Source: Bdellovibrionales bacterium (lineage in GTDB: Archaea; Nanobdellota; Nanobdellia; Woesearchaeales; UBA583). Taken from it: 64,000 nucleotides of DNA. The stretch spans positions 11,208-75,207 of the forward strand of contig CAXPJQ010000059.1 of assembly GCA_964217375.1 (NCBI GenBank). Reading direction: 5' to 3'. Below are positions 1-64,000 of the stretch, piece by piece. The notes beneath the pieces are model-generated. The model was not told the origin of the DNA and did no database searches. It saw only the letters and a program-made list of their open reading frames with translations. Numbering within the stretch: position 1 is the stretch's first letter; the number at the start of each line of letters is the position of its first letter. The position numbers were made by a program, and so were the translations under genes.

Positions 1-147
1 GATTTGAAAGAAGAATTTGAAATTAAAGATAACAATAACAAAATTTTAATTTCAATAAATGATTTTGAAAGTGAAGCATTATATAAAGACATTTCAAAAG
101 ATTCAGAAATCAAAAAAGAAGGAACATCAGTTATAATAATTTCATAA
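1..147 (+). CDS. 3' end of an upstream gene cut by the window edge (…DLKEEFEIKDNNNKILISINDFESEALYKDISKDSEIKKEGTSVIIIS*)
   Basis: Open frame 1 from the first base to TAA at 145-147. No start codon lies in the window. Confidence 0.3.
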   Translation, partial: DLKEEFEIKDNNNKILISINDFESEALYKDISKDSEIKKEGTSVIIIS

Positions 148-148
148 A

Positions 149-2092
149 ATGGAAGAAATAAAAAATATTTTTGAATTAATTTATTCACTAAATAAAAAAT
201 CACCTCTTGAAGAAGAAATAAACATAGTTCATAAAATAAATAATGAAATAATTAATGATAAAAAACTAATTAAAAAGAAAAATACAATTTCTTTTTTTAT
301 AAATGAAATTAAACTTGAAAAAAATGAATCAATTATTATTAAAGATATCCCTGTAAATTTCATATCTTTTTTTGGAATAATTATTGGAGAAAATAGTAAA
401 TTAGTTTCATTTAAAAGAAAAAGTAATGAGACTATTTTTTTTTCAGATGAAGAAAATTTACAATATTTCTCAGATATTGAAGAGAAATCAATTAAAAAAG
501 TTAATCCTTTAATATTAAGAGATAAAAAAATTGAAAACATAGTTGAAAATCAAGACATTTCTGAAATTAAAAAATATTTAATTGAAGTTAGAAAATTAGA
601 TTTAAATAAAATTCATTTAGTTAACTCAAATAAGTTAGAATTATTTCTCCCAACAATTAAAAGAGAACATTTTAGAATTGCAAAAAAACTTAAAATTCCC
701 CTTAAGGAATTAATTAATAAAAATTTTATTAAAGTTAATATAAATTCAAAGAAAATACAAGAAATTAATATTTATGATACTCAAGAAATTAAAAATGTTT
801 TAAATCCAATTAAGGAAATAAAAGAAATAAGTAAAATTAAAACTCTAAATAACAATATTATTTTTAAAGATATTTCCAGAGAACTAATTATAAAAGTTAA
901 TATTGAAAGAATTAAAAGTAAAATTAAAAATATTGAAAATACAAATATTAACTTAGACGAATTCCAAGAATACTTGAAAGGAAAAGAAACACTTTTAATT
1001 GGTACAAAAAATAAAGAAAAATATATTCTCCCTATTTTTAAGAATAAAGAAATTAAAATATTTAGAAATCGAAAAGATTTTGAAAAAAATACTGGTGTTA
1101 TATATAAAGATGATAAAAATTTTTTAAATAGTGTTAAAGTTCAAAAAAATTCCAAAGAAGATTACTCCTTTTTAAATTATTATCTAAACCCAAAACTTAA
1201 TTTTTTAATAGAAAAAAACAATATTACAAATAATTTAACTAAATCTTATACAACAACTTTACTTAAATTAATATTAAAAGATTTAAATGAAAATCTTTTC
1301 TCAGATGAAGAGATAAATATTTCTCAAGTGTCAGAATTAATTAAACATATTAAAGCAGTTACAAAGTTCACAATAAATAAATCTATCTTATTTAACAAAA
1401 TTCCAACAACAATAAGAGCTCAAACTATTACTCAAAAATATTTAATTAGTAAAATTTCTAGTTTATATTTAAATATTGAAGATTATAAAAAAAATAAATC
1501 TAAAAAAAAATTACTTAGAGAATCTCTTAAAATTGCCCAAAAGATATCTGAATTTAAAAAAGAATTTAAAATTAAAGAAGATGATCTCTATTTTTATCAC
1601 CAATGTATTTTAATTTATCTTGAGGTCTTAAAAATATTTAAAGAAGAAACATCAACTCAAATCTCAGAATTACTTTTAAGTTATTTTAAAGAAAATAAAA
1701 TCAAAATATTCAAATCTAAAATTGATAAAAGTATTGAAACAATTATTGAAGACTTAATTTTAGCATCTAAACTCTCAAAAAATAAAAATATCATGCTTCA
1801 AATTAAAGAGAGTTCATATAATAAATTAATTTCTAAAAGAATAACTATTATGCCAACAACTTCTAAAATCACTAAAACTCAATATAGAGGAAATATCCCA
1901 AATTTAAGAAAAATCGCACCATATTCATATAAAAAAATATTAAAAAAAATAAATGGAAATTCCAAATTAGAATATATAAAAATTAATAATAAAGAAATCA
2001 AATTAAATAATACATTAATTAAGGAAACAAATTTTCATAATAATTTTAAAGAAATTAAATCAAATAAAATATTTTCAATATTTAAGAACTAA
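149..2092 (+). CDS. hypothetical Lys/Ile/Asn-rich low-complexity protein
   Basis: 647-aa ORF with no recognisable catalytic motif. Composition is typical of AT-rich small-genome archaea. Confidence 0.4.
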   Translation: MEEIKNIFELIYSLNKKSPLEEEINIVHKINNEIINDKKLIKKKNTISFFINEIKLEKNESIIIKDIPVNFISFFGIIIGENSKLVSFKRKSNETIFFSDEENLQYFSDIEEKSIKKVNPLILRDKKIENIVENQDISEIKKYLIEVRKLDLNKIHLVNSNKLELFLPTIKREHFRIAKKLKIPLKELINKNFIKVNINSKKIQEINIYDTQEIKNVLNPIKEIKEISKIKTLNNNIIFKDISRELIIKVNIERIKSKIKNIENTNINLDEFQEYLKGKETLLIGTKNKEKYILPIFKNKEIKIFRNRKDFEKNTGVIYKDDKNFLNSVKVQKNSKEDYSFLNYYLNPKLNFLIEKNNITNNLTKSYTTTLLKLILKDLNENLFSDEEINISQVSELIKHIKAVTKFTINKSILFNKIPTTIRAQTITQKYLISKISSLYLNIEDYKKNKSKKKLLRESLKIAQKISEFKKEFKIKEDDLYFYHQCILIYLEVLKIFKEETSTQISELLLSYFKENKIKIFKSKIDKSIETIIEDLILASKLSKNKNIMLQIKESSYNKLISKRITIMPTTSKITKTQYRGNIPNLRKIAPYSYKKILKKINGNSKLEYIKINNKEIKLNNTLIKETNFHNNFKEIKSNKIFSIFKN

Positions 2093-2644
2093 AAACCCTG
2101 AATCTATTTCAATTAATTCACTTGAACTAAATAAATTCTCAACTTCTGAGATAAATTTTCTCATATATGAATGCGACAAAACATTATCACATACCAAAAT
2201 AGTTTCTTTTTTAATTAATTTTTTTTCAATTAATTCTTTAACTAGTTTTAAATAATCTTGATGTGCTGCATCCAAAAAGATGAAATCAAAATATGAATTT
2301 AATTTATTTTTATCCAACACTTCAAAAACATTTCCAAGTATTGGTTCAACTAAAAAATCAATCTCTGCATCTTTAAAATTAAGTTTTGCTTGATTTTGTC
2401 TCTCCTCATTTATTTCAATTGTTGTAATTTTAGATTCTAATTTTAAACCCAAACTCATAAATAAAGTTGAAAAACCATTTGAAGTCCCAATCTCTAAAAC
2501 TTTTTTTGGTTGATATAATTCTATTAATTCTTTTAAAATAATACCTAATCTCCAGGAAATATTCCAATTATTTGAGAATTGTTTTTGCTTTTGTAGTTTT
2601 TTAAGAATAAGTAAAACTTTTTCCTTATTTATTGAAGGAACCAT
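2075..2644 (-). CDS. class I SAM-dependent O-methyltransferase (family 3, YrrM/TrmR-like)
   Basis: SAM-binding motif 'VLEIGTSNGFSTL' followed by the acidic post-motif 'FIFLDAAHQDY'. Length of 189 aa fits O-MTase family 3. Confidence 0.7.
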   Translation of the reverse strand: MVPSINKEKVLLILKKLQKQKQFSNNWNISWRLGIILKELIELYQPKKVLEIGTSNGFSTLFMSLGLKLESKITTIEINEERQNQAKLNFKDAEIDFLVEPILGNVFEVLDKNKLNSYFDFIFLDAAHQDYLKLVKELIEKKLIKKETILVCDNVLSHSYMRKFISEVENLFSSSELIEIDSGFLVLKY

Positions 2645-2670
2645 GTTTATCTAGATTTATATTAAGAAAA

Positions 2671-2775
2671 TTATCTATTATTTCTTAATTTTCTTTTTCT
2701 AGCTCTCATAATTTTTTTTTGCCATTTCCATCTCATTTGGCCTTTTTTCTTCCATCTTCTTGAACTTCTTTTCAT
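2671..2775 (-). CDS. rpl41e: ribosomal protein L41e-like small basic protein (34 aa: MKRSSRRWKKKGQMRWKWQKKIMRARKRKLRNNR)
   Basis: Hand-translated minus-strand ORF absent from the ORF track because it is too short. It is extremely Arg/Lys/Trp-rich. The 'RWKKKGxMRWKW' pattern recalls archaeal L41e. It sits in an otherwise empty 310-bp spacer. Confidence 0.45.
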   Translation of the reverse strand: MKRSSRRWKKKGQMRWKWQKKIMRARKRKLRNNR

Positions 2776-2955
2776 TTTTAATAAACCTCATTAATTAAGA
2801 TATTAAACTCCTAAATTCTCACAAAACTTAAGAGCTCAATGATTAATGTCTACTAAAATCTAATTTAAATCTCTTTTTAAATCTTATGGAAACTAAGTAC
2901 TAACTCCTCAGAATTAATTACTAAAATATATAAAATAAAAATCCAAACAAAATAT

Positions 2956-3441
2956 ATGTTTAAAAGCAAAGTAGCTCAAATCCCTATTATTAAAATGACT
3001 TTAATTATTTTAGTTACTTCTATATTATTTATTTTTTTTCTTTTCCAATTCTTTAGTGCATCAACTATAATATTAAATGAAAAAGATTTAACTCAGCAAA
3101 TTATTTCAAATAAAATTATTCAAAAAAGTTGTACTTCTGAAAAATTTGGTATTATCAACCTAAATTCCTATGAAAAAAATCTTGAGGATTGTTTAAGTGA
3201 ATTTGATGATTCAAACATAATTAAAATTGAAATTGAAAAGATTGCAAAAGATTTCACCTCAACTCAAAATATAGTTTTAACAAATTATATTAATACTCAA
3301 GAAAATGAATTCTTAAAAGAAAAACAATTTTGTTCAATTTTATCTACTAAAAAATGTTTCAAAGAAATATATCCAATCTTAATAAAAACTGATTCTGAAG
3401 CATTATATCCTGCAAATTTAGAGTTGCAAATCATTTCTTAA
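2956..3441 (+). CDS. hypothetical membrane-anchored protein (N-terminal TM helix)
   Basis: Hydrophobic N-terminus 'IPIIKMTLIILVTSILFIFFLFQFF'. No known motifs. Confidence 0.35.
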   Translation: MFKSKVAQIPIIKMTLIILVTSILFIFFLFQFFSASTIILNEKDLTQQIISNKIIQKSCTSEKFGIINLNSYEKNLEDCLSEFDDSNIIKIEIEKIAKDFTSTQNIVLTNYINTQENEFLKEKQFCSILSTKKCFKEIYPILIKTDSEALYPANLELQIIS

Positions 3442-3538
3442 AAGTAATTACAAAAAATTAGTACTATTAAATTATAATAGAAACATTTAAATACTATCAA
3501 TTAGGAAAAATTACTATTAAACAAAAGTTAAAAAAATT

Positions 3539-3592
3539 CGTGTTTTATAATACTCATCAAAGGGTATTATTGTTTAGTTAAAACAATACACG
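3539..3592. promoter_or_regulatory. palindromic element and TATA-like box upstream of the TrmB-family regulator gene
   Basis: Flanks 'cgtgt…acacg' enclose 'TTTATAA', the imperfect inverted repeat 'ATACTC-N6-GGGTAT', and 'ttgtttagttaaaacaa'. A second 'tttataaata' lies about 45 nt before the ATG at 3642. Confidence 0.25.
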
Positions 3593-3641
3593 AACATTTA
3601 TAAATAACAAAAAGTTAAATAAATATATACATAAATAAAAA

Positions 3642-4442
3642 ATGATAGTTAAAGAAGAGTTTCTAAATATGCTTCGGCAATACTTCAGCCTAAATTTATA
3701 TGAAGTAAAAATCTGGACTGCTTTACTTTCAAGAAAAGTAGCAACTGCAGGAGAGCTAAGTGACCTAGCTGTTGTTCCTAGATCAAGAACATATGATGTT
3801 CTAGAATCACTTGAAAAAAAAGGATTTGTAATGGTTAAACTTGGAAAACCTATTAAATATATTGCTATTTCTCCAAAAGATGTAATTGATAGAGTTAAAA
3901 AAAGAGTTGCAGAAAAATCAGAAGAAAAACTTCAAAAATTAGAAGCACTAAGAGATTCTGAAGTTTTAAAAGATCTAGAACAATTACACGAACAAGGAAT
4001 TCAATTAGTTGAGCCATCCGATTTATCAGGTGCTCTAAAAGGTAGATATAACTTATATAACCACTTAGAAGCTATGGTAAAATCAGCTGAATCAGAAGTA
4101 ATTATTATGACAACATCAACTGGATTTTTAAGAAAAGTTGAAGCATTAAAAGGTATTTTTGAAGAGTTACAAGGTAGAGGAGTTTCAATTAAAATTGCTT
4201 GTCCTAAAACTGAAAAAACTAGTGAAATTAAAGAAGATCTTAAAGATGTTGCTGAAGTTAGATTCACAGATGAAATTGAAGCAAGATTCTGTATTATTGA
4301 TGGAGAAGAAGTTTTATTCATGACACTTCATGATAAAGATATATATCCTGCATATGATATTGGAGTTTGGGTAAATACACCTTTCTTCTCACAAGCACTT
4401 CAACAAATGTTTGAAATTTCTTGGAGAGAAATGGAAAAATAA
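3642..4442 (+). CDS. TrmB-family transcriptional regulator (archaeal sugar-responsive type)
   Basis: N-terminal winged HTH 'ELSDLAVVPRSRTYDVLESLEKKGFV'. The 266-aa length with a C-terminal effector domain fits the TrmB architecture. Confidence 0.7.
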   Translation: MIVKEEFLNMLRQYFSLNLYEVKIWTALLSRKVATAGELSDLAVVPRSRTYDVLESLEKKGFVMVKLGKPIKYIAISPKDVIDRVKKRVAEKSEEKLQKLEALRDSEVLKDLEQLHEQGIQLVEPSDLSGALKGRYNLYNHLEAMVKSAESEVIIMTTSTGFLRKVEALKGIFEELQGRGVSIKIACPKTEKTSEIKEDLKDVAEVRFTDEIEARFCIIDGEEVLFMTLHDKDIYPAYDIGVWVNTPFFSQALQQMFEISWREMEK

Positions 4443-4553
4443 TTTTTTCCAAACAAAACTAAAATTAAAAAATTTAACTTAAAAATTTTTAATAACTTTT
4501 TCTTTTTTAAAAACAAAATAAATAGAAATAAAATTTTAATATAAAAATAAGAA

Positions 4554-4970
4554 TTATTTTTTCTTAAGTTCTTGAAGTTCTTTATGCATTTGATTTGCAG
4601 CAATTTCATATTTTCTTAATTTAACATTAGTTTTAAGTAAAATATTTGAAACATCATTTAAAATTCCTGAAAACTCAGAAGTATCAAATTTTAAAGTATC
4701 AGGTTCAACAATTTCAACAGAAGTTGGAGTATAATCTGCAACAAAACCAAGTAATTTTGAAATATCATCAAATTTACATTCTAAATCTAAAAACCCAACA
4801 TATAACCCATTTTCTTCATTTAATTCAGGTTTATTTAAATCAATTTCAATTAATTTGAAATTTTCGTTCTCTTCTTCAAATCTACTTTTAAATTTTTCAA
4901 GAGCAACACTTACATTTTGTACAGGTTTACCTGCAATTTCAATAATAAATCTTGAAACTATCTTTGTCAT
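4554..4970 (-). CDS. hypothetical protein with C-terminal coiled coil
   Basis: 138-aa ORF with no recognised motifs. Confidence 0.3.
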   Translation of the reverse strand: MTKIVSRFIIEIAGKPVQNVSVALEKFKSRFEEENENFKLIEIDLNKPELNEENGLYVGFLDLECKFDDISKLLGFVADYTPTSVEIVEPDTLKFDTSEFSGILNDVSNILLKTNVKLRKYEIAANQMHKELQELKKK

Positions 4971-5021
4971 AAATTAACTAAAGAAAAAGAAGTTTATAAA
5001 TATTAAGGTAAAATAAGAAGA

Positions 5022-5513
5022 TTAAAGATGTATTCTCTCTTGAATTTGTTCTTTAATAAAATCTGGTTTTTTAATATCTTTAATAATTAAAGAACTATCA
5101 TTATCTGAATCTAAATCATTTCCAGTATGAATTATTAAGTTTCCCACCCCACAAATCCTATCCCATAAATCTTTTTTAACTTCAATATCTGTAATTTGTT
5201 TATAGTTAATACTATGAGTTTCTTCTTTAAAAAAAGTAAACTTTTCTTCAATATGATGTGAATAAAACCTATATTCCCTAAAGTAAATGTTAAAAAAATC
5301 TCTTGAAACCTTCACAAAAGAAAAAAATAAAGTAAAAAAAACTAATGATAAAAATATACTTAAGTCATAAGAAAAATTAAAAAATAAATCTAATACCCAA
5401 TAAATTGAATATAAAAAAACTAAAAATGCAGAATTATAAAATGCATGTTTTAAAAATTTAGGTAGGATTGAATTTATTAAAGATGATTTTACCAATAAAA
5501 AATTTGAATCCAT
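5022..5513 (-). CDS. membrane protein with bacterial-type PH (YdbS/YdbT-like, DUF304) domain
   Basis: Two N-terminal TM helices followed by 'ICGVGNLIIHTGN', which is characteristic of bPH_2 domains. Confidence 0.5.
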   Translation of the reverse strand: MDSNFLLVKSSLINSILPKFLKHAFYNSAFLVFLYSIYWVLDLFFNFSYDLSIFLSLVFFTLFFSFVKVSRDFFNIYFREYRFYSHHIEEKFTFFKEETHSINYKQITDIEVKKDLWDRICGVGNLIIHTGNDLDSDNDSSLIIKDIKKPDFIKEQIQERIHL

Positions 5514-5526
5514 TTTTATTTAAAAT

Positions 5527-6000
5527 TTATAAAGGTAAATTCTCTAAAAATGTTCCCATAACTAAATTTTCAATCATAGGTCTCACTAAATCAATATAAT
5601 ATGGAGCAAAACCAATTAAAGCTGAAACTAAAATTTTATGCCAAAACTTCTCAGAAAACCCTGACCCTGAAACTCCTTTAATTGCATGAGATGCAACCAT
5701 TTTAACCATCATAAAAATCGTAATAATTACTGAAATTACAATTGACCTTCCCATATCATCAATCATTAAAATCCCATTTAAAAAGTCTGGGAAAAAATCT
5801 TGTGCAACTAAAGTTGGAACATTTGATGCAACTAAAACTCCAATTACTGCAAAAAGTAATCCATGCCACATATCTCCAAGAAAATCTTTTCCTGAAGTCA
5901 TATTTTCATCTTCATATACAAAATATGCCTCTAATACTCCAACAATTAGTCCTACAATTATTGGAATTACTATTGTTAATGCTACTTCTTCTACTGCCAT
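5527..6000 (-). CDS. hypothetical polytopic membrane protein
   Basis: 157 aa with 4-5 hydrophobic segments. No motifs recognised. Confidence 0.35.
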   Translation of the reverse strand: MAVEEVALTIVIPIIVGLIVGVLEAYFVYEDENMTSGKDFLGDMWHGLLFAVIGVLVASNVPTLVAQDFFPDFLNGILMIDDMGRSIVISVIITIFMMVKMVASHAIKGVSGSGFSEKFWHKILVSALIGFAPYYIDLVRPMIENLVMGTFLENLPL

Positions 6001-6003
6001 TTT

Positions 6004-6855
6004 TTAATTATCATCAATTTCATGTATTGTTATTTTTCCAAAATGTTTATCTTGTTTGACTTCAACTTTTGTTTGATTATGTAAATGAAGTAATGGAATA
6101 AATTTTTCCAATATATCCATTTTAGTTTCCAAATTTTGAGTTAAAGTATCAAATTCTACATGAGCTTTTTTTTGTGCAAACTCTTCTAAAATAAAACTAT
6201 GCAACTCTTCAATAATTTGTTTTAAATCCTTAGGTTTTTTTTCATATTCAGGACCTGTATATTTGATTTCAGAATTTTTAAGTAGGAAGTTTTTTCTTCT
6301 TCTATTACTTTGAATAAATGTTTTTTCCAAAGTTTTAATTAAATCAAAAATATTTACTTTCCTTTTTCTTGCAATTGGGTTTCTAACTTTTAGAGAATAC
6401 TTTTCTTTTTTTTTATTTTCTCCAATTAAATCCAATTCAGAATCAAAATCTTCCAGTAAATCTAGATCCATATCTGAATCTTGAGATTCAACTAAACCTA
6501 TTTTTTCTTCAATCCCTCTGATATCTCTCTCAACTAAATATTCTGCCTTTGTTTTTAATAAAAAAACAGCAATTGTTAAAAGTTTTCCTGAAATATCAAA
6601 ATCAATTGATTTTACTTTTTTTAATTCATTCAAATAAGTATGAGTTAAAACTCCCAGATCAACATCCCAAGGATTTAATCCTTCCCTATGAATTAAATTA
6701 TACAGAAAACCTCTCCAATCTAATTCATCTCTATTTGTTGCAACTGCATAAATTCTATCCTCTGGTCTTACATACTCTAAAATGGATTCCTCAGATTCTG
6801 AGTTATTTTCATTTCTAGAGTGTTCTAAAACCTCATTTGAAGAACTTGAATGCAT
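6004..6855 (-). CDS. scpA: segregation and condensation protein A (kleisin ScpA)
   Basis: N-terminal block 'NPWDVDLGVLTHTYLNELKKVKSIDFDISGKLLTIAVFLLKTKAEYL' matches the ScpA signature (…DI-I…YL… …aaE-L…A--Ll-iK). An acidic middle and a C-terminal winged helix follow. Confidence 0.55.
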   Translation of the reverse strand: MHSSSSNEVLEHSRNENNSESEESILEYVRPEDRIYAVATNRDELDWRGFLYNLIHREGLNPWDVDLGVLTHTYLNELKKVKSIDFDISGKLLTIAVFLLKTKAEYLVERDIRGIEEKIGLVESQDSDMDLDLLEDFDSELDLIGENKKKEKYSLKVRNPIARKRKVNIFDLIKTLEKTFIQSNRRRKNFLLKNSEIKYTGPEYEKKPKDLKQIIEELHSFILEEFAQKKAHVEFDTLTQNLETKMDILEKFIPLLHLHNQTKVEVKQDKHFGKITIHEIDDN

Positions 6856-6945
6856 AGTTAAAATTCAAGATCTACCTTTTTAAATAAGTGTTATAACTCA
6901 GTTAGAAGACTTAAAACTTATATAAACAGATTATTATAAAAAGAT

Positions 6946-8154
6946 ATGAGAAAAATAATAATTCTATTTTTACTTATTTTATCAATACCAAATATATTTT
7001 CTTCATTCTATTTAGAGAGAGATGGTTGGTGTGTTGACATGCCAACCCCCTTTACTGTATACAATCAAACTCAATGGAATAATAGAGAAGAAATCGAAGA
7101 TGATGATGATTTAAATTTTTCAAAATTAAGTATTACTGTTACTGTTTATGACGGACCATTTAAAGATGAAGATAATATATATTTTGAAGAAGAATTTAAA
7201 AAAGTAGAATTACCTAGCTTTGAAATTAATTTTGATAGAGAAGGAATATTTCTTATTGAAATTTATGAAACAAATAATAAATCAAATGATTATGAAGAAG
7301 AAATTGATATCTTAGAATGTAGAAGAAATTATGTTGCTCCTGAAATTAAATATAATTATTCTCTTGAAATTAAAAATGAATTAGAAGTTACTTTAATTAA
7401 TACTTTAATTGAAGATTCAAATTCTATTTCTTTAAAAATTGAAGAAATGATGAATTTTGAAAATATTGAAGATATTAGTAAAATATTTACAATAAATAGT
7501 TCTGAAGAATTAAGTGGAAATTTAAGTTTTAAAATTAAATTAGATGACTCTAATTTAAATAACTCTTTAGTTAAATATAATAAAAATACAAAAAAGTTCG
7601 AAAATGTTGAAAATTTTATGATTAAAAATGAAAAAATTATTTTAAATAATACTCAATTTGGAACATATGGAATACTATCTAAAGAAATAATCACTGGAAT
7701 TGAAGAAGAAGAAGTCGTAGAAGAAAAATTATCTGAAGAAGAAATTGAAGCTCAAAAACAATTAGAAGAAGAAGAAAAACTTCTTCAACAGCAAAGAGAA
7801 GAAGAAATTAAAGCACAAAAAGAGGAAATTGAAGCAATTAGTGAGGATTTAGAGTTAGAATCAAATCCTCTTAAAGATTATTCTAAAGTTTTAATTATTG
7901 GTTCAATTATTGTTTTAGTTTTAATTTTTTCTCCAAAATTATTTAAATCAAAAACTGACAAGCAAGCATATCATGAAGAAAGAAATAAAAAAACAAAAAA
8001 TCAAATTACAACATATAAAGAAGCATATTACAAAACTAAAGAATATGTTCAAAAACATAAAACAAAATTTTCAAGAGATTCAATTCAAGCTGCACTTAAG
8101 AGTTCAAACATTCCTGATGAAATAATTCAAATTGTTTTTGATGAAGAATATTAA
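6946..8154 (+). CDS. secreted or type-I membrane protein with Glu-rich coiled coil
   Basis: Signal peptide 'MRKIIILFLLILSIPNIFSS', an EEEx coiled-coil stretch, and a single C-terminal TM 'VLIIGSIIVLVLIF'. Confidence 0.4.
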   Translation: MRKIIILFLLILSIPNIFSSFYLERDGWCVDMPTPFTVYNQTQWNNREEIEDDDDLNFSKLSITVTVYDGPFKDEDNIYFEEEFKKVELPSFEINFDREGIFLIEIYETNNKSNDYEEEIDILECRRNYVAPEIKYNYSLEIKNELEVTLINTLIEDSNSISLKIEEMMNFENIEDISKIFTINSSEELSGNLSFKIKLDDSNLNNSLVKYNKNTKKFENVENFMIKNEKIILNNTQFGTYGILSKEIITGIEEEEVVEEKLSEEEIEAQKQLEEEEKLLQQQREEEIKAQKEEIEAISEDLELESNPLKDYSKVLIIGSIIVLVLIFSPKLFKSKTDKQAYHEERNKKTKNQITTYKEAYYKTKEYVQKHKTKFSRDSIQAALKSSNIPDEIIQIVFDEEY

Positions 8155-8164
8155 ATTAATTATT

Positions 8165-8539
8165 TTATCTATTAAACAACAGTTCTCCTGAATGTAATGA
8201 GTAAAATAATCTATCAATTAATTCATCTTTCTTTCTTAATTTAACATCCAAAAGAGCAGTCTCATCGATAAAAGTATTTCTAGATAATGAAGTTATTGTC
8301 TCTTCTGATGCTCGAGATAATGAACAAGAAAAACTCCCACAATATTTAGTAGATGATATAGGAGAGTATAAAGAAAACCCCAATTGAATCATTTTTGGTA
8401 ATTTTTCAGGTATTGATTTAGCAAATAATACTTCTCTTGAGAATTCACTACATTCAAAGTTAAAAGTCCCAAAATCAGAAATATATCTCTCTGCAAAATA
8501 TTTAAAAGTATCAAAAAAAGGCATTACTCTTGAATTCAT
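8165..8539 (-). CDS. hypothetical protein
   Basis: 124-aa ORF with no motifs. Confidence 0.3.
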   Translation of the reverse strand: MNSRVMPFFDTFKYFAERYISDFGTFNFECSEFSREVLFAKSIPEKLPKMIQLGFSLYSPISSTKYCGSFSCSLSRASEETITSLSRNTFIDETALLDVKLRKKDELIDRLFYSLHSGELLFNR

Positions 8540-8716
8540 AATAAAAGAAAAATAATTAATAAAAGTATCTAAAAATAAAGAAATAATCCCAATTAGTAAT
8601 CTGTGTATAAAAAGTACTTAGCATAGAAGAACTTAAGTATAAATAAGTAGAAAATTACCCATAACTTTCTCTTAAATATGTAACAAATTTAAAAAAATAA
8701 AAATATTTAAAATTAA

Positions 8717-10660
8717 TTATTTAATTCCAAATTCTTTTTTAATTTGATCTCTAATTTTTTTATGTTTTGGTTTCCAATCTAAAATATTTTCTAAAACTTC
8801 TCCAAAGTTTGTAACAGGAATAATTTTAATTGATTTTTTAATTTCATCTGAAATTACTAAATCCTGCATATTAGAGTGTGGAACTAAAACTGTTTTAATT
8901 CCAGATTCATGAGCTCCTTCAATTTTTGCTGAAACACCTCCAATTGGTAAAACTTCCCCTCTAATTGATAATGAACCTGTCATTGCAGTATCTTGTTTTA
9001 AACCTATATCTTTTAGGGCTGAAACAATACAAGATGCAATTGCAATTGATGCAGAATCCCCTTCAACTCCTGAATGAGTTTGAATAAATTGGATATATAC
9101 GCTATAATCTTTTGCTAAATCCTCATTAAACATTTTTTTAATTAATGCGGAGATATTAGTAACACTCTCTTTTGCAATTTCTCCTAATTTTCCTGTTGCA
9201 ATAAATTGAGCTGAACCTTTTCCACCTTTAACTACTTCAGCTTCAATTGGCATAACCATTCCTGCATATGGTGGAGTTGATCCAATTACTGCTAAACCAT
9301 TAACTTTTCCAACTTCAACCCCTTTAGTATTAATAATTGAATATTGTTTTTTAGTTTCAATATACTTTGAAATCATTTGACCCTCAACTGATTTTACTTT
9401 ACTAAATGCCTCAAGTACATCACTCTCCTCAACAATATTTTTTCCAGCTCTTGATGCTATATCTCCAGCAGCTCTCACAATTCCTCCTAATTCCCTAAAT
9501 CTTGTAGTTAATTTATTTCCTTTATCTGCTCTTCTTTTAGCATCTAAAACAATTCTCTCACAAGCATCTGCTGTAAAGTGAGGTATTTTTGCATCTGATT
9601 TTACTTCTTGGGCAATAAATTGAATAACTTTCTTTCTATTCTCAACATTATCATCCATTGTATCATTCATATAAATCTCATACCCATACCCTCTAATTCT
9701 AGATCTAAGGGCAGGATGCATATGATTTAGAGTATCTAAATTTCCTGCTGCAACTAAAATGAAATCTGTTGGTGCTGGAGTTGATCTAACCATTGCCCCA
9801 GCAGATCTCTCTGATCTCCCAGTAATTGGCATTTGTTTCTCTTGAAGTGCAGTTAATAATTCTTGTTGCATTTCAGGTTTTAGAGTTGCAATCTCATCAA
9901 TAAATAAAACTCCACCATTGGATTTATGAATCATTCCAGGTACAATTCTTTGATGAGCTGGAGTTCCTAAACCTCCAGATTGGAAAGGATCATGTAAAAC
10001 ATCTCCAAGTAATGCTCCCTCATGAGCTCCTGAGGCATCCTCAAAAATCATTTTTTTATTTGAGTTATCAACAAATAATTTAGGTGCAGATGAATCATTT
10101 CCACCCATACCTCCCATTCTTTTTGACATTGATGATGAAAGTGAAAGAGCAATTATAATTGCAAAAAATAAAATAACTGTTGAAACTATTTCTGCTGCAT
10201 ATATTGTATCAAAAACTTCAGCCCCTCTACTTTGCCATCTAAAATAATTCCATATAGATAAAGCAAATATAATTAAAATCATAAATATCATTCCAGCCCC
10301 TTGCCCTTTACCTACATTTTTAATCATTAAAGATTTAGATTTATCAACTATTTTTTGTCCATCTCCAGCCTTAGTAATTTTAATGATTGGATTATTTTCA
10401 TCTTTTTCATTTGGATATGCAAGCATGTCAACTGCATTTTTAGTTGATAAAATTTCAGCTAAAGCTTTACCAAGCATTGATTTTCCAACACCAGGCTCTC
10501 CAAGTAATAAAACATGTCTTCTCTGATCAGCTGCCTTTCTAATAATTTCTAATGCTTCATCTTGTCCAATTACTTTATCAATAATTTTAGATTCAACGTT
10601 AATTTCCGATGTATCTTTAAAATTAAGATATTCTTTAGAATCCTCATTTTTTTTAGCCAT
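8717..10660 (-). CDS. lon: archaeal membrane-bound ATP-dependent Lon protease (LonB)
   Basis: Walker A 'LLGEPGVGKSMLGKAL'. Two TM helices are inserted in the AAA+ domain ('GMIFMILIIFALSIW', 'IVSTVILFFAIIIAL'). The Lon proteolytic domain carries the Ser-Lys dyad context 'GDSASIAIASCIVSAL'. Length 647 aa. Confidence 0.9.
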   Translation of the reverse strand: MAKKNEDSKEYLNFKDTSEINVESKIIDKVIGQDEALEIIRKAADQRRHVLLLGEPGVGKSMLGKALAEILSTKNAVDMLAYPNEKDENNPIIKITKAGDGQKIVDKSKSLMIKNVGKGQGAGMIFMILIIFALSIWNYFRWQSRGAEVFDTIYAAEIVSTVILFFAIIIALSLSSSMSKRMGGMGGNDSSAPKLFVDNSNKKMIFEDASGAHEGALLGDVLHDPFQSGGLGTPAHQRIVPGMIHKSNGGVLFIDEIATLKPEMQQELLTALQEKQMPITGRSERSAGAMVRSTPAPTDFILVAAGNLDTLNHMHPALRSRIRGYGYEIYMNDTMDDNVENRKKVIQFIAQEVKSDAKIPHFTADACERIVLDAKRRADKGNKLTTRFRELGGIVRAAGDIASRAGKNIVEESDVLEAFSKVKSVEGQMISKYIETKKQYSIINTKGVEVGKVNGLAVIGSTPPYAGMVMPIEAEVVKGGKGSAQFIATGKLGEIAKESVTNISALIKKMFNEDLAKDYSVYIQFIQTHSGVEGDSASIAIASCIVSALKDIGLKQDTAMTGSLSIRGEVLPIGGVSAKIEGAHESGIKTVLVPHSNMQDLVISDEIKKSIKIIPVTNFGEVLENILDWKPKHKKIRDQIKKEFGIK

Positions 10661-10707
10661 TATAGTATATAATAATAATTTTAATGTTTTTAAAGATTAG
10701 CTTTACT

Positions 10708-11064
10708 CTAAAATAACAAATCTAAAATTTGGATAATATTCATTGAAATTATGCTCTCATTAAACTCAATTAAATCAAATAAAGAATAAATTAGTTTATA
10801 ATTATTTGAATCAAGCCAAAAAGTATTATATTCAAAATCAATTATTTTTTGATTTGATAAAGAAAGTTTTGAATAAATTAATTTTGTATCCTCAGTTACT
10901 ATAAACTCACCAAAAGATAAATCATTTTTTAAAAAATAAAAATCTATTTTTTTTGGTAAAGTTGAATTAAAACCAATAATTGCAATATTTTTTATTTCAT
11001 CTTTTTCAACAAAAACAACTATATCTCTACTCTCAAAATTAAATAAAAACCCTAAAAATCCCAT
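10708..11064 (-). CDS. hypothetical protein
   Basis: 118-aa ORF with no motifs. Confidence 0.3.
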   Translation of the reverse strand: MGFLGFLFNFESRDIVVFVEKDEIKNIAIIGFNSTLPKKIDFYFLKNDLSFGEFIVTEDTKLIYSKLSLSNQKIIDFEYNTFWLDSNNYKLIYSLFDLIEFNESIISMNIIQILDLLF

Positions 11065-11069
11065 TTTAA

Positions 11070-11657
11070 TTATAAGTTATCTAATTCATAATTTAAAATT
11101 GTAATAGCTTGAGACGTTAGATACATTTGATTTCCAAGCGAGAGTCTAGTTGTATTTTTTTTTAAAAATTTTCTCGTTTGCTTATCAAAACCCTCATGAT
11201 CTCCTAAAACAAATAAAGGATGTTCTAATTCATTTTTTTTATTTTCAATAATTTCTTTTATATGTAAACCATTTGCATCTAACATAAATACTCCTGTAAT
11301 TTTAGATTCTAACTCTGCAAGTACTTCATCAATTTTCATATTATCAACAAATACTCCTGGATGTACTTCTCTTCTCTCCCCTTCCTTACATTTCCTTAAA
11401 CATATCTCAATTAATTTTTTCATATCTTTTTTAGAAATTGTATTCTCAGAGTTATATTCAATTGATATGTGTCTTGGTGCCTTTGGAGGGCCCATTAAAA
11501 TTAAATGTAGTTTTACATCTTCTCTCATTGTATTTGATGCAAATAAAGAAGATACTATTGAATGTAATAAAATGTCAATTCTCCCTGCACTTTTTAAATC
11601 TTTAATAATTGGAGCAGTTGAAGCTGTTGCAGAATAAACAAGAAATTCCCTTACCAT
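11070..11657 (-). CDS. trmY: tRNA (pseudouridine54-N1)-methyltransferase TrmY-like SPOUT protein (COG1901/DUF358)
   Basis: 'GRIDILLHSIVSSLFASNTMREDVKLHLILMGPPKAPRHISI' parallels the TrmY 'GRLDLLCR…S.R.D..F.LVL.GPP.PP..I' block. Size is about 195 aa. Confidence 0.55.
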   Translation of the reverse strand: MVREFLVYSATASTAPIIKDLKSAGRIDILLHSIVSSLFASNTMREDVKLHLILMGPPKAPRHISIEYNSENTISKKDMKKLIEICLRKCKEGERREVHPGVFVDNMKIDEVLAELESKITGVFMLDANGLHIKEIIENKKNELEHPLFVLGDHEGFDKQTRKFLKKNTTRLSLGNQMYLTSQAITILNYELDNL

Positions 11658-11713
11658 AACTAAGATAAAATAACGAGTTTTATAAATTATTCTAAACTCT
11701 TATTTAATAGATA

Positions 11714-12706
11714 ATGGGAAAAAAATCAAAAGTTAATTTAAAAGATTTACCTCTAAGAGAACAAATCAAACCAATTTTTAAAGAAAGGTTTAAGGAATTA
11801 CTTGGTGAAATTGAATATGAAAAATTTGAAAATTGTATTTTAGATCCTCAAAGAAAATCATTTAGAATTAATACATATAAAGTTAAAGATACTACAAAAT
11901 TCGTTGAAAATTTAAGATCTAAAGGTTTAGATATAACTGAAGTTCCTTGGTCTAAAAATGCATTTTTTTTAAATTTTGATAAAGAAAAAAGATCAGATCT
12001 TGGAAATTTATTTGAACATTTTCTTGGTGAAATATATGTTCAGGAAGCAACATCTATGACTCCTCCTGAAGTTTTAGAAATTCCTGAAGAAATAGATAAT
12101 AATTTTAAAGTTCTTGATATGTGTTCAGCACCTGGTTCAAAAACTACTCAAATTGCTGCAATGATGAAAAATAAAGGACTTCTTGTTGCAAATGAACTTG
12201 ATTATAAAAGATTAGGTCCTCTAAAAATTAATTTAGAAAGATCAGGTTTTTCAAATATTGTAATTATTAATAATGATGGTGCAAGAATTGATGGTGTTGA
12301 AATTTATGATAGAATTTGTTTAGATGCTCCCTGTTCAGGATCAGGAGTAATTAGAAAATCTCCTGGAACTCTTAGAGCATATAACCCTAAAAAATTAAAA
12401 GGTATTCAAAACATTCAATTAAGACTTGCAAAAAGAGCATTTGAGTTATTAAAAAAAGGTGGAATTATGACATATTCTACATGTTCAATTGATCCTGAAG
12501 AAAATGAAATTTTAATTAAAAGATTCTTAGAAGAAGTTCCTGAAGCTAAATTAGTTGAATGTAAATTAAATGGAATTATTTTAAATAATAAAGTTAAAGA
12601 ATTTAGAGGAGAAATTATCCCTGAAGAAATTACTCAAAAAACAATTAGAATTTGGCCTCAAGATAATGATACAAATGGATTTTATTTAGCTAAAATTGTT
12701 AAATAA
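11714..12706 (+). CDS. RNA (cytosine-C5)-methyltransferase, NOL1/NOP2/Sun family
   Basis: Motif I 'LDMCSAPGSKTTQIAAMM', motif IV 'DRICLDAPCSGSGVIRKSP' with the catalytic PC, and motif VI 'TYSTCSIDPEENE' with the TC Cys. Confidence 0.8.
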   Translation: MGKKSKVNLKDLPLREQIKPIFKERFKELLGEIEYEKFENCILDPQRKSFRINTYKVKDTTKFVENLRSKGLDITEVPWSKNAFFLNFDKEKRSDLGNLFEHFLGEIYVQEATSMTPPEVLEIPEEIDNNFKVLDMCSAPGSKTTQIAAMMKNKGLLVANELDYKRLGPLKINLERSGFSNIVIINNDGARIDGVEIYDRICLDAPCSGSGVIRKSPGTLRAYNPKKLKGIQNIQLRLAKRAFELLKKGGIMTYSTCSIDPEENEILIKRFLEEVPEAKLVECKLNGIILNNKVKEFRGEIIPEEITQKTIRIWPQDNDTNGFYLAKIVK

Positions 12707-12707
12707 A

Positions 12708-12923
12708 TTAACTCAATCCACTAAATACATCTTTTGTTTTTTCTCCTGAAGATTCAAATTCTCCAGTAATAATTGAAATTAAATAAAGTAAAACTAAAAG
12801 TGCAACTAATGCAATTATAATTTTTCCCATATTTGATAGTGCTAAATCTCCTTTTTTATTTTTAAAAAAGGTAACCAAGAATCTTTGATTATTGAGATCT
12901 CCTTTTTGATTTCTAATTAACAT
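12708..12923 (-). CDS. small hypothetical membrane protein
   Basis: 71 aa with a single hydrophobic helix. Confidence 0.25.
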   Translation of the reverse strand: MLIRNQKGDLNNQRFLVTFFKNKKGDLALSNMGKIIIALVALLVLLYLISIITGEFESSGEKTKDVFSGLS

Positions 12924-12924
12924 T

Positions 12925-13776
12925 TTACATCACATAAATACTAAATTTCCCTTTAGAAATTTCTTTTTTAAAATCTTTTACTTCAACCCCACTTTGAGCA
13001 ATTATAAATTTATCTGAAACTAATTTAAAACCTTCCTTTTTAGACATCACTGAAGTAAATATTTCCATTAAAAATCCCATATCAAAATTTCCATCTAATT
13101 TAAATTCATTTGATTTAGAAGATATTATCTGGTTAACATAACTTCCTTTTAATTCTTTTTTTAAATTTTCAATTTCTTTTTTTTGATCTTTCCATTCATT
13201 AAAAAATTTATCTGCAGTTTTTTCAAGTTGGGAATCTTGAACACTAAAAATTGTTTTTGTTTTATTTAAAATTTCTTGTTTTTCTTCAATAAACTTTTGA
13301 GCAAATTCTCTTACTACATACTTTAATCTAATTACTCCATCTTGAATTTTTGAAGATTCTACTATTTTAATTAAACCAATTCCTCCAGTAGATTCCATGT
13401 GAATTCCACCACATGCTTCAATATCATTATCCATAACATGAATTACTCTTAGAGTTTTCATAGGAATTGCTCCTCCTTGATATAAAATAAATCCATGTTT
13501 TTTTTCAGCCTCAGTCCTATCTAATTCCTCAATACTTACTTTTTTATTTGAAAAAACAACTTCATTTGCTTTTTTTTCAATTTCGAAAATTTGTTGTTGA
13601 GTTAATTGATCATAATGAGTAATATCTAAACTTCCCTCCTCAGGTTTTAAATTAGAACCATTTTGCCAAACGTGATTTCCTAAAACTTCTCTTGCACAAA
13701 AATTAATAATATGGGTTGCAGTATGTAATCTCCTTAACTGCTCTCGTCTATTCATATCAACTGATATTTTTACCAT
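12925..13776 (-). CDS. alaX: AlaX-type editing-domain protein (Ala-tRNA synthetase editing domain homolog, tRNA_SAD)
   Basis: Zinc-binding motifs 'HTATHII' and 'CGGIHMESTG', diagnostic of the AlaRS/ThrRS editing domain. It is a standalone 283-aa protein. Confidence 0.6.
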   Translation of the reverse strand: MVKISVDMNRREQLRRLHTATHIINFCAREVLGNHVWQNGSNLKPEEGSLDITHYDQLTQQQIFEIEKKANEVVFSNKKVSIEELDRTEAEKKHGFILYQGGAIPMKTLRVIHVMDNDIEACGGIHMESTGGIGLIKIVESSKIQDGVIRLKYVVREFAQKFIEEKQEILNKTKTIFSVQDSQLEKTADKFFNEWKDQKKEIENLKKELKGSYVNQIISSKSNEFKLDGNFDMGFLMEIFTSVMSKKEGFKLVSDKFIIAQSGVEVKDFKKEISKGKFSIYVM

Positions 13777-13827
13777 AACTTAAACTATAATTGATACTTT
13801 ATAAAGTTATTTTTAAAAAGAAAAAAA

Positions 13828-14082
13828 TTATTTTAAAATCAAACCTATAATTAAAAAAATCATTCCATAAATTAAGTAATTCCAACCTCCATCTAAAATT
13901 GGAAAAAATGTAGCAGTTAACTCAACAATTGCAATTGAAATAAAAACAACTGCTAAAACAAATGCAAGAGACATCTCAGTAAATCTAACTACTTTTTTAG
14001 TAACTTTTTCTTTTACATATTCTCCTGCCATATCACAAATTTCTTCTTCAAATAATCCAAAAAGACCTTTTTTTCTTGCCAT
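13828..14082 (-). CDS. small hypothetical membrane protein (2 TM)
   Basis: 84 aa with two hydrophobic helices. Confidence 0.25.
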   Translation of the reverse strand: MARKKGLFGLFEEEICDMAGEYVKEKVTKKVVRFTEMSLAFVLAVVFISIAIVELTATFFPILDGGWNYLIYGMIFLIIGLILK

Positions 14083-14116
14083 AACATTTATAACTTAATT
14101 TAAAATATATAAAGTT

Positions 14117-14707
14117 ATGGAGAAACTAAGTGAGGGTGCAGAATCAATTATTGAAATTATAGATCAAAAAACTCTACAAAAAACAAGACTACCCAAAACT
14201 TATAGAAATAGTGAACTTGATTTAAAGTTAAGAAAATTTAGAACAAAAAGAGAATTTAAAATTTTAAATAAACTAAAAGAAAATAACGTTAATGTCCCAA
14301 AAACAAATGATATTAATTTAGATAATACTTCATTTACTTTTGAATATTTAAATGGTAAAATCTTAAAAGAATCTCTCTCAAAAGAACTTTTAATTAAAAC
14401 AATTAAAGAAATTGCTAAAATGCATAAATTTGGAGTAACTCATGGAGATTTAACTACATTAAACATGTTAAATGTTGATAATGAAGTATATATTATTGAT
14501 TTTGGTCTCTCAGAATTTAGTGAAAATATTGAAGAGCGAGGTGTTGATTTAAACTTATTTTTTTTATGCATAGAAAATGAACATAATGAATTTTTCCATA
14601 TGAAATCAGAGCTCATTGAAATATATAAAAACGAAATTGAAAATGGAGTAGAAGTTATTAAAAGACTTGAAAATATTGAAAAAAGAGGAAGAAACAAAAA
14701 TAAATAA
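14117..14707 (+). CDS. bud32: Bud32/PRPK-type atypical protein kinase (KEOPS complex subunit)
   Basis: About 196 aa, the minimal RIO/Bud32 size. Catalytic loop 'HGDLTTLNML' and metal-binding 'IIDFGLSEF'. Confidence 0.65.
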   Translation: MEKLSEGAESIIEIIDQKTLQKTRLPKTYRNSELDLKLRKFRTKREFKILNKLKENNVNVPKTNDINLDNTSFTFEYLNGKILKESLSKELLIKTIKEIAKMHKFGVTHGDLTTLNMLNVDNEVYIIDFGLSEFSENIEERGVDLNLFFLCIENEHNEFFHMKSELIEIYKNEIENGVEVIKRLENIEKRGRNKNK

Positions 14708-14732
14708 ATTATTTTTGAAATTAATAATAAAA

Positions 14733-15713
14733 TTAAATTAATCTAAGTATTGCTCTTGCTAATTTTTTAGGGCTATGTCTAACTAATTTATCTTCATCAA
14801 TAAAATTTCCCTTAATTATATTTACTTTTTTCAAATTATTCATATCAAGGGGTATTGGATGTTTATCTTCTTTTCTATATTCAGCTAAAGCAGTAGAAGT
14901 TGGAATATGTGAATTTGCAATAATATGAGTCAAATTGGATTTCAAATATTTTTCAAGTTCCCCTTTAAAATCAGATACACAAAAGTTATCTGTTTCTCCT
15001 GGTTTTGACATCACCGAACTAATTAAAACTTTTTTTGAATTTTTATTTGATTTTATTGCATCTTGAATATCTTTAAATAAAATATTTGGAAGAATTGAAG
15101 TATATAAATCTCCTGGGCCAAAAACAATTACATCTGCTTCTTTTAATGATTTAATTGCAGAAAAATTTGCCTTTGTTCTTTTTTTCAAATAAATTTTATC
15201 AATAATTTTATTTTTAGTTGTATCAATTATACTCTCTCCTTCTAAAATATCACCATTATCAAGTTTTGCCATTAAAGTATTATCACTTAATGAAACTGGA
15301 ATTACTTTTCCTTTTATTTTTAAAATTTTTGAAGCAACTTTAACTGCACTCTCAAAATTACCAGTAATATCACATAATGCTGTTAATAATAAATTTCCAA
15401 AGTTATGATTTGATAAATTATTATCAAACCTATATTGAAACAAAGCTCCAATATTTTCAACCTCATCACTTAAAGCTACCATACAATTTCTAACATCCCC
15501 TGGCGGCAATATTCCATATTGTGTCCTTAAAACTCCAGAAGATCCTCCTGAATCCATTGTAGTTACAATTGCAGTAATATTATTTCTTGATTTTGCATAC
15601 TCTTTAAGTCCTGAGAGTAAAGAAAATTGACCAGTACCTCCTCCAATACAAACTATTTTTTTATTTTTAAGAGTTAATTTAGGTTTTTTCTTAGAATTAA
15701 AAAGTTTAAACAT
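14733..15713 (-). CDS. CofD/YvcK (UPF0052) family protein, gluconeogenesis-factor or LPPG-transferase-like
   Basis: N-terminal 'KIVCIGGGTGQFSLLSGLK' (GGGTG loop), typical of the CofD/YvcK family. 326 aa. Confidence 0.65.
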   Translation of the reverse strand: MFKLFNSKKKPKLTLKNKKIVCIGGGTGQFSLLSGLKEYAKSRNNITAIVTTMDSGGSSGVLRTQYGILPPGDVRNCMVALSDEVENIGALFQYRFDNNLSNHNFGNLLLTALCDITGNFESAVKVASKILKIKGKVIPVSLSDNTLMAKLDNGDILEGESIIDTTKNKIIDKIYLKKRTKANFSAIKSLKEADVIVFGPGDLYTSILPNILFKDIQDAIKSNKNSKKVLISSVMSKPGETDNFCVSDFKGELEKYLKSNLTHIIANSHIPTSTALAEYRKEDKHPIPLDMNNLKKVNIIKGNFIDEDKLVRHSPKKLARAILRLI

Positions 15714-15785
15714 AATTATAACTATTGAGTTATAAATATAAATTTTTTGTAAAAATAAATCATTAAAATTAATTAAAAAATGAAA

Positions 15786-16529
15786 TTATTTCATTTTTTT
15801 CATAAATTCTCCAAATTCCATTGGAAAGAAAATAAATTTAGTTGACGCATCTCCTGAGATATCATTAATTGTTTGTAAATTTCTTAACTGCATTGCACCA
15901 GGTGATTTTGCTAAAGTTAATGAAGCTTTTGCTAAGTTTTGTGAAGCAATTACTTCTCCCTCAGATTTAATAATAATTCCTCTTTTTTCCCTCTCAGCTT
16001 CTGCTTCTCTTGCCATCATTCTTTGCATTGATGATGGTAATTCTACGTGTTTTAATTCAACTCTATCAACTTTGATACCCCACTGATCAGAACCTGCATC
16101 AATGATTTTTTTAATTTTAGTTGAAATTGCATCTCTATTTGCTAAAAGTTCATCTAAAGTAACTTCTCCAATTACATCTCTCATTGTAGTTTGAGATAAT
16201 TGTGAAATTGCATAATAAAAATCTTCAACATCAAGAATTGATTTTTTAACATCAAAAACATAATAATAAGAAACTGCATCAACATTAACTGAAACATTAT
16301 CTTTAGTAATACAATCTTGTTTAGGAACATCAACTGTTTTAACCCTAATATCTACTCTCTCATATGATTGAAAAATTGGAATTACAATATTTAACCCTGG
16401 ACCCATATCACTTGAGTATCTACCTAAAGTAAATTTTAATCCTCTTTCATATTCCATAATCTGTTTAATTCCTGATAATACAAAAATAATTACAAGAACT
16501 ACAATAACAATAATAAACTCTGAAGCCAT
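15786..16529 (-). CDS. SPFH/band-7 (stomatin/prohibitin) family membrane protein
   Basis: N-terminal TM followed by 'EYERGLKFTLGRY…GPGLNIVIPIFQSYERVDIRV', and a C-terminal coiled coil 'AREAEAEREKRG'. Confidence 0.75.
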   Translation of the reverse strand: MASEFIIVIVVLVIIFVLSGIKQIMEYERGLKFTLGRYSSDMGPGLNIVIPIFQSYERVDIRVKTVDVPKQDCITKDNVSVNVDAVSYYYVFDVKKSILDVEDFYYAISQLSQTTMRDVIGEVTLDELLANRDAISTKIKKIIDAGSDQWGIKVDRVELKHVELPSSMQRMMAREAEAEREKRGIIIKSEGEVIASQNLAKASLTLAKSPGAMQLRNLQTINDISGDASTKFIFFPMEFGEFMKKMK

Positions 16530-16567
16530 TTTTTAAAAATTAAGTAAAATAAAAATTAAATTAGAAC

Positions 16568-17641
16568 TTAATAAACAGTTCTAATTCCTAAATCGTGAGA
16601 AACTCTCTCTGTATTTTGTTGTTTTTCCTCTTTTGTTTCATTTCCTAAAACATGAGGTGATTGAACTCCAGTCATAATACTCATAACTGTAACTCTTTTA
16701 GCATGTGACTCATCTACTCTAGCTCCCCAAATAACATTTGCATCTGCGTGAACTGATTGAGTAACTAATTGCCCTGCTCTATCAATTTCTTCTAAAGTCA
16801 TATCTGGACCTCCAGTAATATGAATTAAAGCACCTGTTGCTCCTTTATAATCAATTTCTAAAAGAGGGTTAGCTAAAGCTTCTTCTACAGCTTCTTCACA
16901 TCTTCTATTTGTATCTGAAGTTCCAATACCTACAGTTGCCACTCCTCCTGAGGACATAATTGCTTTAACATCAGCAAAGTCAAGGTTAACTAATGAAGGA
17001 ATAGCAATAATTTCAACAATACCTTTAATCATAACTGAAACTAATTCATTAGCTACAGCAAAAGCTTGTTGAACTGGAAGATTTCCTGCAATTTTAACTA
17101 ATCTATTGTTATCAATTACAACAACCGTATCTGAAACTGCTCTTAATTTTTGTAATCCAAATTCTGCTTTATCAATTCTTGCTCTCTCAATACTAAAAGG
17201 CATAGTTGTAACTCCAATTACAATAGCACCCATATCTTTTGCAACTTTTGCAACTACTGCAGCTGAACCTGTTCCAGTTCCTCCACCCATTCCTGCACAA
17301 ATAAAAACCATATCTGCTCCTTGAACAGCATCTTTAATTTCTTGAATTGATTCTTGAGCAGCTGCAGCTCCTTTTTCAGGCATTCCTCCAGCTCCCAATC
17401 CTCTAGTTACTTCCTTACCGATTAAAATTTTTTTATCTGCTGATTTTAATTTTAAATCTTGTAAGTCTGTGTTAACTGCAACAATGTCAGCTCCATCAAT
17501 TCCTTTTTGATGTAACCAATTAACCATATTTTGTCCTGCTCCTCCACAGCCTACAACTACCATTTTAGCTTGACCAACTTCATAATTGTCAAGCGCTTCT
17601 TCTCCCATATTTTGTAATGCGTCTTTTACTAAAAAGTCCAT
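16568..17641 (-). CDS. ftsZ: cell division GTPase FtsZ
   Basis: Tubulin signature 'GGGTGTGSAAVVAKVAK' and the N-terminal GTP-binding 'VVGCGGAGQN'. A TATA-like 'tttataaa' and 'gaggt' precede the ATG on the minus strand. Confidence 0.9.
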   Translation of the reverse strand: MDFLVKDALQNMGEEALDNYEVGQAKMVVVGCGGAGQNMVNWLHQKGIDGADIVAVNTDLQDLKLKSADKKILIGKEVTRGLGAGGMPEKGAAAAQESIQEIKDAVQGADMVFICAGMGGGTGTGSAAVVAKVAKDMGAIVIGVTTMPFSIERARIDKAEFGLQKLRAVSDTVVVIDNNRLVKIAGNLPVQQAFAVANELVSVMIKGIVEIIAIPSLVNLDFADVKAIMSSGGVATVGIGTSDTNRRCEEAVEEALANPLLEIDYKGATGALIHITGGPDMTLEEIDRAGQLVTQSVHADANVIWGARVDESHAKRVTVMSIMTGVQSPHVLGNETKEEKQQNTERVSHDLGIRTVY

Positions 17642-17815
17642 TTTTTTGACCTCAATTTTGATGATTTATAAATACAGCCCTAAATTATATTAAAATAATG
17701 TAGTTTCGCTTTATTATGTATAAAAAATAAAAAAAGAAGTATTAAAAGATTACTATTCACAACAAGATAGTAATAAGGGTGTGTTTTAATATTCACAAAA
17801 ACAATTTAATTCAAA

Positions 17816-18424
17816 TTAATCTTCTTTTTTTAAAGGAATATCATCATTTTTTTCATCTAAATTCTCAGTATTTTCTTCCAAATTTGGAATATCTTCTAAA
17901 AATGTTTGAATAGATTTATTTGCTTGATCTCTAAAATCTTCATCTTCGTCTAATTTAAAATAATCATAGAATTTTTTAGTTACTTTGTAATATTTTCCAA
18001 TTCCATTTTTTTCATATGATAAGAATTTGTTTCTATATAAATATTCAACTTCAGTTTTAACTGATTTTCCTAAAATCTCAGATAATCTTGTTTTAGTAAC
18101 TGGTTGTTCATATGCAATTACTGAGAGAACTCTTAATACATTTTGAGGTATTTCAGTCCCTGAAATTAAATCTGAAACTAAATCTGAAAAATCTGATTTA
18201 AGAGCCATTCTATATTTATTATCATCATTTTTTTCAATTGTAAAAGAAAATCCTTCTTTATATTTTTGTTCTAATTCCCCTAAAGCATTTTTAACCATCA
18301 TCTCAGAATCTACCATTAAAGTGTGAGCAATATCTTTAATTGAGAGCCAATCTCCAAAAGAAAATAAAAGTGCTTCAGTTTGAAGTCTTAAAAGTTCAAA
18401 TCCTTTGGAATCATCTTGTGTCAT
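17816..18424 (-). CDS. scpB: segregation and condensation protein B (ScpB)
   Basis: 'TEALLFSFGDWLSIKDIAHTL' matches the ScpB N-terminal wHTH (iEALLF…). The second wHTH 'LRVLSVIAYEQPVTKTRLSEILG' matches 'LAIIAYkQPITRaEIEeIRG'. Confidence 0.65.
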   Translation of the reverse strand: MTQDDSKGFELLRLQTEALLFSFGDWLSIKDIAHTLMVDSEMMVKNALGELEQKYKEGFSFTIEKNDDNKYRMALKSDFSDLVSDLISGTEIPQNVLRVLSVIAYEQPVTKTRLSEILGKSVKTEVEYLYRNKFLSYEKNGIGKYYKVTKKFYDYFKLDEDEDFRDQANKSIQTFLEDIPNLEENTENLDEKNDDIPLKKED

Positions 18425-18489
18425 AGAAGTAAATACAGAAAAATATTTTATAAACTTGTGTTACTTTAAGAAGTTAAAAAAATAAATGT

Positions 18490-19491
18490 TTAATTAAAAA
18501 TTACTTGGGATTTTTCCCCAATATTTATTTTAGTTGATTTACCTTTCAATTCTACTTTTTTTCCAATTAAAGAATCTTTTAAAATTAAATTCTCAATAAA
18601 TGAATTTTTATTAACAATTGAATTTTCAATAACTGAATTTTGAATTTGAACCCCTTCACTAATTGAAACATTTGGTCCAATTACGGAGTTTTTAATTATT
18701 GCTTTTTTTGAAATAAAAACTGGAGGAATAATAATACAGCTATCTTTTTTAGATATTTTATTTGTAGATTTTTTTTCAAGAAAATATTTATTTGAGTCAA
18801 GTAAAATCTCAAGCCTTCCACAATCAAACCATTTCTTAACTTCTGAACATGAAACAACCTTAGAATTATCATTTACTAAAGATTGCAAAACTTGTGCTAT
18901 TCTATACTCTCCCTTAATTGTTTGAAAATTACTATAAAATGAATTAAGTAATTTTTTTACTTCAAGTAATGATTTGAAATAATAAGTTCCAATTATTGCC
19001 ATATCTGATTTTGGGTTTTGGGGTTTTTCTTCAATTTGAATTATCTCATTTCTTTCATTTAAATTCATAACACCATAATGTTGAGGTTCATCAACTCTCA
19101 TTCCAAAGACAATTGAATCATATTGATTACTTTTAGAAATTGCAGATTTCAAATTAAAATCAATTAAAGTATCTCCAAAGATTACTACTAATTCATCATC
19201 TTTAGAATAACTTTCTAAACCAATTCTTACTGCAGACCCATCTCCATCTCTAACTTCTTGTTCTACAAATTTAGAATTAATATTAGGATAAGTTTTTTTA
19301 ATATGTCTAATAATTGAATCTTTCTTATACCCTACAATAAAAACAATTTCATCAGGGTTAACACTTAGAGCATCATCAATTACATAATCAATCATTACTT
19401 TCCCTGCAACTTCCATTAAAGGTTTTGCTGTTGTATTTGTATGAGGTTTTAGTCTGGAACCAACTCCTGCTACAGGTATAATTACTTTCAT
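18490..19491 (-). CDS. sugar-phosphate nucleotidyltransferase with C-terminal left-handed beta-helix (GlmU/RmlA-like)
   Basis: N-terminal 'MKVIIPVAGVGSRLKPHTNTTAKPLMEVAGKVMIDYVI' is the NTP_transferase signature. The C-terminus has hexapeptide-like repeats ('VIGPNVSISEGVQIQNSVIENSIV'). Confidence 0.7.
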   Translation of the reverse strand: MKVIIPVAGVGSRLKPHTNTTAKPLMEVAGKVMIDYVIDDALSVNPDEIVFIVGYKKDSIIRHIKKTYPNINSKFVEQEVRDGDGSAVRIGLESYSKDDELVVIFGDTLIDFNLKSAISKSNQYDSIVFGMRVDEPQHYGVMNLNERNEIIQIEEKPQNPKSDMAIIGTYYFKSLLEVKKLLNSFYSNFQTIKGEYRIAQVLQSLVNDNSKVVSCSEVKKWFDCGRLEILLDSNKYFLEKKSTNKISKKDSCIIIPPVFISKKAIIKNSVIGPNVSISEGVQIQNSVIENSIVNKNSFIENLILKDSLIGKKVELKGKSTKINIGEKSQVIFN

Positions 19492-19538
19492 AAATAAGTA
19501 AATCTAATTAAGATTATATAAATTTACTTAATATTAAA

Positions 19539-21323
19539 TTATAATCCCCAAAGTGTATCTTCTTTTCTCATAATTTCTGCAATTTCTTTTAATGTATTAA
19601 CTTCATCTTTTGAGAGTAAATCCATATTTTTCTTTAACTTCCTAAAATTTTCTTCCCCCATAAAAGTATATAATACTGAATCTTCTTGAGCATGTCTCCC
19701 AACTACTAAATCATCCATTGAAACTGCTGCTTGTTCTCCTAATTTAAGTTCTTGTAGTGTTTCATCCCTATCTTTAATTGTTTTAATTGAACCTACTTTT
19801 TTACCATAATCAGTCATTAAAGCAACATTTGGTTTAGTACTTCCACCCATTGTCTCAACACCCACAACTGCAGGTCCTGATGCTCTAAATATACAGTTTC
19901 TTAAAATTTTAATTTTAAAAGGCATTGTTAATTCTGAGAGTCTTGCCCTTTGAATTTCAGCCTCTTTTTTCTCAAGCCAATCCTGTGCATCTTCAATTAA
20001 TTTATATATAATATCATTACTTATAATTTCAACTCCATACTCTTTTGCCATTGCTAAGATTTCATCATCTATTTTTTGAGAAAAATTTAAAATTAAAGCA
20101 TTTTTAGGGTTTTTCTTTAAATCTGCCCCTGCATCAATAATATCTTTTTTAGTAATTTTACCAATAACTGCTTTTCTAAGTGGAATCTCATGTTCATCTA
20201 AAATGTGTGCTAAAGCTTCAAGGGAACCAAGAGTATCTGCTTTAACTAAAATCCCCTCAACACCTGCAACCAAATTAATATCTGCTTGTTCATTTTCAAG
20301 TTCGTCTCTAAGTGCTTCAATTTCGTCTTTTGAGGCATTTTTTCTATATGTAATTATAGGCATACCTGCTTTAATATCCTCAAAATCTGGACATGCAAGT
20401 TTAACTCCTGAGGCTGACTGACATTCCTTAATTGTTGTAAATTTAGTTGAAGAATCTCTAATTTCTTTCATTTCATTTGGTTTTAAGATACTTTTTAATC
20501 TTGATTCCTGAACTCCATCAACATCTAAAGCTAAAACTTGATCTCCTGCTTTGGCAACTCCATCGTGTAAAATAACATCAATTGTTTTACCTAAACCAGG
20601 ATAATCTTTAACCTCTAAAATTACTCCTCTTGAAATATTTTCATTTTCAATAGTTAATTTTTTCTCCATAAATTTTTGAGTTAAACCAACAAGAGTTGAA
20701 ATTAATTCTTTAACACCTTCTCCAGATTTTGCTGAAATTGGAACTACTGCAACTTTCCTTGTAAAGTCATCAACTCTATCATATCTATCTGCTTCAAAAC
20801 CAAATTCATTTAATTTCCCTACAATTTCATAAACTTTCTCTTCTAATTTATAAATTACATCTTGTCTTTGTTTATCAATTGTATTCAATAATTTATCTTT
20901 GGGATTTCCTTGCCACCCTGGCATATTATCAACTTTATTTGCTGCAACAATAAATGGTGTTTTCATTGACTTTAAAATCTCAACAGCTTCAATTGTTTGA
21001 GGTTTAAATCCTTCATTAATATCTACAATTAAAATACCAATATCTGAAATTGATCCACCTCTTTTTCTAAGTGAAGTAAAAGCTTTATGTCCAGGAGTGT
21101 CAATAAATAAAAGTCCTGGAACTTTAAGTGCTTCTTTTGGTATAAATCCATCAACTGTTTTAATTAAATCTTTTTTTGGAACTTCTGTAGCTCCAATGTG
21201 CTGAGTAATTCCTCCAGCCTCCTTTGCAATAATTGTTGAATTTCTAATATAATCAAGAAGTGAAGTTTTCCCATGATCTACATGTCCTAAAACTGAAATA
21301 ATTGGTTGTCTTAAATATGCCAT
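19539..21323 (-). CDS. infB: translation initiation factor aIF5B (IF-2 homolog)
   Basis: G1 'GHVDHGKTSLLD', G3 'DTPGH', G4 'NKVD'. The 594-aa length is typical of aIF5B. Confidence 0.9.
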   Translation of the reverse strand: MAYLRQPIISVLGHVDHGKTSLLDYIRNSTIIAKEAGGITQHIGATEVPKKDLIKTVDGFIPKEALKVPGLLFIDTPGHKAFTSLRKRGGSISDIGILIVDINEGFKPQTIEAVEILKSMKTPFIVAANKVDNMPGWQGNPKDKLLNTIDKQRQDVIYKLEEKVYEIVGKLNEFGFEADRYDRVDDFTRKVAVVPISAKSGEGVKELISTLVGLTQKFMEKKLTIENENISRGVILEVKDYPGLGKTIDVILHDGVAKAGDQVLALDVDGVQESRLKSILKPNEMKEIRDSSTKFTTIKECQSASGVKLACPDFEDIKAGMPIITYRKNASKDEIEALRDELENEQADINLVAGVEGILVKADTLGSLEALAHILDEHEIPLRKAVIGKITKKDIIDAGADLKKNPKNALILNFSQKIDDEILAMAKEYGVEIISNDIIYKLIEDAQDWLEKKEAEIQRARLSELTMPFKIKILRNCIFRASGPAVVGVETMGGSTKPNVALMTDYGKKVGSIKTIKDRDETLQELKLGEQAAVSMDDLVVGRHAQEDSVLYTFMGEENFRKLKKNMDLLSKDEVNTLKEIAEIMRKEDTLWGL

Positions 21324-21395
21324 TTTAAATATAATCTCTAAAAATATAAAAATATTTTAAATCTACTAAAAATAAAGTATAAAATATTTATAAAG

Positions 21396-22193
21396 TTAAT
21401 TAGAATTAAACCCAAAATATTTCAAATAAGATTGAATTAAAGTAGTATTATATTCTCCATGTGTTAAATTTACCATAAATGGAAATTCCAAATGATTTCC
21501 AGATACTAAAAATTTACTTGCTTCATTAAATAACCTCTCCTCTAATTTTCCAGAACTCTGTTCAAATACATCTTCTTTTCTAAATTTTGGTAAAGCTTCA
21601 CTTAAACCTTCCTTAAGAAGATCTAAAAATTTAATTTTAAAATTAGAAACACTCTCTAGGTTCGAATAAAAGTTTAAACTAGAAGTATTACTTGAAGGTT
21701 CAAATTCTTCAGATTCTGGTTTTTCTACAAAAGGCTCTAAACCTGAATAAGATAGGGCCAAATTCTTTTTAGTTTGATTTAAATATCTAATTGAAATAGA
21801 TAAATCACTAAAAAAATAAGTTTTTTCCCTATTTTTTAAAATAGAATCTAGGTTTTGAGAAATCCTACCTTTAATATACAAAGAAACTAAATCATTAAAC
21901 TCTTTTTTTGAATGTTTAACTGAAGTTTTATTACTCAAAACTTTAGTACTTCTAATTTCTAAATCAGCCCCAACTATTTGATAAGAATTTTCTTGAGGTG
22001 ACCTAAAACTAATCAATGAATGTCCTAAAGTTCCTTTATTTGCAATAAAAAAATCAACCGAATCTCTTTGAAATAAATCTAATAAACTCCTATTTAGAAT
22101 TAATTGATTTAATTTATAAAAAATTGGATCTTCATCCACTACAATTTCATAATCTTTGAATTCGACAGAATTCATCTTTGAAAATTTAACCAC
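21396..22193 (-). CDS. hypothetical protein
   Basis: 265-aa ORF with no motifs recognised. Confidence 0.3.
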   Translation of the reverse strand: MVKFSKMNSVEFKDYEIVVDEDPIFYKLNQLILNRSLLDLFQRDSVDFFIANKGTLGHSLISFRSPQENSYQIVGADLEIRSTKVLSNKTSVKHSKKEFNDLVSLYIKGRISQNLDSILKNREKTYFFSDLSISIRYLNQTKKNLALSYSGLEPFVEKPESEEFEPSSNTSSLNFYSNLESVSNFKIKFLDLLKEGLSEALPKFRKEDVFEQSSGKLEERLFNEASKFLVSGNHLEFPFMVNLTHGEYNTTLIQSYLKYFGFNSN

Positions 22194-22217
22194 TAACTAG
22201 AGATAAGATTTCAAATT

Positions 22218-22865
22218 TTATAATTCTTTCCAAATAAAATCAAATAATTTTTCATGGTTTTCAAATATTTTATATGAACTTTTAAGGTTCTCTCGAGTAT
22301 TAGAAGTTAATACACTTAATACTCTAAATCCTCCATCAATCCCACTTTTAACTCCTGAGGGGGCATCTTCAACTACAAAACAATTTTCTTTTTCTTTTTC
22401 ACCACATAATTCAAAAGCTTTTAAATATGGTTCAGGGTGAGGTTTTCTATTTTTAAAATCTTCAGCACAAAGTACTTTCTCAAATATATCTTTAAAATAA
22501 ATTGAAATTACTTTTTCAACAAAAACTCTCTTTGAAGATGTAACTATATATAATTTAATTCCTTGATTTTTTAATTTAATTAAATCCTCTAAAATGTTAA
22601 ATGGTTTAATTAAATCTATTTTTTCATTTAGAAATTTAATTTTTAATTTTTGAATTTTATTTAATTCATCTTCATTAAGAGAAATTCCTTTTTCCTTTGA
22701 AACAATTTTTATTGTCTCTCTAAATTGAACTCCTCCTAATTGCATTAAATCATTTCTTGATGGGAATAAGTTATATTCTCTTAAAGATTCTTACCAAGAC
22801 TTAACATGTGCATCCATTGAATCAATTAAAGTTCCATCTAAATCAAAAAATAAAGCTTTCAACAT
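22218..22865 (-). pseudogene. HAD-superfamily (beta-phosphoglucomutase-like) hydrolase interrupted by an in-frame TAA; the ORF track shows only the downstream 175-aa part
   Basis: Hand translation upstream of the annotated ATG, in the same frame, gives 'MLKALFFDLDGTLIDSMDAHVKSW*ESLREYNLFPSRNDLMQLGG…'. This is HAD motif I (DxDGT) plus the following helix, with the stop at complement(22791..22793). It aligns with the intact paralog 22874..23548 (…FLSWQKVLSEIGL…), where the stop replaces a Gln codon (CAA to TAA). Confidence 0.55.
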
Positions 22866-22873
22866 TTTATAAT

Positions 22874-23548
22874 TTAATTCAATAAGTTTTGTACTTTAAT
22901 TTTTTCTTCAAGTAAATTAAATAACTCTAAATGATTATCCACATAATAATCAGCCTCAGATAAATGGTCTCTATGAAGAGTTGAACCAATTGCAATTACT
23001 TCAAACCCACCATTTTTACCTGCTTTAATTCCAAGTGGCGCATTCTCAACTACAATACATTCATCAATTTCATACCCTGTCAACTCAAATGCTCTAAGAT
23101 ATGGTTCAGGGTGTGGTTTACCTAAACTTACATCGCATGCAGAGATGAAATCTTCAAAAATCCCTGGGAAAAAGTTACTTACTCCATCAAGTACTCTCTC
23201 TCTTGGAGATCCTGAAACTATATACATTTTAAACCCAAGTTCCTTTAAATAAATTAATTTTTCAGTAATTGGATATGGTTCAATTGAAAAAAAATTCTTT
23301 TGCATAATTCTTTTTTCTTTTTGTAAAAGTAAAATTTCATCTAAAGATATTTCAAAGTTATACATCATTGCAATTTCTTGAATCATTACTTCAGATTTCA
23401 TTCCCTCATATAATTTTAATTCCTCAAGGGAAACATTTAATCCTATTTCAGATAATACTTTTTGCCAAGATAAAAAATTTCCTTCAACTGAGTCTACAAG
23501 TACTCCATCCATGTCAAAAAATATTGCCTTTTTCATATCTAATAGCAA
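22874..23548 (-). CDS. HAD-superfamily hydrolase, subfamily IA (beta-phosphoglucomutase/phosphatase-like)
   Basis: Motif I 'AIFFDMDGVLVDS', motif III/IV 'VVENAPLGIKAGKNGG'. It is a paralog of the adjacent pseudogene. The probable start is the internal Met of 'MKKAIFFDMDG'. Confidence 0.7.
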   Translation of the reverse strand: MLLDMKKAIFFDMDGVLVDSVEGNFLSWQKVLSEIGLNVSLEELKLYEGMKSEVMIQEIAMMYNFEISLDEILLLQKEKRIMQKNFFSIEPYPITEKLIYLKELGFKMYIVSGSPRERVLDGVSNFFPGIFEDFISACDVSLGKPHPEPYLRAFELTGYEIDECIVVENAPLGIKAGKNGGFEVIAIGSTLHRDHLSEADYYVDNHLELFNLLEEKIKVQNLLN

Positions 23549-23612
23549 TTTAATAGTAATTCCTTATAAATATTTATTTTATCTAAAAAGAAATAACACA
23601 CTTAGATGTGAT

Positions 23613-24470
23613 TTATCTGATTTTTAATTCAACTCCACAATTTCTGCAATGTCTTGAATCTTTTGGATGAGTTTTAACTCCACATCCTTTACAAGAGATA
23701 TTTAATTGATGTTTCTCCTCAGCTAAATATTTAACCATAGTTGTAATGTGAACTGGTACAATAACTAAAAAAGATACAATTGAAATCATTAATATTCCTT
23801 TTGCCAAATCAGTCACAGGAGTAATATCTCCATAACCTACAGTTGTAACTGAAACTAAAACAAAATAAAATGAATCCCAAAACGAATTAATACTATCATT
23901 TACAAGATATTCAACCTGATAAATCATAGCTGATGAAACAAACATTAACATAAAGACTGTAAATATAATCCTAAATATAAATAATTTCTCTAAATCAAAG
24001 TCACTAAATCCTTCATCTTGCATATATTTTCTTGATATGTTTAAAAATCTTAAAAACCTAAATATTCTAAATAGTCTAAACATTCTAATTGTTTGTGATG
24101 AGAACCCAAACCAAAAAGGAACCACTGCAAAAATATCAATCCAAGTATAAAATGAAGTAAAAAATTTTAACTTTTTCCTTGCAATATAGAATCTAAGTAA
24201 TAACTCTACTGAGAATATAATTAAAATAATGTAATCTAAAACCTTAAAGAAATATATCCAAAATGATGATTCTACTGTTGTTTCAAAAACAAAAACAACT
24301 GCAGATAAAAAGATTAAAATCATTAAAAATACATCAAAATTTAAAGATTTCTTTGTAACTGAATCTCCAAATAATTCTTCTAAAGTTTCTTCAAATTTAT
24401 TTGGAATCAATTTATTTACCATAATATATAATAAAAATAGATCTTTCTTATTAAAAAAACTAGCAACCAC
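23613..24470 (-). CDS. voltage-gated K+ channel (6TM Kv/KvAP-like) with C-terminal zinc-ribbon
   Basis: Selectivity filter 'TTVGYGDITP'. S4 voltage sensor with Arg every third residue, 'RMFRLFRIFRFLRFL'. C-terminal 'CKGCGVKTHPKDSRHCRNCG' is a CxxC…CxxC motif. Confidence 0.8.
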   Translation of the reverse strand: MVASFFNKKDLFLLYIMVNKLIPNKFEETLEELFGDSVTKKSLNFDVFLMILIFLSAVVFVFETTVESSFWIYFFKVLDYIILIIFSVELLLRFYIARKKLKFFTSFYTWIDIFAVVPFWFGFSSQTIRMFRLFRIFRFLRFLNISRKYMQDEGFSDFDLEKLFIFRIIFTVFMLMFVSSAMIYQVEYLVNDSINSFWDSFYFVLVSVTTVGYGDITPVTDLAKGILMISIVSFLVIVPVHITTMVKYLAEEKHQLNISCKGCGVKTHPKDSRHCRNCGVELKIR

Positions 24471-24524
24471 TAAAAAGAGATTCTCAATAAAAGAGTTTAA
24501 AAATCAGATTGTAATTATATTTAT

Positions 24525-24998
24525 ATGGATAAAATCAATTTAACTATAATTAAAATGTTTGAAGAATCAATTGAAGTAATCTCAAAGTTAGCTTCAATTC
24601 AATTTTTTATCATAATTATAATTACTACATATATATTAAACATTGAAGAAATATTTAAAGGTTTAATTCTAGGATTAATTCTAATTACTCTTATAGGTTC
24701 AAGTATTAGGTTTTTTTTATTTAAAGATAGACCAAAAAAAGAAAAATTTGATAACTTTATTGAAAAAATAAAAGCATCTTCATTCCCATCCATGCATTCT
24801 GCAAGAATGTCATTTTTAATTTTATTTTTTTATGGAATTATTAACAATATAAATTTAGAAATTTTTTTATTAATCCTATACTTAATTGTATGTTTTCAAA
24901 GATATTATAGTAAAAAACACGATTTATATGATTTAATTGGAGGATTAATATTAGGTATTTGTGTTAGTTTATTTATTTCAAATTTAAAAGGGTTTTAA
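24525..24998 (+). CDS. PAP2-family membrane phosphatase (phosphatidic-acid-phosphatase type 2-like)
   Basis: 'SSFPSMHSARMS' resembles PAP2 motif 2 (SFPSGH) and 'KKHDLYDLIGGLILG' resembles motif 3 (SRxxxxxHxxxD). Polytopic. Confidence 0.5.
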   Translation: MDKINLTIIKMFEESIEVISKLASIQFFIIIIITTYILNIEEIFKGLILGLILITLIGSSIRFFLFKDRPKKEKFDNFIEKIKASSFPSMHSARMSFLILFFYGIINNINLEIFLLILYLIVCFQRYYSKKHDLYDLIGGLILGICVSLFISNLKGF

Positions 24999-25015
24999 AT
25001 TTAAATATTTAAACT

Positions 25016-28000
25016 CTATTCAATTAAAATATCTACAAATAACTTTTTCAATTTCTCATAAATTAAAATAATTGGAGTTGATTCCGAGATATCATCATCA
25101 TTTTCTGCCCTAAATGCAATTTCAAGCTCAGCTTTTTGAGTTGAATCAATGATATATGAACTCAAATCAATATTATATATATTTTCTCCCTCTAAGTATT
25201 CTCCTAAAATTCTAGATTCTCCATTTATATATATCTCAACAACTGCATTTTGAGTTAAATCAATTCCAAAACTTAATTCATCTCCAAAGTAAAAATAATC
25301 TCCTCCAAAGTTATATGCTCCTGAAATTAATCTAGAATTTATATCTAAACTATTTTGATTATCTCCAGTTCCAGGATTTTCATTCCCCCCACTTTGATCA
25401 TCATCGTCATCCTCTTCATCTCTTATTACTTCAAATTCAACATCTTCTCCCTCATCATCATCTCCTCCTGAATCTCCAGAACCATCATCAACTTGAGTTT
25501 CATCTTCAGTTACTACATAATTTAAAATCAAATTATATGTATTTAATCCAATTGCTGAATCAATTAAACAAATAAAATTAACTCCATCAAAATCACAAGT
25601 ATAACTCTCATAAGCTCTATCTAAACTCTCAACTGAAATAGATTCAATTAATTTATTTGATACGACACTTCCTTGAATATAATTTTCTTTACTCTCAACT
25701 CTAAAATCATTTCCATTAAAATAAACTTTCTCAAAATTTGAAATACTCATCCCAAAATTTTCAACCACAATAGTTTCATCAACTACATTTCCAAATGCAT
25801 CTTGAGCTACTAATTCTACTTGATCTTGTGGAATTATGAAACAATATCCTAAACTAAATTTACTCACGCAACCTGTATCTAAATTCTCTTTAATAGACTT
25901 TCCCTCACTTAAAATATCATAACTTGCCAAAAAAGAATAACTTGAATCTAAATGTAGATAATTAAATCCTTCATCTTGTTCAAAAATATATTGAGGTTTT
26001 GTTGAATCTAATGTAAGTAAATATTGAATTTCTGAATTTCTATGTGATAATGAATTTCTTCCAATTAAATTAAATACTGATATCCCTTCTCTTTGTTCAG
26101 CAGAATATATAAAATTATTATTTAGATTTGTTCTCTTAAAATTTGAATTTTCTAGGGAAACTAATTCTTCTTCTCCTAAATAATCATTAAATATATCGCC
26201 CACATAAAAATTAACCCCCTCTCCTAAATTTGAAGTGAAATCATTTGAATCCTCAGATAAAGTATTTTGTAAATTAAGAGAAGCCATTCCCCTCCCAAAT
26301 ATATCACTTCCTGCAAAGTCAAAAGAACCATCCTCAACATTTACAAAAGCTTCAAAATAATTATCTCCAAAAACATTTGAAACTAAATTATTATTAATAG
26401 TAAATGAACCAACATTAAATATCTCACTTTGAACTCTTCCACTTAACCTAACATATTTTTTTAATCCTACATCACTTGATCTAACATAATTAGTTAATGA
26501 ATCTAATTTTACTTTAGGTGAAGATTCAATTACATAATATGTATATTCTTTTGTAAATTCATTACCTGATCCATCTTGATAAATAAATTCAACTTTCCCA
26601 CTATCATCGCTAAATTCTAAACTTTGAACATCTAAATTTAATCCTGAATTTAGAGTATAATTTGTATGGTCAATATCATCAACATAAATATGTTTAAATG
26701 AAATTGGTTGAGATAACTTTGCTTGAAAAGATGCTTCATCTTCTGAAACAAAAATGATATCTCCTAAAAATACTATTTCATTTGAACTAAATTCTCCAAA
26801 ATCTCCAAAATTTGAATTAATATTTACTCTTCCATCTAAATTAATAGAATTTCCTAAATAATCCTCAGCTGATAAACTATATTGATAATTACCATCATCT
26901 AAATTGGAGATATCAAAGATATAATAATTCCCATACCTTGAAGAGTAATCTAAATCAATTGAATTTATATTTAATTTAATTGAAGATAAATCTAAACCTA
27001 TATCATCTTTAATTTCAAATACTAAATTATTTGCAAACCCTACATTATTAAAATTTAAATTTGAAATCTCTGGGTTTTGTGAATCTCTATATACAATAAA
27101 TTCTCTATATTCTCCATTACTTCCATATAATTCAACAACTGATCTTTTTTTAGTTACTCCATTTACATTAATTAAAAAATCTAAATTCTCAAAACTTGTT
27201 TCATATGAACTTTTATACACTCCATCAACATATATTAAAAATTCTCCAGGAATTGTTGTTGAACCTGAGATACTAAAAAAATCTCCTGAAAACACTTTTT
27301 GATAATAAAAAGAATTAAATCTAAAACTTTGATCTAAATACTCAATTTCATAGATTTCTCCCTCTCCATTTCTATCTACAACTTCAATTTGATTAACACC
27401 TACATTTAATTCAACAAATGCTCCAAACTTATTAGAAATAACTGGAATTCTTTGCCCATTTACATAAACAATTGTTCCATCTTGGGCTTGAGTTGAACCC
27501 TCAATATAAAAATTTCTTTTATATGTTTGAGAGTTATATACTTTATTTACTAAATTAATTACCTCTAAATTTAAAGAAATAGTTGAATCTAAATTTTCAT
27601 ATGAAAAATTTGGTCTCTCCTGAGAATATACATATCTCTCAACAGGTTCAGAGTTTAATCCATTTTGAGATACTGCAATGAATTTTAAATAACCTCCATA
27701 CCCATTTAAATTTAAATTAAAACTTTTATCATTATTTACTGAAGTTGTTGCAATTAAATTATTATTATAATCTCTTGCCTCAATTGTATCTCCACTATGA
27801 TCTCCAAATCCACTTACTTGAGATGACTCAATAATTAAAGGAATTTGAGGAGGTGTTGGTTGATTCAAATCTACAACTAATTCAAAACTTTTTTGTGCAA
27901 GTAACTGGTCAACATCATCATATGATTTCACATTCAAATCATAAACACCAGATTTAACTAAAGCATTTTCAAGTTCAAAATTTGAATTTGAAACTTCCTC

Positions 28001-28216
28001 ATTCAAATTAGTCCATCTTGAATTTTCATTTTGAATTGATAATGTAGATTTACTAACTAAATCAATATTTTCTCCAAAACTTAAAGAGATATCTCCCAAG
28101 CCAGTATAATACCTTGGACACTGTGTTAAATTTGAATTCTCAAAGCTACAACTTGCATAACTTGAACTAAAAAATAGAGAAAAAATCCCTAAAAACAAAA
28201 ATAAACTTCTAAACAT
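25016..28216 (-). CDS. large secreted cell-surface protein (S-layer/adhesin candidate) with poly-acidic linker
   Basis: Signal peptide 'MFRSLFLFLGIFSLFFSSSYASC'. 1066 aa, rich in Asn/Ser/Tyr beta-type sequence. Acidic run 'DDGSGDSGGDDDEGEDVEFEVIRDEEDDDDDQSGGNENPGTGDNQ'. Confidence 0.5.
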   Translation of the reverse strand: MFRSLFLFLGIFSLFFSSSYASCSFENSNLTQCPRYYTGLGDISLSFGENIDLVSKSTLSIQNENSRWTNLNEEVSNSNFELENALVKSGVYDLNVKSYDDVDQLLAQKSFELVVDLNQPTPPQIPLIIESSQVSGFGDHSGDTIEARDYNNNLIATTSVNNDKSFNLNLNGYGGYLKFIAVSQNGLNSEPVERYVYSQERPNFSYENLDSTISLNLEVINLVNKVYNSQTYKRNFYIEGSTQAQDGTIVYVNGQRIPVISNKFGAFVELNVGVNQIEVVDRNGEGEIYEIEYLDQSFRFNSFYYQKVFSGDFFSISGSTTIPGEFLIYVDGVYKSSYETSFENLDFLINVNGVTKKRSVVELYGSNGEYREFIVYRDSQNPEISNLNFNNVGFANNLVFEIKDDIGLDLSSIKLNINSIDLDYSSRYGNYYIFDISNLDDGNYQYSLSAEDYLGNSINLDGRVNINSNFGDFGEFSSNEIVFLGDIIFVSEDEASFQAKLSQPISFKHIYVDDIDHTNYTLNSGLNLDVQSLEFSDDSGKVEFIYQDGSGNEFTKEYTYYVIESSPKVKLDSLTNYVRSSDVGLKKYVRLSGRVQSEIFNVGSFTINNNLVSNVFGDNYFEAFVNVEDGSFDFAGSDIFGRGMASLNLQNTLSEDSNDFTSNLGEGVNFYVGDIFNDYLGEEELVSLENSNFKRTNLNNNFIYSAEQREGISVFNLIGRNSLSHRNSEIQYLLTLDSTKPQYIFEQDEGFNYLHLDSSYSFLASYDILSEGKSIKENLDTGCVSKFSLGYCFIIPQDQVELVAQDAFGNVVDETIVVENFGMSISNFEKVYFNGNDFRVESKENYIQGSVVSNKLIESISVESLDRAYESYTCDFDGVNFICLIDSAIGLNTYNLILNYVVTEDETQVDDGSGDSGGDDDEGEDVEFEVIRDEEDDDDDQSGGNENPGTGDNQNSLDINSRLISGAYNFGGDYFYFGDELSFGIDLTQNAVVEIYINGESRILGEYLEGENIYNIDLSSYIIDSTQKAELEIAFRAENDDDISESTPIILIYEKLKKLFVDILIE

Positions 28217-28290
28217 AAGAGAAAATGCATAAAAATAATTTAAAATACTTTGTATTAAATTTAAGGGAAAAAAATAAAAAAATAATTAAT

Positions 28291-30117
28291 TTATAAATAA
28301 ACTTCTTCAACTTTAAAGAGTTTTTTAACTGCTTTTAATAAAGAATCATCTAAATTAAGGGCTGAGAATTTTGAAGTATCCACATAGTTATCTCTAGTTT
28401 TCTCAACTTTTTCAAATGAAGTTTTTTTCATCTCATAACAATCTCCACTTGATACATCAATTAAAACTCTAACTCCATCATAATTAAAAACTTCACAAGT
28501 TTTATTTTCTGAATGTGTTAATGTTAATTTTCTTCTATTTAATTCTGATAAAATGCTTTTATCCCTAAAATCTTTAATTTCAGCTAAAACATTTCTTACA
28601 TCTTTTAATACTTTATTTACTTCAGTTGTTGTAATTTTTCCTGAATCAAAATCTTTTTTCCCTTTAATAATTGAGGCAAGAGATTTTTTCACAAAAGGTT
28701 GTAATTTTCCTGAATTAACAAAATCACTCTCAAATTGAGTCATAATTTTTTTCTCGGAAATTTCCCCTAACCCTGGTAATGTTCTTAATTGTGTTAATAA
28801 CTCCCCATATGCTGAAATTACTGACTCTTTAGTTTTATCCTCAGTTACTTCCTCAAACATTTTTTTCATATTTTTTAAGAAAGAATCTGCATTTTTAAGC
28901 ATTTTATCAACATCTCCTCCTTTAACTTCAGTTTCTCTATCATGTTCAATTTTTTTAAACATTGCAACTGTATCCTCAAGAGTTTTAACATCTTTTGCTG
29001 AAACACATTTTTCTTTCTCAAGTAAAACCTCTTTAAAAATTTTAACTGTCTCTTTAGGAGTTGTAGGGTTAAATCCTTTAAGCATTAAAATTGCTTGAGC
29101 TGGGTTTAATACTGCATAATACACATCATTCATTACAATTTCAGATAACTGTTTTTTAGCTCTATCAGTTAATTGATGTGCAACATTCATATGCATATCA
29201 ATTGCCTCTGGTGATGGTCTAATTTTCCCTAACTTTAACAATTCTTTCCAAGAATTATATAATCCTCTATCATAAAATGGAACTCCATCTCTTAAGAAAG
29301 TAAACATAACTGGATGTGCATCTTTTAGAGCATCCCAGAAATCAGTTAATAAATATACTTGAGTATGTACATTAATTCCTGTAAGTTGTGCAACTTCTTG
29401 AGCCATTTGCCAAATAATTCTAGTTAATTGTTCTTTAACTTGCATCCTAGGCATTCTCTTAACATCAGTATCATCAACCACAACAAAAACATCAAAATCA
29501 TTTGATTTCTCTCCTCTAAGCCAAGATCCAGCTCCTGCGTAAACTACAACATACTTCTCAAATTTTTGTAAAAGCATATTTCTATGAATATCAATTGATT
29601 TTAAAGCTGAAATAAATCCTCTTGGGTCTTCAAATACAAATGATGAACCAAGAGATTTTAAGTCATCATATACTGAATCAAAACAGTTCTCTCTTAAAAT
29701 TGAAATTGATGATCCAACAAATTTAATTTCTTTATTATCTTTAAAATGATATTGAGCATATTCTTGTCCATATTCATCTTTTTTCTTCTCTTCAATTAAA
29801 AAATTTTCAAATTCTTCTTGAAGTAATAACTTAGGGTCAAATACTGGAATTGGTTTATCAAAGTCATCAAGTAAAAAATTAAATGTCAATTTATCAAAAT
29901 TAGGTATAGCTTGGTTATTTTTAACTTCAATACTTGGGTTAATGTAAAATCCCATGGATTTACCCATTGCCTTTTTATTTACAATATCTGCAAATTTTCT
30001 AAAAAAATCTTTATGTTTTTCAAGTTTTGATTTAATATCTTGAGGTAATCTTGCAATTTCTTTCTCAAAAATTGAGATTTCCTCTTTTTTCTCTACTTTT
30101 TTCTCAGTCTGAGCCAT
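28291..30117 (-). CDS. pol-beta-superfamily nucleotidyltransferase-domain protein of unknown function (608 aa)
   Basis: Central 'VVVYAGAGSWLRGEKSNDFDVFVVVDD', matching G[GS]x9-13 D-x-D, with a later acidic 'LLTDFWDAL'. Long helical N- and C-terminal regions without recognisable motifs. Confidence 0.4.
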   Translation of the reverse strand: MAQTEKKVEKKEEISIFEKEIARLPQDIKSKLEKHKDFFRKFADIVNKKAMGKSMGFYINPSIEVKNNQAIPNFDKLTFNFLLDDFDKPIPVFDPKLLLQEEFENFLIEEKKKDEYGQEYAQYHFKDNKEIKFVGSSISILRENCFDSVYDDLKSLGSSFVFEDPRGFISALKSIDIHRNMLLQKFEKYVVVYAGAGSWLRGEKSNDFDVFVVVDDTDVKRMPRMQVKEQLTRIIWQMAQEVAQLTGINVHTQVYLLTDFWDALKDAHPVMFTFLRDGVPFYDRGLYNSWKELLKLGKIRPSPEAIDMHMNVAHQLTDRAKKQLSEIVMNDVYYAVLNPAQAILMLKGFNPTTPKETVKIFKEVLLEKEKCVSAKDVKTLEDTVAMFKKIEHDRETEVKGGDVDKMLKNADSFLKNMKKMFEEVTEDKTKESVISAYGELLTQLRTLPGLGEISEKKIMTQFESDFVNSGKLQPFVKKSLASIIKGKKDFDSGKITTTEVNKVLKDVRNVLAEIKDFRDKSILSELNRRKLTLTHSENKTCEVFNYDGVRVLIDVSSGDCYEMKKTSFEKVEKTRDNYVDTSKFSALNLDDSLLKAVKKLFKVEEVYL

Positions 30118-30179
30118 ACCATTATAACTTAAATAATACTTTATAAGTTTTACTTTAATTTGTCAAGTTAAAAAAATAT

Positions 30180-31019
30180 TTATCCATAAGCCTCGTATTT
30201 TTTTAAACCTATTTTCCAATTAAAATAAATTAAAATATTTAAAATTAAAATAATTAAAAAAAATATTAAAAATAAATCCAAATAAAAAAAATAATCTATA
30301 TTAATATCATTTAATAAGGGAATTATTAATTTTCCAATAATATATGCAGGAAATAAAAAAAATAAATTAACTAATTTAAATTTATTAAAAAAAGGTGCAG
30401 GATATAAAACAAAAAGTGAGTTAGTCCTATATAATAGATTAGTTAAATTTTTTTCAAAATTTTTATAAAAAAAAGCAATTGAATAAATTAAATTATACAA
30501 AGAAAAATAAATTAAAATACAAAACAAAAAAAGAATTAGCAAGAAAATACAATTTAATAAATTCATCTGAAAACTCATAATTAAAATTATTAAAATTGGA
30601 ACATTAACAATTACATATGTTAATGAGGATGGAGATAAATCTGAAAAATGATATTTAAATAATAATTCTCCAGGTCTTACTAATAAATTATTTAGTTCTC
30701 CTTTTAAAATTATTTCAGTAAGAAAATCACTCTTCCATGCAAAAATTCCTGCAGTTGTCCTTAGAGTATCTTCAATTAAAATAAATGTAAAAATTAAAAC
30801 TGAACTCCAAGTAATAATTTCATCAAAATTTTGATTTAAAACTAAAACGAAAATAAAAAAAGTTGAAAGGTAAAAAATTTGTTCAAAAAAAGCTGAATAA
30901 AAATTTGATTTATACTCAATTAATCTCTTTAACATAATCTTAACATTCTCAAAAATATAATTAATATAAAAATTCATTTTTATCCAAAAGCCTCGTATTT
31001 TTTTAGGCCAATTTTCCAA
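30180..31019 (-). CDS. ABC-2/DUF990-like polytopic permease paralog 1 of the tandem array (probable true start at the Met of 'MNFYINYIF', about 30977)
   Basis: About 265 aa and polytopic. Family motifs 'G.LN..L.KP.NPF' (here 'GELNNLLVRPGELLF') and C-terminal 'FNWKIGLKKYEAYG*'. The annotated N-terminus 'MENWPKKIRGFWIKM' is the preceding paralog's 3' end read in another frame. Confidence 0.6.
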   Translation of the reverse strand: MENWPKKIRGFWIKMNFYINYIFENVKIMLKRLIEYKSNFYSAFFEQIFYLSTFFIFVLVLNQNFDEIITWSSVLIFTFILIEDTLRTTAGIFAWKSDFLTEIILKGELNNLLVRPGELLFKYHFSDLSPSSLTYVIVNVPILIILIMSFQMNLLNCIFLLILFLFCILIYFSLYNLIYSIAFFYKNFEKNLTNLLYRTNSLFVLYPAPFFNKFKLVNLFFLFPAYIIGKLIIPLLNDINIDYFFYLDLFLIFFLIILILNILIYFNWKIGLKKYEAYG

Positions 31020-31813
31020 TTAAATAAAAATAGTATTAAGTAAATAAAAATTGCCATAAACAAATAAAAAAATAAATCAAATCTTGATATATTTAAATTA
31101 TTTGGAAATAAAAATAAAACTAAAATTGAGTGGAAAAAAATAAATAAAAGAAATTTAAATTTAATCAACTTAAAAAAATTAATCGGATAATTTGATAAAA
31201 TTCCACTAACTGGATAAAATATTTTTAAAATCTCAAAATCTAATTTTTTATAATAAAAACCTAAAGTTTCAATTAATTGATGAAAAAGAAATTGATAAAC
31301 AATTAATATTAATACTAATAAAAACCAAACTAAAAGATTAATCTCTCTTTCATTAAAAAAAATTAATAAAACAAATAATTCAAATAAAGAAAATAAAAAA
31401 TAAATCAATGCAGAAGAAGATAAATTATGAAAATAATATTTTAACTTTATATTAAGAGGCATTACTAAATGATTATTAAATTGAGAATTAATAATTGAAT
31501 AAGAAATTGATTTTCCCCAGATAAAAAAACCAATGAATTGATAAATAATTTTAATTAAAACCTGATAAATAAGAAAATCAACAAAACTCCAACCTATCAC
31601 ATCTCCAAAATTTTTAGCAACAATGAAACTTACAAAATAAGAAATTATAACATAAATTATTTGTATTAAAAACACAGAGTATAAGTTTGCTCTATACTCT
31701 TTCATTGTTTGAAACATCAAAAATAAGTTTACTTTAAACAAATCAAAATATCTTGAATTAAACTCTTTCATTTTTATCCAAAAGCCTCGTATTTTTTTAG
31801 GCCAATTTTCCAA
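30980..31813 (-). CDS. ABC-2/DUF990-like permease paralog 2 (probable start at 'MKEFNSRYF', about 31771)
   Basis: Ends 'FNWKIGLKKYEAFG*' and has the internal 'NNHLVMPLNIKLKYYF' block. Its stop and the next gene's ATG are 2 nt apart. Confidence 0.6.
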   Translation of the reverse strand: MENWPKKIRGFWIKMKEFNSRYFDLFKVNLFLMFQTMKEYRANLYSVFLIQIIYVIISYFVSFIVAKNFGDVIGWSFVDFLIYQVLIKIIYQFIGFFIWGKSISYSIINSQFNNHLVMPLNIKLKYYFHNLSSSALIYFLFSLFELFVLLIFFNEREINLLVWFLLVLILIVYQFLFHQLIETLGFYYKKLDFEILKIFYPVSGILSNYPINFFKLIKFKFLLFIFFHSILVLFLFPNNLNISRFDLFFYLFMAIFIYLILFLFNWKIGLKKYEAFG

Positions 31814-32583
31814 TTAAATATTAATATAATTAACAAAACTAAATTTATTAAAAAAAATATGTGTATTGAATTAATAATGTTTAAATAATTATTATCAAAT
31901 AAAGGAATTAAAAAATAACCTATTGAAAATAATGGAAAGAAAATAAAAATTTTATGTAAAAAAAAATTTGAGAATAAAGGTGCAGGTAAATATTTAAAAT
32001 TAATATCGGTAAAAACTAATTTAGATCTAATATTATTGATTGATTTTTTAAATTTAAATCCAAAAGAATCAATAAAATGATAAAATATTAAGTATTGGAT
32101 AAAAAATAAAAAAATAAGTAAAAAAAATATAATTAAAGATAAAAAGGTAATATTAGTTTTAAACATAAAATAAATTATAAATGGAATATAAATCAAATTA
32201 ATAATAACTGTATTAAATGAATGTGAAAAAATATAGTTAAAAAAAGGATTTACAGGTTTTGTAAGTAAAATATTTAATTTCCCTGTTACAATATACTCAG
32301 CAAGAGATCTTCCAAAAAAAGTAACTCCTGCTACATTATTAAGAAAAGTCCCAATTAGATATAATAATAAAAAATCAATATAACTCCAATCAATTAATAA
32401 AGAAAAATTTTGAATTGAAATTGTTGCAGTTGCTAAAACAAAAAACAAGTCTGAAATTTCTCCTAAAATTAAAGCATAAAAAGTTGGTTTATATTCTAAA
32501 AGAGATTTTATTGAAATTTTAAAATTAGTTAAAAATATTTCAAAATATTTTTTAAAAATACCCCTAGTTTTTAAATATGCCAT
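31774..32583 (-). CDS. ABC-2/DUF990-like permease paralog 3
   Basis: N-terminal 'SLLEYKPTFYAL', 'GKLNILLTKPVNPFFNY', and C-terminal 'FNWKIGLKKYEAFG*'. Confidence 0.6.
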   Translation of the reverse strand: MAYLKTRGIFKKYFEIFLTNFKISIKSLLEYKPTFYALILGEISDLFFVLATATISIQNFSLLIDWSYIDFLLLYLIGTFLNNVAGVTFFGRSLAEYIVTGKLNILLTKPVNPFFNYIFSHSFNTVIINLIYIPFIIYFMFKTNITFLSLIIFFLLIFLFFIQYLIFYHFIDSFGFKFKKSINNIRSKLVFTDINFKYLPAPLFSNFFLHKIFIFFPLFSIGYFLIPLFDNNYLNIINSIHIFFLINLVLLIILIFNWKIGLKKYEAFG

Positions 32584-32585
32584 TT

Positions 32586-33383
32586 TTATCCAAAAGCCTC
32601 ATACTTTTTTAAGCCATAATGCCACTCAATTAATAATATAATAAAACAAATTAATCCAAAAAATAAAAAATTAGGTAAATATACAAATACTTCAGTTGTT
32701 CTTCCTTTAAGAATTTCTATGAAGAAGTAATCAATAAAAGCAACTGGAAATAAATAAACTAACTCAACTATTTTTGTATTCTCAAAAAATTTAGGAGTAT
32801 AAGTTTCAACAGTAGAATTTAAATTTCTATAATATATTTCAAAAAGGTAATTAACTAACCCTTTTGTAAAAAAAGCCATACTAAATATTACATTTAAAAA
32901 TAAAACTTGAATTAAAAAACCTATTAATACTATTAAAAAAGCAAATAAAAAATTGCTATAGTCTTGACTTATAAAAATTAAAGATAATGTAATTATAAAT
33001 AAAATAAATGTAAAAGGTATAAATGAACCTCTAATCTCGTGTAAAACTAAAAAAAAAAATGGATTAACTGGTTTTGATAAAATTGTATTTAACTTACCTC
33101 TCTTTAAAATAAATACTAACATTCTAACCCAAAAAAATCTTAAAAATAGTGAAGAAAAAAACCCCATAAAAAAAAATAAAATGAAATCATAAAAATTCCA
33201 ATCTAAAATTCCATTACTCAAGTCATTAAAAAAATAATAAAAAAATAAATATGTTATAGTTAAAGAAACATTTACTAAAAAGCCCATAAAAAAATCAATT
33301 TTATATTCTTTTAATTGTTTCAAAGCTAAGATAAATTGAATTTTATAAACTGAAAAAATATTGGTTTTCATTTTTTTATCCAT
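32586..33383 (-). CDS. ABC-2/DUF990-like permease paralog 4 (probable start at 'MKTNIFS', about 33371)
   Basis: 'LKEYKIDFF', 'RGKLNTILSKPVNPFFF', and C-terminal 'EWHYGLKKYEAFG*'. Confidence 0.6.
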   Translation of the reverse strand: MDKKMKTNIFSVYKIQFILALKQLKEYKIDFFMGFLVNVSLTITYLFFYYFFNDLSNGILDWNFYDFILFFFMGFFSSLFLRFFWVRMLVFILKRGKLNTILSKPVNPFFFLVLHEIRGSFIPFTFILFIITLSLIFISQDYSNFLFAFLIVLIGFLIQVLFLNVIFSMAFFTKGLVNYLFEIYYRNLNSTVETYTPKFFENTKIVELVYLFPVAFIDYFFIEILKGRTTEVFVYLPNFLFFGLICFIILLIEWHYGLKKYEAFG

Positions 33384-34183
33384 AAGCCTCGTATTTTTTT
33401 AATCCGTAATGCCAAAGTAAATATGTTCCAAGTATAAAAAAATAAGAATGTGAATAATATTCCAAAAAAATAATAATAAAACTCCAAAAAATTATTTTTT
33501 AAAATCTCAATATAAAAGTATCCAATTAAAGCATTAGGTAGTAAATATAAAAACCAAAGAATTGAATCTCTAAATACTCTTGGTGTGAATTGCTCATTTA
33601 AATAATGTAGTTGATTTGAAACACTCACAATAAATGAAATATCTTTAATGAAAAATGCAAATGATTGAAAAAAAGAGATAAAAAATACATAATAAATCAA
33701 ACCAAAAAATAAAATTAAAAATGAAAATAGATAATTTGAGTATTCTCCAAAAAAAAGTAATATTAAAAGTATTGGGATAAAAATAAAAGTAGTATAAATT
33801 GCTGAATCTTTATCTCTAAGAGATAAAGCTAAAAATGGATTAATTGGTTTTGAAATCCATATATTTAAGTCTCCATTTAATAGCTTTAAATTAAAATATC
33901 TTAACCTAAACCAATAAGTTGCTTTTGTAATTAATGAAATACTCACATAAAATAAAATAAAATCATAATAACTCCAAGATAAAAATTCTTTTGAAATATC
34001 TTGAAAGATATTATAAAAAAGCAAATATACTAAGGTTAAAATTATATCAAAATAAAATACTGAAAAAAAATTAGCAGGATACTCTTTTATCTGTTTAAAA
34101 GCTTGAGAATAAATTTCTTTCATAAAGTTAATATGTTTTCTAAATGTATTTATTTTATTAATCTCTTTCATTTTTTTATCCAT
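33368..34183 (-). CDS. ABC-2/DUF990-like permease paralog 5, 3'-terminally frameshifted relative to the family
   Basis: 'IKEYPANFF' and 'GDLNIWISKPINPFLAL' are present, but the ORF ends '…TWNIFTLALRIKKIRGLWIKK*'. The family C-terminus 'LLWHYGLKKYEAYG*' is encoded in the adjacent reading frame of the same DNA at 33376..33420. The nearest paralog is 39605..40381. Confidence 0.5.
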   Translation of the reverse strand: MDKKMKEINKINTFRKHINFMKEIYSQAFKQIKEYPANFFSVFYFDIILTLVYLLFYNIFQDISKEFLSWSYYDFILFYVSISLITKATYWFRLRYFNLKLLNGDLNIWISKPINPFLALSLRDKDSAIYTTFIFIPILLILLFFGEYSNYLFSFLILFFGLIYYVFFISFFQSFAFFIKDISFIVSVSNQLHYLNEQFTPRVFRDSILWFLYLLPNALIGYFYIEILKNNFLEFYYYFFGILFTFLFFYTWNIFTLALRIKKIRGLWIKK

Positions 34184-34988
34184 AAGCCTCGTATTTTTTT
34201 AATCCATAATACCAAAGTAAATATGTTCCTAAAATAAAGAAAATAAAACTTGAAAGTATTACTTCAAAATACTTAAAAAATAAATAATTTCCTTTCAAAA
34301 TATTAACTAGAATAAAACTTCCCAAAGCAGAAGGGAAAATATAAATAAATTTCAAAAATAAATTATCCCTAAATGAATTTGGAGTGAATTCTTTTATTCT
34401 ATTATTTATCTTACTAGAAATATCAACTAAAAAAAAATTATTTTTAATAAAAAAAGCAGTTGAAATAAAAAAAGTTACAAATATTATTTGATAAATTGCA
34501 GAAAAAATAAAGTAAAATAAAAAGATAAAATTAAATTGATAAAAATAGAAAAGTAAAAATAGAAAAGATAAAAAAACTAAAGATGAAACAACTAAAACTG
34601 CTCCATTAAATCTAGTTGAAAAATAAAAAAATGGATTAATTGGTTTTGATAAAACAATATTTAATTTACCTTCTAATAAATCCCTATTTAATCTCTTAAC
34701 TGAAAAAACTATTACAAATTTTCCAAGTAATAATAAAATAAAAATAAACATTAAATAATCTACTTCATTCCAATTTGAAATTGAAGAAATTAAAGGAAAA
34801 AAAGCTAAATAAAAAGAAATCATAACTAAAATATAAACTAAATTAATTAGTAAAGCAGACCATAAATTAGCTTTATACTCTTTATTTTGTTTTAAAGCAA
34901 CACTAAAAATCTCAACTAAAACATCAAAATATTTAATGAAAATACTTCTATCTCTAAACTCTTTCATTTTTCTATCCAAAAGCCTCAT
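34176..34988 (-). CDS. ABC-2/DUF990-like permease paralog 6 (probable start at 'MKEFRDRSIF', about 34967)
   Basis: 'NKEYKANLW', 'GKLNIVLSKPINPFFYF', and C-terminal 'WYYGLKKYEAYG*'. Confidence 0.6.
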   Translation of the reverse strand: MRLLDRKMKEFRDRSIFIKYFDVLVEIFSVALKQNKEYKANLWSALLINLVYILVMISFYLAFFPLISSISNWNEVDYLMFIFILLLLGKFVIVFSVKRLNRDLLEGKLNIVLSKPINPFFYFSTRFNGAVLVVSSLVFLSFLFLLFYFYQFNFIFLFYFIFSAIYQIIFVTFFISTAFFIKNNFFLVDISSKINNRIKEFTPNSFRDNLFLKFIYIFPSALGSFILVNILKGNYLFFKYFEVILSSFIFFILGTYLLWYYGLKKYEAYG

Positions 34989-35784
34989 ATTTTTTTAAAC
35001 CATAATGCCAAATTATTTTTTCAAGAAAAATTAAAAAAATTAAAAATAAACCTCCTAAAATATAACTCAAATAAATTAAATCTAGAGAAACTTTTCCAAA
35101 GTAAAAAGAAATAGGTAAAACTCCATAAAGAGAAAAACCTATTATTAAACCAAAGAAAAATAAACTATTTTCAAATAATATTATTGGAAATTGGTGATAT
35201 AATCCGTCAAATCTTCTAAAAAATTTTAAAATTAAATAATTTTCTTTAATAAAAAAAGCAAGAGAATCTAAAACTCTAAATTCAAAAACTAAAATTCCTA
35301 TACCAATTAAGGAAATTAAAAAAGTTAGAATATAACTAGGATTTAAAAAGTTAAAATATAATCCAAAAAATAAAAATAAAATTAAATCAAAAAAGCAATA
35401 AAATAAAGCATAATATGGAAAATAAGTAATTGTACAAAAAAAATTAGTTAAAATTGGTTTAGTTAAATATAAATTTAAATCTCCTAATTTAATAGTATTT
35501 GAAAATTTTTTATACCACAAAAACAACCCAAAACTCATAACTAAAACTTGAGAATGTAAAAACATAAATATAATTTCAAAAATTGTAAAATCAATAAAAG
35601 AAAAATTATTTAATACAACTATTGTTGAAAAAATCATTACTAAATTAAATGTTAAATGGGAAATTGTTCCAGTATAAAACTGAGCCTTATATTGAAGAGC
35701 TTCTTTAATCCCAATACTAAATCTAGTTAAGAAAACATCAAAATATTTACCAATACAATTCCTTTTAACAAATTCTAAACTCAT
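34972..35784 (-). CDS. ABC-2/DUF990-like permease paralog 7
   Basis: 'ALQYKAQFY', 'GDLNLYLTKPILTNFF', and C-terminal 'WHYGLKKYEAFG*'. Confidence 0.6.
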   Translation of the reverse strand: MSLEFVKRNCIGKYFDVFLTRFSIGIKEALQYKAQFYTGTISHLTFNLVMIFSTIVVLNNFSFIDFTIFEIIFMFLHSQVLVMSFGLFLWYKKFSNTIKLGDLNLYLTKPILTNFFCTITYFPYYALFYCFFDLILFLFFGLYFNFLNPSYILTFLISLIGIGILVFEFRVLDSLAFFIKENYLILKFFRRFDGLYHQFPIILFENSLFFFGLIIGFSLYGVLPISFYFGKVSLDLIYLSYILGGLFLIFLIFLEKIIWHYGLKKYEAFG

Positions 35785-35793
35785 AAGAGAGTT

Positions 35794-36633
35794 TTAACCT
35801 CCAAAACTCTCTAATTTTGCAAATCCTTTTTTATATAAATATCTCATAAGTAATGCAAGTAAAATAATCCAGAAAGTGAAAATCCCCATAGCTTTTAATG
35901 CTTCAATTAAAGTTAATTTCCCAAGATATAGTGATGCAAAAGTAAATTCTAAATATAAAAAAGGAGTCCACGCTAAAAAGCTCTGCATCCACATTGGAAA
36001 TAAAGTTAGAGGTAATACCCTTCCTGATAAAATCCATAAAATTTGTTCAATTGATGCTTTAATCCCCCAAATTTCTACAAACCAAAAAGATAACCCTCCA
36101 ATAATTACATACAATACTATATCAAAAATTAACATTAAAAATAAATAAATTACAAATACAATCCAAATTGATCCACTTGGTGTTGGCAAATCAAATAGAT
36201 AAGTCATTACAATTAAAAGAATTGTAAATACAAATAAATTAACTACTTTAGATCCAATTCCATCTGTAAGTAAAGACTTTACAAAATTTACTGGCCTACA
36301 TAAAAAAATTGAAATATCTCCAGATTTAATTGTCTGAGAAATTCTATCTGCAATTTCTGAGGATCTTGCAGTATTTAAAAGTAAACCAATTATTAAATAA
36401 ACCATCATTTCCTGAAAAGTAAATCCTCCAATTGTAAATTCTGAAAGTGATGATACTAAAGCTGTTCCCTCAGCAAGAGCTGTCTCAAATTTTACTTGAT
36501 AAATATAAGACCAAATGTAATAAAAAAACACCCCCATAAATGCAGGTGTTACTAATGCTCCAATTAAATATGACTTATATTCAATTGAAGTTTTAAATCC
36601 AAGTTTAAAATATTCTAAATATTTGTTTGACAT
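35794..36633 (-). CDS. ABC-2/DUF990-like permease, divergent second type (first permease downstream of the nuclease gene)
   Basis: 'SIEYKSYLIGAL', 'GDISIFLCRPVNFVKS', and a divergent C-terminus 'YKKGFAKLESFGG*'. It is less Ile/Phe-biased than the other copies. Confidence 0.55.
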   Translation of the reverse strand: MSNKYLEYFKLGFKTSIEYKSYLIGALVTPAFMGVFFYYIWSYIYQVKFETALAEGTALVSSLSEFTIGGFTFQEMMVYLIIGLLLNTARSSEIADRISQTIKSGDISIFLCRPVNFVKSLLTDGIGSKVVNLFVFTILLIVMTYLFDLPTPSGSIWIVFVIYLFLMLIFDIVLYVIIGGLSFWFVEIWGIKASIEQILWILSGRVLPLTLFPMWMQSFLAWTPFLYLEFTFASLYLGKLTLIEALKAMGIFTFWIILLALLMRYLYKKGFAKLESFGG

Positions 36634-36636
36634 TTT

Positions 36637-37689
36637 TTAATTTAATTCCTCCAATGTTTTTTTTAACTCTTCTACACTTGGAAGCAACCCTTCAAATTTT
36701 TTAGGGAGACTTTTTGTAGTATTGTAGGTTCCAACACCAATTGGTTTTGAAGAATCTTTAAGAGAATATTCTACAATGGTTCTATTTTTTTCTTTACACA
36801 ATATAATTCCAATAGAAGGATTTTCATGTTTTAATTTAACTTTTTCATTTAGAGCAGATAAATAAAAATTCATTTTTCCTGCAAATTCTGGTTTAAATTC
36901 AGTTATTTTTAATTCAATTGCAACTAAACATTGGAGCTCTCTATGAAACAAAAGTACATCAATAAAATATTCTTGATCTCCTATTTCTAATTTATATTGT
37001 GTTCCAACTAAAGAAAAAAAGCCTCCAAATTCTTGTAAACTTTTTTTAATATGTAAAATTAAAGATTCTTCTAGTTCTCTTTCTGAATGTTCTGCACTAA
37101 GCTCTAAAAAATCAAAAGTATATTCATCTTTTATTGCAAGTTTTGCCTGAGACTTAAGATGATTAGGTAAACTTTTTTCAAAATTTGTTTGATTTGTCAT
37201 ATACTTTTCATAAGATTGGTTTTCAATTTGATGTTTTAAAACATTTTTTGTCCATCCAAATTTTTTTGTCATCTTAATGTAAAACTCTCTTTCTAATTCA
37301 TTTTTACATTTTTCAAAAATTAAAACATTTTTTGTCCAACTAATTTCACGCACCAATGGTGCGAGTTTTTCATTATCAAAATAAGAAGAGTAAAATGCTT
37401 TCATTCTTCTAAGAGTTCCAGCTGAGAAACCTGAAATTCCTGGAAATTCTAATTGTAATTCTTTTGAAAGGTTCTCAACAACAGAATCTCCCCAAGAATA
37501 TTTTTTTTGTTTCTCAACAATAAATTTACCTAAATTCCAATATAAATTAATTAATTCTTTATTTACAGTTTTAAGTGCTTTATATTGAGATTCTAAAATT
37601 AAAGATTTCACCTCAACTACAAAATTTTTAAAATTTTTATCTAAATCTGACATTTTATTCTCCTTTATTTTGTTCATACATCTCTGCAA
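36637..37689 (-). CDS. YhcG/DUF1016-family PD-(D/E)xK nuclease (RecB-like restriction-endonuclease fold); probable start at 'MSDLDKNF', about 37653
   Basis: N-terminal DUF1016 block 'NKELINLYWNLGKFIVEKQKKYSWGDSVVENLSKELQLEFPGISGFSAGTLRRMKAFYSSY'. C-terminal nuclease core 'EYFIDVLLFHRELQCLVAIELKITEFKPEFAGKMNFYLS…IGIILCKEKN', in which D, E and K form the PD-(D/E)xK triad. Confidence 0.6.
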   Translation of the reverse strand: MQRCMNKIKENKMSDLDKNFKNFVVEVKSLILESQYKALKTVNKELINLYWNLGKFIVEKQKKYSWGDSVVENLSKELQLEFPGISGFSAGTLRRMKAFYSSYFDNEKLAPLVREISWTKNVLIFEKCKNELEREFYIKMTKKFGWTKNVLKHQIENQSYEKYMTNQTNFEKSLPNHLKSQAKLAIKDEYTFDFLELSAEHSERELEESLILHIKKSLQEFGGFFSLVGTQYKLEIGDQEYFIDVLLFHRELQCLVAIELKITEFKPEFAGKMNFYLSALNEKVKLKHENPSIGIILCKEKNRTIVEYSLKDSSKPIGVGTYNTTKSLPKKFEGLLPSVEELKKTLEELN

Positions 37690-38686
37690 TTATATGTTCT
37701 AAATTTGGTTCTTGAATTGATAAATCATGAATTTCAATTGATTTTACAACATCTGTTAAAAATTTACCTAAAGAGTTTTTCATAGGAAATTCAAAAATAA
37801 TTGATTTAGGGATTTCACTTTTTCTATTTGGAACTTTTTCTTTTAATTTATTCCACAATTCTTTATCTAAAACTTTTTTATAATGAATTGTAACATCTTT
37901 TGAATTTGCATAAGTTTCTTTGAAATTTTTAACTGAACCCTCATATGCAAGAGTTCCTTTATCAATTACTACAATTCTTTGACATAACTCTTCAATATCA
38001 TCCATGTCATGAGTTGTAATCATAATTGTAACTTCCTCTTCCTTGTTAATTTGTTTTAAAAAATTTCTAATTGAAATTTTAGCTTGTGCATCAAGTCCAA
38101 TTGTTGGTTCATCTAAAAAAACAATTTTTGGTTTATGTAGAAATGAAGCCGCAAGTTCACATCTCATTTTCTCTCCAAGAGATAACATCCGATATGGTGT
38201 TTCAAAAAAAGGTTCAATCCCAAGCATTTCAACTAAATATTTTACTCTTTTTTGATAAAATTCCTCAGATAATCCATAAATTGCTTTAAATAATCTAAAT
38301 GAATCTCTAACTGGGATATCATATGCAAGAATTGATCTTTGTCCAAATACAACTCCAATGTTTTGAGTATATTCATTTCTATTTTCAATTGGATTTAAAT
38401 TCCCCATTACTTTAATTTCTCCTGAAGTTGGATGTAAAATTCCAGTAAGCATTTTAATTGTAGTTGATTTACCTGCACCATTTGGCCCAAGATATCCTAA
38501 AATTTCTCCCTTTTTAACTTCTAAATTAATATCTTCCACAGCTACTTTTTTTTCCCATTCTCTATAAAACCAAGATAACCTTTTTTTAACTGTAGAGAGA
38601 TTTTTTTCCTTTTTAGGAACTTTAAATTCTTTTTTCAAATCCTTAACTTCAATAATATTTTTCATTTTTTTAATTGATAAAAACAT
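37655..38686 (-). CDS. ABC transporter ATP-binding protein (COG4586-like, partner of the DUF990 permeases)
   Basis: Walker A 'GPNGAGKSTTIKMLTG', signature 'LSLGEKMRCELAAS', Walker B 'IVFLDEPTIGLD', and H-loop 'ITTHD'. About 330 aa with a C-terminal extension. Confidence 0.85.
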   Translation of the reverse strand: MFLSIKKMKNIIEVKDLKKEFKVPKKEKNLSTVKKRLSWFYREWEKKVAVEDINLEVKKGEILGYLGPNGAGKSTTIKMLTGILHPTSGEIKVMGNLNPIENRNEYTQNIGVVFGQRSILAYDIPVRDSFRLFKAIYGLSEEFYQKRVKYLVEMLGIEPFFETPYRMLSLGEKMRCELAASFLHKPKIVFLDEPTIGLDAQAKISIRNFLKQINKEEEVTIMITTHDMDDIEELCQRIVVIDKGTLAYEGSVKNFKETYANSKDVTIHYKKVLDKELWNKLKEKVPNRKSEIPKSIIFEFPMKNSLGKFLTDVVKSIEIHDLSIQEPNLEHIIAEMYEQNKGE

Positions 38687-38818
38687 AAATATTTTCTTTA
38701 TAAATTAAAATTATTTTTTTTCTTTAAAATAGTTTGTATTTAATTTTAGATATTAATTAGAAATAATATCCATATTTTGCAAATTAAAACTAAAAAAAAA
38801 TAATTCTGCTTTCATATT

Positions 38819-39601
38819 TTAACCAAAAGCCTCATACTTTTTTAGTCCTTGTCTCCAAATAAATAAGTTAATAACTCCTAATATAAATAAATATGAAATT
38901 AATACTAATATATAGTTATAAAAATAAGTTAAGTTTCCAAGTAAGATTTGATATGTTAAATAACAAACAACTCCTTGAGGTAAAAAAACAAATATTATCT
39001 TAGCAAAATAGATATGATTCTCAAAAGCTGCATATGTAAATCTTTGAGATATCTCCTCAACACTTTTTGACATTAATTTAATTGATGAACTGTCTTTGAT
39101 AAAAAAACCTAAGATTTCTATAGTATTTGAAAAAAATAATGATCCCATAAATCCTATTATCCAAAATAAAAAACTTAGAAAATAATTTTCAAGTGTATAT
39201 AAAAATAAAACTATTACTAGAATAATTAAATATATGAAAAGTACTACTACCTTTCCCTGTTTAAAATTATTTGTTAAATATACAAAATAAGTAGATATAG
39301 GTTTAAATAAATGAATATTTAAATTTCCTTTTAATAATTCCTTACTAAAGTTAGAAAAATAAAAAATATTGTTTAATCTTAATGAAAATTTTGTAAGAAT
39401 ATAAAAAAATATTAAATCATATACGTCCCAGTTTAAAATAAAATCTCCAACTAAATCAATATATACTAAATAAAATATTATTGTAATTCCAAAAGTAAAA
39501 ATTTCTTTTAAAAAAATAGCATAAAAATCAGATTTATATTCTAAAAATGACTTAATTGAAATAATTAATTTCTCATAAAAATATTCAAAATATTTATTCA
39601 T
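38819..39601 (-). CDS. ABC-2/DUF990-like permease paralog (upstream pair, member 1)
   Basis: 'SFLEYKSDFY', 'GNLNIHLFKPISTYF', and C-terminal 'WRQGLKKYEAFG*'. Confidence 0.6.
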   Translation of the reverse strand: MNKYFEYFYEKLIISIKSFLEYKSDFYAIFLKEIFTFGITIIFYLVYIDLVGDFILNWDVYDLIFFYILTKFSLRLNNIFYFSNFSKELLKGNLNIHLFKPISTYFVYLTNNFKQGKVVVLFIYLIILVIVLFLYTLENYFLSFLFWIIGFMGSLFFSNTIEILGFFIKDSSSIKLMSKSVEEISQRFTYAAFENHIYFAKIIFVFLPQGVVCYLTYQILLGNLTYFYNYILVLISYLFILGVINLFIWRQGLKKYEAFG

Positions 39602-39604
39602 ATT

Positions 39605-40381
39605 TTAACCAAAAGCCTCATACTTTTTCAAGCCAATTTTCCATAAAATATAATTTCCAAATATAAAAATTAAAAATGAAATAATAATAAATATAAAATA
39701 CTTAGAAAGATAATCAAATCTATTATTAACTAATTCAATAAAATAAAAACCAAATAAAGCAGTAGGCAAGTAAAATAAAAAATTTAATTTAGTACCCTCA
39801 AATACCTTTGGAGTAAATCTATCATTTAGGTATGCAACATCTTTGCTAATTCTTATGATAAAATTATTTTGTTTTATAAAAAAAGCTAATGACTCAAAAA
39901 AATCTGTATATACTATGTAATATATTAAACTAAAAAACAACAACAAAATTCCCTGAAATATATTTTGATAAGGTCCATAAAGGTATAATATAATTAAAAA
40001 AAATAAAAAAATAAAAGTTGTAAAAATTGCTCCATCCTTTGCTCTCGAAGACATTCCAATAAAAGGATTAATTGGTTTAGATTTCCAGATATTTAAATCT
40101 CCTAAAAGTAATTGTTTATTTAAACTCCTTAAAATAAAAAAATATGTTCCTTTACTTATCATTTGAATAGTTACATATAGTAAAATAAAGTCTAAATAAG
40201 TCCAACTTAAAAAATTAAGAGATAAGGATTGAATAATTGAATAAAAAAATAGATATACAATAGTCAAAGAAATATCAAAATAAACAATACTCCAAAAATT
40301 AATAGGATATTCTTTAATTTGTTTAAATGCTTGAAAATATATCTCTTTCATAAAATTAAAGTGATTTTTTACAATGTTCAT
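39605..40381 (-). CDS. ABC-2/DUF990-like permease paralog (upstream pair, member 2)
   Basis: 'IKEYPINFW', 'GDLNIWKSKPINPFIGM', and C-terminal 'WKIGLKKYEAFG*'. Its N-terminal third is near-identical to that of paralog 5. Confidence 0.6.
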   Translation of the reverse strand: MNIVKNHFNFMKEIYFQAFKQIKEYPINFWSIVYFDISLTIVYLFFYSIIQSLSLNFLSWTYLDFILLYVTIQMISKGTYFFILRSLNKQLLLGDLNIWKSKPINPFIGMSSRAKDGAIFTTFIFLFFLIILYLYGPYQNIFQGILLLFFSLIYYIVYTDFFESLAFFIKQNNFIIRISKDVAYLNDRFTPKVFEGTKLNFLFYLPTALFGFYFIELVNNRFDYLSKYFIFIIISFLIFIFGNYILWKIGLKKYEAFG

Positions 40382-42117
40382 TTTTGCATATTTAACATAT
40401 TATAAAATTTAGACTTTTTATCTTTTATTAATTCTTTGTAGTTACCTTGTTCAATTATTTTTCCTTGTTCAAATACAAAAATTCTATCTACATTTTTTAA
40501 TGTGGATAATCTATGTGCAATAATTAAAATTGTTTTATTTTTAATTAAGTCAATTCCTTTTTGAATTTTCATTTCAGTTTTAGAATCAAGAGCTGAAGTT
40601 GCCTCATCTAGAATTAAGATCTCTGAATTTTTACAAATTGCTCTTGCAATTCCAACTCTTTGTCTTTGCCCTCCAGATAATTTATATCCTTTCTCACCAA
40701 TAATTGTATCAAGTCCATTTGGTAATTCTTTAATTACCTCATTAAGTTGAGATATTTCAATTGCTTTTCTCAAAGTTTTGGAATCTATCTCCTTAAACAT
40801 TGTAATATTTTCTTTGAGAGTTACATTTAACATCTCAGTTTCTTGCATAACTTGAGATAAATTATCTAAAAGAGATTGATGTGAAAAATCATAGTAATTA
40901 GTATGATCTACTTTTATTTCTCCTTCATTTATTTGATAAAGTCCTAAAAATAATTTTGAAAGAGTTGATTTTCCTGAACCTGAATGTCCAACAATTCCAA
41001 TTTTTTCATGTTTTTTAATTTTAAATGAAATGTTATCTAAATTATTTTTTTTATTATCATAAGAGAAAGATACATTATTGAAAGAAATTGTTTTCCAATC
41101 TTTTTTAAATTCTTCTTCTCCAAAATACTTTTCTTCTTTAGTTTCAAAAATAGGTATGATTCTATTCATTGCAGATCTAATTGATATAAGATCATTAAGT
41201 ATTGAATTTGATCTCCAAAATGATGCTGTAATTTGATTAAAATATACAAATGAAGTAGCAATAAATCCAACTTCAACTAGTTCATTTGATACAAAGTGTC
41301 CTAGTAATAATAAGAAAAAAAATAAACCAAAAGCGATTAAGTAATTCACATGTTTTGTTCTAGTGTTTCCGATTTTAATTGCTCTGAACTGAACTTCTTT
41401 GAAAGTAATTTCTCCTTTTTTCATAGATGATTTCAAAGATTGAGAAGAACCACTAGATTTTATGGATAAGATATTGTTTGCTCCTTCATTAAGAGACCCT
41501 GAAACTTTTTCTAATACTTTATTTTTCTCTTCTTCTATATCAGCTTGCTTTTTTAAAAAAGATTTCATAATTAAAATAAAAACTCCAACATAGACTATAA
41601 AAAATAATAAAAAATACAAATCTAAAAATAAAAAAATAATAATAACTCCTGAAAAAGTTAATATTAACCCAAGAGCATCTTGATTAAATACATTAATTAA
41701 CTGTCTATAACTACTAGATCCATTGTTTACTTTTTGAAGTTTTGAACCTGAACCATCTTTTTCGTGCCATTTTAATGAAAAATTTAAAAGTTTTTCAAAA
41801 GCAAAATTTCTTGCTTTAAAAGTTGTATTAACACCAATCTCCTTTAGTTTTCTTTTTGCAACCATTCTCACTTGAGAAGTTAATAATCCTGAAAAGAGAA
41901 TTATTCCTGTGTATATGTAAAATAAATTTAATGAATCTCCTTTATTATATTCTGTAAAAAAATTAATTATCAACCCAATAATATATGGGATAATTAGTGT
42001 ATTGGAATGAGATAAAAAATTAAGACTCATATAAAATGAAAACTTTAATCTCTCACCCTCTAAAAAGTGCCATAATGACTTAAACATATGTGTCCATGTA
42101 ATTATTTCTTTGTTCAT
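40378..42117 (-). CDS. fused TMD-NBD ABC exporter (MsbA/multidrug-exporter type)
   Basis: Six predicted TM helices, then Walker A 'GHSGSGKSTLSKLF', signature 'LSGGQRQRVGIARA', Walker B 'ILILDEATSALD', and H-loop 'IIAHRLS'. A 4-nt ATGA overlap joins it to the neighbouring genes on both sides. Confidence 0.85.
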   Translation of the reverse strand: MNKEIITWTHMFKSLWHFLEGERLKFSFYMSLNFLSHSNTLIIPYIIGLIINFFTEYNKGDSLNLFYIYTGIILFSGLLTSQVRMVAKRKLKEIGVNTTFKARNFAFEKLLNFSLKWHEKDGSGSKLQKVNNGSSSYRQLINVFNQDALGLILTFSGVIIIFLFLDLYFLLFFIVYVGVFILIMKSFLKKQADIEEEKNKVLEKVSGSLNEGANNILSIKSSGSSQSLKSSMKKGEITFKEVQFRAIKIGNTRTKHVNYLIAFGLFFFLLLLGHFVSNELVEVGFIATSFVYFNQITASFWRSNSILNDLISIRSAMNRIIPIFETKEEKYFGEEEFKKDWKTISFNNVSFSYDNKKNNLDNISFKIKKHEKIGIVGHSGSGKSTLSKLFLGLYQINEGEIKVDHTNYYDFSHQSLLDNLSQVMQETEMLNVTLKENITMFKEIDSKTLRKAIEISQLNEVIKELPNGLDTIIGEKGYKLSGGQRQRVGIARAICKNSEILILDEATSALDSKTEMKIQKGIDLIKNKTILIIAHRLSTLKNVDRIFVFEQGKIIEQGNYKELIKDKKSKFYNMLNMQK

Positions 42118-43073
42118 TTTAGTATGTTATGAATTTCTTCTAATTTATTTAAGCAATTATTTCTCATGGTATCTTTTCTTTTTATTGTCTGAGGCTCATC
42201 TAAGTTCCTCCATTTATGAGACTTTAATTTGGATAGTCTACTTAAATTTTTCATCCATGTATAAAAATAATATAATCTCTCCCAATTTTCAGGCAATTCA
42301 TTATATTTTGAATATCCTTTTACAATTGAAGTTTTGTACTTAAATTTTTCATCACCAAAATCAAATCCAGAAAAAAGGTCTTCTATTGTCCCACTAACTC
42401 TTGCGAATTCGAAATCTATGATACCATGAATTAGGTTATTTTTTATTATAAGGTTTGTGTTTGATGCATCTCCATGACATAATCTAGGTTCTGATTCTAA
42501 AGAAAGTAAGTGCTTATGTTTTTGATAAAATTGAGATTCTGTTTCAATTTGTTCTTCTGAGATAATATTATCTTCTTTTAATCTTTCAAACATTTTATTA
42601 ATTTCATTTTCTTTTTTTTCTTGCCATGATTCATATGAATGTCTTTGTTCTAGTTTATAATTTAATTCAGAATATTTTTCATATTTAAAAGAATGAAACA
42701 TTCCATAAATCTCACCATATTGTTCAAATAATTTCTCTTTATTTGTTATTTTATTGTAAACCTTCTTTAATGATTTTCCTTCAATTTTTTCTAAAATAAT
42801 AAATGAATAATTTACTTCTTTTTTTGAATAATTATCATAAATAATATCTGCAATTGGAAAGTTTGGATATTTATTTTGAAGTAATTCTTTTAGGGCTTTT
42901 TGTTTTAATGCTAATTTTTTATCTTCGAGTAATTTTATTTTCTTGAAAACTATACCTTTGTTTTCTAGCTTGATATCATAAGCTACATTATTATATCCCT
43001 CTTCAAATTCTTTTATTTCTAAGATTTTTTCATTAGGAAAAATTTTAGTTAGTAATTGTTTTATTTCTTTCAT
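42114..43073 (-). CDS. aminoglycoside-phosphotransferase (APH)/choline-kinase-family small-molecule kinase
   Basis: Brenner motif 'LCHGDASNTNLII' and the downstream 'IIDFEFARVSG', which is the DFG equivalent. 319 aa. Confidence 0.65.
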   Translation of the reverse strand: MKEIKQLLTKIFPNEKILEIKEFEEGYNNVAYDIKLENKGIVFKKIKLLEDKKLALKQKALKELLQNKYPNFPIADIIYDNYSKKEVNYSFIILEKIEGKSLKKVYNKITNKEKLFEQYGEIYGMFHSFKYEKYSELNYKLEQRHSYESWQEKKENEINKMFERLKEDNIISEEQIETESQFYQKHKHLLSLESEPRLCHGDASNTNLIIKNNLIHGIIDFEFARVSGTIEDLFSGFDFGDEKFKYKTSIVKGYSKYNELPENWERLYYFYTWMKNLSRLSKLKSHKWRNLDEPQTIKRKDTMRNNCLNKLEEIHNILK

Positions 43074-43480
43074 TTTAATTGTTTAATTAATTCTATTTCA
43101 TTTAATGAATTAGTTTTATTTGTCTTTTGATAATTTAGTTTCTCATAAAACATTATTGCTTTTTTATTATCTTCTTCTACATATAATTTTATTTGAAAGA
43201 AATTTTTAATTTTTATTTCATTTTCTAAGAATTTGATTAAATTTGAACCAAAACCCTTTGATCTCAAATTCTCATCAATATATATATCTTCAAGAATTGG
43301 AATTTTTTTCCACAAAATTCTACCATGTCCAATTGGGTTATCATTGTCCCATATAATATAAAATAAACTTTCTTTTTTCTTTTGAGACTCTAATCTCTTT
43401 TCAAAAGGTTCTCTTACACTCCATTTTTTTTCTATAATATCTAGATCTGATTCTTGAAGATTTTTTATTTGGATATTCAT
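43070..43480 (-). CDS. GNAT-family N-acetyltransferase
   Basis: 136 aa. Motif A region 'ENLRSKGFGSNLIKFLENE' (R/Q-x-x-G-x-G/A). Confidence 0.6.
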   Translation of the reverse strand: MNIQIKNLQESDLDIIEKKWSVREPFEKRLESQKKKESLFYIIWDNDNPIGHGRILWKKIPILEDIYIDENLRSKGFGSNLIKFLENEIKIKNFFQIKLYVEEDNKKAIMFYEKLNYQKTNKTNSLNEIELIKQLK

Positions 43481-44094
43481 TCTATAATTAACACCTCTCC
43501 ATCTCTTAGAGTTCTATATGGAATATTATTTTCAATACAATATTGAACTTCTTTTTCAATATCTTCTGATTCAGGGTGATCCGAATCAAAGTGAGGTAGA
43601 ATCATATAATCTAAAATACCTAATCCTTCCCAAATTGTTTCTTTTATTTCCTTATATGGAAAATCATAAGGATCATCTACAATTTGTAATGACTTCATAT
43701 CTTTATACAAAATACAAAGAGCTGCACTAAATCCTGCATATAAAAAATCATTATTTAAATTTGTTTGTATATATCTATCAAATCCCGATAATTTCATTGC
43801 TTGTCTTAGAACAAAAGTATTTCCTCCATTAATCCAAATAGCTTTTACTTCATCTAATTTTTTAAATAATTCTTTTGATTTACCAAAGTAATCTCTTAAA
43901 TCTAATACTTCAGGTTCAAGCCCTAATTGTTTTAAACTATTAATTTGATTTGACATATTAATTTTTTTTCTTTCTAAATCCTTAGCTGTAAAATCCATTG
44001 CATTTGGAATATAGAAAATTTTTTTATTTGGAATCATTTCTTTTAATTTGTTTCCTTGATTTCCTATTTTATATGATGATAAATAAAATTTCAT
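43477..44094 (-). CDS. peptidase S51 (dipeptidase E/cyanophycinase-like) family protein
   Basis: 'AIWINGGNTFVLRQAM' matches the GGNTF nucleophile-elbow region of S51 peptidases. Size is about 205 aa. Confidence 0.5.
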   Translation of the reverse strand: MKFYLSSYKIGNQGNKLKEMIPNKKIFYIPNAMDFTAKDLERKKINMSNQINSLKQLGLEPEVLDLRDYFGKSKELFKKLDEVKAIWINGGNTFVLRQAMKLSGFDRYIQTNLNNDFLYAGFSAALCILYKDMKSLQIVDDPYDFPYKEIKETIWEGLGILDYMILPHFDSDHPESEDIEKEVQYCIENNIPYRTLRDGEVLIIE

Positions 44095-44624
44095 TTTTCT
44101 AAGTCCTCTCTAAGAAAATCATATTCTAGACAATCATACCAATTCCCCTTATCATCATGCCATGCTTTTCTAAATTGCCCCGCTTTTAGAAATCCAGCCT
44201 TTGAAAAGAGATTTTGCATTGCTACATTATCTTCTCTTGTTGAGCCTTCAATTCTTCTCACTTTTGGATAGTTTTTGAAAATATAGTTAATCATAAAACT
44301 GATTATTTCTAATCCATATCCTTTTCCTCTTTTTTTTGAGTTGATTCTAATGTCAAATTTAGGTGCTTCAGTTTCATCATTAATTAGATCATCTAATTTT
44401 AAGAATGCACAAATTTTTTCTTTCTCATAAATCAAAAAAGTAACTTGTTTTCTATTTGTGTAATAAGTTCCTTTGAGTCTCTCTTCGAGTTCTTTTCTTG
44501 TAAGTTTTGACGAACCGTGATATTTCCATTCTTCTGAGAGTAAAAATTGAATAAGATCTTCTGACAATTTCCTTGTAAATTTTTTATATATTAATTTCAT
44601 TTTTCTAGTTTCATTTGCATCCAA
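44091..44624 (-). CDS. GNAT-family N-acetyltransferase
   Basis: 'RINSKKRGKGYGLEIISFMINY' is motif A. 177 aa. Confidence 0.6.
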   Translation of the reverse strand: MDANETRKMKLIYKKFTRKLSEDLIQFLLSEEWKYHGSSKLTRKELEERLKGTYYTNRKQVTFLIYEKEKICAFLKLDDLINDETEAPKFDIRINSKKRGKGYGLEIISFMINYIFKNYPKVRRIEGSTREDNVAMQNLFSKAGFLKAGQFRKAWHDDKGNWYDCLEYDFLREDLEK

Positions 44625-45055
44625 TATGCTACAGTTTTAAATCCTAAATTTTGATATAATTCTAAATTACTCTCAAATGAATTTAATTCAACTTGATCAC
44701 ATCTCCCTTCTTTAGCAATTTGTTTTGCTTTTTCAATTAATTTTTTTGCATAACCTTTTTTTCTTTCATTTTTATTTACATATAGTTTTCCTATGATAAA
44801 TTTTTTCTTACCACTTTTTCCTTCTCTTATTGAATAGGTAAGATATCCAATTTGATTTTCAAGTATAATTGTATTACTTTTTGCTTTATCTAAAGAAAGA
44901 ATTTCTTCTTTAAACTTTTCTAAGCCAAATTTATTTGGTTTAAAGTCAGGATTACTTGAAAACATATCTTCAAATGTTGATAAAATATAATTCAAATCTT
45001 TTTCTTTATTGAAGTTTCTTATGTTCATTTTTCTGTTGGTGTTTTTATCCTCCAT
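44597..45055 (-). CDS. GNAT-family N-acetyltransferase (paralog of 49690..50133)
   Basis: 'VNKNERKKGYAKKLIEKAKQIAKE' is motif A. The N-terminus 'STFEDMFSSN' and C-terminus 'ELYQNLGFKTVAYWMQMKL' parallel those of the 49690..50133 protein. Confidence 0.6.
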   Translation of the reverse strand: MEDKNTNRKMNIRNFNKEKDLNYILSTFEDMFSSNPDFKPNKFGLEKFKEEILSLDKAKSNTIILENQIGYLTYSIREGKSGKKKFIIGKLYVNKNERKKGYAKKLIEKAKQIAKEGRCDQVELNSFESNLELYQNLGFKTVAYWMQMKLEK

Positions 45056-45792
45056 CCATCTACTTCAAGACCTCCCATGTTATCTAAAACATATTTTGAA
45101 ATTTTCTTTGAATATAGATACATTTTTTCTGTATCTGTTTCCTCGATTGCTTTAATGAATAAAGTTACAAATTTTTTGTCTGGAAATTCTGGTAAGTTAT
45201 ATTTTTTTTGATCTTTTTTTTCTTTTAAGAGTCTTCTAACTTTATTAATTGATACATTATGCCATCCTAAGAACTTAGAATATGTTTGAAATGTTTTATA
45301 CAATACATTATGATACACAAATGTAAAATCATTTTTTCCTCTTTTATATACTTCTTCTAAATTATCTTGTTCATCCCAAAGAAGATATTTTGAAATTTCA
45401 TTCTCTGTTTTACTTGGTTTTTTGAAGGTTTTATTCATATACTTTTTTGATAAATTTACTAATTCTTTTACTGAATTATTTTTATCAAAAATAATTTTTC
45501 CAGTTGTAAACATATGTGCTTCTGTTGATCTATTATTCTTGTAATTTCCTTCTAAATATTTTTCAATTTGGTGTGGGGGATTAACAAAATATTCAATCAA
45601 AAATCCATCTACAACTTCATTTCCTCTGAGTCTCCAAGTACAAGAATTATCTAAAATAATATGCAAATCAATGTCTGAGTTTTCAGTAGGTCTTCCAGTT
45701 ACATAACTTCCACAAACTAATGCTCCTTGGACTTCTTTTTTGTTCTCCCAATTTTTGAGAAATTTTCGTGTAGCTCTTTCCCAGTCTTTCAT
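45025..45792 (-). CDS. nucleotidyltransferase-fold protein (ANT/KNTase/Lnu-like minimal NTase)
   Basis: 'GALVCGSYVTGRPTENSDIDLHIIL' follows the GS…D-x-D pattern. The 255-aa size is similar to ANT(4'). Confidence 0.6.
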   Translation of the reverse strand: MKDWERATRKFLKNWENKKEVQGALVCGSYVTGRPTENSDIDLHIILDNSCTWRLRGNEVVDGFLIEYFVNPPHQIEKYLEGNYKNNRSTEAHMFTTGKIIFDKNNSVKELVNLSKKYMNKTFKKPSKTENEISKYLLWDEQDNLEEVYKRGKNDFTFVYHNVLYKTFQTYSKFLGWHNVSINKVRRLLKEKKDQKKYNLPEFPDKKFVTLFIKAIEETDTEKMYLYSKKISKYVLDNMGGLEVDGWRIKTPTEK

Positions 45793-45849
45793 TTTCTTCT
45801 TATTCCTAATTAAAATCTTTTAAAAAGATTATTCACTTATATAGTACAA

Positions 45850-46617
45850 TTATCTGTTTATTCTCTCTTCAAGAGTTTTTCCAAAATCATCTATAAAAGT
45901 AATCATTTCATCTGAGAAAGTCTTTGGAATATTATTTAATTCTCTTTGTTGTTCAAGTGCTTCTTCAAGTTCTTTTTTATTTTTTAATGTACTTACTCCT
46001 TTTGGTAAGTTATGAACAACAGATACTATTTGATCAAATTCCTCATAAGTCATATCAAATCTAGGTTTAGGTGGATTTTTACTCTCTTGATATTCAATAG
46101 AGTCACTTAATCCCATAACTGGAGAATAGCTTAGAGCAAGATGATTTGGAAAAAGATGAGGTACAACAATTTCAAAATATGGTGTGTTAATTCCAATTCC
46201 TGAATTTAGAGTTAAATATGCTCCAGACATTTCATTTCTCCCTTTTGGAATTCCTTTTACTCTCTTATATCTTGGCGAATCTAAATCATCTCCTGGAAAT
46301 TCTAAAAAAGTAACCTCTTCTTGAAAGGGTAATATCTGATCAAAAATCAATCCATATTTATGTGTTGATAGGTGATTTTGAGTATGTTGTAAAGATCTAT
46401 AAAAATCAAGAGTGTTGACATATTCAAAACCTTCATGATAAAGAGTTTCCCTTAGAGGATTTACACCACAACCTTCGTTTAAGTAAGAACAAAACATTTG
46501 TTCATTACCTGTTTCTATATCAAGTAAGTTTGAGAGTCCTTGTACTTCAAGTACTTTTATGAAACGAACAGGCGTATCTAAAAATTTCTCTTCTATCTTT
46601 GTTTGTATTAATTCCAT
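45850..46617 (-). CDS. hypothetical protein
   Basis: 255-aa ORF with no recognised motifs. It sits in the same co-directional string. Confidence 0.3.
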   Translation of the reverse strand: MELIQTKIEEKFLDTPVRFIKVLEVQGLSNLLDIETGNEQMFCSYLNEGCGVNPLRETLYHEGFEYVNTLDFYRSLQHTQNHLSTHKYGLIFDQILPFQEEVTFLEFPGDDLDSPRYKRVKGIPKGRNEMSGAYLTLNSGIGINTPYFEIVVPHLFPNHLALSYSPVMGLSDSIEYQESKNPPKPRFDMTYEEFDQIVSVVHNLPKGVSTLKNKKELEEALEQQRELNNIPKTFSDEMITFIDDFGKTLEERINR

Positions 46618-46620
46618 ATT

Positions 46621-47169
46621 TTATTTTTTCTCTCTTGAGCTATCAATTTTTTCTGCAATTCTCTGAGCTTCTCTATATTGGTTTGGTGTATTATTTTGAT
46701 TTCCTAATGAATTAAGTAATTTTTTTATTAATTCTCTGGAACTATTTCCTGAAGTTAAACCACTAATAGACTCAATTCTCCCATTTACATTATCAATAGT
46801 ATCTTCCAAACCTGGTGCTACTTGAGTTGAAAAATAATGTGCTTGGGCATCACCATATAACCATGGAAAAACTGGCAACTTATTTTCTCCTAAAAGAGCT
46901 TTTTCTCCAGTCTCTAATTGAATAGTATCAAAAAAACCATCACAGTTTGTATCATAAAAATTCGTACTATTTTTAATCTCAATTGAATTAATACAATAAT
47001 TTGATCTATCTGTTGTATATGTAACTTGTGTGTTATCTCCAATACTCATTTTGTATTGCTCTACTTCTTTTGCATCTAAACTTGCTGAATTTAATGCAAG
47101 TAGAGATGTTCCTAATATTTTTGTTAATTTTTTCATTTTTCTTTGTAAATTATAGTAGTAATTAAACAT
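46621..47169 (-). CDS. small secreted protein (signal peptide; probable start at 'MKKLTKILG')
   Basis: 'MKKLTKILGTSLLALNSASLDA' is a signal peptide. Two Cys are present ('NYCINS', 'TNCDGF'). Confidence 0.35.
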   Translation of the reverse strand: MFNYYYNLQRKMKKLTKILGTSLLALNSASLDAKEVEQYKMSIGDNTQVTYTTDRSNYCINSIEIKNSTNFYDTNCDGFFDTIQLETGEKALLGENKLPVFPWLYGDAQAHYFSTQVAPGLEDTIDNVNGRIESISGLTSGNSSRELIKKLLNSLGNQNNTPNQYREAQRIAEKIDSSREKK

Positions 47170-47381
47170 ATTTAAAATTAAATTTATTATTTTTTACAAA
47201 AATCTAATAAGTTTTAATTTCAATTAGAGTTTTTACTAATGATGTAATAATTAGTAGTATCTAAAACTACTTTAATCAAGGTTTTCACTTTGCTGATTAC
47301 TATTATTTATATTGTAAATATTAATAGTAACTTAAACTATATTAAATTAAATTGAGTTTTTTCTACAATTTTGGTTAAATA

Positions 47382-47840
47382 TTATTTCAATTTATTAAAT
47401 TCTCTTTCTATAATTGAGGTTAATCCTTTAATTTTTTGGACTCCTTCTTTGTAAGGTAAGTTCATATCAATATCTGAAACTATAAGTTCAACTCCATTAT
47501 CATCAATATAGTCATATTCATCTGCAAACTGAAAAATTGGAGAGTAACCTTGATTTTTCAATTCTTTTTCAATATTTGAAATAGTTAAATATCCTTTGAT
47601 AATTTTATCCATGTAATGTCCTTTTTTTTCTTCATTAATTCCATTATTATTGAGATAATTTATTTCTAAAATAAGAACTTTCTGTCGCTCAAAAAGTTCA
47701 AAATGCATATAACCCTGATCTACATCTAATGAAGGATTTCTATAATAAGTTAAACCATTTCCGTGGTCCCCTACAAGTTTAAATCCTAATTGCTCTAATG
47801 TGTGATATACACCTATTGGCGTTATTTGTTTGTTTTCCAT
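47382..47840 (-). CDS. hypothetical protein
   Basis: 152-aa ORF. It is the first gene of the minus-strand string and is divergent from the Lrp gene. Confidence 0.3.
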   Translation of the reverse strand: MENKQITPIGVYHTLEQLGFKLVGDHGNGLTYYRNPSLDVDQGYMHFELFERQKVLILEINYLNNNGINEEKKGHYMDKIIKGYLTISNIEKELKNQGYSPIFQFADEYDYIDDNGVELIVSDIDMNLPYKEGVQKIKGLTSIIEREFNKLK

Positions 47841-47941
47841 TGTAATGATAAGTAGTAACTAAAAATACTTAAAACCATTTTTTTAGAGTTAGAATTTTAT
47901 AACAATTAAATTTATAAATTGGTAAATATGTACTAAAATAT

Positions 47942-48910
47942 ATGAAATTAGATAAAAAAGATACATTATTATTAGAAATTTTAGAAACAAATTACAGAAC
48001 TACTAATTCGGAAATTGCTAAAAAGCTCAATATTAGTAAACAAAATGTGGAATATAGAATAAAAAAACTCGAAAAAGAAGAAATTATTTCCGGATATTAT
48101 CCTGTTTTAAATTTTGGAAAACTTGGGTATTTTTATATAAGAATTACATTCTCACTTCAGCATATGCTTGAAAATAAAAAAAATGAATTATTCCAATATC
48201 TTAAAAATAAAGAAGAATTTTTTTGGGTATTTCATCTCTCAGGTCCTTGTGACATTGGAGCTGCTCTTTTAGTTAAAGATTTTAAAACGTATAAAGAAAA
48301 AATCAATGAGTTATATGACAAATTTGGAGAATATATCTCAAATCAAGAAGAAACCATAATGACAACTCTAAGGTATTATTCATATCCATATTCTAAAGAG
48401 AATTCGAAAAGATTACTTTGTTCTCAACAAACTCCATCCTCAGAAATTATTAGTTTAGATGAAACAGATGAAATGATATTTAAGAGCCTTTGTTCTGATA
48501 AAAGACTCTCAGTTGTTGAAATTTCAAATACTTTAAATTTAACTTCAAAAATTATTTCTTATAGAATTAAAAAAATGATTGAACAAGAAATAATTTTAGC
48601 ATTTAGGGCAATTATTGATTATAAGAAAATAGGTTTTGAATATTATAAATTATTTATTAAATTGTCATCTTATGATTCTTCTAAAGTTAAAGACTTTAAA
48701 AAATTCTTAGCATCTCATAATAAAGTATTATATGAAGTTGAAGCAATTGGAATTAGTGATAAAATTGATATTGAAGTTTTAGTTTCAAGTAATTCTGAAT
48801 TACTTGAATTTCAAGATGAATTACGTAGAGAGTTTCCTGAACTAATTGTTTCTTTTGAAACTATGATTTTTAGAGAAAATATAAAAACAAGTTACTTTCC
48901 TAAAAATTAA
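47942..48910 (+). CDS. tandem-duplicated Lrp/AsnC-family transcriptional regulator (two HTH_AsnC + RAM modules)
   Basis: HTH 1 'LLEILETNYRTTNSEIAKKLNISKQNVEYRIKKLEKEEII'. HTH 2 'DEMIFKSLCSDKRLSVVEISNTLNLTSKIISYRIKKMIEQEII'. 322 aa. Confidence 0.6.
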   Translation: MKLDKKDTLLLEILETNYRTTNSEIAKKLNISKQNVEYRIKKLEKEEIISGYYPVLNFGKLGYFYIRITFSLQHMLENKKNELFQYLKNKEEFFWVFHLSGPCDIGAALLVKDFKTYKEKINELYDKFGEYISNQEETIMTTLRYYSYPYSKENSKRLLCSQQTPSSEIISLDETDEMIFKSLCSDKRLSVVEISNTLNLTSKIISYRIKKMIEQEIILAFRAIIDYKKIGFEYYKLFIKLSSYDSSKVKDFKKFLASHNKVLYEVEAIGISDKIDIEVLVSSNSELLEFQDELRREFPELIVSFETMIFRENIKTSYFPKN

Positions 48911-48945
48911 GTTCTTTTTATAAATTGTAAAAATATCTACATATT

Positions 48946-49653
48946 ATGAAAAAAGAAATTCTAAAAAATGCAGTTGATCCTAAGCAGTATGATAATGATA
49001 ATATTTATTGGGAACACAATCCTGAAAAAAATTTAATTATTCAAGATTTTTATTTTAGTCATCTTCTAAAATTTAAAGAAATATGGAAAAATAGGAATAT
49101 TTTAGAAATTGGTTGTGGTAATGGCTGGTTATTAAAAAAACTCTTAAAATATAAAGTAAAATCCATTGAAGGTATTGAGCCTTCCGTTCAAAATAATCAA
49201 TATCTTAAAAAAATACCTAATATAAATTTTTCAAATAATACATTAGATACATTTCAAAGTAAAAAACAATATGATGTTATAATTTCAGTAATGGTTTTTG
49301 GTCATATAGAAAACTTAGAAAATGCTTTTGAAAAGTTAAAGTCAATGTTAACTGAGAATGGATCAATAATTATAATAGTTTCTTCCTTTGAATTTTATTC
49401 TCAAAAAAGAGAAAATAAAATAATTGAAAAAATAAATAATGAAGAGGTACTTATTCAGATAAATAGTGAAGTTTACCACATATCTGAAATTATAAGAAAA
49501 GTAGATGTATATGAAAAAGCTGCTAAGAAGATAGGATTAAAAATTGATGAAATCATTCCAATGAAACCTTCAAAAGAATTAATTAAATTATCCCCAAGCA
49601 TTGCTAAAAATAAGGATATTCCTACTCAGTATTTGATTAAGTTTTCAAAATAG
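48946..49653 (+). CDS. class I SAM-dependent methyltransferase
   Basis: 'NILEIGCGNGWLLKKL' is motif I (GxGxG), with an acidic residue after beta-2 in '…KSIEGIEPS'. Confidence 0.6.
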   Translation: MKKEILKNAVDPKQYDNDNIYWEHNPEKNLIIQDFYFSHLLKFKEIWKNRNILEIGCGNGWLLKKLLKYKVKSIEGIEPSVQNNQYLKKIPNINFSNNTLDTFQSKKQYDVIISVMVFGHIENLENAFEKLKSMLTENGSIIIIVSSFEFYSQKRENKIIEKINNEEVLIQINSEVYHISEIIRKVDVYEKAAKKIGLKIDEIIPMKPSKELIKLSPSIAKNKDIPTQYLIKFSK

Positions 49654-49689
49654 GATAAGTATTATAAATAAAGAAAATAATTACTAACT

Positions 49690-50133
49690 ATGGAAATTAG
49701 AGCTGCTAATCATAAAAAAGATTTTGACTTTTTTATGTCGACTTTTGAAGATTTATTTGTATCAAATATTGAAAATTGGAAACCTTCTAAAAAAAATAAA
49801 AAAAAATTTGAAAAAAATTTTTATTTTAGTAAAGGAAAAAAGCTAACTAAATTATTTATTGGAGAAATTGATAATATACAGGTAGGATACATTGAAGTTT
49901 TTATAATTAAAAATCCTTATACTAAATCAAATGAAGCTAAAATTTCTAAAGTTTATATTTTACCAAGATACCGAAATAAAGGACATTCAAGAAAATTAAT
50001 CGAAAAAGCAAAAGAATTTGCTAAAGAACATAACTGTGAAACAATTTATCTCAACTCTTTTCCAAATAATTTTGAACTCTATAAAAAACTGAGTTTTGAA
50101 CCAATTAGTTTTTGGATGAAATCAAAAGTATAA
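49690..50133 (+). CDS. GNAT-family N-acetyltransferase (paralog of 44597..45055)
   Basis: 'RYRNKGHSRKLIEKAKEFAKEH' is motif A. 'STFEDLFVSN' and 'ELYKKLSFEPISFWMKSKV' parallel the other copy. Confidence 0.6.
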   Translation: MEIRAANHKKDFDFFMSTFEDLFVSNIENWKPSKKNKKKFEKNFYFSKGKKLTKLFIGEIDNIQVGYIEVFIIKNPYTKSNEAKISKVYILPRYRNKGHSRKLIEKAKEFAKEHNCETIYLNSFPNNFELYKKLSFEPISFWMKSKV

Positions 50134-50134
50134 G

Positions 50135-51127
50135 TTAATTATCTCTTAAACTTTCAATCATTTTTTGAGTTAAAAAAACTTCTTTGTGTTCTTTAAGCAA
50201 CATCTCAAATGTGTAATCTTTAATTGAATTTCCTAATTGTTCTCTTAGATCCAATAAAATCTCATTAAAATGAATTCTATTTTTAGAATAAACTCCAAGT
50301 AATAAGTTATATGTTCCTGCCATAAATGTTGCAAAATAAATATTTTTATTTGAATGTAAATATTTAATTACCTCTTTAGAATTATAATTTTCTAATTGAA
50401 TTGAAATATAATATCCTTCCAAATTAAATTTTGTCACATCAATTACTATTGTGTATCCTAAAATAATTTTCTTATTTTCTAAATTTTTAATTCTAATTCT
50501 AATAATATCTTCACCTAAATTTATTTTTTGTGCAAGTTCAATGTTTTTGATTTTAGAATTTTTTGATAATTCACTTAGAATAATTATATCTTTTTCATCT
50601 AATTTTATTTGATTATAATTTTTTTCAAAAATAGATCCTTCTTTTAACTCAAAATTATTTTTTTCAATATCTAAAACTTGAGCTCTTGAGAATTCAATTT
50701 CTTGTGTATATAATGAAATTGAATGTTTTATTAAATCTTCTTTTAGGTATTTGAGTATATTCTCCACAATTTCTCCTAAATTTTTAGGATTTAGATATAA
50801 AATAGTAATTGTTAAATCATATATCCCACAAATTTCACCAAACCAATTCACAGAACTATGATTTTCAAGAAACTCTAAAAAATCTACATATTTTTCATTT
50901 GAATTTCTTTTTATTTTCACATTAAGAGTTGCAGCACCACTACAAAAAAAAGATTGATTCAATCTAGTAATGTATGATTTTATTACTTTTTCTTCTTCTA
51001 ATCTTTTAATTCTATAATTTACCACTTCTCTACTAGCTCTTACTGCTTTTGAGAGCTTAGTCAAAGGAATTTTTGAGTTTTGTTCTAATTCAAATAAAAT
51101 CTTTCTATCTAATAAATCTAATTTCAT
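50135..51127 (-). CDS. tandem-duplicated Lrp/AsnC-family transcriptional regulator (paralog of 47942..48910)
   Basis: HTH 1 'LDRKILFELEQNSKIPLTKLSKAVRASREVVNYRIKRLEEEKVI'. HTH 2 'DEKDIIILSELSKNSKIKNIELAQKINLGEDIIRIRIKNLENKKII'. Confidence 0.55.
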   Translation of the reverse strand: MKLDLLDRKILFELEQNSKIPLTKLSKAVRASREVVNYRIKRLEEEKVIKSYITRLNQSFFCSGAATLNVKIKRNSNEKYVDFLEFLENHSSVNWFGEICGIYDLTITILYLNPKNLGEIVENILKYLKEDLIKHSISLYTQEIEFSRAQVLDIEKNNFELKEGSIFEKNYNQIKLDEKDIIILSELSKNSKIKNIELAQKINLGEDIIRIRIKNLENKKIILGYTIVIDVTKFNLEGYYISIQLENYNSKEVIKYLHSNKNIYFATFMAGTYNLLLGVYSKNRIHFNEILLDLREQLGNSIKDYTFEMLLKEHKEVFLTQKMIESLRDN

Positions 51128-51223
51128 ATAGTTAATAATCTAATAAATTATATAAAACTTTAGATTTTTGTAAAAAATAAAAAATTTAATTTTAAATATA
51201 TTTAATTACTACTTATTGATATT

Positions 51224-52111
51224 ATGGAATTAAATCAAATACAAAGATATGGAATCACTGAAAATTTAGATGTTTTAAATCAAAAAATTGATTTAAATTT
51301 ACTAACTCAAAATTTATCTACTGTAGCAAAAAATAGATTATTACTTAATATTGGAGGATATAATCCTCAAATTATTGATGAATTTGGAATTGAATATACA
51401 CAAGAGCAATATGATTCTCATTTCTGGAATACTAGTAGTGTTCCTGACATGATATATGGTGGATCAAAAGAAATTATTGGGGAAAAAATATTATACTCTT
51501 CAGAAGTTTCAAAGTTTGAACAAGAACTTACAAATGGAGATTTAGCTAGACTTCTTAGTTCATTTAAAGATACCCTAGTTAGTGATGATCAAAATACTTG
51601 TCCTCATTATCTAAAAGGTTATGGTAGATTAGATATAGATACTCTTGAGAAATATTGTAATCAAAAAAGACTTTTGACAAGAGATATTAAATTAGTAGGA
51701 TTTGATGAAGAAAAAACTAATATTTCAATGATTTATCAAATATTTGGAAATATTCCAGTTACATCCTCTGGAAGAAATGCCTGGGAAAGAAATAACCAAC
51801 ATGATAGAATAAGAAGAGAAGAATATTCAGATGAAAAGCTTAAAGAGAAAATTTTAGGTGGAGTATTACATAAAAAAGATTCCAATTATTATAGGCAATG
51901 TAGAAAATCAAAAATAGAATATAATGAAGAAGATGTTCCAAAATTAGAATTTAGTGAGTTAAAAACACTAACTCAGAAAAGAGCTTTAATGTATTTAAAA
52001 TTTAGAGAACAAGGATTAAAAGAATTACCTCAAGAATATATTGATCTAGAAACAAAAAGGTTGAAATCATTAGAAAGAGCAAAAACTCTAGAGAATAAAT
52101 TATTTTCTTAA
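51224..52111 (+). CDS. hypothetical protein
   Basis: 295-aa ORF with no motifs. Confidence 0.3.
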   Translation: MELNQIQRYGITENLDVLNQKIDLNLLTQNLSTVAKNRLLLNIGGYNPQIIDEFGIEYTQEQYDSHFWNTSSVPDMIYGGSKEIIGEKILYSSEVSKFEQELTNGDLARLLSSFKDTLVSDDQNTCPHYLKGYGRLDIDTLEKYCNQKRLLTRDIKLVGFDEEKTNISMIYQIFGNIPVTSSGRNAWERNNQHDRIRREEYSDEKLKEKILGGVLHKKDSNYYRQCRKSKIEYNEEDVPKLEFSELKTLTQKRALMYLKFREQGLKELPQEYIDLETKRLKSLERAKTLENKLFS

Positions 52112-52373
52112 AATTTAGATTGAAAATAAATCACTTCCTTGTTTCATAAATTAAAGCATGTGAATAATCTCTCCCATCTCTTTGAATTTCATGAAAGTGA
52201 CTTTGAACCCTTAACTCAAATTAATATTTATTCAAATTTTGTATCAACTATTGTATGGTCAAAAGAACCTATAGGAACTCTAATTGAAAATGAAGAAGTT
52301 GCAAATAGTTATAAAAAATATTTTGACATTCTTTGGAAACAAAGTAAAAAATAAAAATTTATTTTTCTTAAAT

Positions 52374-53189
52374 TCACCCAAAAGCCTCATATTTTTTCAA
52401 GCCAATTTTCCAATTAATAATCAATCCAAAAAATGAAATTAAAAAAAATATTATAAAAAATAGAATTTGTAATTTTAAATTATAAATCTCGCTTCCTCTT
52501 AAAATTGGAATTATTATTGAAGAAACAATAAAAGTTGGAATTAAAAGTAAAAATAATTTTATTTTTAACTTTGAGAAAAATTGAAAGGGGTAAGATTGAG
52601 CCATATCTGAAATACTAAAGTAAAATATTGAAAGTAGTACTTCACCTAATTTTAAAAAATAAAAAGCAAAAGAAGATAAAAAATGATACCATAAAACTAA
52701 GATTACTAATAGGAATATAAAAAATAAAACTAAAATGAATAATGAAAATAAAGTAATTTTAATATAAAATAATAAAAAAGTTACAATTAAAGAATATATT
52801 GTAACTGGAATTATTGTGTTAAATGAAAAACCTAAAATGTAATTTAAAAATACATTCCCTGGTTTTGATAAATAAGTATTAAGTGAGCCTTCCTTTAATT
52901 TATATGATAATCCTTTATTATAGACAAAAAAACCTGAGATATCATTTGCTAGCTGAACTATGTAATATAGTAATAAAAAGTCAATAAAATTCCACCCAAT
53001 TATATCTCCAAAGTTCTCAGAAAAAATAAAACTAAAAGAAACAAATGCAATTGCTAAAAACAATTCAATTAAAATTAAATTATATAAATTTGTTTTAAAT
53101 TCAATTAAAGATTTAAAACTAATTTTAAAATTTTCAAAAAAATAAATTAAATAATGTTTAAATCCTAAACTCATAAATAAAAAATACAA
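52374..53189 (-). CDS. ABC-2/DUF990-like permease paralog (orphan copy, 12 kb from the array)
   Basis: 'SLIEFKTNLY', 'GSLNTYLSKPGNVFLNY', and C-terminal 'NWKIGLKKYEAFG*'. The same 3' DNA repeat 'ccaaaagcctcatatttttt' is present. Confidence 0.6.
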   Translation of the reverse strand: MYFLFMSLGFKHYLIYFFENFKISFKSLIEFKTNLYNLILIELFLAIAFVSFSFIFSENFGDIIGWNFIDFLLLYYIVQLANDISGFFVYNKGLSYKLKEGSLNTYLSKPGNVFLNYILGFSFNTIIPVTIYSLIVTFLLFYIKITLFSLFILVLFFIFLLVILVLWYHFLSSFAFYFLKLGEVLLSIFYFSISDMAQSYPFQFFSKLKIKLFLLLIPTFIVSSIIIPILRGSEIYNLKLQILFFIIFFLISFFGLIINWKIGLKKYEAFG

Positions 53190-53213
53190 TTATTTTATTT
53201 AAATGTTTTTCAA

Positions 53214-53261
53214 ATCCAAAATAAATATAATTCAAAACATCATGAAATTGATTTATAATGA
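53214..53261. repeat. direct repeat copy A (48 nt); partner at 54122..54168
   Basis: 'atccaaaataaatataattcaaaacatcatgaaattgatttataatga' matches the second copy 'atccaaaataaatataatccaaaacatcatgaaattgattataatga' with one substitution and one 1-nt indel. Confidence 0.6.
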
Positions 53262-53274
53262 ATTAGAAAAATTA

Positions 53275-53613
53275 CTATAAAAGATCACTGCTAATCGTAT
53301 ATATTAATGCCTTTTGATTTTCTTCGTCTATTATTTGATATGCATATAAAAATTTACCTCCTGGTACAACCCCGCATTCAAATAATTGTTCCTCTTCAGG
53401 TTTTTTTCCTATTAATGCTTCTATACCTCTACCTTCTGAAAATTCTCTCCTGTCTTCAGTTTTTGAAGGATTGTATAATGGCCTCAGGTCCTCATTATTA
53501 GAAGAAGGACCCCAGATGTTTAATCCATCCATTCCTTTATAACTTAAAACCTCATTAATACGATCTTTAGGAGTTTGAGTTTCACTTTTTTTCATTGAAG
53601 TAAATTTTTCCAT
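53275..53613 (-). CDS. hypothetical protein
   Basis: 112-aa ORF located between the direct-repeat copies. Confidence 0.3.
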   Translation of the reverse strand: MEKFTSMKKSETQTPKDRINEVLSYKGMDGLNIWGPSSNNEDLRPLYNPSKTEDRREFSEGRGIEALIGKKPEEEQLFECGVVPGGKFLYAYQIIDEENQKALIYTISSDLL

Positions 53614-53914
53614 AATAATATTAATAATAAATATTTTATAAAGTTTTTTCTTTTGTTACTATTAGTGACAACACCTATATTGTCTAGAAATTTTAGAATA
53701 TCTAATTAATTCAAAAAAAGAAAACTATATAAATAGGTAAAACGATATATTTCTCTTGATGAAATTCACTAACTCTAAAATTAATTTGAATTTAAACTTA
53801 TTAGTCTTAGTTTTAGTATTTTCTATTTTAAATTAAGTCCCATCCAACTAATAAGAATTTAGAATGGTTGGGGCTCTATAAATTAACTATTTCTAAATTC
53901 ATAAATTTAAAAAA

Positions 53915-54199
53915 ATGAATAAAGTAAATCTAGAAGAATATGTAAGAAGTAATGATATGAAATTCATAATGAAGAAAAACTCTTCAACTACAAATATTAG
54001 TAATATACTTGGAGTTCTATTAAATGATATGGGCCAAAATTTAGATGACTCTCAAAGTTATATTAGAGCAATTAAACATCTACAAGAATATCAAATTCAA
54101 GGTTGTCATACTCTTAATTGTATCCAAAATAAATATAATCCAAAACATCATGAAATTGATTATAATGATGTAAATTCAAACATTCAAAGATATCATTAA
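53915..54199 (+). CDS. hypothetical small protein; its 3' end contains direct-repeat copy B
   Basis: 94-aa ORF. The C-terminus '…IQNKYNPKHHEIDYND' is encoded by the repeat. Copy A reads in a different, disrupted frame. Confidence 0.25.
   Translation: MNKVNLEEYVRSNDMKFIMKKNSSTTNISNILGVLLNDMGQNLDDSQSYIRAIKHLQEYQIQGCHTLNCIQNKYNPKHHEIDYNDVNSNIQRYH
54122..54168. repeat. direct repeat copy B (47 nt); partner at 53214..53261
   Basis: See copy A. The copies are about 908 bp apart. Confidence 0.6.
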
Positions 54200-54246
54200 T
54201 TAAATATAATCACAATATTTAAATAATAAAAAAAATAATTTTTTTT

Positions 54247-55797
54247 ATGACTATTGAATCTAATAAAGAATTAATATATTCATTATCTGAAATTGAAAGA
54301 AAAATTCTAAAATATTTAGAAAATACTAATTCAATTGAAGATGTTTCTAATAATTCAAAACTCTCTATTGCAGAAACTACAACTGCAATTCAACTTCTTG
54401 AACAAAGAGATTTAACTAAATTCCTAAAAGAAGAAAAAACAGTAATTATCTTAGATAAATTTGGGATTTTATTTTCTAAAACAGATTTACCTGAAGCCCA
54501 AGTTTTAAAAAACCTTGAAAAAAAATCAAAATCAATGAATGAATTTCAAAAAGAAATAATTAGTTCTGCAATGGGTGAACTTAAAAAAAATCAACTTGTA
54601 AATTCCAATAAAACAGCTCAAGGAATTGAATTAGAAATTACTCAAAAAGGAAAAGATTTCTTGAAATCATATACTAATCCATTAACTCAATTTGAAAATG
54701 GTATTGAAAAAGAAAATTTAACAAAAAATCAACTAGAAATTTTAAATTCATTTAAACAAAGAAAAGGATTTCTAAAAGAAGATGTTAAAAAAAGTTTTAG
54801 TTTTGAGTTAACAAAAAAAGGTTTAGAAATCGTAAAAGAATTCAAAAAAAAATATTCAAACATTAACCTTCTTGAAACTCTCTCTCAAGATGATTTAAAA
54901 ACGGGAAATTGGAAAAATAAAGAATTCAGACACTATGACATTAATGTTCAAACAAGTATCCCTCAAATTGGGAGATTACATCCAATGCTTGAGGCAAATG
55001 ACATTTTATCAAAAGTATTTATTGAAATGGGATTTAAAGAAATGCAAGGGCCAATGGTTGAGAGTGCATTTTGGAACATGGACTCAATGTGGATCCCTCA
55101 AGACCACCCTGCAAGAGATGAACAAGATACATTCTATTTAGAAGATGAATGTGAATTACCTCAAGATTATGTTAATAAAGTAAAAGAAATGCATGAGAGT
55201 GGACTTAAAAAAACACATACTCCTAAAGGAGAATTCTCTCAAAAAATTACTTCAAAACAATTACTTAGAACTCATTCCACTTCAACTTCATTTAGAACTC
55301 TTGCAGACCTTGGTAAAAAATTGAAAAATAAAGAGAATATTAATGGAAAATATTTTTATCTTGCAAATGTATTTAGAAATGAAGCAGTTGATGCAACTCA
55401 CCTTGCTGAATTTTATCAAGGGGAAGGGTTTATTATTGGAGATGATTTATCTCTAGCTGATTTAATGGGTTTTGTTAAACAGTATCTAGCTAAATTAGGT
55501 TTTGATAAAATTAAATTCAAACCAACATTTAACCCCTACACTGAACCCTCAATGGAGGCACACTACTATGACCCTGAGATTGGAAAATGGTATGCTCTAA
55601 TTAATTCTGGAATATTTAGACCTGAGACATTAAAACCTTTTGGACTTGAAAATAAAACAATTATTGCATGGGGATTTGGAGCTTCAAGAATTGCAGCAAA
55701 GCTTGCAAATAAAGAATCAATGAGAGATATCACTGGAACAACTTGTGATTTAGAATGGTTAAAAACAAGAGAGCAGATGCAAAGGAGGTTAAATTAA
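54247..55797 (+). CDS. pheS: phenylalanine--tRNA ligase alpha subunit (archaeal/eukaryotic type)
   Basis: N-terminal winged-helix repeats, then the class II core with motif 1 'LHPMLEANDILSKVFIEMGFKEMQGP', motif 2 region 'LLRTHSTSTSFR', and motif 3 'IAWGFGASRIA'. 516 aa. Confidence 0.85.
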   Translation: MTIESNKELIYSLSEIERKILKYLENTNSIEDVSNNSKLSIAETTTAIQLLEQRDLTKFLKEEKTVIILDKFGILFSKTDLPEAQVLKNLEKKSKSMNEFQKEIISSAMGELKKNQLVNSNKTAQGIELEITQKGKDFLKSYTNPLTQFENGIEKENLTKNQLEILNSFKQRKGFLKEDVKKSFSFELTKKGLEIVKEFKKKYSNINLLETLSQDDLKTGNWKNKEFRHYDINVQTSIPQIGRLHPMLEANDILSKVFIEMGFKEMQGPMVESAFWNMDSMWIPQDHPARDEQDTFYLEDECELPQDYVNKVKEMHESGLKKTHTPKGEFSQKITSKQLLRTHSTSTSFRTLADLGKKLKNKENINGKYFYLANVFRNEAVDATHLAEFYQGEGFIIGDDLSLADLMGFVKQYLAKLGFDKIKFKPTFNPYTEPSMEAHYYDPEIGKWYALINSGIFRPETLKPFGLENKTIIAWGFGASRIAAKLANKESMRDITGTTCDLEWLKTREQMQRRLN

Positions 55798-55799
55798 AA

Positions 55800-57476
55800 A
55801 TGGTATATGTATATAGTAAAAAGTCAGAGTTGAACAAACATTTAAAACAAGAACTAACAACTGAACAAATTAAAGAAACTTTAATTGATCTTGGGATGGA
55901 TTTGAAAGGAGAATCAAGTGATAAAGATCCTGAATTAAAAATTGAAATTACTGCTGAGAAATTAGATATGATTTCAACAATTGGAATTGCAAGAGCAATT
56001 AATTTCCATAGAGGTTTTCTAAAAGAGTTACCTAAATATTCTATTAAAAATTCAAACCTTGAATTAAATGTTAAAGAGAGTGCAAATAAAGTTAGACCTA
56101 AAACTGTTTGTTGTTTAATTAAAAATGCTCCAATGAATGAAGAACTTTTAAATGAAATGATTACAATCCAGGAAAAAATTCATGACTCTTTTGGAAGACA
56201 TAGAAAAAAAGCTGCAATTGGAATTTATCCAATGGAAAAAATTGAATTCCCAGTTACCTTTGCTGCAGAAAAACCTGAAAATATTATTTTTCAACCACTT
56301 GAATCACAAGTAGAATTAAATGGACTTGAAATTTTAGAAAAACACGAAACAGGTAAAAAGTTTGCCCACCTTCTAAAAGATAAAGAATTCTTTCCAGTAT
56401 TTAGAGATAACTCTGGAAAAATCTTATCAATGCCTCCAATTATTAATTCTCATGACACAGGTAGAGTTGAGAGTCATCATAAAGATTTATTTATTGAAGT
56501 CTCAGGCCACAATTTAAATCATTTAGATAACATATTAAAAGTTCTTGCAACAACATTTGTTGAATTTGGATGTGAGGTTGAATCAATTAAAGTTAACTAT
56601 TCAGATAAATCTACTTATGAGTTATCTCTTGATTCTACAACTGATACAATTTCTCTTGAATATGTAAATAAACTAATTGGAGTTAATCTAAAAGAAGATG
56701 AAATAAAAAATCTACTTCCAAAAGTTCAATATCAATGTAAAGCAATTAAAGAGGGTGAAATTATTGTTGAAGTTCCATGTTACAAATCTGATGTATTTTA
56801 TGACTGTGACATAGCTGATGATATTGCAAGAGCATATGGATATAACAATATTATTCCTAAATTCCCAACAATTGATTCCCTAGGTGAGGAACTTGATATT
56901 ACTAATTTTAGAAATCAAATTAGATCTCAATTAGTTTCTTTAGGATTTCTAGAATTATATACATACATGCTCACATCAACTAAAGATCAATTTGAGTTAA
57001 TGAATTTAGAAATTGAAAAAGAAATAATTAAAATCAATGATTCAGCAGAAGAAGGAATTAATATGGTAAGAACATGGATTCTTCCTGAGAATTTAAAATC
57101 TTTAACAATTAATAGAAAAAATAAATATCCTCAAAAAGTTTTTGAATGTGGGTTTACAATTCAAAAAGATAAATCTCAAGAAACAAAAGCAAGAAATGAA
57201 TTACATCTAAGTGTATCAATTGCAGATCCTCAATCTAATTACACAAAAATAAAAGAAATAATTGATACTCTAAATACTTTAAATAACTGGAATTTAAAAT
57301 TTGAAAAATTAAAACATAACTCTTTTATTGAAGGTAGATGTGCAAAAATTATATTTAAAGGTCAAGAAGTTGGATTTCTTGGGGAATTAAATCCTAAAGT
57401 TTTAGAAAATAATAACTTAATTGTACCAATTTCATCATTAGAGTTAAATATTGAAAAAATATTTAATTTGAAATAA
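55800..57476 (+). CDS. pheT: phenylalanine--tRNA ligase beta subunit (archaeal type); start reassigned to ATG 55800 ('MVYVYSKK…')
   Basis: The ORF-track start at 55755 would overlap pheS by 43 nt. The ATG at 55800 lies 2 nt after the pheS stop and 9 nt after 'aggagg' (55785-55790). B3/B4 and B5 features are present ('SMPPIINSHDTG', 'DIADDIARAYGYNNI'). It also has the C-terminal catalytic-like domain typical of archaeal PheT. Confidence 0.8.
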   Translation: MVYVYSKKSELNKHLKQELTTEQIKETLIDLGMDLKGESSDKDPELKIEITAEKLDMISTIGIARAINFHRGFLKELPKYSIKNSNLELNVKESANKVRPKTVCCLIKNAPMNEELLNEMITIQEKIHDSFGRHRKKAAIGIYPMEKIEFPVTFAAEKPENIIFQPLESQVELNGLEILEKHETGKKFAHLLKDKEFFPVFRDNSGKILSMPPIINSHDTGRVESHHKDLFIEVSGHNLNHLDNILKVLATTFVEFGCEVESIKVNYSDKSTYELSLDSTTDTISLEYVNKLIGVNLKEDEIKNLLPKVQYQCKAIKEGEIIVEVPCYKSDVFYDCDIADDIARAYGYNNIIPKFPTIDSLGEELDITNFRNQIRSQLVSLGFLELYTYMLTSTKDQFELMNLEIEKEIIKINDSAEEGINMVRTWILPENLKSLTINRKNKYPQKVFECGFTIQKDKSQETKARNELHLSVSIADPQSNYTKIKEIIDTLNTLNNWNLKFEKLKHNSFIEGRCAKIIFKGQEVGFLGELNPKVLENNNLIVPISSLELNIEKIFNLK

Positions 57477-58910
57477 TTAATCTTTTTTCTTTTTTCCCTT
57501 TTTATTTTCTTGAGTTTTAAGTAATGTAAATGAATGATGTAGCGGCGTTCTAATTTTAACTGATTTAAAAAAATTAATATCTTTATCAATAATATCCTGA
57601 GTAATTCCAATTTGTTTAAAGTAATTATCATTTGAAAATTTAGGCGGAGATATTTTTCCTTCTTGAGATTTAAACCAAGAAATCTGAGCCTTAACATAGT
57701 TATCTTTTAATGGTTCTTCTTGTTTTGAATTCCATTCCTTAATTAAGTCTTCAATTGTTTCATATGTCCAATTAATTGAAGTTAAATAAGTTAAAAGAAG
57801 AAATAACGCTCTTTTTTTTCCATCAACAAAATTATGTTGCAAAGCAAACTGAATTGTCTCTGGGAAATCTTTTAATTCAATAGTTCCATCAATTTCAAAA
57901 ACTTCCCCTCCTGAAGCTAAAATCATTTTCCCCATACTTTCTCTCTTTCTATTTTGTATAATTGATATTTTCTCCTCTAAATCTCCCGAATCAATATATG
58001 ATCCACCCTCTCCTAAAAATGCATCTTCATCGGGTTCTTCAATTAAATGTAAGATTTTATCTCCATCTTTTCCATATTTTAAATCATACTTTAAAAATTC
58101 AAAGTCAACATATTTACTTGGATCTACATTTTGTGGTTTTGCTTCTTCCTTTTCAAATTCCATCATTCTATTTTTATGTACTGGAATTGAAATTAATCCT
58201 GACTTCTCATTAAATGAATAAGGCGCCCTAAATAAATGTCTTGATGTAATTAAAATTGTATCAATTTCAATTACTTTCATAAAATCAAAGTTATGTGACC
58301 CTTCATCTTTATTTACTAATTCTTCCATTTGGATGTCATACTTTTTAGAAACTCCTTCAATACCCCCATCCCTTTCTAAAATTTGTTTTGAGATCTCTCC
58401 TCTTAATTCATACATTAAAAACATTGCAATTTTTTTTGCAACATCTGGAAACATTAATCTTGTTTCATTTAACCCATTATACTTTGAAAAACTCTCAAAA
58501 GGAAGTGCAATGTGAAATCCTTTATTTCCTGAAAATTTCACAGATACATTTTGTATTCCAATTTTTGTAAAGTAATCAATTATAATTTTCCCAACAATTT
58601 GAGAATATTCAAAACAAACTCCATCTAAATCTAAAATCAAATCCCATCCAAGCCTATTATCATCTCTTTCTGAGGGTTTTTTTTCAGAACCTAGAATAAG
58701 TGCATTAAGCCATCTCTCTTCAGAGCAATGAAATGATCTAACTCCTTTATTAATTAATTGCTGTAAATCAAATTTATTTTCTATAACATCAGGTCTTTTC
58801 CCAAAATACCCATCAAACATTACACCAATTTCTCTATCTTTTGCAAAATGTAAAATTCTCTCTTGAATATCTTCTCTTGAGTAAAATTCTTTTGCTAAAG
58901 ATTCATCCAT
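57477..58910 (-). CDS. priS: DNA primase catalytic subunit PriS (AEP superfamily) with ~130-aa C-terminal helical extension
   Basis: N-terminal 'REIGVMFDGYFGKRPDVIENKFDLQQLINKGVRSFHCSEERW' parallels archaeal p41 'REFGF…R…YSDIRDLEDYI…YSSVAFY'. Motif I 'WDLILDLDGV' (D-x-D) and motif II 'FSGNKGFHIALPF' (SGxRG-H). At 477 aa it is longer than the ~330-350 aa canonical length. The extension has no Cys, so no PriL-type Fe-S domain. Confidence 0.6.
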   Translation of the reverse strand: MDESLAKEFYSREDIQERILHFAKDREIGVMFDGYFGKRPDVIENKFDLQQLINKGVRSFHCSEERWLNALILGSEKKPSERDDNRLGWDLILDLDGVCFEYSQIVGKIIIDYFTKIGIQNVSVKFSGNKGFHIALPFESFSKYNGLNETRLMFPDVAKKIAMFLMYELRGEISKQILERDGGIEGVSKKYDIQMEELVNKDEGSHNFDFMKVIEIDTILITSRHLFRAPYSFNEKSGLISIPVHKNRMMEFEKEEAKPQNVDPSKYVDFEFLKYDLKYGKDGDKILHLIEEPDEDAFLGEGGSYIDSGDLEEKISIIQNRKRESMGKMILASGGEVFEIDGTIELKDFPETIQFALQHNFVDGKKRALFLLLTYLTSINWTYETIEDLIKEWNSKQEEPLKDNYVKAQISWFKSQEGKISPPKFSNDNYFKQIGITQDIIDKDINFFKSVKIRTPLHHSFTLLKTQENKKGKKKKD

Positions 58911-59016
58911 TATATAATTATCAAGAAAATATTGTTTAAAAAGTTAATGTCTTATATAAGTAGAAAAAGTTATAAATAAAATAATTTATTTCTTAATTAA
59001 CTCTTCTTAATCTTAA

Positions 59017-59091
59017 GAGCTATTAGCTCAGTCTGGTTAGAGCGACGGACTCTTAATCCGTAGGCCGCGGGTTCAAATCCCGTATAGCTCG
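59017..59091 (+). tRNA. tRNA-Lys (anticodon CUU), no encoded CCA
   Basis: Hand-folded cloverleaf. Acceptor GAGCTAT/ATAGCTC, D-stem GCTC/GAGC, anticodon stem ACGGA/TCCGT with loop CT-CTT-AA, T-stem GCGGG/CCCGT with loop TTCAAAT, and discriminator G. It is followed by T9, a likely terminator. Confidence 0.85.
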
Positions 59092-59100
59092 CTTTTTTTT
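59092..59100 (+). terminator. oligo-T tract downstream of tRNA-Lys (archaeal intrinsic termination signal)
   Basis: 'cttttttttt' lies immediately after the discriminator base. Confidence 0.4.
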
Positions 59101-59146
59101 AGTTTCTCAAATAAATTTAAATAATATTAAATATATAACTTTTAAT

Positions 59147-59791
59147 ATGGAAAAAATAATTTTTTTTGACTGGGATGGAACTCTTTGTTCAACTAGAGTC
59201 TCAGAACAAGCAAATGTTAAAAGAACTCAATTTTTCAACTCTCAACTAACTGAGAAAGAATTAATTAAATTACAACATAATAACAATAATAATCACTATA
59301 AATTAATTCAAGAAATAATTTCATCAAAACTTGGAGTTGAAATACCTGAAGTTACAAAGACAATCCAAGCAATTTTATTTGGAAACTTCTACATTCAAGA
59401 ATTTAGAAAAGAAGATTTATTATTTAATGTAGAAGAATTTAAAAAATTTAAAGAAAAAAATAACTTAAAATTTGTAATTGCAACATCTCTATGGGAGGGT
59501 GCAATTAAAGCATCTCTTAAAAAAGCAAACATTGAAAATTTATTTGATGGTGTATATGCATGCCCTCCAGATTTATCTACAAATAAACTTCAAAACTTAG
59601 AAAGAGCAATTAAAAATACACCTGGGACTCCCCTAGTTATGATTGGAGATCGTGGAGAAGATATTAATGCTGGTAAAGAATTTAATTTATCCACTATATT
59701 TTGTAACTATGGACATGGGCAAATTGAAAATGCAACATATTGTATTGAATCTCCAAAAGAACTTTTAGGTGTAACAAAGAAATTAATTTAA
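59147..59791 (+). CDS. HAD-superfamily hydrolase
   Basis: Motif I 'IIFFDWDGTLCS'. C-terminal 'MIGDRGEDINAGKE' is motif IV (GD-x3-D). Confidence 0.6.
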   Translation: MEKIIFFDWDGTLCSTRVSEQANVKRTQFFNSQLTEKELIKLQHNNNNNHYKLIQEIISSKLGVEIPEVTKTIQAILFGNFYIQEFRKEDLLFNVEEFKKFKEKNNLKFVIATSLWEGAIKASLKKANIENLFDGVYACPPDLSTNKLQNLERAIKNTPGTPLVMIGDRGEDINAGKEFNLSTIFCNYGHGQIENATYCIESPKELLGVTKKLI

Positions 59792-60069
59792 ATTAATTCT
59801 TCATCTGAACCATCATCATTTACTTTATGTAAATGTATACAATTAACTGGACAACTCTCTGCTGCATCCATGTTTGCATCAAAATCTTGAGTTAGAGGTT
59901 CTTGGTTTGTCCCTAAAACTTCTTCCTCTCCATTTCCTGTCTTTGTATGGCCAACAATTGATGACTTCCCATCACTCTCCATTATCCAATATTTTGGACA
60001 AACAGATGCACAAGCTGAACATCCAATACATATATCTCTATCGTGAACTAATTTATATTTATCTACCAT
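59788..60069 (-). CDS. small mono-cluster [4Fe-4S]/[3Fe-4S] ferredoxin
   Basis: 'CIGCSACASVCP' (CxxCxxC…CP) plus the distal 'CPVNCI'. 93 aa with an acidic C-terminus. Confidence 0.65.
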   Translation of the reverse strand: MVDKYKLVHDRDICIGCSACASVCPKYWIMESDGKSSIVGHTKTGNGEEEVLGTNQEPLTQDFDANMDAAESCPVNCIHLHKVNDDGSDEELI

Positions 60070-60117
60070 TTTTATTCCTATTAAAAATAATTAAAGTTTA
60101 ATTATAAAATTTATTAT

Positions 60118-60468
60118 TCATTTCAAAATTTCTTTAAAAGACTCAACTCCTAAATCCACGCAATGATTTTTCCCATCAGGCCACACTCCAATTCTATCTT
60201 TAATTAAATCTGAATTTAAAGAATTAATTTTATCAACTTCTTCCCCAATTAAATATTCACAAAAAACTTCAAATGTTGCAACATTTAATGCACATCCATT
60301 TAATTCATATTTTATATCTAAAAATTTATTATCCTTAATTACTACAAACAAAATTACAACATCCCCACATATTTTTGATTTATAATAAATTCTTTTAGAA
60401 TACTCATCTAAGGTTCCACTAAATTTTGGATCATTTAAAAAATTAATAATATTTTGAGTATATGACAT
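60118..60468 (-). CDS. NifU/IscU/SufU-type Fe-S cluster scaffold protein
   Basis: The three conserved Cys contexts are 'KICGDVV', 'NGCALNVAT' and 'NHCVDLG'. 116 aa. Confidence 0.6.
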   Translation of the reverse strand: MSYTQNIINFLNDPKFSGTLDEYSKRIYYKSKICGDVVILFVVIKDNKFLDIKYELNGCALNVATFEVFCEYLIGEEVDKINSLNSDLIKDRIGVWPDGKNHCVDLGVESFKEILK

Positions 60469-60502
60469 AATAAAATTAATAAATATTAATTTATATAATT
60501 AA

Positions 60503-61234
60503 TTAGAACTCAAATCCTTTTGATTCAATTCTATCTACTAATTCCATTCCCCCCACTTGAATAATTTTTCCATTTTTCATTACATGTACAAAATCAGGTT
60601 TTAAATATTTCAAAATTTTAGAATGATGTGTTACAAGTAAAATTCCCATATTTGTTTTCTCTTTAATTTTTAAAACTTGAGTTGAGAGTAATTTTAAAGC
60701 ATCCACATCAAGCCCTGAATCTAATTCATCAAGAAGTGCAAAATCAGGTTCAAGTAACGATAATTGTAATATCTCTGATCTTTTTTTCTCTCCCCCTGAA
60801 AATCCTACATTAACTGATCTTGTTCTAAATGATGGATCCATGTTTAATTCTTTCATTTTTTCTTTAATCATTTTATGGAAAGCAGTCATTTTCATTTCTT
60901 CCCCTTTAAATGCATTATATGTTGTTCTTAAAAAATTAACAAAAGTTACACCCTCAATTTCAATTGGACTTTGAAAAGATAAAAATACTCCTTGTTTTGC
61001 TCTCTCATTAACATCTAAATCAATCACACTCTCCCCATCATATAATATCTCTCCAGAAACAACATTATATTTTGGTAAACCTAAAATAGAATTTGAAATT
61101 GTTGACTTTCCTGCTCCATTTGGACCCATTAATACATGTATTTCTCCCTTATTTATTTTCAAGTCAATTCCATGTAAAATTTCTTTATCATCAACATTTA
61201 CTTTAAGTTTTTTAAGTTCAATTGATTTAACCAT
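60503..61234 (-). CDS. sufC: Fe-S cluster assembly ATPase SufC
   Basis: Walker A 'LMGPNGAGKSTISNSILG', 'YEVTSGEILYDG'-like 'VVSGEILYDGESV', signature 'FSGGEKKRSEILQL', Walker B 'FALLDELDSGLD', and H-loop 'LVTHH'. 243 aa. Confidence 0.8.
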   Translation of the reverse strand: MVKSIELKKLKVNVDDKEILHGIDLKINKGEIHVLMGPNGAGKSTISNSILGLPKYNVVSGEILYDGESVIDLDVNERAKQGVFLSFQSPIEIEGVTFVNFLRTTYNAFKGEEMKMTAFHKMIKEKMKELNMDPSFRTRSVNVGFSGGEKKRSEILQLSLLEPDFALLDELDSGLDVDALKLLSTQVLKIKEKTNMGILLVTHHSKILKYLKPDFVHVMKNGKIIQVGGMELVDRIESKGFEF

Positions 61235-61322
61235 AATTAAAATAATACTTTTATATTTATAAAAGTTAACGATTGTTAATAAAACAAAATTATATAAAAA
61301 ATAAATACTCTCAAATAAATAT

Positions 61323-61625
61323 ATGACAAATAAATTAAAAATTCATAACAAAAAAGGAGAGTTTGAACAAGAAATTATTCTCTCAGGTAAAAGATCTCTT
61401 CTTGATGATATGCTTGATAATGGAGCTCAAGTTTTCTTTGGATGTATGGGGGGGTCATGTTCTGCATGTAAATGTAAAATTACAAAAGGAATTGAGTATA
61501 TTGACAAAGAAGCAATGGGTGACCAAAGATATGATGACGTAGGTGATGATGAAATTTTAAGTTGTATTGCAAGAGTTAGACAAGATGTTGATGGTAAAGA
61601 CATTGAATTAAATAAATGTTTATAA
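61323..61625 (+). CDS. plant-type [2Fe-2S] ferredoxin-like protein
   Basis: 'CMGGSCSACKCKI' (C-x4-C-x2-C) plus the fourth Cys in 'ILSCIARV'. 100 aa. Confidence 0.55.
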   Translation: MTNKLKIHNKKGEFEQEIILSGKRSLLDDMLDNGAQVFFGCMGGSCSACKCKITKGIEYIDKEAMGDQRYDDVGDDEILSCIARVRQDVDGKDIELNKCL

Positions 61626-61630
61626 AAAAT

Positions 61631-63418
61631 TTATTTATTAAAGAAATAATAAACTTCTCCTCTTTTTGAATATGAATTAAATAATATATTTAAAATGAAA
61701 ATTAAAGTAAATACTCCAACTAAAACTAAAATCTCAAAAATTAAAGAACTAAACCCAACTGAAAATAATAAGACTTTTCTAAGTAGATTCTGCATTGCAA
61801 GATATGGGTTTACATATTCTAAGATATTAACTAAAAAGTTATTTAAAAGTTCTAGAGGCATTATAACACCTGAAGTTAAAAATAAAATAAATAATACAAA
61901 TAATAAAGATAAAAACAGTGACATTTGAGTTTTAACAATTTGTCCAAGGAAAATTCCTATTTGAACAAATACAATTAAAAATAAAAATAATAATAATAAA
62001 ACTACAACTAAATCTATATACATTGATTTAATAAATACAACATAAAATAAAACTGCAATCACTGAAAGTTGTAAATAAAGTAAAAATGTAACTGAGAGTA
62101 CTTGGGAAATTACTACTTTAATTGATGAGGGTGATGCTAAAACATTTCTAATTCTTGACTGTGAAGTTTTTTCTCTATAAGATAATATTGAGGATAAAAA
62201 TAAAGCTAAAATTAAAATTAATGAACCAAATACCATTGGAAATAAAGATGATAAATTTAAATTCTCAGATTTAAATGCATTCTCAATTTTAACATTAACT
62301 GGAGATAATATTTTATCTGAATCTCGAACATCATTTAATCTTGAAGATGCAAGGTTTTGATCAATTTCTAAATTCATTTGATTTAATTCTTGTTTCATTA
62401 AATCAAGATCTGAACTTAATTTTTCTAACTTCTCAATTTGATCCTCTGTTGATTCTCCTAAAAGTTCTTGGGTTCCCTCCAAGTCATCAACTAAAGTTTC
62501 AAGTTCATCAATTAACTGATTTAAATTATAACTATCTCCCCCATATGATTTAATTGTTCTTCTAATTTCAATTAAGTTATCTTCAATGTCTGAGGTTAAC
62601 CTTTTAAGTTGTAAAATTTTTTCTTCAGTTAAATTTGAATTTACAATTAAATTTTCTAAAGTTAAAGTATTATTAAGAGATAAATTAATATCATCTTCAG
62701 TATTTTTAATTAATTTATCTTTTGCATCTTTAATATTTTCAATTCTAGTTTCTAATTTTTCTAAATCTAAATTCTCTGTATTAAAAGCAAGGCTTGATTT
62801 TAAAGATAAAAATTTAATTTCATTTATTAAATCTTGAGTTTGATCTAATTTAGAGATTGTTTCATTATTATGTTTTTTAATTGCTATTAAATAATTTTCC
62901 AAATCAATTGTTGAATTTAAAAAACCATTAATTAAATTTGTTGAGATTTGATATTTACCTCCATCAAGAGATGTCTTTAATATATTTTCAACAACTTCTT
63001 TAACTTGAGTTTTAGAGTTGTCAACTAAAACTTCAATTTCTCTCTCATCTCCAATTTGAATATTTTCAGGGAAAATAATACAACTCTGAGTTCTTGCCTC
63101 TTCAAGTGCAATAAAACATTGCTCCCTTGAATCATATCTTGTAACTAAAAATCCATTTGAATTTAATTCATCTCTAATTTGTAAAAATATAAATGAATCA
63201 TCTGGACTTACAACTCCACTTTGAAAAGAAAAAGAATTTTCATTATAATACATTAAAGTCATTAAAAAAAGTAATATTATTGGTCCAAAAAATAATACAA
63301 AAAAAGATAACTTATTATTAATTAAAATCTTGATATTTTTCTTAAACATTAAAAAAAATTCTTTACCCATTTTTAATAAACCTCTTGAAATGACTTTGAA
63401 CTTGTTTTGGATTCTCAA
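61631..63418 (-). CDS. ABC-2-type transporter permease with large extracytoplasmic coiled-coil domain (YhgE/Pip-like); probable true start at 'MGKEFF', 63370
   Basis: N-terminal TM, a ~350-aa coiled-coil-rich external domain, and a C-terminal 5-TM bundle. The upstream ATPase stop at 63363-63365 makes the downstream ATG at 63368-63370 the likelier start. Confidence 0.5.
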   Translation of the reverse strand: MRIQNKFKVISRGLLKMGKEFFLMFKKNIKILINNKLSFFVLFFGPIILLFLMTLMYYNENSFSFQSGVVSPDDSFIFLQIRDELNSNGFLVTRYDSREQCFIALEEARTQSCIIFPENIQIGDEREIEVLVDNSKTQVKEVVENILKTSLDGGKYQISTNLINGFLNSTIDLENYLIAIKKHNNETISKLDQTQDLINEIKFLSLKSSLAFNTENLDLEKLETRIENIKDAKDKLIKNTEDDINLSLNNTLTLENLIVNSNLTEEKILQLKRLTSDIEDNLIEIRRTIKSYGGDSYNLNQLIDELETLVDDLEGTQELLGESTEDQIEKLEKLSSDLDLMKQELNQMNLEIDQNLASSRLNDVRDSDKILSPVNVKIENAFKSENLNLSSLFPMVFGSLILILALFLSSILSYREKTSQSRIRNVLASPSSIKVVISQVLSVTFLLYLQLSVIAVLFYVVFIKSMYIDLVVVLLLLFLFLIVFVQIGIFLGQIVKTQMSLFLSLLFVLFILFLTSGVIMPLELLNNFLVNILEYVNPYLAMQNLLRKVLLFSVGFSSLIFEILVLVGVFTLIFILNILFNSYSKRGEVYYFFNK

Positions 63419-64000
63419 TTATATCAATTTTTGAATTATTTAACATTAAAACCCTATTACATATCTTTTCAACTTCTTCTAAATTATGACTCACAAAAAT
63501 TACACTAACTCCATCTTTATTAATTTCTTTAATGTAATCAAGAAGCTCATCTCTTAATTTAAAATCTAAATTTGCAGTTGGTTCATCTAAAATTAAAATC
63601 TTTGGAGAATGTATTAATGAACATGCTAAATCTAATCTTTTTTTTTGCCCCTCAGATAAAGAAATTGATAAATTATTTCCAACCCTCTCAAGTTCAAACT
63701 TTTTAAGTAAATCTTTAATTCTTTGATTTAATTTCTCAATTTCAATGTTATAGAGTGTTCCAAAATATTCGAGGTTATCTTTTAGTGAGAGTTCATCATA
63801 AAATGAATGGTTTTGTGAAGAATATCCAAGTAAATTTTTTCTCTCTTTAACAAAAGCTGAACCAAACGAATGAGAATTAAATTTTATTTTCCCCTCATCT
63901 TTTTTTTCAAGACCACAAATTAAATTTAATAATGTTGATTTTCCTTGTCCTGAAAATCCAACAATTCCTAAAATTTCTCCCTCAAATAACTCAAAAGAAA
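63363..64000 (-). CDS. ABC transporter ATP-binding protein (5'-truncated by window edge)
   Basis: Hand translation of the minus strand gives '…FEGEILGIVGFSGQGKSTLLNLICGL…LSEGQKKRLDLACSL…ILILDEPTANLD…FVSHNLEEV…KNG*'. Walker A, signature, Walker B and H-loop are all present. The N-terminus lies beyond 64000. Confidence 0.8.
   Translation of the reverse strand, partial: SFELFEGEILGIVGFSGQGKSTLLNLICGLEKKDEGKIKFNSHSFGSAFVKERKNLLGYSSQNHSFYDELSLKDNLEYFGTLYNIEIEKLNQRIKDLLKKFELERVGNNLSISLSEGQKKRLDLACSLIHSPKILILDEPTANLDFKLRDELLDYIKEINKDGVSVIFVSHNLEEVEKICNRVLMLNNSKIDIIENPKQVQSHFKRFIKNG

Follow-up and report, generated by a model that had tools for sequence, protein, structure and literature searches.

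The exemplar of DUF990 permeases in TCDB is EvrABC of Synechocystis PCC 6803 (family 3.A.1.141, Ethyl Viologen Exporter; PMC5417439). In this system, as in those composed of COG4586, COG4587 and COG3694, the permeases belong to PF06182, and a single operon contains an ATPase gene and two different genes for permeases of ~260 aa with six transmembrane (TM) helices. Three-gene operons of natA, COG3694 and COG4587 have also been described in a paper on the ppGpp riboswitch (PMC6003355). LnrLMN (YfiLMN) of Bacillus subtilis likewise combines an ATPase with two different ABC-2-type permeases (LnrL2MN), LnrM and LnrN being described as hybrids of types V and VI whose extracellular domains are large (PMC11466899). 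Wzm-Wzt, KpsMT and TarGH, type V exporters of lipid-linked glycopolymers, have a separate ATPase subunit and permeases of about 260 aa, each consisting of an interface helix and six TM helices without domain swapping; these permeases are homodimers from one gene. Alternative partnership is known among ABCG half-transporters, such as Drosophila White with Brown or Scarlet, and human ABCG5/G8. Several ABC systems share a motor: group II ECF transporters with exchangeable S components, the multitask ATPase MsmX, and MceG for Mce1-4 (PMC5730181, PMC9947336, PMC7658222).

Here, we describe a locus in a 64-kb stretch of DNA from a tiny, AT-rich DPANN archaeon (the window), in which the ATPase gene, one A-type permease gene and the first B-type permease gene together reproduce the EvrABC-type layout, a likeness of Pfam family and gene layout. 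The extra B copies exceed the definition of such a system. Unlike in EvrABC, the second permease is represented by seven tandem copies (ten in the window, 21-53% identical) against a single A, and the host is an archaeon.

Composition of the array and fold of its products

The region 30180-36633 is filled by eight consecutive minus-strand ORFs of 261-279 aa each, which had been read from the sequence alone as eight copies of one protein. All of them do belong to one family, but the first (A) represents a distinct subfamily, 15-20% identical to the others, and the region consists of one A-type gene and seven B-type genes rather than eight equivalent copies. The gene order on the minus strand is U1, U2, ATPase, DUF1016 nuclease, A and then the seven tandem B-type genes, B to H (Table 1). 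The true starts are internal ATGs, as the longer TTG/ATG ORFs run into the tail of the preceding gene. A B-type HMM search of the window found exactly 10 B-type genes and one A-type gene, the same total of 11 as counted earlier; by comparison, there is one ATPase gene of this transporter type, against which the remaining nucleotide-binding domains (NBDs) of the window score <100 bits. U1, the closest paralog of D (53% aa identity), overlaps the stop codon of an upstream type-I ABC exporter gene (40378-42117). The DUF1016 nuclease gene is an insertion and lies outside the transporter; it is absent from this position in three related loci (L009, L010 and L013), and a fourth (L019) carries a 58-aa remnant of it at the same site.

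Table 1. Transporter genes and associated features of the window
Feature	Coordinates	Strand	Remarks
B-type paralog U1	39605..40381	-	B-profile 278 bits; no own Pfam match; 78% identical to L007 copy 1
B-type paralog U2	38819..39601	-	PF06182 E=3.6e-10; B-profile 251 bits; 132 nt upstream of ATPase gene
ATPase (NBD), 343 aa	37655..38686	-	PF00005 E=2.8e-27
DUF1016/YhcG PDDEXK nuclease gene	36637..37653	-	PF06250 E=3.1e-57; PF17761 E=3.8e-43; between ATPase and A
A-type permease	35794..36633	-	PF06182 E=4.7e-20
B-type paralog B	34972..35784	-	PF06182 E=2.6e-11
B-type paralog C	34176..34967	-	PF06182 E=2.4e-5; B-profile 254 bits
B-type paralog D, C-terminus frameshifted	33368..34171	-	B-type profile 273 bits; below Pfam gathering score
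B-type paralog E (copy used for AlphaFold model)	32586..33371	-	
B-type paralog F	31774..32583	-	PF06182 E=4.1e-11
B-type paralog G	30980..31771	-	PF06182 E=1.1e-5; 65% identical to L007 copy 5
B-type paralog H, last in array	30180..30977	-	PF06182 E=4.6e-11
Solo B-type paralog X, without adjacent ATPase gene	52374..53174	-	PF06182 E=5.1e-14
52-nt junction repeat, one example	30977..31028	-	W..GLKKYEAFG codons, stop, 2-4 A's, next ATG

The earlier assignment to PF06182/DUF990 (ABC2_membrane_6) ABC-2 permeases was borne out by HMM search: the gathering score of 22 bits was passed by seven of the eight array genes (E 4.7e-20 to 2.4e-5) and, in the window as a whole, by nine of 11 genes, at 24.7-72.8 bits over model positions ~2-229 of 229. 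D and U1 fall below the Pfam threshold, yet score 273-278 bits against the B-type profile. Profiles of the A and B types, compared with hhalign, are homologous end to end (probability 97.8%, 16% identity). A search of A against NCBIfam gave only a weak KpsM match (3.9e-5), far below the cut-off.

Hydropathy, the positive-inside pattern and the helices of AF2 models all indicate that the ~260-aa protein crosses the membrane six times, with cytoplasmic N- and C-termini. Both A and B, as modelled with AlphaFold (pLDDT about 90; 89.5 for A), have Wzm, KpsM and TarG as their best structural matches, Wzm being the best for A (TM 0.68/0.73), and show an N-terminal amphipathic interface helix followed by six TM helices without domain swapping, which superpose on solved type V transmembrane domains (TMDs). 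The modelled fold of both types is thus that of the type V ABC exporters (Wzm/TarG/KpsM/ABCG/ABCA), and, by analogy with that family, a TMD dimer would be expected to sit on an NBD dimer. Sequence identity to Wzm, KpsM and TarG is, in contrast, only 8-17%; a Pfam search of the window ATPase detected no carbohydrate-binding or other accessory domain, and there are no glycan-synthesis genes adjacent to the array. The analogy with LnrLMN drawn in the sequence-only reading is not supported: LnrLMN is a poor exemplar of PF06182, and the window proteins have short loops only, unlike LnrM and LnrN as described.

Gene junctions and stability of the array

Consecutive genes had been described as separated by 2-4 nt from stop to ATG. 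This is the case at five junctions (4, 4, 2, 2 and 2 nt), but A and the first B-type gene are 9 nt apart and D and E overlap by 4 nt. The junctions form a repeat present in nine copies at a spacing of about 790-812 nt and contain all of the longest exact matches that paralogs share (F/G, 54 nt; C/D, 40 nt; U1/U2, 32 nt). The GAG codon of the tail (GAGG) occurs in 27 of 29 genes with a following cistron versus 14 of 22 without (p=0.013), and A-type genes have GGAGG just before the stop codon. Because the spacers are 2-4 nt or overlapping, the B-type genes of the array are probably co-transcribed and translationally coupled. Against co-transcription, the sense strand carries 21 runs of T>=5 per kb, and oligo-T is an archaeal terminator signal, so that a single 5.6-kb message is uncertain.

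The C-terminus GLKKYEA(F/Y)G, previously taken as near-invariant, is a shared tail of the B type; A ends in GFAKLESFGG instead, and D lacks the motif. In D, an extra T in a T7 run (33436..33442, minus strand) throws the last 22 codons out of frame. When one T is deleted from this run, the ending ...WHYGLKKYEAYG, followed by the stop codon, is restored, and the C-terminal motif is regained as ...FFILGTYLLWHYGLKKYEAYG, again before a stop codon. The last ~74 nt of D match the 3′ end of C almost exactly.

Could the array be a mis-expanded or collapsed repeat? Its periodic ~800-nt structure is all that speaks for this. The paralogs, at 21-53% aa identity, are far too diverged to have come from repeat collapse or expansion, no exact DNA match between them exceeding 54 nt, and the assemblies GCA_041240545.1 and GCA_041241955.1 contain the array in identical structure (99.77% and 99.81% identity, zero gaps). 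Similar arrays occur in L002 and on the 1.09-Mb contig of L019, and contig names of the form 'ctg...l' suggest, without proof, long-read assemblies. With three independent MAG assemblies sharing the array at 99.8% identity without indels, an assembly artefact, whose probability we consider negligible, can be ruled out.

The same three strains, which are 17-34 SNPs apart with 0 indels in alignments of 14,475 and 8,877 bases, bear on the earlier suggestion of a phase-variable or contingency locus, in which homopolymer slippage or recombination between copies would select the permease that is made. Runs of T>=7 are abundant in the B-type genes (55 in the ten of the window; 6.9 per kb versus 0.7 elsewhere, maximum T11), D is frameshifted at one, and the conserved 40-54-nt junction repeats and gene-conversion tracts could serve recombination. 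However, none of the array runs of T>=7 changes length across the three strains, which all have the frameshift in D, and the runs are explained by TTT codons for Phe, which makes up 14-19% of the residues, in a region of 20% GC. Nor are there credible inverted repeats (only weak AT-rich inverted matches of <=43 nt, 70-88%), a recombinase or invertase gene in or beside the array, or a promoter cassette, and the copies are all co-oriented and coupled. We therefore consider this suggestion highly improbable.

Constant and variable parts in related genomes

The order ATPase, one A, then two to eight B is found again in no fewer than nine other loci from DPANN archaea (Nanoarchaeota/Woesearchaeota). 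The number of B genes is two in L020, three in L008, L010 and L019, four in L011 and L022, six in L002 and eight in L013, against seven in the window. The expansion, which the sequence-only reading considered very unusual, is thus the norm in this clade, seven B genes being at the high end. The premise of that reading, one ATPase and two permeases as the usual complement, holds for the operons of PMC6003355 and for L024, a distantly homologous locus where an ATPase gene stands with two PF06182 genes. DPANN loci with an A gene always have exactly one ATPase, one A and at least two B genes; among the DPANN loci examined, none has an ATPase and B genes without A.

The ATPase and A are the constant parts. 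Across genomes they are 61-91% identical, their dN/dS is 0.075-0.09, and the A gene is preceded in related loci by orthologs of the ATPase (71-90% identity). All but one of 84 A-type homologs are 50-100% identical, and mean column identity is 66% for the A type versus 40% for the B type. The set of B genes, in contrast, turns over among genomes, most best matches being <=35%. Between the window and L010, the ATPase is 89% and A 91% identical, whereas the best B matches are 26-52%; in the syntenic pair L019/L022 (AlaRS 68%, GluRS 56%, ATPase 80%, A 74%), the last B is 54% identical and the only other matched B 29%. Between flanks that stay fixed, B genes seem to arise, disappear and be replaced as the array evolves, accompanied by short gene-conversion tracts at the conserved junctions.

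Such turnover might mean that the array consists mostly of redundant or decaying duplicates, the first B alone pairing with A and the rest being dosage copies or young pseudogenes undergoing birth and death. The D frameshift deletes the most conserved motif of the family, some copies are IS-disrupted or truncated (L019, L002 copy 1, L025), mobile and toxin-antitoxin genes have been inserted in arrays, and of the six polymorphic sites of the array, four change the amino acid. Nevertheless, nine of the ten window B genes have an intact ORF with all family motifs, the coupled-translation signals at the junctions are kept, and a divergence of 21-53% identity (21-37% among the seven array genes) is too old for dosage duplicates. 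E, G, H and U1 have retained orthologs in other genomes, and the dN/dS of about 0.10-0.33 in B ortholog pairs indicates that the B copies are functional genes under purifying selection. An array made up mostly of redundant or decaying copies is accordingly rather unlikely.

Conservation in the B type is by far strongest in the C-tail, with an entropy of 0.8 bits versus 2.1-2.9 elsewhere. The conserved elements, namely the EYK block, the G.LN..L.KP.NP loop and the W..GLKKYEAFG tail, are predicted to be cytoplasmic because the K/R-rich loops obey the positive-inside rule.

Proposed pairing of A-type and B-type permeases

The locus may best be understood as the operon of a DUF990/PF06182 ABC-2 transporter of the type V fold in which one permease gene of the pair has multiplied. 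The ATPase dimer and the constant A half-channel would pair with any single B half-channel, giving a battery of heterodimeric ATPase2-A-Bx transporters. These isoforms would have the three cytoplasmic elements in common for docking, and the Bx would differ over the rest of the sequence, including the membrane-embedded helices, which would make them differ in substrate as well. The proposal, already raised from the sequence, that one ATPase serves alternative permease modules thus stays the best reading; it is suggested by the gene counts, ten B in 64 kb to a single ATPase and a single A, and by the same layout in related archaea, which points to one motor for many interchangeable channel halves. 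We give this EvrABC-like exporter with a multiplied variable half about an even chance (0.5). What counts against it is that the variable positions of B are scattered protein-wide with no obvious pocket, that the frameshift in D is fixed, the conserved tail being missing in 3/3 strains (the same D sequence is found in L001 and L018), and that solo B genes occur far from the ATPase-A pair (X in the window; L003, L004 and L015-L017).

These solo genes, having no adjacent A, also favor a different arrangement, in which B-type proteins act without A as B homodimers or B-B' heterodimers on the shared ATPase, like Wzm, TarG and KpsM, and A is one more paralog with its own channel. Since these closest solved folds are homodimers, B-B or A-A dimers are structurally plausible, and U1 and U2 belong to a different operon, upstream of the ATPase gene. 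On the other hand, PF06182 systems outside the clade have two different permease genes beside one ATPase, exactly one A directly follows the ATPase in each DPANN locus with an ATPase, no case of an ATPase with B genes alone occurring among the loci examined, and the conservation of A equals that of the ATPase. Action of B without A is in our view unlikely.

As a heterodimer with a choice of partner, the proposed ATPase2-A-Bx transporter would resemble the ABCG half-transporters; in those, however, the NBD is fused to the TMD and the genes are dispersed, whereas here a coupled tandem array would supply the presumed partners. The likeness to ECF, MsmX and MceG is a functional analogy, one energising module serving several membrane modules of differing specificity, but these are importers of other folds whose exchangeable parts are usually scattered and separately regulated, while here they would form a single polycistronic array.

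A more speculative extension, for which we would claim only a small likelihood, is that a fixed ATPase2-A chassis takes any of up to ten interchangeable B half-channels, and that the conserved ~50-nt junction of tail codons, stop and start is both a translational-coupling signal and a recombination substrate for gain, loss, conversion and inter-genome swapping of B cassettes. If this is true, a symbiont with a genome of ~1 Mb could retune export or protection as its hosts or competitors change.

The array and its genes

The window (GC content about 24%) encodes LonB, aIF5B, the primase small subunit, FtsZ and an archaeal-type PheRS, and given these marker genes its DNA is archaeal. Eight abutting genes on the minus strand (30180-36633), named A to H, encode proteins of 261-279 amino acids, with successive stop-to-start distances of 9, 4, 4, -4, 2, 2 and 2 nt. 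Their assignment to a family of ABC permeases, PF06182 (ABC2_membrane_6, formerly DUF990), which had been proposed in the sequence-only reading, holds: seven of them match the Pfam profile above threshold, and the eighth, D, which falls below it, scores 273 bits against a profile of its sister copies. NCBIfam offered a usable family for none of the array copies.

The same reading described the eight as paralogs of one kind sharing a C-terminal motif. All are indeed homologous PF06182-type genes, but they are not equivalent: the first, A, is 15-20% identical to the other array genes, its profile and that of the others being homologous over the full length (hhalign 97.8%, E=9e-13). The seven others, called B-type, are 21-37% identical among themselves, and D shares 53% identity with U1, a B-type gene upstream of the ATPase gene. 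Searching the window with a B-type profile yielded ten B-type genes and one A-type gene. The motif is missing from A, which ends in GFAKLESFGG, and from D, whose reading frame changes 22 codons before the end at a T7 run (33436-33442) with one T too many. Deletion of one T restores the reading ...WHYGLKKYEAYG up to a stop codon.

Positions of the transporter cluster and of other genes in the window
Feature	Position	Strand	Remark
Type-I ABC exporter gene	40378-42117	-	heads the cluster, before U1
U1	39605-40381	-	B-type
U2	38819-39601	-	B-type
Gap between U2 and ATPase gene			132 nt
ATPase gene	37655-38686	-	
DUF1016/YhcG nuclease gene	36637-37653	-	inserted between ATPase and A genes
A	35794-36633	-	A-type permease
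B, C, D, E, F, G, H	34972-35784 (B) down to 30180-30977 (H)	-	B-type
X	52374-53174	-	further B-type gene
608-aa protein gene	28291-30117	-	directly downstream of the array; no Pfam match
1066-aa protein gene	25016-28216	-	two genes downstream of the array
Second ABC-2 system	60503-61234, 61631-63418, 63363-63998	-	unrelated to the array

The array is real. It occurs without gaps in GCA_041240545.1 (99.77% identity over 14,475 nt) and in GCA_041241955.1 (99.81% over 8,877 nt), both of which also carry the frameshift in D, and copies this diverged could not have been collapsed or expanded: no exact DNA match between two of them exceeds 54 nt. An assembly artefact, the reservation attached to the array when it was first noticed, is thus out.

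Other genes of the window deserve mention. Compared with the matching locus of another strain (L001), the 608-aa protein differs by one amino acid; the gene for the 1066-aa protein is the most polymorphic between strains (16 nt and 6 amino acid differences). The 1066-aa product, with an N-terminal hydrophobic segment, an acidic D/E/G-rich stretch and weak matches to Ig-like domains, is probably a surface protein. An ABC2_membrane_3 permease of 595 aa and two more ATPase genes make up the second ABC-2 system, so that ABC-2 exporters fill a large share of the 64-kb window.

Constant and variable subunits

Neither the B profile nor A gave a match in sequence searches of the PDB. No solved structure can be detected by sequence alone, and a fold search was used for this reason. 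AlphaFold2 modelling of E (pLDDT 90.7) and of A (pLDDT 89.5) gave six TM helices behind an N-terminal interface helix. The structures that match best are permeases of type V ABC exporters, followed by ABCG2, ABCG5/8, PmtD and ABCA. Column entropy across 46 B-type proteins is 0.8 bits in the C-terminal tail W..GLKKYEAFG versus 2.1-2.9 bits in every other region, and E22-Y23-K24, W58, G92, N95, P101, F167 and F196 are also well conserved. By hydropathy and K/R counts, four segments face the cytoplasm: the N-terminus, the loop between TM2 and TM3 that carries G.LN..L.KP.NP, the loop between TM4 and TM5, and the C-tail. An ATPase would dock on this side.

Related genome records are all archaeal MAGs except for one Fusobacteriaceae-labelled MAG contig (L012), and the archaeal ones are mostly DPANN, labelled Nanoarchaeota, Nanoarchaeia or Woesearchaeota. 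All nine further DPANN loci with an A gene and an array not broken by a contig end consist of an ATPase gene, one A gene and then several B genes: two in L020, three each in L008, L010 and L019, four each in L011 and L022, six in L002 and eight in L013, compared with seven in the window; the ninth, L025, has the same layout and a disrupted B copy, the scan of B copies having covered the other loci. To judge only from their names, L002 and the 1.09-Mb contig L019 would be long-read assemblies. A distant homolog locus outside this clade, L024, has the canonical layout of an ATPase and two PF06182 genes, in agreement with natA-type three-gene operons (PMC6003355) and with the exporter EvrABC, TCDB family 3.A.1.141 (PMC5417439); the analogy to LnrLMN drawn earlier is not supported. 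Since the layout with several B genes recurs across DPANN loci and only two permease genes are canonical, the multiplied second permease is a trait of the lineage rather than a peculiarity of one genome, and the window ranks near the top of the range. No description of this architecture was found in the open-access literature on PF06182/DUF990/COG4587/COG3694, on DPANN ABC-2 systems or on tandem or alternative permeases.

Within this layout, the conservation of the subunits differs. Between the window and L010, identity is 91% for A and 89% for the ATPase; with more distant loci it is 61-73% for both (full-length genes of L008, L011, L012 and L013, and L002 for A only). All but one of 84 A-type matches reach at least 50% identity, with a mean column identity of 66%, whereas the best B matches in the same genomes mostly lie at 26-37%. 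Clear orthologs in L007 exist for U1, E and G (65-78%), and H has one at about 52% in L007 and L010. In a neighbour-joining tree of B copies the terminal branches are long and the internal ones short, and therefore only these few orthologies (E, G, H and U1 with L007; H with L010) are reliable. A genome-wide baseline between the window and L010 was ruled out because their flanks have no genes in common. The baseline was instead taken from L019 and L022, which share flanks (AlaRS ... GluRS): identity is 56-68% for housekeeping proteins, 80% for the ATPase and 74% for A, versus 54% for the last B gene and 29% for the only other matched B gene. L025 lies between AlaRS and GluRS too, yet has another B set, so that B content turns over between fixed anchors.

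Do the variable copies decay? Such decay is possible. The dN/dS ratio is 0.10-0.33 for B and 0.075-0.09 for A and the ATPase, values that are only a rough bound because dS (0.7-1.5) is near saturation; the B genes are still under purifying selection.

Defence or toxin-antitoxin-type genes lie repeatedly inside the transporter arrays of various genomes. Many of them separate the ATPase gene from A. Cases are the insert in the window (36637-37653) and those at L019 9823-9999, L002 7401-8412, L022 11872-12509, L007 2638-3692 and L008 6741-7508. They include the DUF1016/YhcG PDDEXK nuclease, MNT-type nucleotidyltransferases with HEPN/HepT partners and, in L019, IS elements. The L008 insert is 52% identical to the window gene at 45025-45792.

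Junctions, T runs and strain differences

A 52-nt repeat recurs at every junction, at a spacing of about 800 nt. The longest exact matches between paralogs are all at junctions, and the longest of these are between neighbours (F/G, 54 nt; C/D, 40 nt plus 18 nt; U1/U2, 32 nt), even though the F and G proteins are only 25% identical. This position between neighbours in diverged paralogs indicates putative short gene-conversion tracts.

In 10/10 window copies GAG encodes the Glu of the tail, versus 20-38% GAG elsewhere. When genomes are compared, 27/29 genes with a cistron directly after them retain GAG versus 14/22 without one (p=0.013). A-type genes end in ...GGAGG and the stop. Most window genes have a TATA-like, TTTATAAA-like box 20-30 nt (about 25) upstream of the ATG and lack a Shine-Dalgarno motif, which implies that most of their mRNAs would be leaderless; scans for bacterial promoters and terminators were accordingly set aside. 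GGAGG or GAGG motifs are almost exclusively at internal operon junctions. The tail GAG/GGAGG would thus fit an internal ribosome-binding signal for coupled translation, a suggestion and no more because the spacing of 13-15 nt is long.

Runs of at least seven T occur at 6.9 per kb in B genes versus 0.7 per kb in other genes, because the B proteins contain 14-19% Phe, encoded as TTT. Runs of at least five T on the sense strand, up to T11, number 21 per kb in the B-type genes (30180-35784, 38819-40381 and 52374-53174) versus 4.1 per kb in other genes. Oligo-T is the archaeal intrinsic termination signal, and transcription of a 5.6-kb polycistron through these runs is thus uncertain.

A phase-variable or contingency family, one of two explanations put forward initially, is not supported: runs of at least seven T show no length differences across three strains that do differ by 17-34 SNPs, inverted repeats across the array do not rise above noise, and it has no recombinase gene in it or beside it. 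In the same strains (30180-38686 of the window compared with L001 and L018), the B-H array has 6 polymorphic sites in 5.6 kb versus 18 in 2.9 kb of the ATPase-DUF1016-A segment, being six times poorer (binomial p=5e-5), and its polymorphisms are mostly non-synonymous (4/6 versus 3/18; Fisher p=0.038). Behind this pattern there may be a recent sweep, recombination of the array or an effect of base composition.

Interpretation and candidate substrates

The best-supported reading is that the array would encode an EvrABC-like ABC transporter of the type V fold with its second permease multiplied, in which two ATPase subunits and one A (ATPase2-A) would pair with alternative B halves. It is favoured because two different permeases are canonical and the pattern of one ATPase, one A and many B genes is strict, because A and the ATPase are equally conserved against the turnover of B, and because the cytoplasmic motifs are kept in all B copies. 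The other initial explanation, alternative permease modules for one ATPase, is plausible, the pairing itself being predicted from sequence. B homodimers, as in Wzm, are possible, as is partial redundancy of the B copies; if the copies were merely redundant, the finding would be a lineage-specific gene-family expansion.

To our knowledge, PF06182 is almost uncharacterised, with one studied member and no solved structure. For the substrate of the multiplied transporter there are three weak hints. By analogy, the nearest folds, which move lipid-linked polymers, and the sole studied family member, which exports viologens, may each give one. The third comes from U1 and U2, which lack an ATPase gene of their own. 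They end an operon of minus-strand genes (40378-45792) that overlap or lie close together and encode a nucleotidyltransferase, three GNAT acetyltransferases, an S51 peptidase, an APH-family kinase and then the fused type-I ABC exporter. The whole resembles a cluster for the modification and efflux of small molecules, and such an operon would suit detoxification or immunity. The L024 operon adjoins genes of radical-SAM/SPASM, B12-binding radical-SAM, PqqD-like and ScmC-like proteins (3225-11768); this neighbourhood is a peptide cluster of the RiPP type, a hint that one function of PF06182 may be peptide export or immunity.

ABC exporters are normally viewed as fixed complexes. If the reading of a multiplied second permease is true, the array would be a natural case of subunits being exchanged combinatorially within the type V (Wzm/ABCG) fold, one ATPase and one strongly conserved half-channel being kept while the other half is multiplied and turns over. 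The conserved motifs and the contrast between constant and variable subunits provide concrete experimental targets. DPANN archaea are host-dependent and have genomes of about 1 Mb. The devotion of about 8 kb and ten B-type genes to one permease family in a 64-kb window suggests a central role in their lifestyle, for which detoxification, immunity to membrane-active compounds and lipid or glycolipid handling are candidates.

Follow-up and report, generated by a model that had tools for sequence, protein, structure and literature searches.

How is one to read a long string of co-directional genes in which ABC transporter subunits, a nuclease and a set of putative modifying enzymes lie side by side? 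The string occupies positions 30180-47840 of the window, by which we mean the whole 64-kb stretch of DNA analysed, and its host is a Nanoarchaeota (DPANN) archaeon, as the preliminary description of this DNA had presumed. That description counted about 25 genes; the ORF listing confirms an unbroken minus-strand run from 47840 to 30180, but resolves it into 22 closely packed genes. The tight co-directional packing was likewise borne out by the ORF listing and by junction scoring. Among 53 same-strand junctions scored in the window, eight are ATGA stop/start overlaps, and 8/8 fall within the string: seven are consecutive, from the junction of NTase255 and GNAT152 (45025) through that of the fused ABC exporter and B01 (40378), and the eighth is at 33368. 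Junctions outside the string mostly have gaps of more than 10 nt, many of more than 60 nt, so the close packing is genuine and specific to this region. GC3 is uniform (0.12-0.15). Pfam upheld every domain call previously made for the string, which is composite: a lineage-conserved ABC-2 core and variable cargo genes.

The core is a DUF990/EVE-family ABC-2 operon (PF06182; TCDB 3.A.1.141), and PF06182 matches 9 of the window's 11 permeases. The only characterised member, EvrABC of Synechocystis PCC 6803 (COG4586/COG4587/COG3694), exports viologens (PMC5417439); COG3694 and COG4587 have been labelled "unknown function" (PMC6003355). As in EvrABC, the components are an ATPase, a permease A and a permease B, in the order ATPase-A-B, and we infer that the direction of transport is export. 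The ATPase (37655..38686, minus strand; PF00005) has a DrrA-like NBD with a C-terminal extension and is 71-90% identical across relatives. The A-type permease (35794..36633, minus strand; PF06182, E 4.7e-20) is 50-90% identical across more than 80 archaeal homologues, with 83 of 84 matches to the window's A reaching 50% identity or more, and 25-30% identical to bacterial A-type genes. Its AF2 model (pLDDT 77) matches Wzm/KpsM with TM 0.65-0.70. It carries the same motifs as the B copies, plus the Wzm-like fold in the model, at 15-20% identity to them in a paralogue alignment.

The number of B genes sets this operon apart. All bacterial loci (20+) have ATPase-A-B at 1:1:1. Where the A of an archaeal locus reaches 58% identity or more, the arrangement is ATPase-A-B×n with n = 2-8. 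The relatives come entirely from MAG or metagenome contigs, often short ones, so these counts are minima; some bins are also mislabelled. A deeper archaeal relative, L046 (A 50% identical), has one B gene. The window has ten: seven downstream of A, two upstream of the ATPase and one roughly 5 kb beyond the string's upstream end. The preliminary description counted eight downstream permeases correctly, but missed that they are one A-type and seven B-type, and with that the contrast between one conserved A permease and ten divergent B permeases. Against L002 and L003, the ATPase is 90% and A 89-90% identical, and the best B just 26-52%. EvrABC and the bacterial systems have exactly one B, against ten divergent B genes with cassette-like turnover here; the window's operon also differs from EvrABC in its archaeal host and in being interrupted by a nuclease gene. 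The ATPase-A-B core is kept across the lineage, adjoining differing core genes. Syntenic conservation as core genome, which the preliminary description had named as grounds against its own reading, thus holds for this core and fails for the enzyme block.

All ten B genes are on the minus strand. B01 (39605..40381) had no Pfam match at E<=0.01 and was placed by paralogue alignment and a B-profile score of 285 bits. PF06182 matched B02 (38819..39601), B03 (34972..35784, also by paralogue alignment), B04 (34176..34967, start position revised), B06 (32586..33371), B07 (31774..32583), B08 (30980..31771), B09 (30180..30977, the final gene of the array) and the solitary B10 beyond the string (52374..53189; E 4.9e-14), which shares the C-terminal motif of the other copies. 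B05 (33368..34171), identified by paralogue alignment, has its C-terminal motif out of frame, and the out-of-frame sequence is identical in the independent assembly L001 (GCA_041240545.1), which reproduces the whole ATPase-to-B09 stretch. The best PDB matches of the B07 AF2 model (pLDDT 72.5) were Wzm, KpsM and PmtD, all weak (Foldseek E > 0.1).

The B copies are only 21-53% identical to one another in the paralogue alignment, and a B-profile search returned 177 clusters (50% identity) at E<=1e-30. The locus-wide best match is between B09 and the third B of L002, at 52% identity (48.6% by ORF-level BLAST). In a neighbor-joining tree, which is crude, the window's copies are intermixed with those of other genomes. 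Three patches alone are conserved over 143 B representatives: (i) EYK near the N-terminus; (ii) G-x-L-N-x2-L-x2-P-x-N in the TM2-TM3 loop; and (iii) a C-terminal W-x2-GLKxYEAFG. By homology these patches may face the ATPase, as suggested by alignment to the pLDDT-77 model and by analogy with Wzm rather than by a model of the complex. The orthologous B1 pair of L002 and L003 gives a dN/dS of 0.10, and its dN exceeds the values for A and the ATPase by a factor of only 1.6-3.5; true B orthologues are under purifying selection. With so modest an excess of dN, the low B identities reflect differing cassette content and not runaway drift.

Replacement of a B cassette can be seen directly in L033, a near-isogenic sister contig. 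The two sequences are collinear, at 84-95% DNA identity, as far as the B01 start codon, where similarity ends precisely. The B gene that lies 3' of the fused ABC exporter in L033 is 31-36% identical to any B of the window, and DNA similarity returns only in its last 55-99 nt. Had genomes lost different members of a large ancestral array, the outcome would look like such exchange everywhere except at the L033 junction, and that junction is one case only. A junction of about 30 nt is conserved at every B 3' end and includes GAGG, which resembles a ribosome-binding site for the cistron that follows. Where a B gene comes directly after, 23 of 25 genes encode the Glu of the C-terminal motif as GAG; in other contexts 13 of 24 do (Fisher p = 0.004). 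Genome-wide, GAG makes up 22% of Glu codons. In the enzyme block, indels relative to L033 are bounded by 9-11-nt AAAATGA repeats, and whole genes are gained or lost exactly at these junctions.

The cargo genes, all on the minus strand, begin with a Pol-beta-type nucleotidyltransferase, NTase255 (45025..45792; PF18765 and PF01909), which scores merely 23 bits against MntA (cutoff 60), has dN/dS 0.085 against L033, and has a homologue (E 1.4e-89) between the ATPase and A in L012/L027. Two acetyltransferases with revised starts, GNAT152 (44597..45028; PF00583; start now at the ATGA overlap) and the RimJ/RimL-like Acetyltransf_3 protein GNAT177 (44091..44600; PF13302), are missing from L033. They are followed by a peptidase family S51 protein (43477..44094; PF03575, E 2.6e-19; 33 bits against PepE, cutoff 156; 98% identity and dN/dS 0.11 against L033), by GNAT136 (43070..43480; PF00583; 92% identical in L033), and by the APH-fold kinase APH319 (42114..43073; PF01636). 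APH319 scores 30 bits against APH(3') (cutoff 205) and 31 against Bud32 (cutoff 125); its homologues number 10 matches in all, at 41-46% identity, and the one from a named Woesearchaeota lies in an unrelated gene context. A fused TMD-NBD ABC exporter (40378..42117; ABC_membrane and ABC_tran in Pfam) is MsbA/ChvA-like with scores far under cutoffs; its L033 counterpart is 78% identical and likewise precedes a B gene. The three GNATs fall below every NCBIfam cutoff. Across the enzymes, dN/dS is 0.09-0.24. No cargo enzyme reached a housekeeping cutoff (RimI 25-38 bits versus 86), so the housekeeping origin that the preliminary description had itself raised was not found for the kinase, the nucleotidyltransferase or the GNATs. 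The block is common only to the very close sister genome, and differs even there by whole-gene indels.

The gene that interrupts the operon, between the ATPase and A, encodes a YhcG/DUF1016 PD-(D/E)xK nuclease (36637..37653, minus strand; PF17761 and PF06250) that matches PADLOC PDC-S02, a candidate phage-defence gene, over its full length (E 1.7e-136). It differs from PDC-S02 in lying inside a transporter operon, and a role in defence has the status of a database candidate. The gene is absent from this junction in L002/L003/L005/L008/L009, and a 58-aa remnant is left there in L024. Other inserts within relatives' operons are GNAT, Nudix, isochorismatase, Bro-N plus NTase, MNT/HEPN, PemK, RelE and IS630. 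Upstream of the ATPase lies an AT-rich spacer (38687..38818, minus strand), reported as 130 bp in the preliminary description and measured here at 132 nt, with a T9 run that opens 17 nt past the B02 stop. The ATPase is the first gene of the ABC operon in all relatives. The spacer is likely a terminator together with the operon's native promoter region; both functions are predicted, as is the transcript structure of the string.

We consider it probable, if well short of certain, that the composite string joins a constant ATPase and A, paired with alternative B half-channels, to variable cargo. In this Nanoarchaeota clade the B gene has become a series of ancient, highly divergent tandem paralogues. 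An ATPase dimer and A would form the constant module, able to pair with any single alternative B subunit, and the outcome would be a family of heterodimeric pumps with a single motor and differing substrate-facing halves. Pairing of A with B, and substrate specificity residing in B, are our proposal; the data would fit B-B dimers, or the regulated use of a single B at any one time, equally well. B cassettes are gained, lost and replaced between genomes, probably by recombination at the junction of about 30 nt at B 3' ends. NTase255, the GNATs, the S51 protein, the APH-fold kinase, the fused exporter and YhcG are functional but variable accessory genes, threaded into a translationally coupled string at AAAATGA stop/start junctions. 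If the pairing is true, one motor and a constant half-channel serve many exchangeable half-channels in a tiny-genome archaeon.

Known systems resemble parts of this arrangement. The solved ABC-2/type V exporters Wzm-Wzt, KpsMT, TarGH and PmtCD share with the A model an N-terminal interface helix, six TM helices and a TM2-TM3 coupling loop; in contrast, their TMDs are homodimeric and 13-18% identical to A, and the window's operon has no polymer- or glycolipid-synthesis genes nearby. In group II ECF transporters one EcfAA'T module serves many S components, and Drosophila White, an ABCG half-transporter of the ABC-2 fold class, pairs with Brown or Scarlet. The proposed constant motor with alternative specificity subunits is similar by analogy only; there is no sequence relationship to ECF S or T components, and, unlike in the ECF and White systems, the alternative subunits form a tandem array beside the motor. 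Like integrons and tandem orphan-immunity arrays, the B genes are same-strand, promoterless-looking units separated by a short conserved junction, and, as in those arrays, whole units are gained, lost and replaced among close relatives. Unlike integron cassettes, they all belong to one protein family, their junction is coding sequence and a start codon instead of an attC hairpin, and no integrase or recombinase was found among the scanned ORFs (the majority of ORFs from 8.7 to 63.4 kb).

Could the whole string instead be a detoxification-plus-efflux island, in which the enzymes inactivate antibiotics or xenobiotics, the ABC systems expel them, and the B subunits broaden the drug range? Viologen export by EvrABC fits, as do the seven consecutive ATGA overlaps linking NTase255 through B01, the purifying selection on the enzymes, and the APH(2'') enzymes that are the kinase's best, if weak (E 1e-3), PDB matches. 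Modifying enzymes also recur in or beside the operon elsewhere (GNAT in L004/L007, Nudix in L010, NTase in L012, isochorismatase and APH in L032), which could mean a real functional link; the constant-motor reading treats it as incidental. We nevertheless think such an island unlikely, and the resistance island of the preliminary description gained no direct support: no enzyme reached a curated NCBIfam AAC, APH, ANT or Sat cutoff (best 25-30 bits versus 140-400 for AAC/APH/ANT), the enzyme set varies from genome to genome and is missing around most operons, and more distant APH homologues occur in unrelated contexts. The same sites take toxin-antitoxin pairs, the nuclease, Bro-N and IS elements, so a general insertion hot spot fits better than a pathway. 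The other role suggested there, a locus that makes and exports a secreted, bacteriocin-like toxin or peptide and gives self-immunity to it, could draw on the fused exporter (MsbA/HlyB-like class), the peptidase and the RimL-like GNAT, which we take to be reminiscent of microcin C immunity. It also lacked direct support and seems to us very improbable: Pfam found no precursor peptide, synthetase, radical-SAM or other biosynthetic gene among the ORFs, the exporter has no peptidase C39 domain, and the block is conserved nowhere beyond the sister genome.

The remaining alternatives concern the B array itself. Its members might lie exposed at the membrane, where viruses, host factors or competitor toxins target them, and vary under diversifying or frequency-dependent selection with transport secondary. 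The extreme contrast between the conserved ATPase and A and the hyperdiverse B genes, the cassette swap in L033, the defence-type and toxin-antitoxin genes embedded in the operon, and the restriction of conservation to presumed cytoplasmic patches would all suit this reading. It is doubtful, more so than the detoxification island, as selection on orthologous B genes is purifying, not positive, B is almost wholly membrane-embedded with short loops and so exposes little surface, and there is no phage-receptor evidence. Alternatively, extra B genes could be redundant or decaying duplicates without roles of their own, and unequal crossing-over at the repeated junction could have produced the array neutrally. 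The frameshift that removed the C-terminal motif of B05 means that not every copy need be functional; the L033 B gene has a frameshift within a homopolymer run, L006 and L011 have split B ORFs, and copy number ranges freely from 1 to 10. We give neutral duplication little credence, however: of the window's 10 B genes, 9 remain intact and full-length and retain the three patches although identity among the copies is 21-53%, a pattern that could not persist without purifying selection over long periods, the orthologous pair has the low dN/dS given above, and arrays persist in a clade of streamlined ~1 Mb genomes.

The ends of the string hold less familiar genes, again on the minus strand. A hypothetical 152-aa protein without Pfam or PADLOC match (47382..47840) opens the co-directional run and is followed by a 212-nt gap. 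Next come a 182-aa protein (46621..47169) that has no Pfam match, a signal-peptide-like N-terminus read from the sequence and 79% identity in L033, and a 255-aa hypothetical (45850..46617) without a family match in Pfam, at NCBIfam cutoffs or in PADLOC that is 91% identical there. Beyond the far end is the 608-aa protein NT608 (28291..30117), earlier called an NTase-domain protein; it has no Pfam match, and a G-S-x10-D-x-D motif, spotted by eye, is the sole trace of such a domain. The co-directional run extends past the string through NT608 and a 1066-aa surface-type protein to 25016.

The minus-strand ORFs run without a break from 47840 to 30180 with tight junctions, as the preliminary description had it, and amount to 22 genes, instead of about 25, after correction of start codons, partly with the gene calls of an independent assembly (L001, GCA_041240545.1). 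Read in transcription order, the string opens with spacings of 212, 3, and 57 nt between genes. Seven 4-nt ATGA overlaps follow in succession, from the junction between the enzyme genes NTase255 and GNAT152 through that between the fused ABC exporter (40378-42117) and B01, one of ten genes for a permease type that we call B. Downstream of this series are gaps of 3 nt and, ahead of the ATPase gene, 132 nt; beyond this spacer, the junction gaps of the ABC core are 1, 3, and 9 nt, and B-B junctions range from -4 to +4 nt. ATGA overlaps occur at 8 of the 53 same-strand junctions of the 64-kb window, and all eight lie within the string. Most same-strand junctions outside it exceed 10 nt, many exceed 60 nt, and the tight packing is thus a real local property. 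The co-directional run itself continues past the string down to 25016.

A run of nine T residues lies 17 nt beyond the B02 stop codon, the 132-nt gap is AT-rich, and the ATPase is the first operon gene in every relative. Together these features suggest at least two transcription units, NTase255 to B02 and ATPase to B09; additional breaks are possible at the 212-nt and 57-nt gaps. Scans for sigma-70 promoter-like sites (124 observed, fewer than the 154 in shuffles) and for intrinsic-terminator-like sites (2 observed versus 2.5 expected) were uninformative, because both models are bacterial in type and unsuited to archaea and the counts do not exceed shuffle level. Rfam and tRNA scans gave a tRNA-Lys at 59017 as the sole match and no riboswitch ahead of the operon. 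In this respect the operon differs from some Firmicutes homologues, for which a ppGpp riboswitch has been reported; COG3694 and COG4587 have been described as of unknown function and sometimes under riboswitch control in Firmicutes (PMC6003355).

Pfam confirmed every domain call of the preliminary description, and all 11 permeases proved to be PF06182 proteins or clear paralogues, of two types. Against the gathering cutoff of 22 bits, the single A permease (35794-36633) scored 72.8, and B02-B04 and B06-B10 scored 24.5-53; B01 and B05 had no Pfam match at E<=0.01 but can be aligned over their whole length with the other permeases and share 53% identity with one another. A is 15-20% identical to the remaining permeases. 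The ten B proteins share 21-53% pairwise identity, and the C-terminal sequence is W-x2-GLKKYEA(F/Y)G in all except the frameshifted B05. Every bacterial and archaeal locus has the order ATPase-A-B, and profile scores divide A from B cleanly. The window departs from this three-component operon solely by its B copy number and by the insertion of a YhcG nuclease gene (36637-37653) between the ATPase (37655-38686) and A. An AF2 model of A (pLDDT 77) matched the ABC-2 exporters Wzm and KpsM with TM scores of 0.65-0.70 and a probability of 1.00; for a B07 model (pLDDT 72.5) the Wzm/KpsM targets were also at the top, with weak matches (E > 0.1, TM 0.47-0.57). By domain, operon order, and the fold of A, the ABC core belongs to the DUF990/EVE family (PF06182; TCDB 3.A.1.141). 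EvrABC, the sole studied member of TCDB 3.A.1.141, is a viologen exporter (PMC5417439).

Only three patches are conserved over 143 B representatives: K-x3-EYK-x-N near the N-terminus, G-x-L-N-x2-L-x2-P-x-N in the TM2-TM3 loop, and W-x2-GLKxYEAFG at the C-terminus. Versions of all three are present in A. Alignment to the A model and analogy with Wzm would place them at the interface helix, the coupling loop, and the cytoplasmic end of TM6, the parts predicted to contact the ATPase. The 3' end of B05 (33368-33440) reads '...RIKKIRGLWIKK', the +1 frame of the family C-terminal motif, and the alternative frame gives '...ILGTYLLWHYGLKKYEAYG' and a stop. With the motif out of frame, a frameshift in or beside the T run removes it from the protein; L001 has the same 3' sequence, which leaves a genuine lesion or a homopolymer error common to both assemblies.

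Profiles for A, B, and the ATPase were run against all ORFs of about 65 loci. All of the more than 20 bacterial loci have one gene of each, overlapping. The archaeal locus L046, in which A is 50% identical to that of the window, has one B, and archaeal loci with an A at least 58% identical and uncut by contig ends have 2, 2, 2, 3, 3, 3, 3, 3, 4, 4, 6, and 8, numbers that are minima since all comparators are metagenome contigs, some of them mis-binned. In the window, seven B genes lie downstream of A, two upstream of the ATPase, and one (B10, 52374-53189) about 5 kb upstream of the string. A metagenome scan for further A loci returned mostly contigs shorter than 4 kb and added L046 and L042 (at least four B genes). 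Of the block that the preliminary description had taken as a whole, the ATPase-A-B core is conserved across the lineage with differing flanks, and the enzyme block is common only to two very close relatives, L033 and L034. Operon neighbours vary by genome (ribosomal proteins, aminoacyl-tRNA synthetases, PolD subunits), and the flanks are unrelated to those of the window even where A is 90% identical. Three loci filed as Methanosarcinales (L004, L007, L010) and one filed as Fusobacteriaceae (L011) carry a Nanoarchaeota-type operon with an A 61-72% identical and are probably mis-binned. The MAG DS_MAG177 holds two copies of the operon (L002, L003) at 93-96% protein identity and a dS of about 0.7; the bin thus either carries the operon as two paralogues or mixes two strains. 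In L031 (9053-9999) the ATPase gene is broken up into ORFs of 114, 96, and 82 aa in an otherwise intact operon of A and six B genes, which could reflect a pseudogene or long-read indel errors.

Relative to L002 and L003, the ATPase is 90% and A 89-90% identical, whereas the window B genes reach 26-52% at best. A true B orthologue common to L002 and L003 has a dN/dS of 0.10 and a dN that exceeds that of A and the ATPase by a factor of only 1.6-3.5. B diversity is a matter of cassette content, not of fast drift. A full HMMER scan with the B profile gave 177 clusters (50% identity) at E<=1e-30 and 1305 at E<=1e-10, superseding an earlier word-indexed search (8000 low-complexity candidates scored, 17 matches); 83 of 84 A matches are at least 50% identical to the window A. 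In a simple NJ tree, the window B genes are dispersed among those of other genomes, with only a few young pairs such as B01/B05. Between the sister contig L033 and the window, collinearity at 84-95% DNA identity extends as far as the start codon of B01, with dS of 0.09-0.24 for NTase, S51, and APH. Past that codon L033 carries a different B, just 31-36% identical to any window B; similarity does not resume until the final 55-99 nt, and the contig ends exactly with the conserved 3' motif and ATG. This one clean junction and the identity contrasts argue for cassette replacement.

The final 30 nt or so of every B gene are conserved as DNA, with the consensus GGnYTAAAAAAATAYGAGGCWTWTGGWTAA followed by ATG. 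Where another B starts within a few nucleotides, the terminal YEAFG has GAG for Glu in 23 of 25 cases, compared with 13 of 24 otherwise (Fisher p = 0.004); the usual codon is GAA, and GAG makes up 22% of Glu codons in long ORFs genome-wide. Examples of ends with GAG are found in the window (31774-31810, 30980-31015) and in L002, L005, and L031. The GAG codon places GAGG about 13 nt upstream of the next ATG, and the A gene has GGAGGT at its end, equally far from B03. GAGG may therefore act as a ribosome-binding-like coupling element; because Shine-Dalgarno matches among the window genes were too few to define the spacing of the organism, we call it only SD-like. The B 3' motif probably also supplies homology for unequal crossing-over and for exchange of cassettes. 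In the enzyme block, each boundary of an indel relative to L033 falls exactly on a 9-11-nt direct repeat of the stop/start overlap, GAAAAATGAA or AATTAAAATGA (window 45024-44100 and 43054-43101; L033 7839-7849 and 8886-9975), leaving two extra GNATs in the window and an extra PF00756 esterase in L033. The translationally coupled AAAATGA junctions serve as break points for the gain and loss of whole genes.

We consider it fairly probable that the ATPase2-A module is constant and takes alternative B half-channels as partners and that cargo rides in the translationally coupled string. Our confidence in the anatomy is high, and we put the pairing at about even. We propose more tentatively, as a possibility short of an even chance, a combinatorial ABC transporter of DPANN archaea. 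In it, a single ATPase and an invariant half-channel, A, would serve a library of exchangeable B half-channels encoded as a tandem cassette array; cassettes would be exchanged between genomes by recombination at the conserved 30-nt coding junction, which would double as the translational coupling signal. We do not take the array for an integron, as the junction is coding sequence and a domain scan that took in most ORFs of 120 aa or longer from 8.7 to 63.4 kb, apart from 11070-12706, gave no integrase or recombinase. The principle of a shared module with many specificity subunits is known for ECF transporters and White/Brown/Scarlet, whose logic resembles the proposed A-B scheme by analogy only. 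Alternative B partners for one A-ATPase module would add a prokaryotic ABC-2 case, and the first shared-module transporter encoded as a cassette array. DPANN archaea are host-dependent, with genomes of about 1 Mb, yet in this clade as many as ten copies of one membrane subunit are retained alongside a single motor. A combinatorial transporter would give such a genome-reduced symbiont a rapidly re-tunable export range, or possibly re-tunable scavenged substrates, such as host lipids, and the B array is a testable handle on how these symbionts diversify membrane traffic. Open-access papers and bioRxiv, searched by family identifiers, DPANN ABC-2 paralogues, and Woese-/Pacearchaeota transporter expansions, yielded no description of the B array, B turnover, or the insertion hot spot considered below.

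The preliminary description had likened the enzymes and exporters to a resistance island or to a biosynthesis and self-immunity locus. NTase255, the three GNATs, S51, and APH319 match broad Pfam families only, and none reached a curated NCBIfam/AMRFinder cutoff for AAC, APH, ANT, or Sat. The best enzyme scores were 25.5 versus a cutoff of 140 for AAC(6'), 30.3 versus 205 for APH(3'), and 25.7 versus 380 for Sat4; NTase255 scored 23 versus 60 for MntA, with no ANT match. A detoxification-plus-efflux island, in which these enzymes would act with the exporters beside them, is on this evidence rather unlikely, and GNAT/APH/NTase clusters in such genomes should not be taken for resistance islands. 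A housekeeping identity fared no better at curated cutoffs: RimI scores were 24.7-37.9 versus 86.4 and Bud32 31 versus 125, S51 did not reach the PepE cutoff, and Pfam and NCBIfam gave no CCA-adding or tRNA NTase match. Some APH homologues carry a precomputed PF01633 choline-kinase match, which APH319 lacks, and APH homologues at 43% identity are located elsewhere. The enzymes are under purifying selection (dN/dS 0.09-0.24), a PDB sequence search with NTase255 gave no meaningful match, and PADLOC, run on the enzymes and hypotheticals, gave a convincing match for YhcG only. A locus for toxin biosynthesis and immunity, to which the same enzymes would belong, seems highly improbable. For the turnover of B itself, we regard surface variation as its driver as a doubtful explanation and neutral redundancy of the B copies as a very unlikely one.

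YhcG, encoded within the ABC core, is a full-length DUF1016 nuclease (PF17761, 3.8e-43; PF06250, 3.1e-57) and matches the PADLOC candidate PDC-S02 (PDLC04831, E 1.7e-136). It is missing from the ATPase|A junction in five relatives, and a 58-aa remnant is present in L024. Inserts at this junction elsewhere are a GNAT (L004, L007), a 450-aa protein with a Nudix-like ORF (Nudix box seen by eye; L010), an isochorismatase (L032), Bro-N with an NTase255 homologue (L012/L027), and a 241-aa membrane protein (L025). Between or after B genes we found MNT/HEPN pairs (L029, L031), DUF7557 with a PemK-family partner (L032) or an unannotated partner (L030), a RelE-like ORF identified by eye (L006), and IS630 copies (L024). 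These varied inserts mark the operon as a recurrent landing site for small, self-contained genes.

Archaeal core genes flank the string on both sides, including aIF5B, FtsZ, ScpB, LonB, archaeal PheRS alpha and beta, the primase small subunit, RIO kinase, and CofD. The window ATPase is identical to a protein of GCA_041240545.1, and near homologues of A carry the names 'Nanoarchaeota archaeon' or Woesearchaeota. Window GC is about 24%. GC3 is even at 0.12-0.15 over core genes, enzymes, ABC genes, and the B array, and the low GC of the B array (19%) is located in codon positions 1 and 2 and follows from amino-acid composition. Composition gave no hint of a recent foreign origin.

A second, unrelated ABC-2 system lies at 60503-63998, with an ABC_tran gene (60503-61234), a 595-aa ABC2_membrane_3 permease (61631-63418), and a further ABC ATPase (63366-63998) that runs past the window end. 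The 608-aa protein within 25016-30117, previously called an NTase-domain protein, has no Pfam match; at the corresponding position L030 (1-3017) encodes a 603-aa protein with PF27408 (AF2028_C). A very large Big_13/Laminin_G-type surface protein adjoins it in both genomes, and the two genes may form a conserved pair, the 608-aa and 603-aa proteins being likened by position alone. A 295-aa protein without a family match (51224-52111) directly precedes the solitary B10. Two divergent double-HTH Lrp/AsnC regulators (47942-48910 and 50135-51127) enclose a class I SAM methyltransferase (48946-49653) and a fourth GNAT (49690-50133). On three Woesearchaeota contigs (L035, L037, L038; ~300-2560), near a distant APH homologue, a cyclodipeptide synthase (PF16715) lies by a GNAT and a regulator of about 329 aa with the same double-HTH Lrp/AsnC architecture.

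What the first reader, a model, noticed from the sequence alone, without database searches (positions are those of the whole stretch)
36637..37689. Restriction-endonuclease-fold nuclease (YhcG/DUF1016-like) embedded inside the ABC transporter operon
The ORF between the ABC ATPase and the permease array has the DUF1016 N-terminal block ('…ELINLYWNLGKFIVEKQ…WGDSVVENLSKEL…GFSAGTLRRMKAFY') and a C-terminal PD-(D/E)xK core ('IDVLLF…ELK'). Such nucleases are typically found in defence islands or R-M neighbourhoods, not inside transporter operons. Its start overlaps the ATPase's end, and its stop is 3 nt from the next permease ATG, so it appears translationally coupled to the transporter genes. That makes a functional link between nuclease and transporter plausible, as opposed to a simple insertion. 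Candidate roles are an abortive-infection or defence module, or a sensor.
Basis: partly seen in the sequence, partly recalled or inferred. Interest (0 to 1): 0.65.

Follow-up and report, generated by a model that had tools for sequence, protein, structure and literature searches.

The report
Stray nuclease gene inside transporter operon
An intact gene of the widespread, functionally uncharacterised YhcG/DUF1016 nuclease family sits between two genes of an ABC transporter operon in a tiny (Nanoarchaeota) archaeon, but its closest relatives lack it there, so it looks like a passenger and not a part of the transporter.

Summary
Window 36637..37653 (-) encodes a 338-aa protein with full-length DUF1016_N and YhcG_C Pfam domains (E 3.8e-43 and 3.1e-57). 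It has a conserved E191/D232/E247-x-K249 motif. A confident AlphaFold model (pLDDT 92.6) has a C-terminal domain that matches PD-(D/E)xK nucleases (EndoMS/NucS, Can2).

The real start is ATG 37653, 1 nt after the ATPase stop. It is not the overlapping TTG at 37689.

The proposed functional link to the transporter is not supported:
- Three related Nanoarchaeota loci (ATPase 89, 89 and 73% identical) have the ATPase followed directly by the permease, with 12-42 nt spacers.
- A fourth locus (72%) carries different cargo at the same junction: a Bro-N protein (PADLOC PDC-S13) plus a nucleotidyltransferase.
- None of the seven close nuclease homologs examined (61-66% identity) lies next to an ABC transporter. 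They sit in an RND efflux operon, a type I-D cas operon, beside an MmeI-like R-M gene and in a polysaccharide cluster. One is solitary.

Best reading: this is a horizontally acquired solitary nuclease gene riding on the operon's expression. It matches PADLOC defence candidate PDC-S02, which is not validated and gave one published negative test. It is an ordinary new member of a known family. The recurrent use of this junction is mildly interesting.

The parts
36637..37653 (-). YhcG/DUF1016-family nuclease gene (338 aa plus stop), with the start corrected to ATG 37653
   Evidence: Pfam DUF1016_N 3.8e-43 and YhcG_C 3.1e-57. PADLOC PDC-S02 1.4e-136. An identical 338-aa public gene call, P0001. 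AlphaFold2 model with pLDDT 92.6.
37204..37614 (-). DUF1016_N: all-helical N-terminal domain (about residues 14-150 of the 338-aa protein)
   Evidence: The Pfam match covers profile positions 1-137 of 137. The model shows helices only through residue 173. No structural match for this domain appeared among the top PDB or BFVD hits.
36682..37137 (-). YhcG_C PD-(D/E)xK nuclease domain (about residues 173-324)
   Evidence: The Pfam match covers profile positions 3-156 of 157. The model has alpha(191-200)-beta(213-224)-beta(227-237)-beta(242-248)-alpha(255-272)-beta(281-286) topology. Foldseek hits are EndoMS/NucS 5gke (1.2e-4), 2vld, Can2 and Card1.
37081..37083 (-). Codon for E191, the first acidic residue of the E-D-E(I/L/V)K motif
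   Evidence: E in 69 of 70 homologs of 32-65% identity. The motif was defined by Kosinski et al. 2005.
36958..36960 (-). Codon for D232, the catalytic Asp on strand beta-2
   Evidence: D in 70 of 70 homologs.
36907..36915 (-). Codons for E247-L248-K249, the (D/E)xK element on strand beta-3
   Evidence: E or D in 68 of 70 homologs and K in 68 of 70.
37660..37665 (-). AAGGAG Shine-Dalgarno-like motif for the nuclease. It lies inside the last codons (K-G-E) of the ATPase gene.
   Evidence: Sequence reading. The same KGE codons end the ATPase in L004 and L005, which lack the nuclease.
36648..36652 (-). GGAGG Shine-Dalgarno-like motif for the downstream permease. It lies inside the last codons of the nuclease gene.
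   Evidence: Sequence reading.
37655..38686 (-). ABC ATPase, first gene of the host operon (context)
   Evidence: Pfam ABC_tran 2.8e-27. Orthologs of 89, 89, 73 and 72% identity in L004, L005, L028 and L006.
35794..36633 (-). Type-A ABC-2 permease (279 aa). It is the gene that directly follows the ATPase in relatives (context).
   Evidence: Pfam ABC2_membrane_6 4.7e-20. It is directly adjacent to the ATPase in L004, L005 and L028.
30180..35784 (-). Seven further ABC2_membrane_6 permease paralogs that complete the operon (context)

Best explanation
This is a solitary, horizontally acquired gene of the YhcG/DUF1016 family, made of a helical N-terminal domain and a C-terminal PD-(D/E)xK nuclease. 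It has landed in the intercistronic gap between the ATPase and the first permease of an ABC-2 transporter operon in a low-GC Nanoarchaeota (DPANN) archaeon.

It carries no recognisable promoter or mobility genes. I infer that it is expressed as a passenger: transcribed by read-through from the operon promoter upstream of the ATPase, and translated from a Shine-Dalgarno-like AAGGAG inside the ATPase's last codons. Its own last codons supply GGAGG for the downstream permease.

I infer from fold and motif that the protein is a metal-dependent DNA phosphodiesterase. E191, D232 and E247 would bind the metal and K249 would complete the site. The N-terminal domain would target or gate the nuclease.

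Its most likely role is that of a self-contained accessory module acting on nucleic acid, either a defence candidate (PADLOC PDC-S02) or an addiction-type selfish gene, working independently of the transporter.

Shown here: family membership, intact conserved catalytic motif, predicted fold, lineage-specific presence, and reuse of the same junction by other cargo. Inferred: co-transcription, nuclease activity and substrate, and the defence or selfish role.
For: Family and fold:
- Pfam, both domains full length.
- PADLOC PDC-S02 at 1.4e-136.
- E191, D232, E/D247 and K249 conserved in 69, 70, 68 and 68 of 70 homologs. This matches the published YhcG motif E-D-E(I/L/V)K.
- AlphaFold2 model with pLDDT 92.6 and alpha-beta-beta-beta-alpha-beta core topology.
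- Foldseek hits to EndoMS/NucS, Can2, Card1, Bax1, XisH and restriction enzymes, and to viral PD-(D/E)xK proteins.

Insertion, not partnership:
- L004 and L005 (ATPase 89% aa identity, 83-85% nt) have ATPase stop, 12 nt, then permease ATG.
- L028 (73%) has a 42-nt spacer.
- L006 (72%) carries a Bro-N protein (PADLOC PDC-S13, 3.6e-115) plus a Polbeta nucleotidyltransferase at the same junction.

Promiscuous contexts of 61-66% identical homologs:
- an RND efflux operon (L023);
- a type I-D cas operon between cas3' and cas10d (L025; also Anabaena plasmid pANA02, L047);
- overlapping an MmeI/Eco57I-like R-M gene (L014);
- a polysaccharide cluster (L027);
- next to a glycoside hydrolase (L021);
- after an HTH gene (L018);
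- solitary (L013).

Horizontal transfer and mobility:
- Best non-self hits are about 65% identical and spread over Ignavibacteria, Woesearchaeota, Nostoc, Elusimicrobiota, Nitrospiraceae and Methanoperedens.
- The family has 20,755 clusters at 50% identity.
- It is present on 521 plasmid records and 15 phage records.

Literature:
- It piggybacks between traU and traW on a Rickettsia conjugative element (PMC4316617).
Against: - No nuclease activity or substrate has ever been shown for any family member in the literature I could search.
- The single PDC-S02 representative tested gave no protection against T4, T5 or T7 in E. coli B (PMC12881386). The defence role therefore rests on guilt by association.
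- The gene's composition (GC 25.5%, GC3 12.1%) cannot be told apart from the host's. No donor closer than 65% identity was found. Acquisition is therefore inferred from presence and absence, not from a compositional signature. A precise loss in the L004/L005 lineage cannot be formally excluded.
- No target-site duplication, terminal repeats, integrase or transposase flank the gene, so the insertion mechanism is unknown.
- Only four related junctions could be sampled.
Confidence: 0.75

Rival explanations
1. The nuclease is a functional accessory of the ABC-2 transporter. Examples would be a sensor or effector co-regulated with export, or a nuclease acting on transported or incoming nucleic acid.
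For: Gaps of 1 nt and 3 nt, the same strand, and Shine-Dalgarno motifs embedded in the neighbouring coding ends imply co-expression. One close homolog also sits inside a transporter operon of the RND type (L023).
Against: Three of four related operons lack it and the fourth has other cargo. None of the seven close nuclease homologs examined is beside an ABC-2 transporter. The protein has no predicted membrane or ABC-interaction domain: only DUF1016_N and YhcG_C were found, and the model is a soluble two-domain fold.
Confidence: 0.05
2. It is a selfish, homing-like free-standing endonuclease gene. It would spread as a bare ORF into intercistronic junctions by cutting empty alleles and being copied in during repair.
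For: There is a gene-sized presence/absence difference exactly at an intercistronic junction. No recombinase or repeats are present. Homologs are repeatedly embedded co-directionally inside unrelated operons (PMC9881135; PMC4316617). The catalytic site is intact.
Against: Each close homolog occupies a different site, so there is no shared homing site. No near-identical empty allele was found: the three contigs at 99.7-99.8% identity are all filled. Conservation of 60-65% across phyla suggests selection for a general cellular function, not the rapid decay cycle of homing genes. L006's junction holds a Bro-N protein that is not a nuclease.
Confidence: 0.1
3. It is a housekeeping DNA-repair nuclease, analogous to NucS/EndoMS, that happens to be encoded here.
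For: The best structural matches are EndoMS/NucS (5gke at 1.2e-4; 2vld). Kosinski et al. linked YhcG_C to DUF91.
Against: It is absent from the nearest relatives. The family has a patchy, transfer-like distribution and occurs on plasmids and phages. Identity to NucS is only 14-16% over about 130 columns, and the N-terminal domain is different.
Confidence: 0.07
4. It is an inactive relic with no current function.
For: No function is known for the family. One PDC-S02 test was negative.
Against: The ORF is intact and full length. All four catalytic residues are present. The protein is 100% identical across three contigs of the population. Codon composition is host-like.
Confidence: 0.03

Closest known systems
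YhcG family (E. coli YhcG; Pfam PF17761 DUF1016_N + PF06250 YhcG_C; COG4804)
   Same: Same two-domain architecture over the full length. Same E-D-E(I/L/V)K motif. Same size, about 340 aa.
   Different: This copy is archaeal (DPANN) and is embedded in an ABC-2 transporter operon. No member of the family has a demonstrated activity, so 'works like' cannot be specified beyond the fold.
PADLOC phage-defence candidate PDC-S02
   Same: Full-length HMM match at 1.4e-136, residues 4-336. It is a single-gene module.
   Different: PDC-S02 is a guilt-by-association candidate. Here the neighbourhood is not a phage-defence island. A tested representative did not protect E. coli B from T4, T5 or T7.
DUF1016 genes embedded in type I R-M, Cj0031-like type II R-M and type I-D CRISPR-Cas operons
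   Same: Same behaviour: a lone DUF1016 ORF inserted co-directionally between the core genes of an operon (PMC9881135; L014, L025, L047).
   Different: The host operon here is a membrane transporter, not a nucleic-acid-targeting system.
NucS/EndoMS (DUF91) mismatch endonuclease
   Same: Closest solved fold for the C-terminal domain (5gke, 2vld; Foldseek 1e-4, probability 1.00). Kosinski et al. noted the same orthodox motif.
   Different: Identity is 14-16%. The N-terminal domain is different. There is no evidence for PCNA binding or mismatch specificity.
Can2/Card1 CRISPR ancillary nucleases (nuclease domain)
   Same: PD-(D/E)xK domain similarity (8q3z, 6xl1). The protein also matches a PADLOC 'PD_DExK, CAS-associated' HMM at 2.4e-26.
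   Different: There is no CARF sensor domain. DUF1016_N is an unrelated helical domain.
Free-standing homing endonuclease genes of T-even phages (Seg and Mob genes; named from my own knowledge, not tested here)
   Same: They are gene-sized insertions between conserved genes, absent from close relatives, and lack recombinase or repeats.
   Different: They belong to different nuclease families (GIY-YIG, HNH). No homing site or cleavage of the empty allele is shown here, and homologs occupy many different sites.

Membership tests
YhcG/DUF1016 family (PF17761 + PF06250) | C-terminal YhcG_C domain scoring above the Pfam gathering threshold | tested here: met
   193.3 bits against a cut-off of 32.5, covering profile positions 3-156 of 157.
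YhcG/DUF1016 family (PF17761 + PF06250) | N-terminal DUF1016_N helical domain | tested here: met
   147.3 bits against a cut-off of 32.8, covering profile positions 1-137 of 137. The region is all-helical in the model.
YhcG/DUF1016 family (PF17761 + PF06250) | Orthodox E-D-E(I/L/V)K catalytic motif (Kosinski et al. 2005) | tested here: met
   E191, D232 and E247-L-K249 are present. They are conserved in 69, 70, 68 and 68 of 70 homologs.
PD-(D/E)xK phosphodiesterase superfamily | Alpha-beta-beta-beta-alpha-beta core fold, with the motif residues on alpha-1, beta-2 and beta-3 | tested here: met
   In the pLDDT 92.6 model, E191 lies on helix 191-200, D232 on strand 227-237 and E247 on strand 242-248. 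Foldseek matches solved PD-(D/E)xK nucleases with probability 1.00. The three-dimensional geometry of the four residues was not measured.
PD-(D/E)xK phosphodiesterase superfamily | Metal-dependent nuclease activity | not testable with these tools
   This needs biochemistry. No activity for any YhcG member was found in the searchable literature.
PADLOC PDC-S02 (phage defence candidate) | Match to the PDC-S02 HMMs as a single gene | tested here: met
   1.4e-136, 453.6 bits, full length.
PADLOC PDC-S02 (phage defence candidate) | Confers protection against viruses | not testable with these tools
   One published representative gave no protection against T4, T5 or T7 (PMC12881386). There are no data for archaea.
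Dedicated accessory subunit of the ABC-2 transporter | Conserved co-occurrence with the ATPase and permease genes in related genomes | tested here: not met
   It is absent at the junction in L004, L005 and L028, and L006 has different genes there. None of the seven nuclease homolog contexts includes an ABC-2 transporter.
Transposon, IS or integron-cassette-borne gene | Terminal inverted repeats, target-site duplication, attC-like site, or an adjacent transposase or integrase | tested here: not met
   Only chance-level AT-rich repeats were found, and none brackets the gene. No recombinase ORF lies within the operon.
Free-standing homing endonuclease gene | Presence/absence polymorphism at a fixed intergenic site | tested here: inconclusive
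   Filled and empty states are seen only between lineages about 15% diverged in nucleotide sequence. No empty allele exists among the near-identical contigs. Homologs sit at different sites.
Free-standing homing endonuclease gene | The enzyme cleaves the empty allele near the insertion point | not testable with these tools
   This needs an in vitro cleavage assay on the junction DNA of L004 or L005.
Toxin-antitoxin module | An adjacent small cognate partner gene | tested here: not met
   The gaps to the ATPase and the permease are 1 nt and 3 nt, which leaves no room for a partner ORF.

The most novel reading that the evidence does not exclude
The ATPase-permease junction of this ABC-2 operon may be a recurrent landing pad in Nanoarchaeota for promoter-less, recombinase-less single-gene 'defence candidates'. 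DUF1016/PDC-S02 sits there in this window, and Bro-N/PDC-S13 plus a nucleotidyltransferase sit there in L006. That would point to a class of bare-ORF elements that parasitise intercistronic gaps of expressed operons. The same genes also sit between the core genes of R-M and cas operons. DUF1016 might promote its own insertion through its nuclease activity.
Probability: 0.12. Interest if true: 0.6.

Novelty: new member of a known kind. Interest (0 to 1): 0.27.

Why it matters
As it stands, this is a correctly recognised member of a very large, functionally uncharacterised nuclease family, in an unusual but incidental location. Its value is modest.
- It documents, with empty-site controls, that DUF1016 genes insert as bare ORFs into the intercistronic gaps of operons unrelated to defence. 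This warns against reading tight operon packing as a functional link.
- It shows that PADLOC-type single-gene defence candidates (PDC-S02, PDC-S13) occur in streamlined DPANN archaea, at a shared variable junction.
- If DUF1016 were shown to drive its own insertion, or to act as an archaeal antiviral nuclease, the clean filled/empty pair described here would be a convenient test case.

Tried and rejected
- Sequence search of the PDB found no hit at E <= 0.01.
- NCBIfam has no family for the nuclease, only a spurious 18-bit hit.
- The first AlphaFold run, on 50 close homologs, gave a poor model (pLDDT 64.7, with a disordered nuclease domain). I replaced it with a run on a 70-sequence alignment of 32-65% identity (pLDDT 92.6).
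- The repeat search around the gene found nothing that brackets the insert.
- The sigma-70 promoter and terminator scan was uninformative. It found 18 sites against 22.1 expected, and the host is an AT-rich archaeon. The one terminator-like hairpin lies on the opposite strand inside the gene.
- Base composition shows no foreign signature: GC 25.5% and GC3 12.1% against a window GC of 24.5%. The apparently higher GC of 35.5-38.7 kb compared with the flanks reflects the very AT-rich type-B permease genes, not an island.
- The metagenome scan for more related junctions yielded only one further informative locus, L028. Three other close hits ended inside the ATPase gene.
- A toxin-antitoxin reading was rejected because there is no room for a partner gene.
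- A check of a more distant ABC locus (L032) was not comparable, because it is a different ABC type.

Full report
**1. What is in the sequence**

On the minus strand there is a run of tightly packed genes. An ABC ATPase lies at 37655..38686. The flagged ORF follows. Then comes a 279-aa ABC-2 permease (35794..36633), and then seven more ABC2_membrane_6 permease paralogs down to 30180.

The ORF lister starts the flagged ORF at TTG 37689 (350 aa). Reading the DNA shows the ATPase stop TAA at 37657..37655, one base, and then ATG 37653..37651. AAGGAG lies six bases upstream of that ATG.

The 338-aa product from this ATG is exactly the public gene call (P0001). It has the length of the homologs (337-345 aa), which cover 97-100% of it. 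So the gene is 36637..37653. It does not overlap the ATPase; a 1-nt gap separates them. All the quoted peptide blocks are present.

**2. What the protein is**

- Pfam gives two full-length domain matches. DUF1016_N has E 3.8e-43 and 147 bits against a cut-off of 32.8. YhcG_C has E 3.1e-57 and 193 bits against a cut-off of 32.5.
- PADLOC matches its single-gene 'phage defence candidate' PDC-S02 over the whole length (1.4e-136).
- NCBIfam and a sequence search of the PDB give nothing.
- The family is huge: 20,755 clusters at 50% identity with E <= 1e-3.

In an alignment of 70 homologs at 32-65% identity, E191 is kept in 69, D232 in 70, E/D247 in 68 and K249 in 68. This is the E-D-E(I/L/V)K motif that Kosinski et al. 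(2005) defined for YhcG.

An AlphaFold2 model built on that alignment is confident (mean pLDDT 92.6). Residues 1-173 are helical. The C-terminal half has alpha(191-200), beta(213-224), beta(227-237), beta(242-248), alpha(255-272), beta(281-286). The motif residues sit on alpha-1, beta-2 and beta-3, as in PD-(D/E)xK enzymes.

Foldseek against the PDB returns EndoMS/NucS (5gke at 1.2e-4; 2vld), Can2, Card1, Bax1, XisH, MGME1 and restriction enzymes, each over about 130 columns. BFVD returns viral PD-(D/E)xK proteins. The nuclease identification stands.

**3. Is it linked to the transporter?**

The window and three public contigs (L001-L003, 99.7-99.8% nt identity) are one population, and all carry the gene. 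The nearest other lineages do not:

- In L005 (Nanoarchaeota DS_MAG177) and L004 (uncultured archaeon), the ATPase is 89% identical in protein (83-85% nt) and the permease about 80-82% nt. In both, the ATPase stop is followed by a 12-nt spacer and then the permease ATG.
- In L028 (73%), the spacer is 42 nt.
- In L006 (Nanoarchaeia H1H2.bin.12, 72%), the same junction holds two other genes. One is a 277-aa Bro-N protein that is a full-length match to PADLOC PDC-S13 (3.6e-115). The other is a 255-aa Polbeta-type nucleotidyltransferase.

BLAST places the window-specific segment at about 36625..37652, which is the nuclease gene and nothing else. The simplest history is a lineage-specific, gene-sized insertion that replaced the short spacer. 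The junction has been used at least twice by different cargo.

**4. Where the nuclease's relatives live**

The best non-self hits are only about 65% identical. They are scattered over Ignavibacteria, Woesearchaeota, Nostocales, Elusimicrobiota, Nitrospiraceae and Methanoperedens. That pattern is typical of horizontal transfer.

Seven close homologs were traced to their contigs:

| Locus | Context |
|---|---|
| L023 | Inside an RND efflux operon: AcrB-like, MFP, DUF1016, AcrB-like |
| L025 | Inside a type I-D cas operon, with DUF433 and MNT/HepT modules |
| L014 | Overlapping by 4 nt an MmeI/Eco57I-like R-M gene |
| L027 | In a sugar-nucleotide / polysaccharide cluster |
| L021 | Next to a glycoside hydrolase |
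| L018 | After an HTH gene |
| L013 | Solitary |

The cas-operon arrangement is also annotated on Anabaena sp. 90 plasmid pANA02, where the gene lies between cas3' and cas10d. None of the seven is next to an ABC transporter. In six of the seven, both neighbours are co-oriented with the gene.

The family occurs on 521 of 72,556 plasmid records and in 15 phage records, including Wolbachia phage WO.

Published work describes the same habit. [quoted passage not shown] It is found 'between core CDSs' of type I R-M operons (PMC9881135). It also piggybacks between traU and traW on a Rickettsia conjugative element (PMC4316617).

The ABC context here is therefore one more incidental host operon, not evidence of a nuclease-transporter system.

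**5. How it is probably expressed**

The only sizeable non-coding stretch is the 132 nt upstream of the ATPase (38687..38818). In relatives the ATPase is likewise the first gene of its unit. I infer read-through transcription from that promoter.

The Shine-Dalgarno-like AAGGAG for the nuclease is formed by the K-G-E codons that also end the ATPase in the empty-site relatives. The nuclease's last codons (LEELN) supply GGAGG 14 nt before the permease ATG. Throughout the array, the conserved permease tail (..KKYEAFG) places GAGG 8-15 nt before the next start.

Co-transcription and coupling are plausible but inferred. A bacterial-type promoter and terminator scan was uninformative.

**6. How it got there, and what it does**

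No target-site duplication, terminal repeats or recombinase gene flank the gene. Its GC (25.5%) and GC3 (12.1%) equal the host's. The donor was therefore a similarly AT-rich organism, or the gene has been resident long enough to ameliorate. The mechanism of insertion is unknown.

On function, I commit to a metal-dependent DNA endonuclease that acts as a self-contained accessory module, as a defence candidate or an addiction-type selfish gene, independently of the transporter. The evidence for defence is associative only (PADLOC). The one PDC-S02 gene tested experimentally did not protect E. coli B against T4, T5 or T7 (PMC12881386). In P. aeruginosa, PDC-S02 presence correlates positively with prophage number.

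A homing-like selfish reading is not excluded. It fits the bare-ORF insertions into intercistronic gaps. It is weakened because every homolog sits at a different site, and because the other cargo at this junction is not a nuclease. A NucS-like repair role is unlikely given the patchy distribution and the gene's absence from sister lineages.

**7. Neighbourhood**

Upstream of the ABC genes lie an ABC-B exporter, an APH/Bud32-like kinase, three GNAT acetyltransferases, an S51 peptidase and a nucleotidyltransferase. Downstream lie a 608-aa and a 1066-aa protein without family, then housekeeping genes (aIF5B-like GTPase, ScpB, FtsZ). Apart from generic P-loop matches of the ATPase, none of the ten neighbouring proteins screened against PADLOC exceeded a marginal hit (best E 1.5e-5). 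This is not a recognisable phage-defence island.

**8. Verdict**

The identification as a YhcG/DUF1016 PD-(D/E)xK protein is confirmed. The 'functional link with the transporter' is not supported.

This is a new member of a known kind. The points of interest are the clean filled and empty junction comparison, and the reuse of one junction by two different PADLOC single-gene candidates in DPANN archaea.

Noticed in passing
window 30180..36633 and 38819..40381 (minus strand): There is one type-A permease (279 aa, ending KLESFGG) and nine type-B ABC2_membrane_6 permease paralogs (258-279 aa). The paralogs are only 25-53% identical to each other, and eight of the nine type-B copies end in GLKKYEA(F/Y)G. 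Related loci have fewer (L006 has 1+3). An array of ten permease genes for one or two ATPases is unusual.
   Followed up: partly
window 33368..34183 (minus strand): This permease paralog ends in ...LALRIKKIRGLWIKK, which is the conserved GLKKYEAFG tail read in another frame. This suggests a frameshifted C-terminus. The same out-of-frame reading explains the spurious TTG starts ('MENWPKKIRGFWIKM') of ORFs 30180..31019 and 30980..31813, whose real starts are the ATG 15 codons in.
   Followed up: partly
window 30180..35784, 3' ends of the permease genes: The codons of the conserved tail (..TAC GAG GCT TTT GG. TAA) place a GAGG Shine-Dalgarno-like motif 8-15 nt before the next gene's ATG. Part of the protein-level conservation of the tail may therefore reflect a translation signal for the next cistron.
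   Followed up: no
L006 5905..7508: At the junction equivalent to the nuclease's position, a related Nanoarchaeia genome carries a Bro-N protein (PADLOC PDC-S13, 3.6e-115) and a 255-aa Polbeta nucleotidyltransferase. That nucleotidyltransferase is 53% identical to window 45025..45792, so its homolog in the window lies about 7 kb upstream of the operon and not inside it.
   Followed up: partly
window 42114..45792 (minus strand): A co-directional run of small-molecule-modifying genes sits directly upstream of the ABC exporters: an APH/Bud32-like kinase, three GNAT acetyltransferases, an S51 peptidase and a nucleotidyltransferase. It resembles an antibiotic-modification or resistance-type gene cluster in a DPANN archaeon.
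   Followed up: no
window 25016..30117 (minus strand): Two large ORFs (1066 aa and 608 aa) lie immediately downstream of the permease array. Neither has a Pfam match above its curated cut-off, nor an NCBIfam or PADLOC match; the only hits are a weak Ig-like Big_13 hit and a weak Ca_tandemer repeat hit for the 1066-aa protein.
   Followed up: no
L025 / L026 (Nostoc) and L047 (Anabaena sp. 90 plasmid pANA02, NC_019429.1 51983..53002): In Nostocales, a DUF1016 gene 60-62% identical to the window's sits inside the type I-D cas operon between cas3' and cas10d, next to HepT or MNT-HepT modules. This embedding is conserved across several cyanobacterial genomes.
   Followed up: partly
window 37236..37346 (minus-strand gene, residues about 103-140): There is an internal 27-nt direct repeat (89% identical, 84 nt apart) encoding ..SWTKNVL.. 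and ..GWTKNVL.. . This hints at an internal duplication of a helical unit within DUF1016_N.
   Followed up: no
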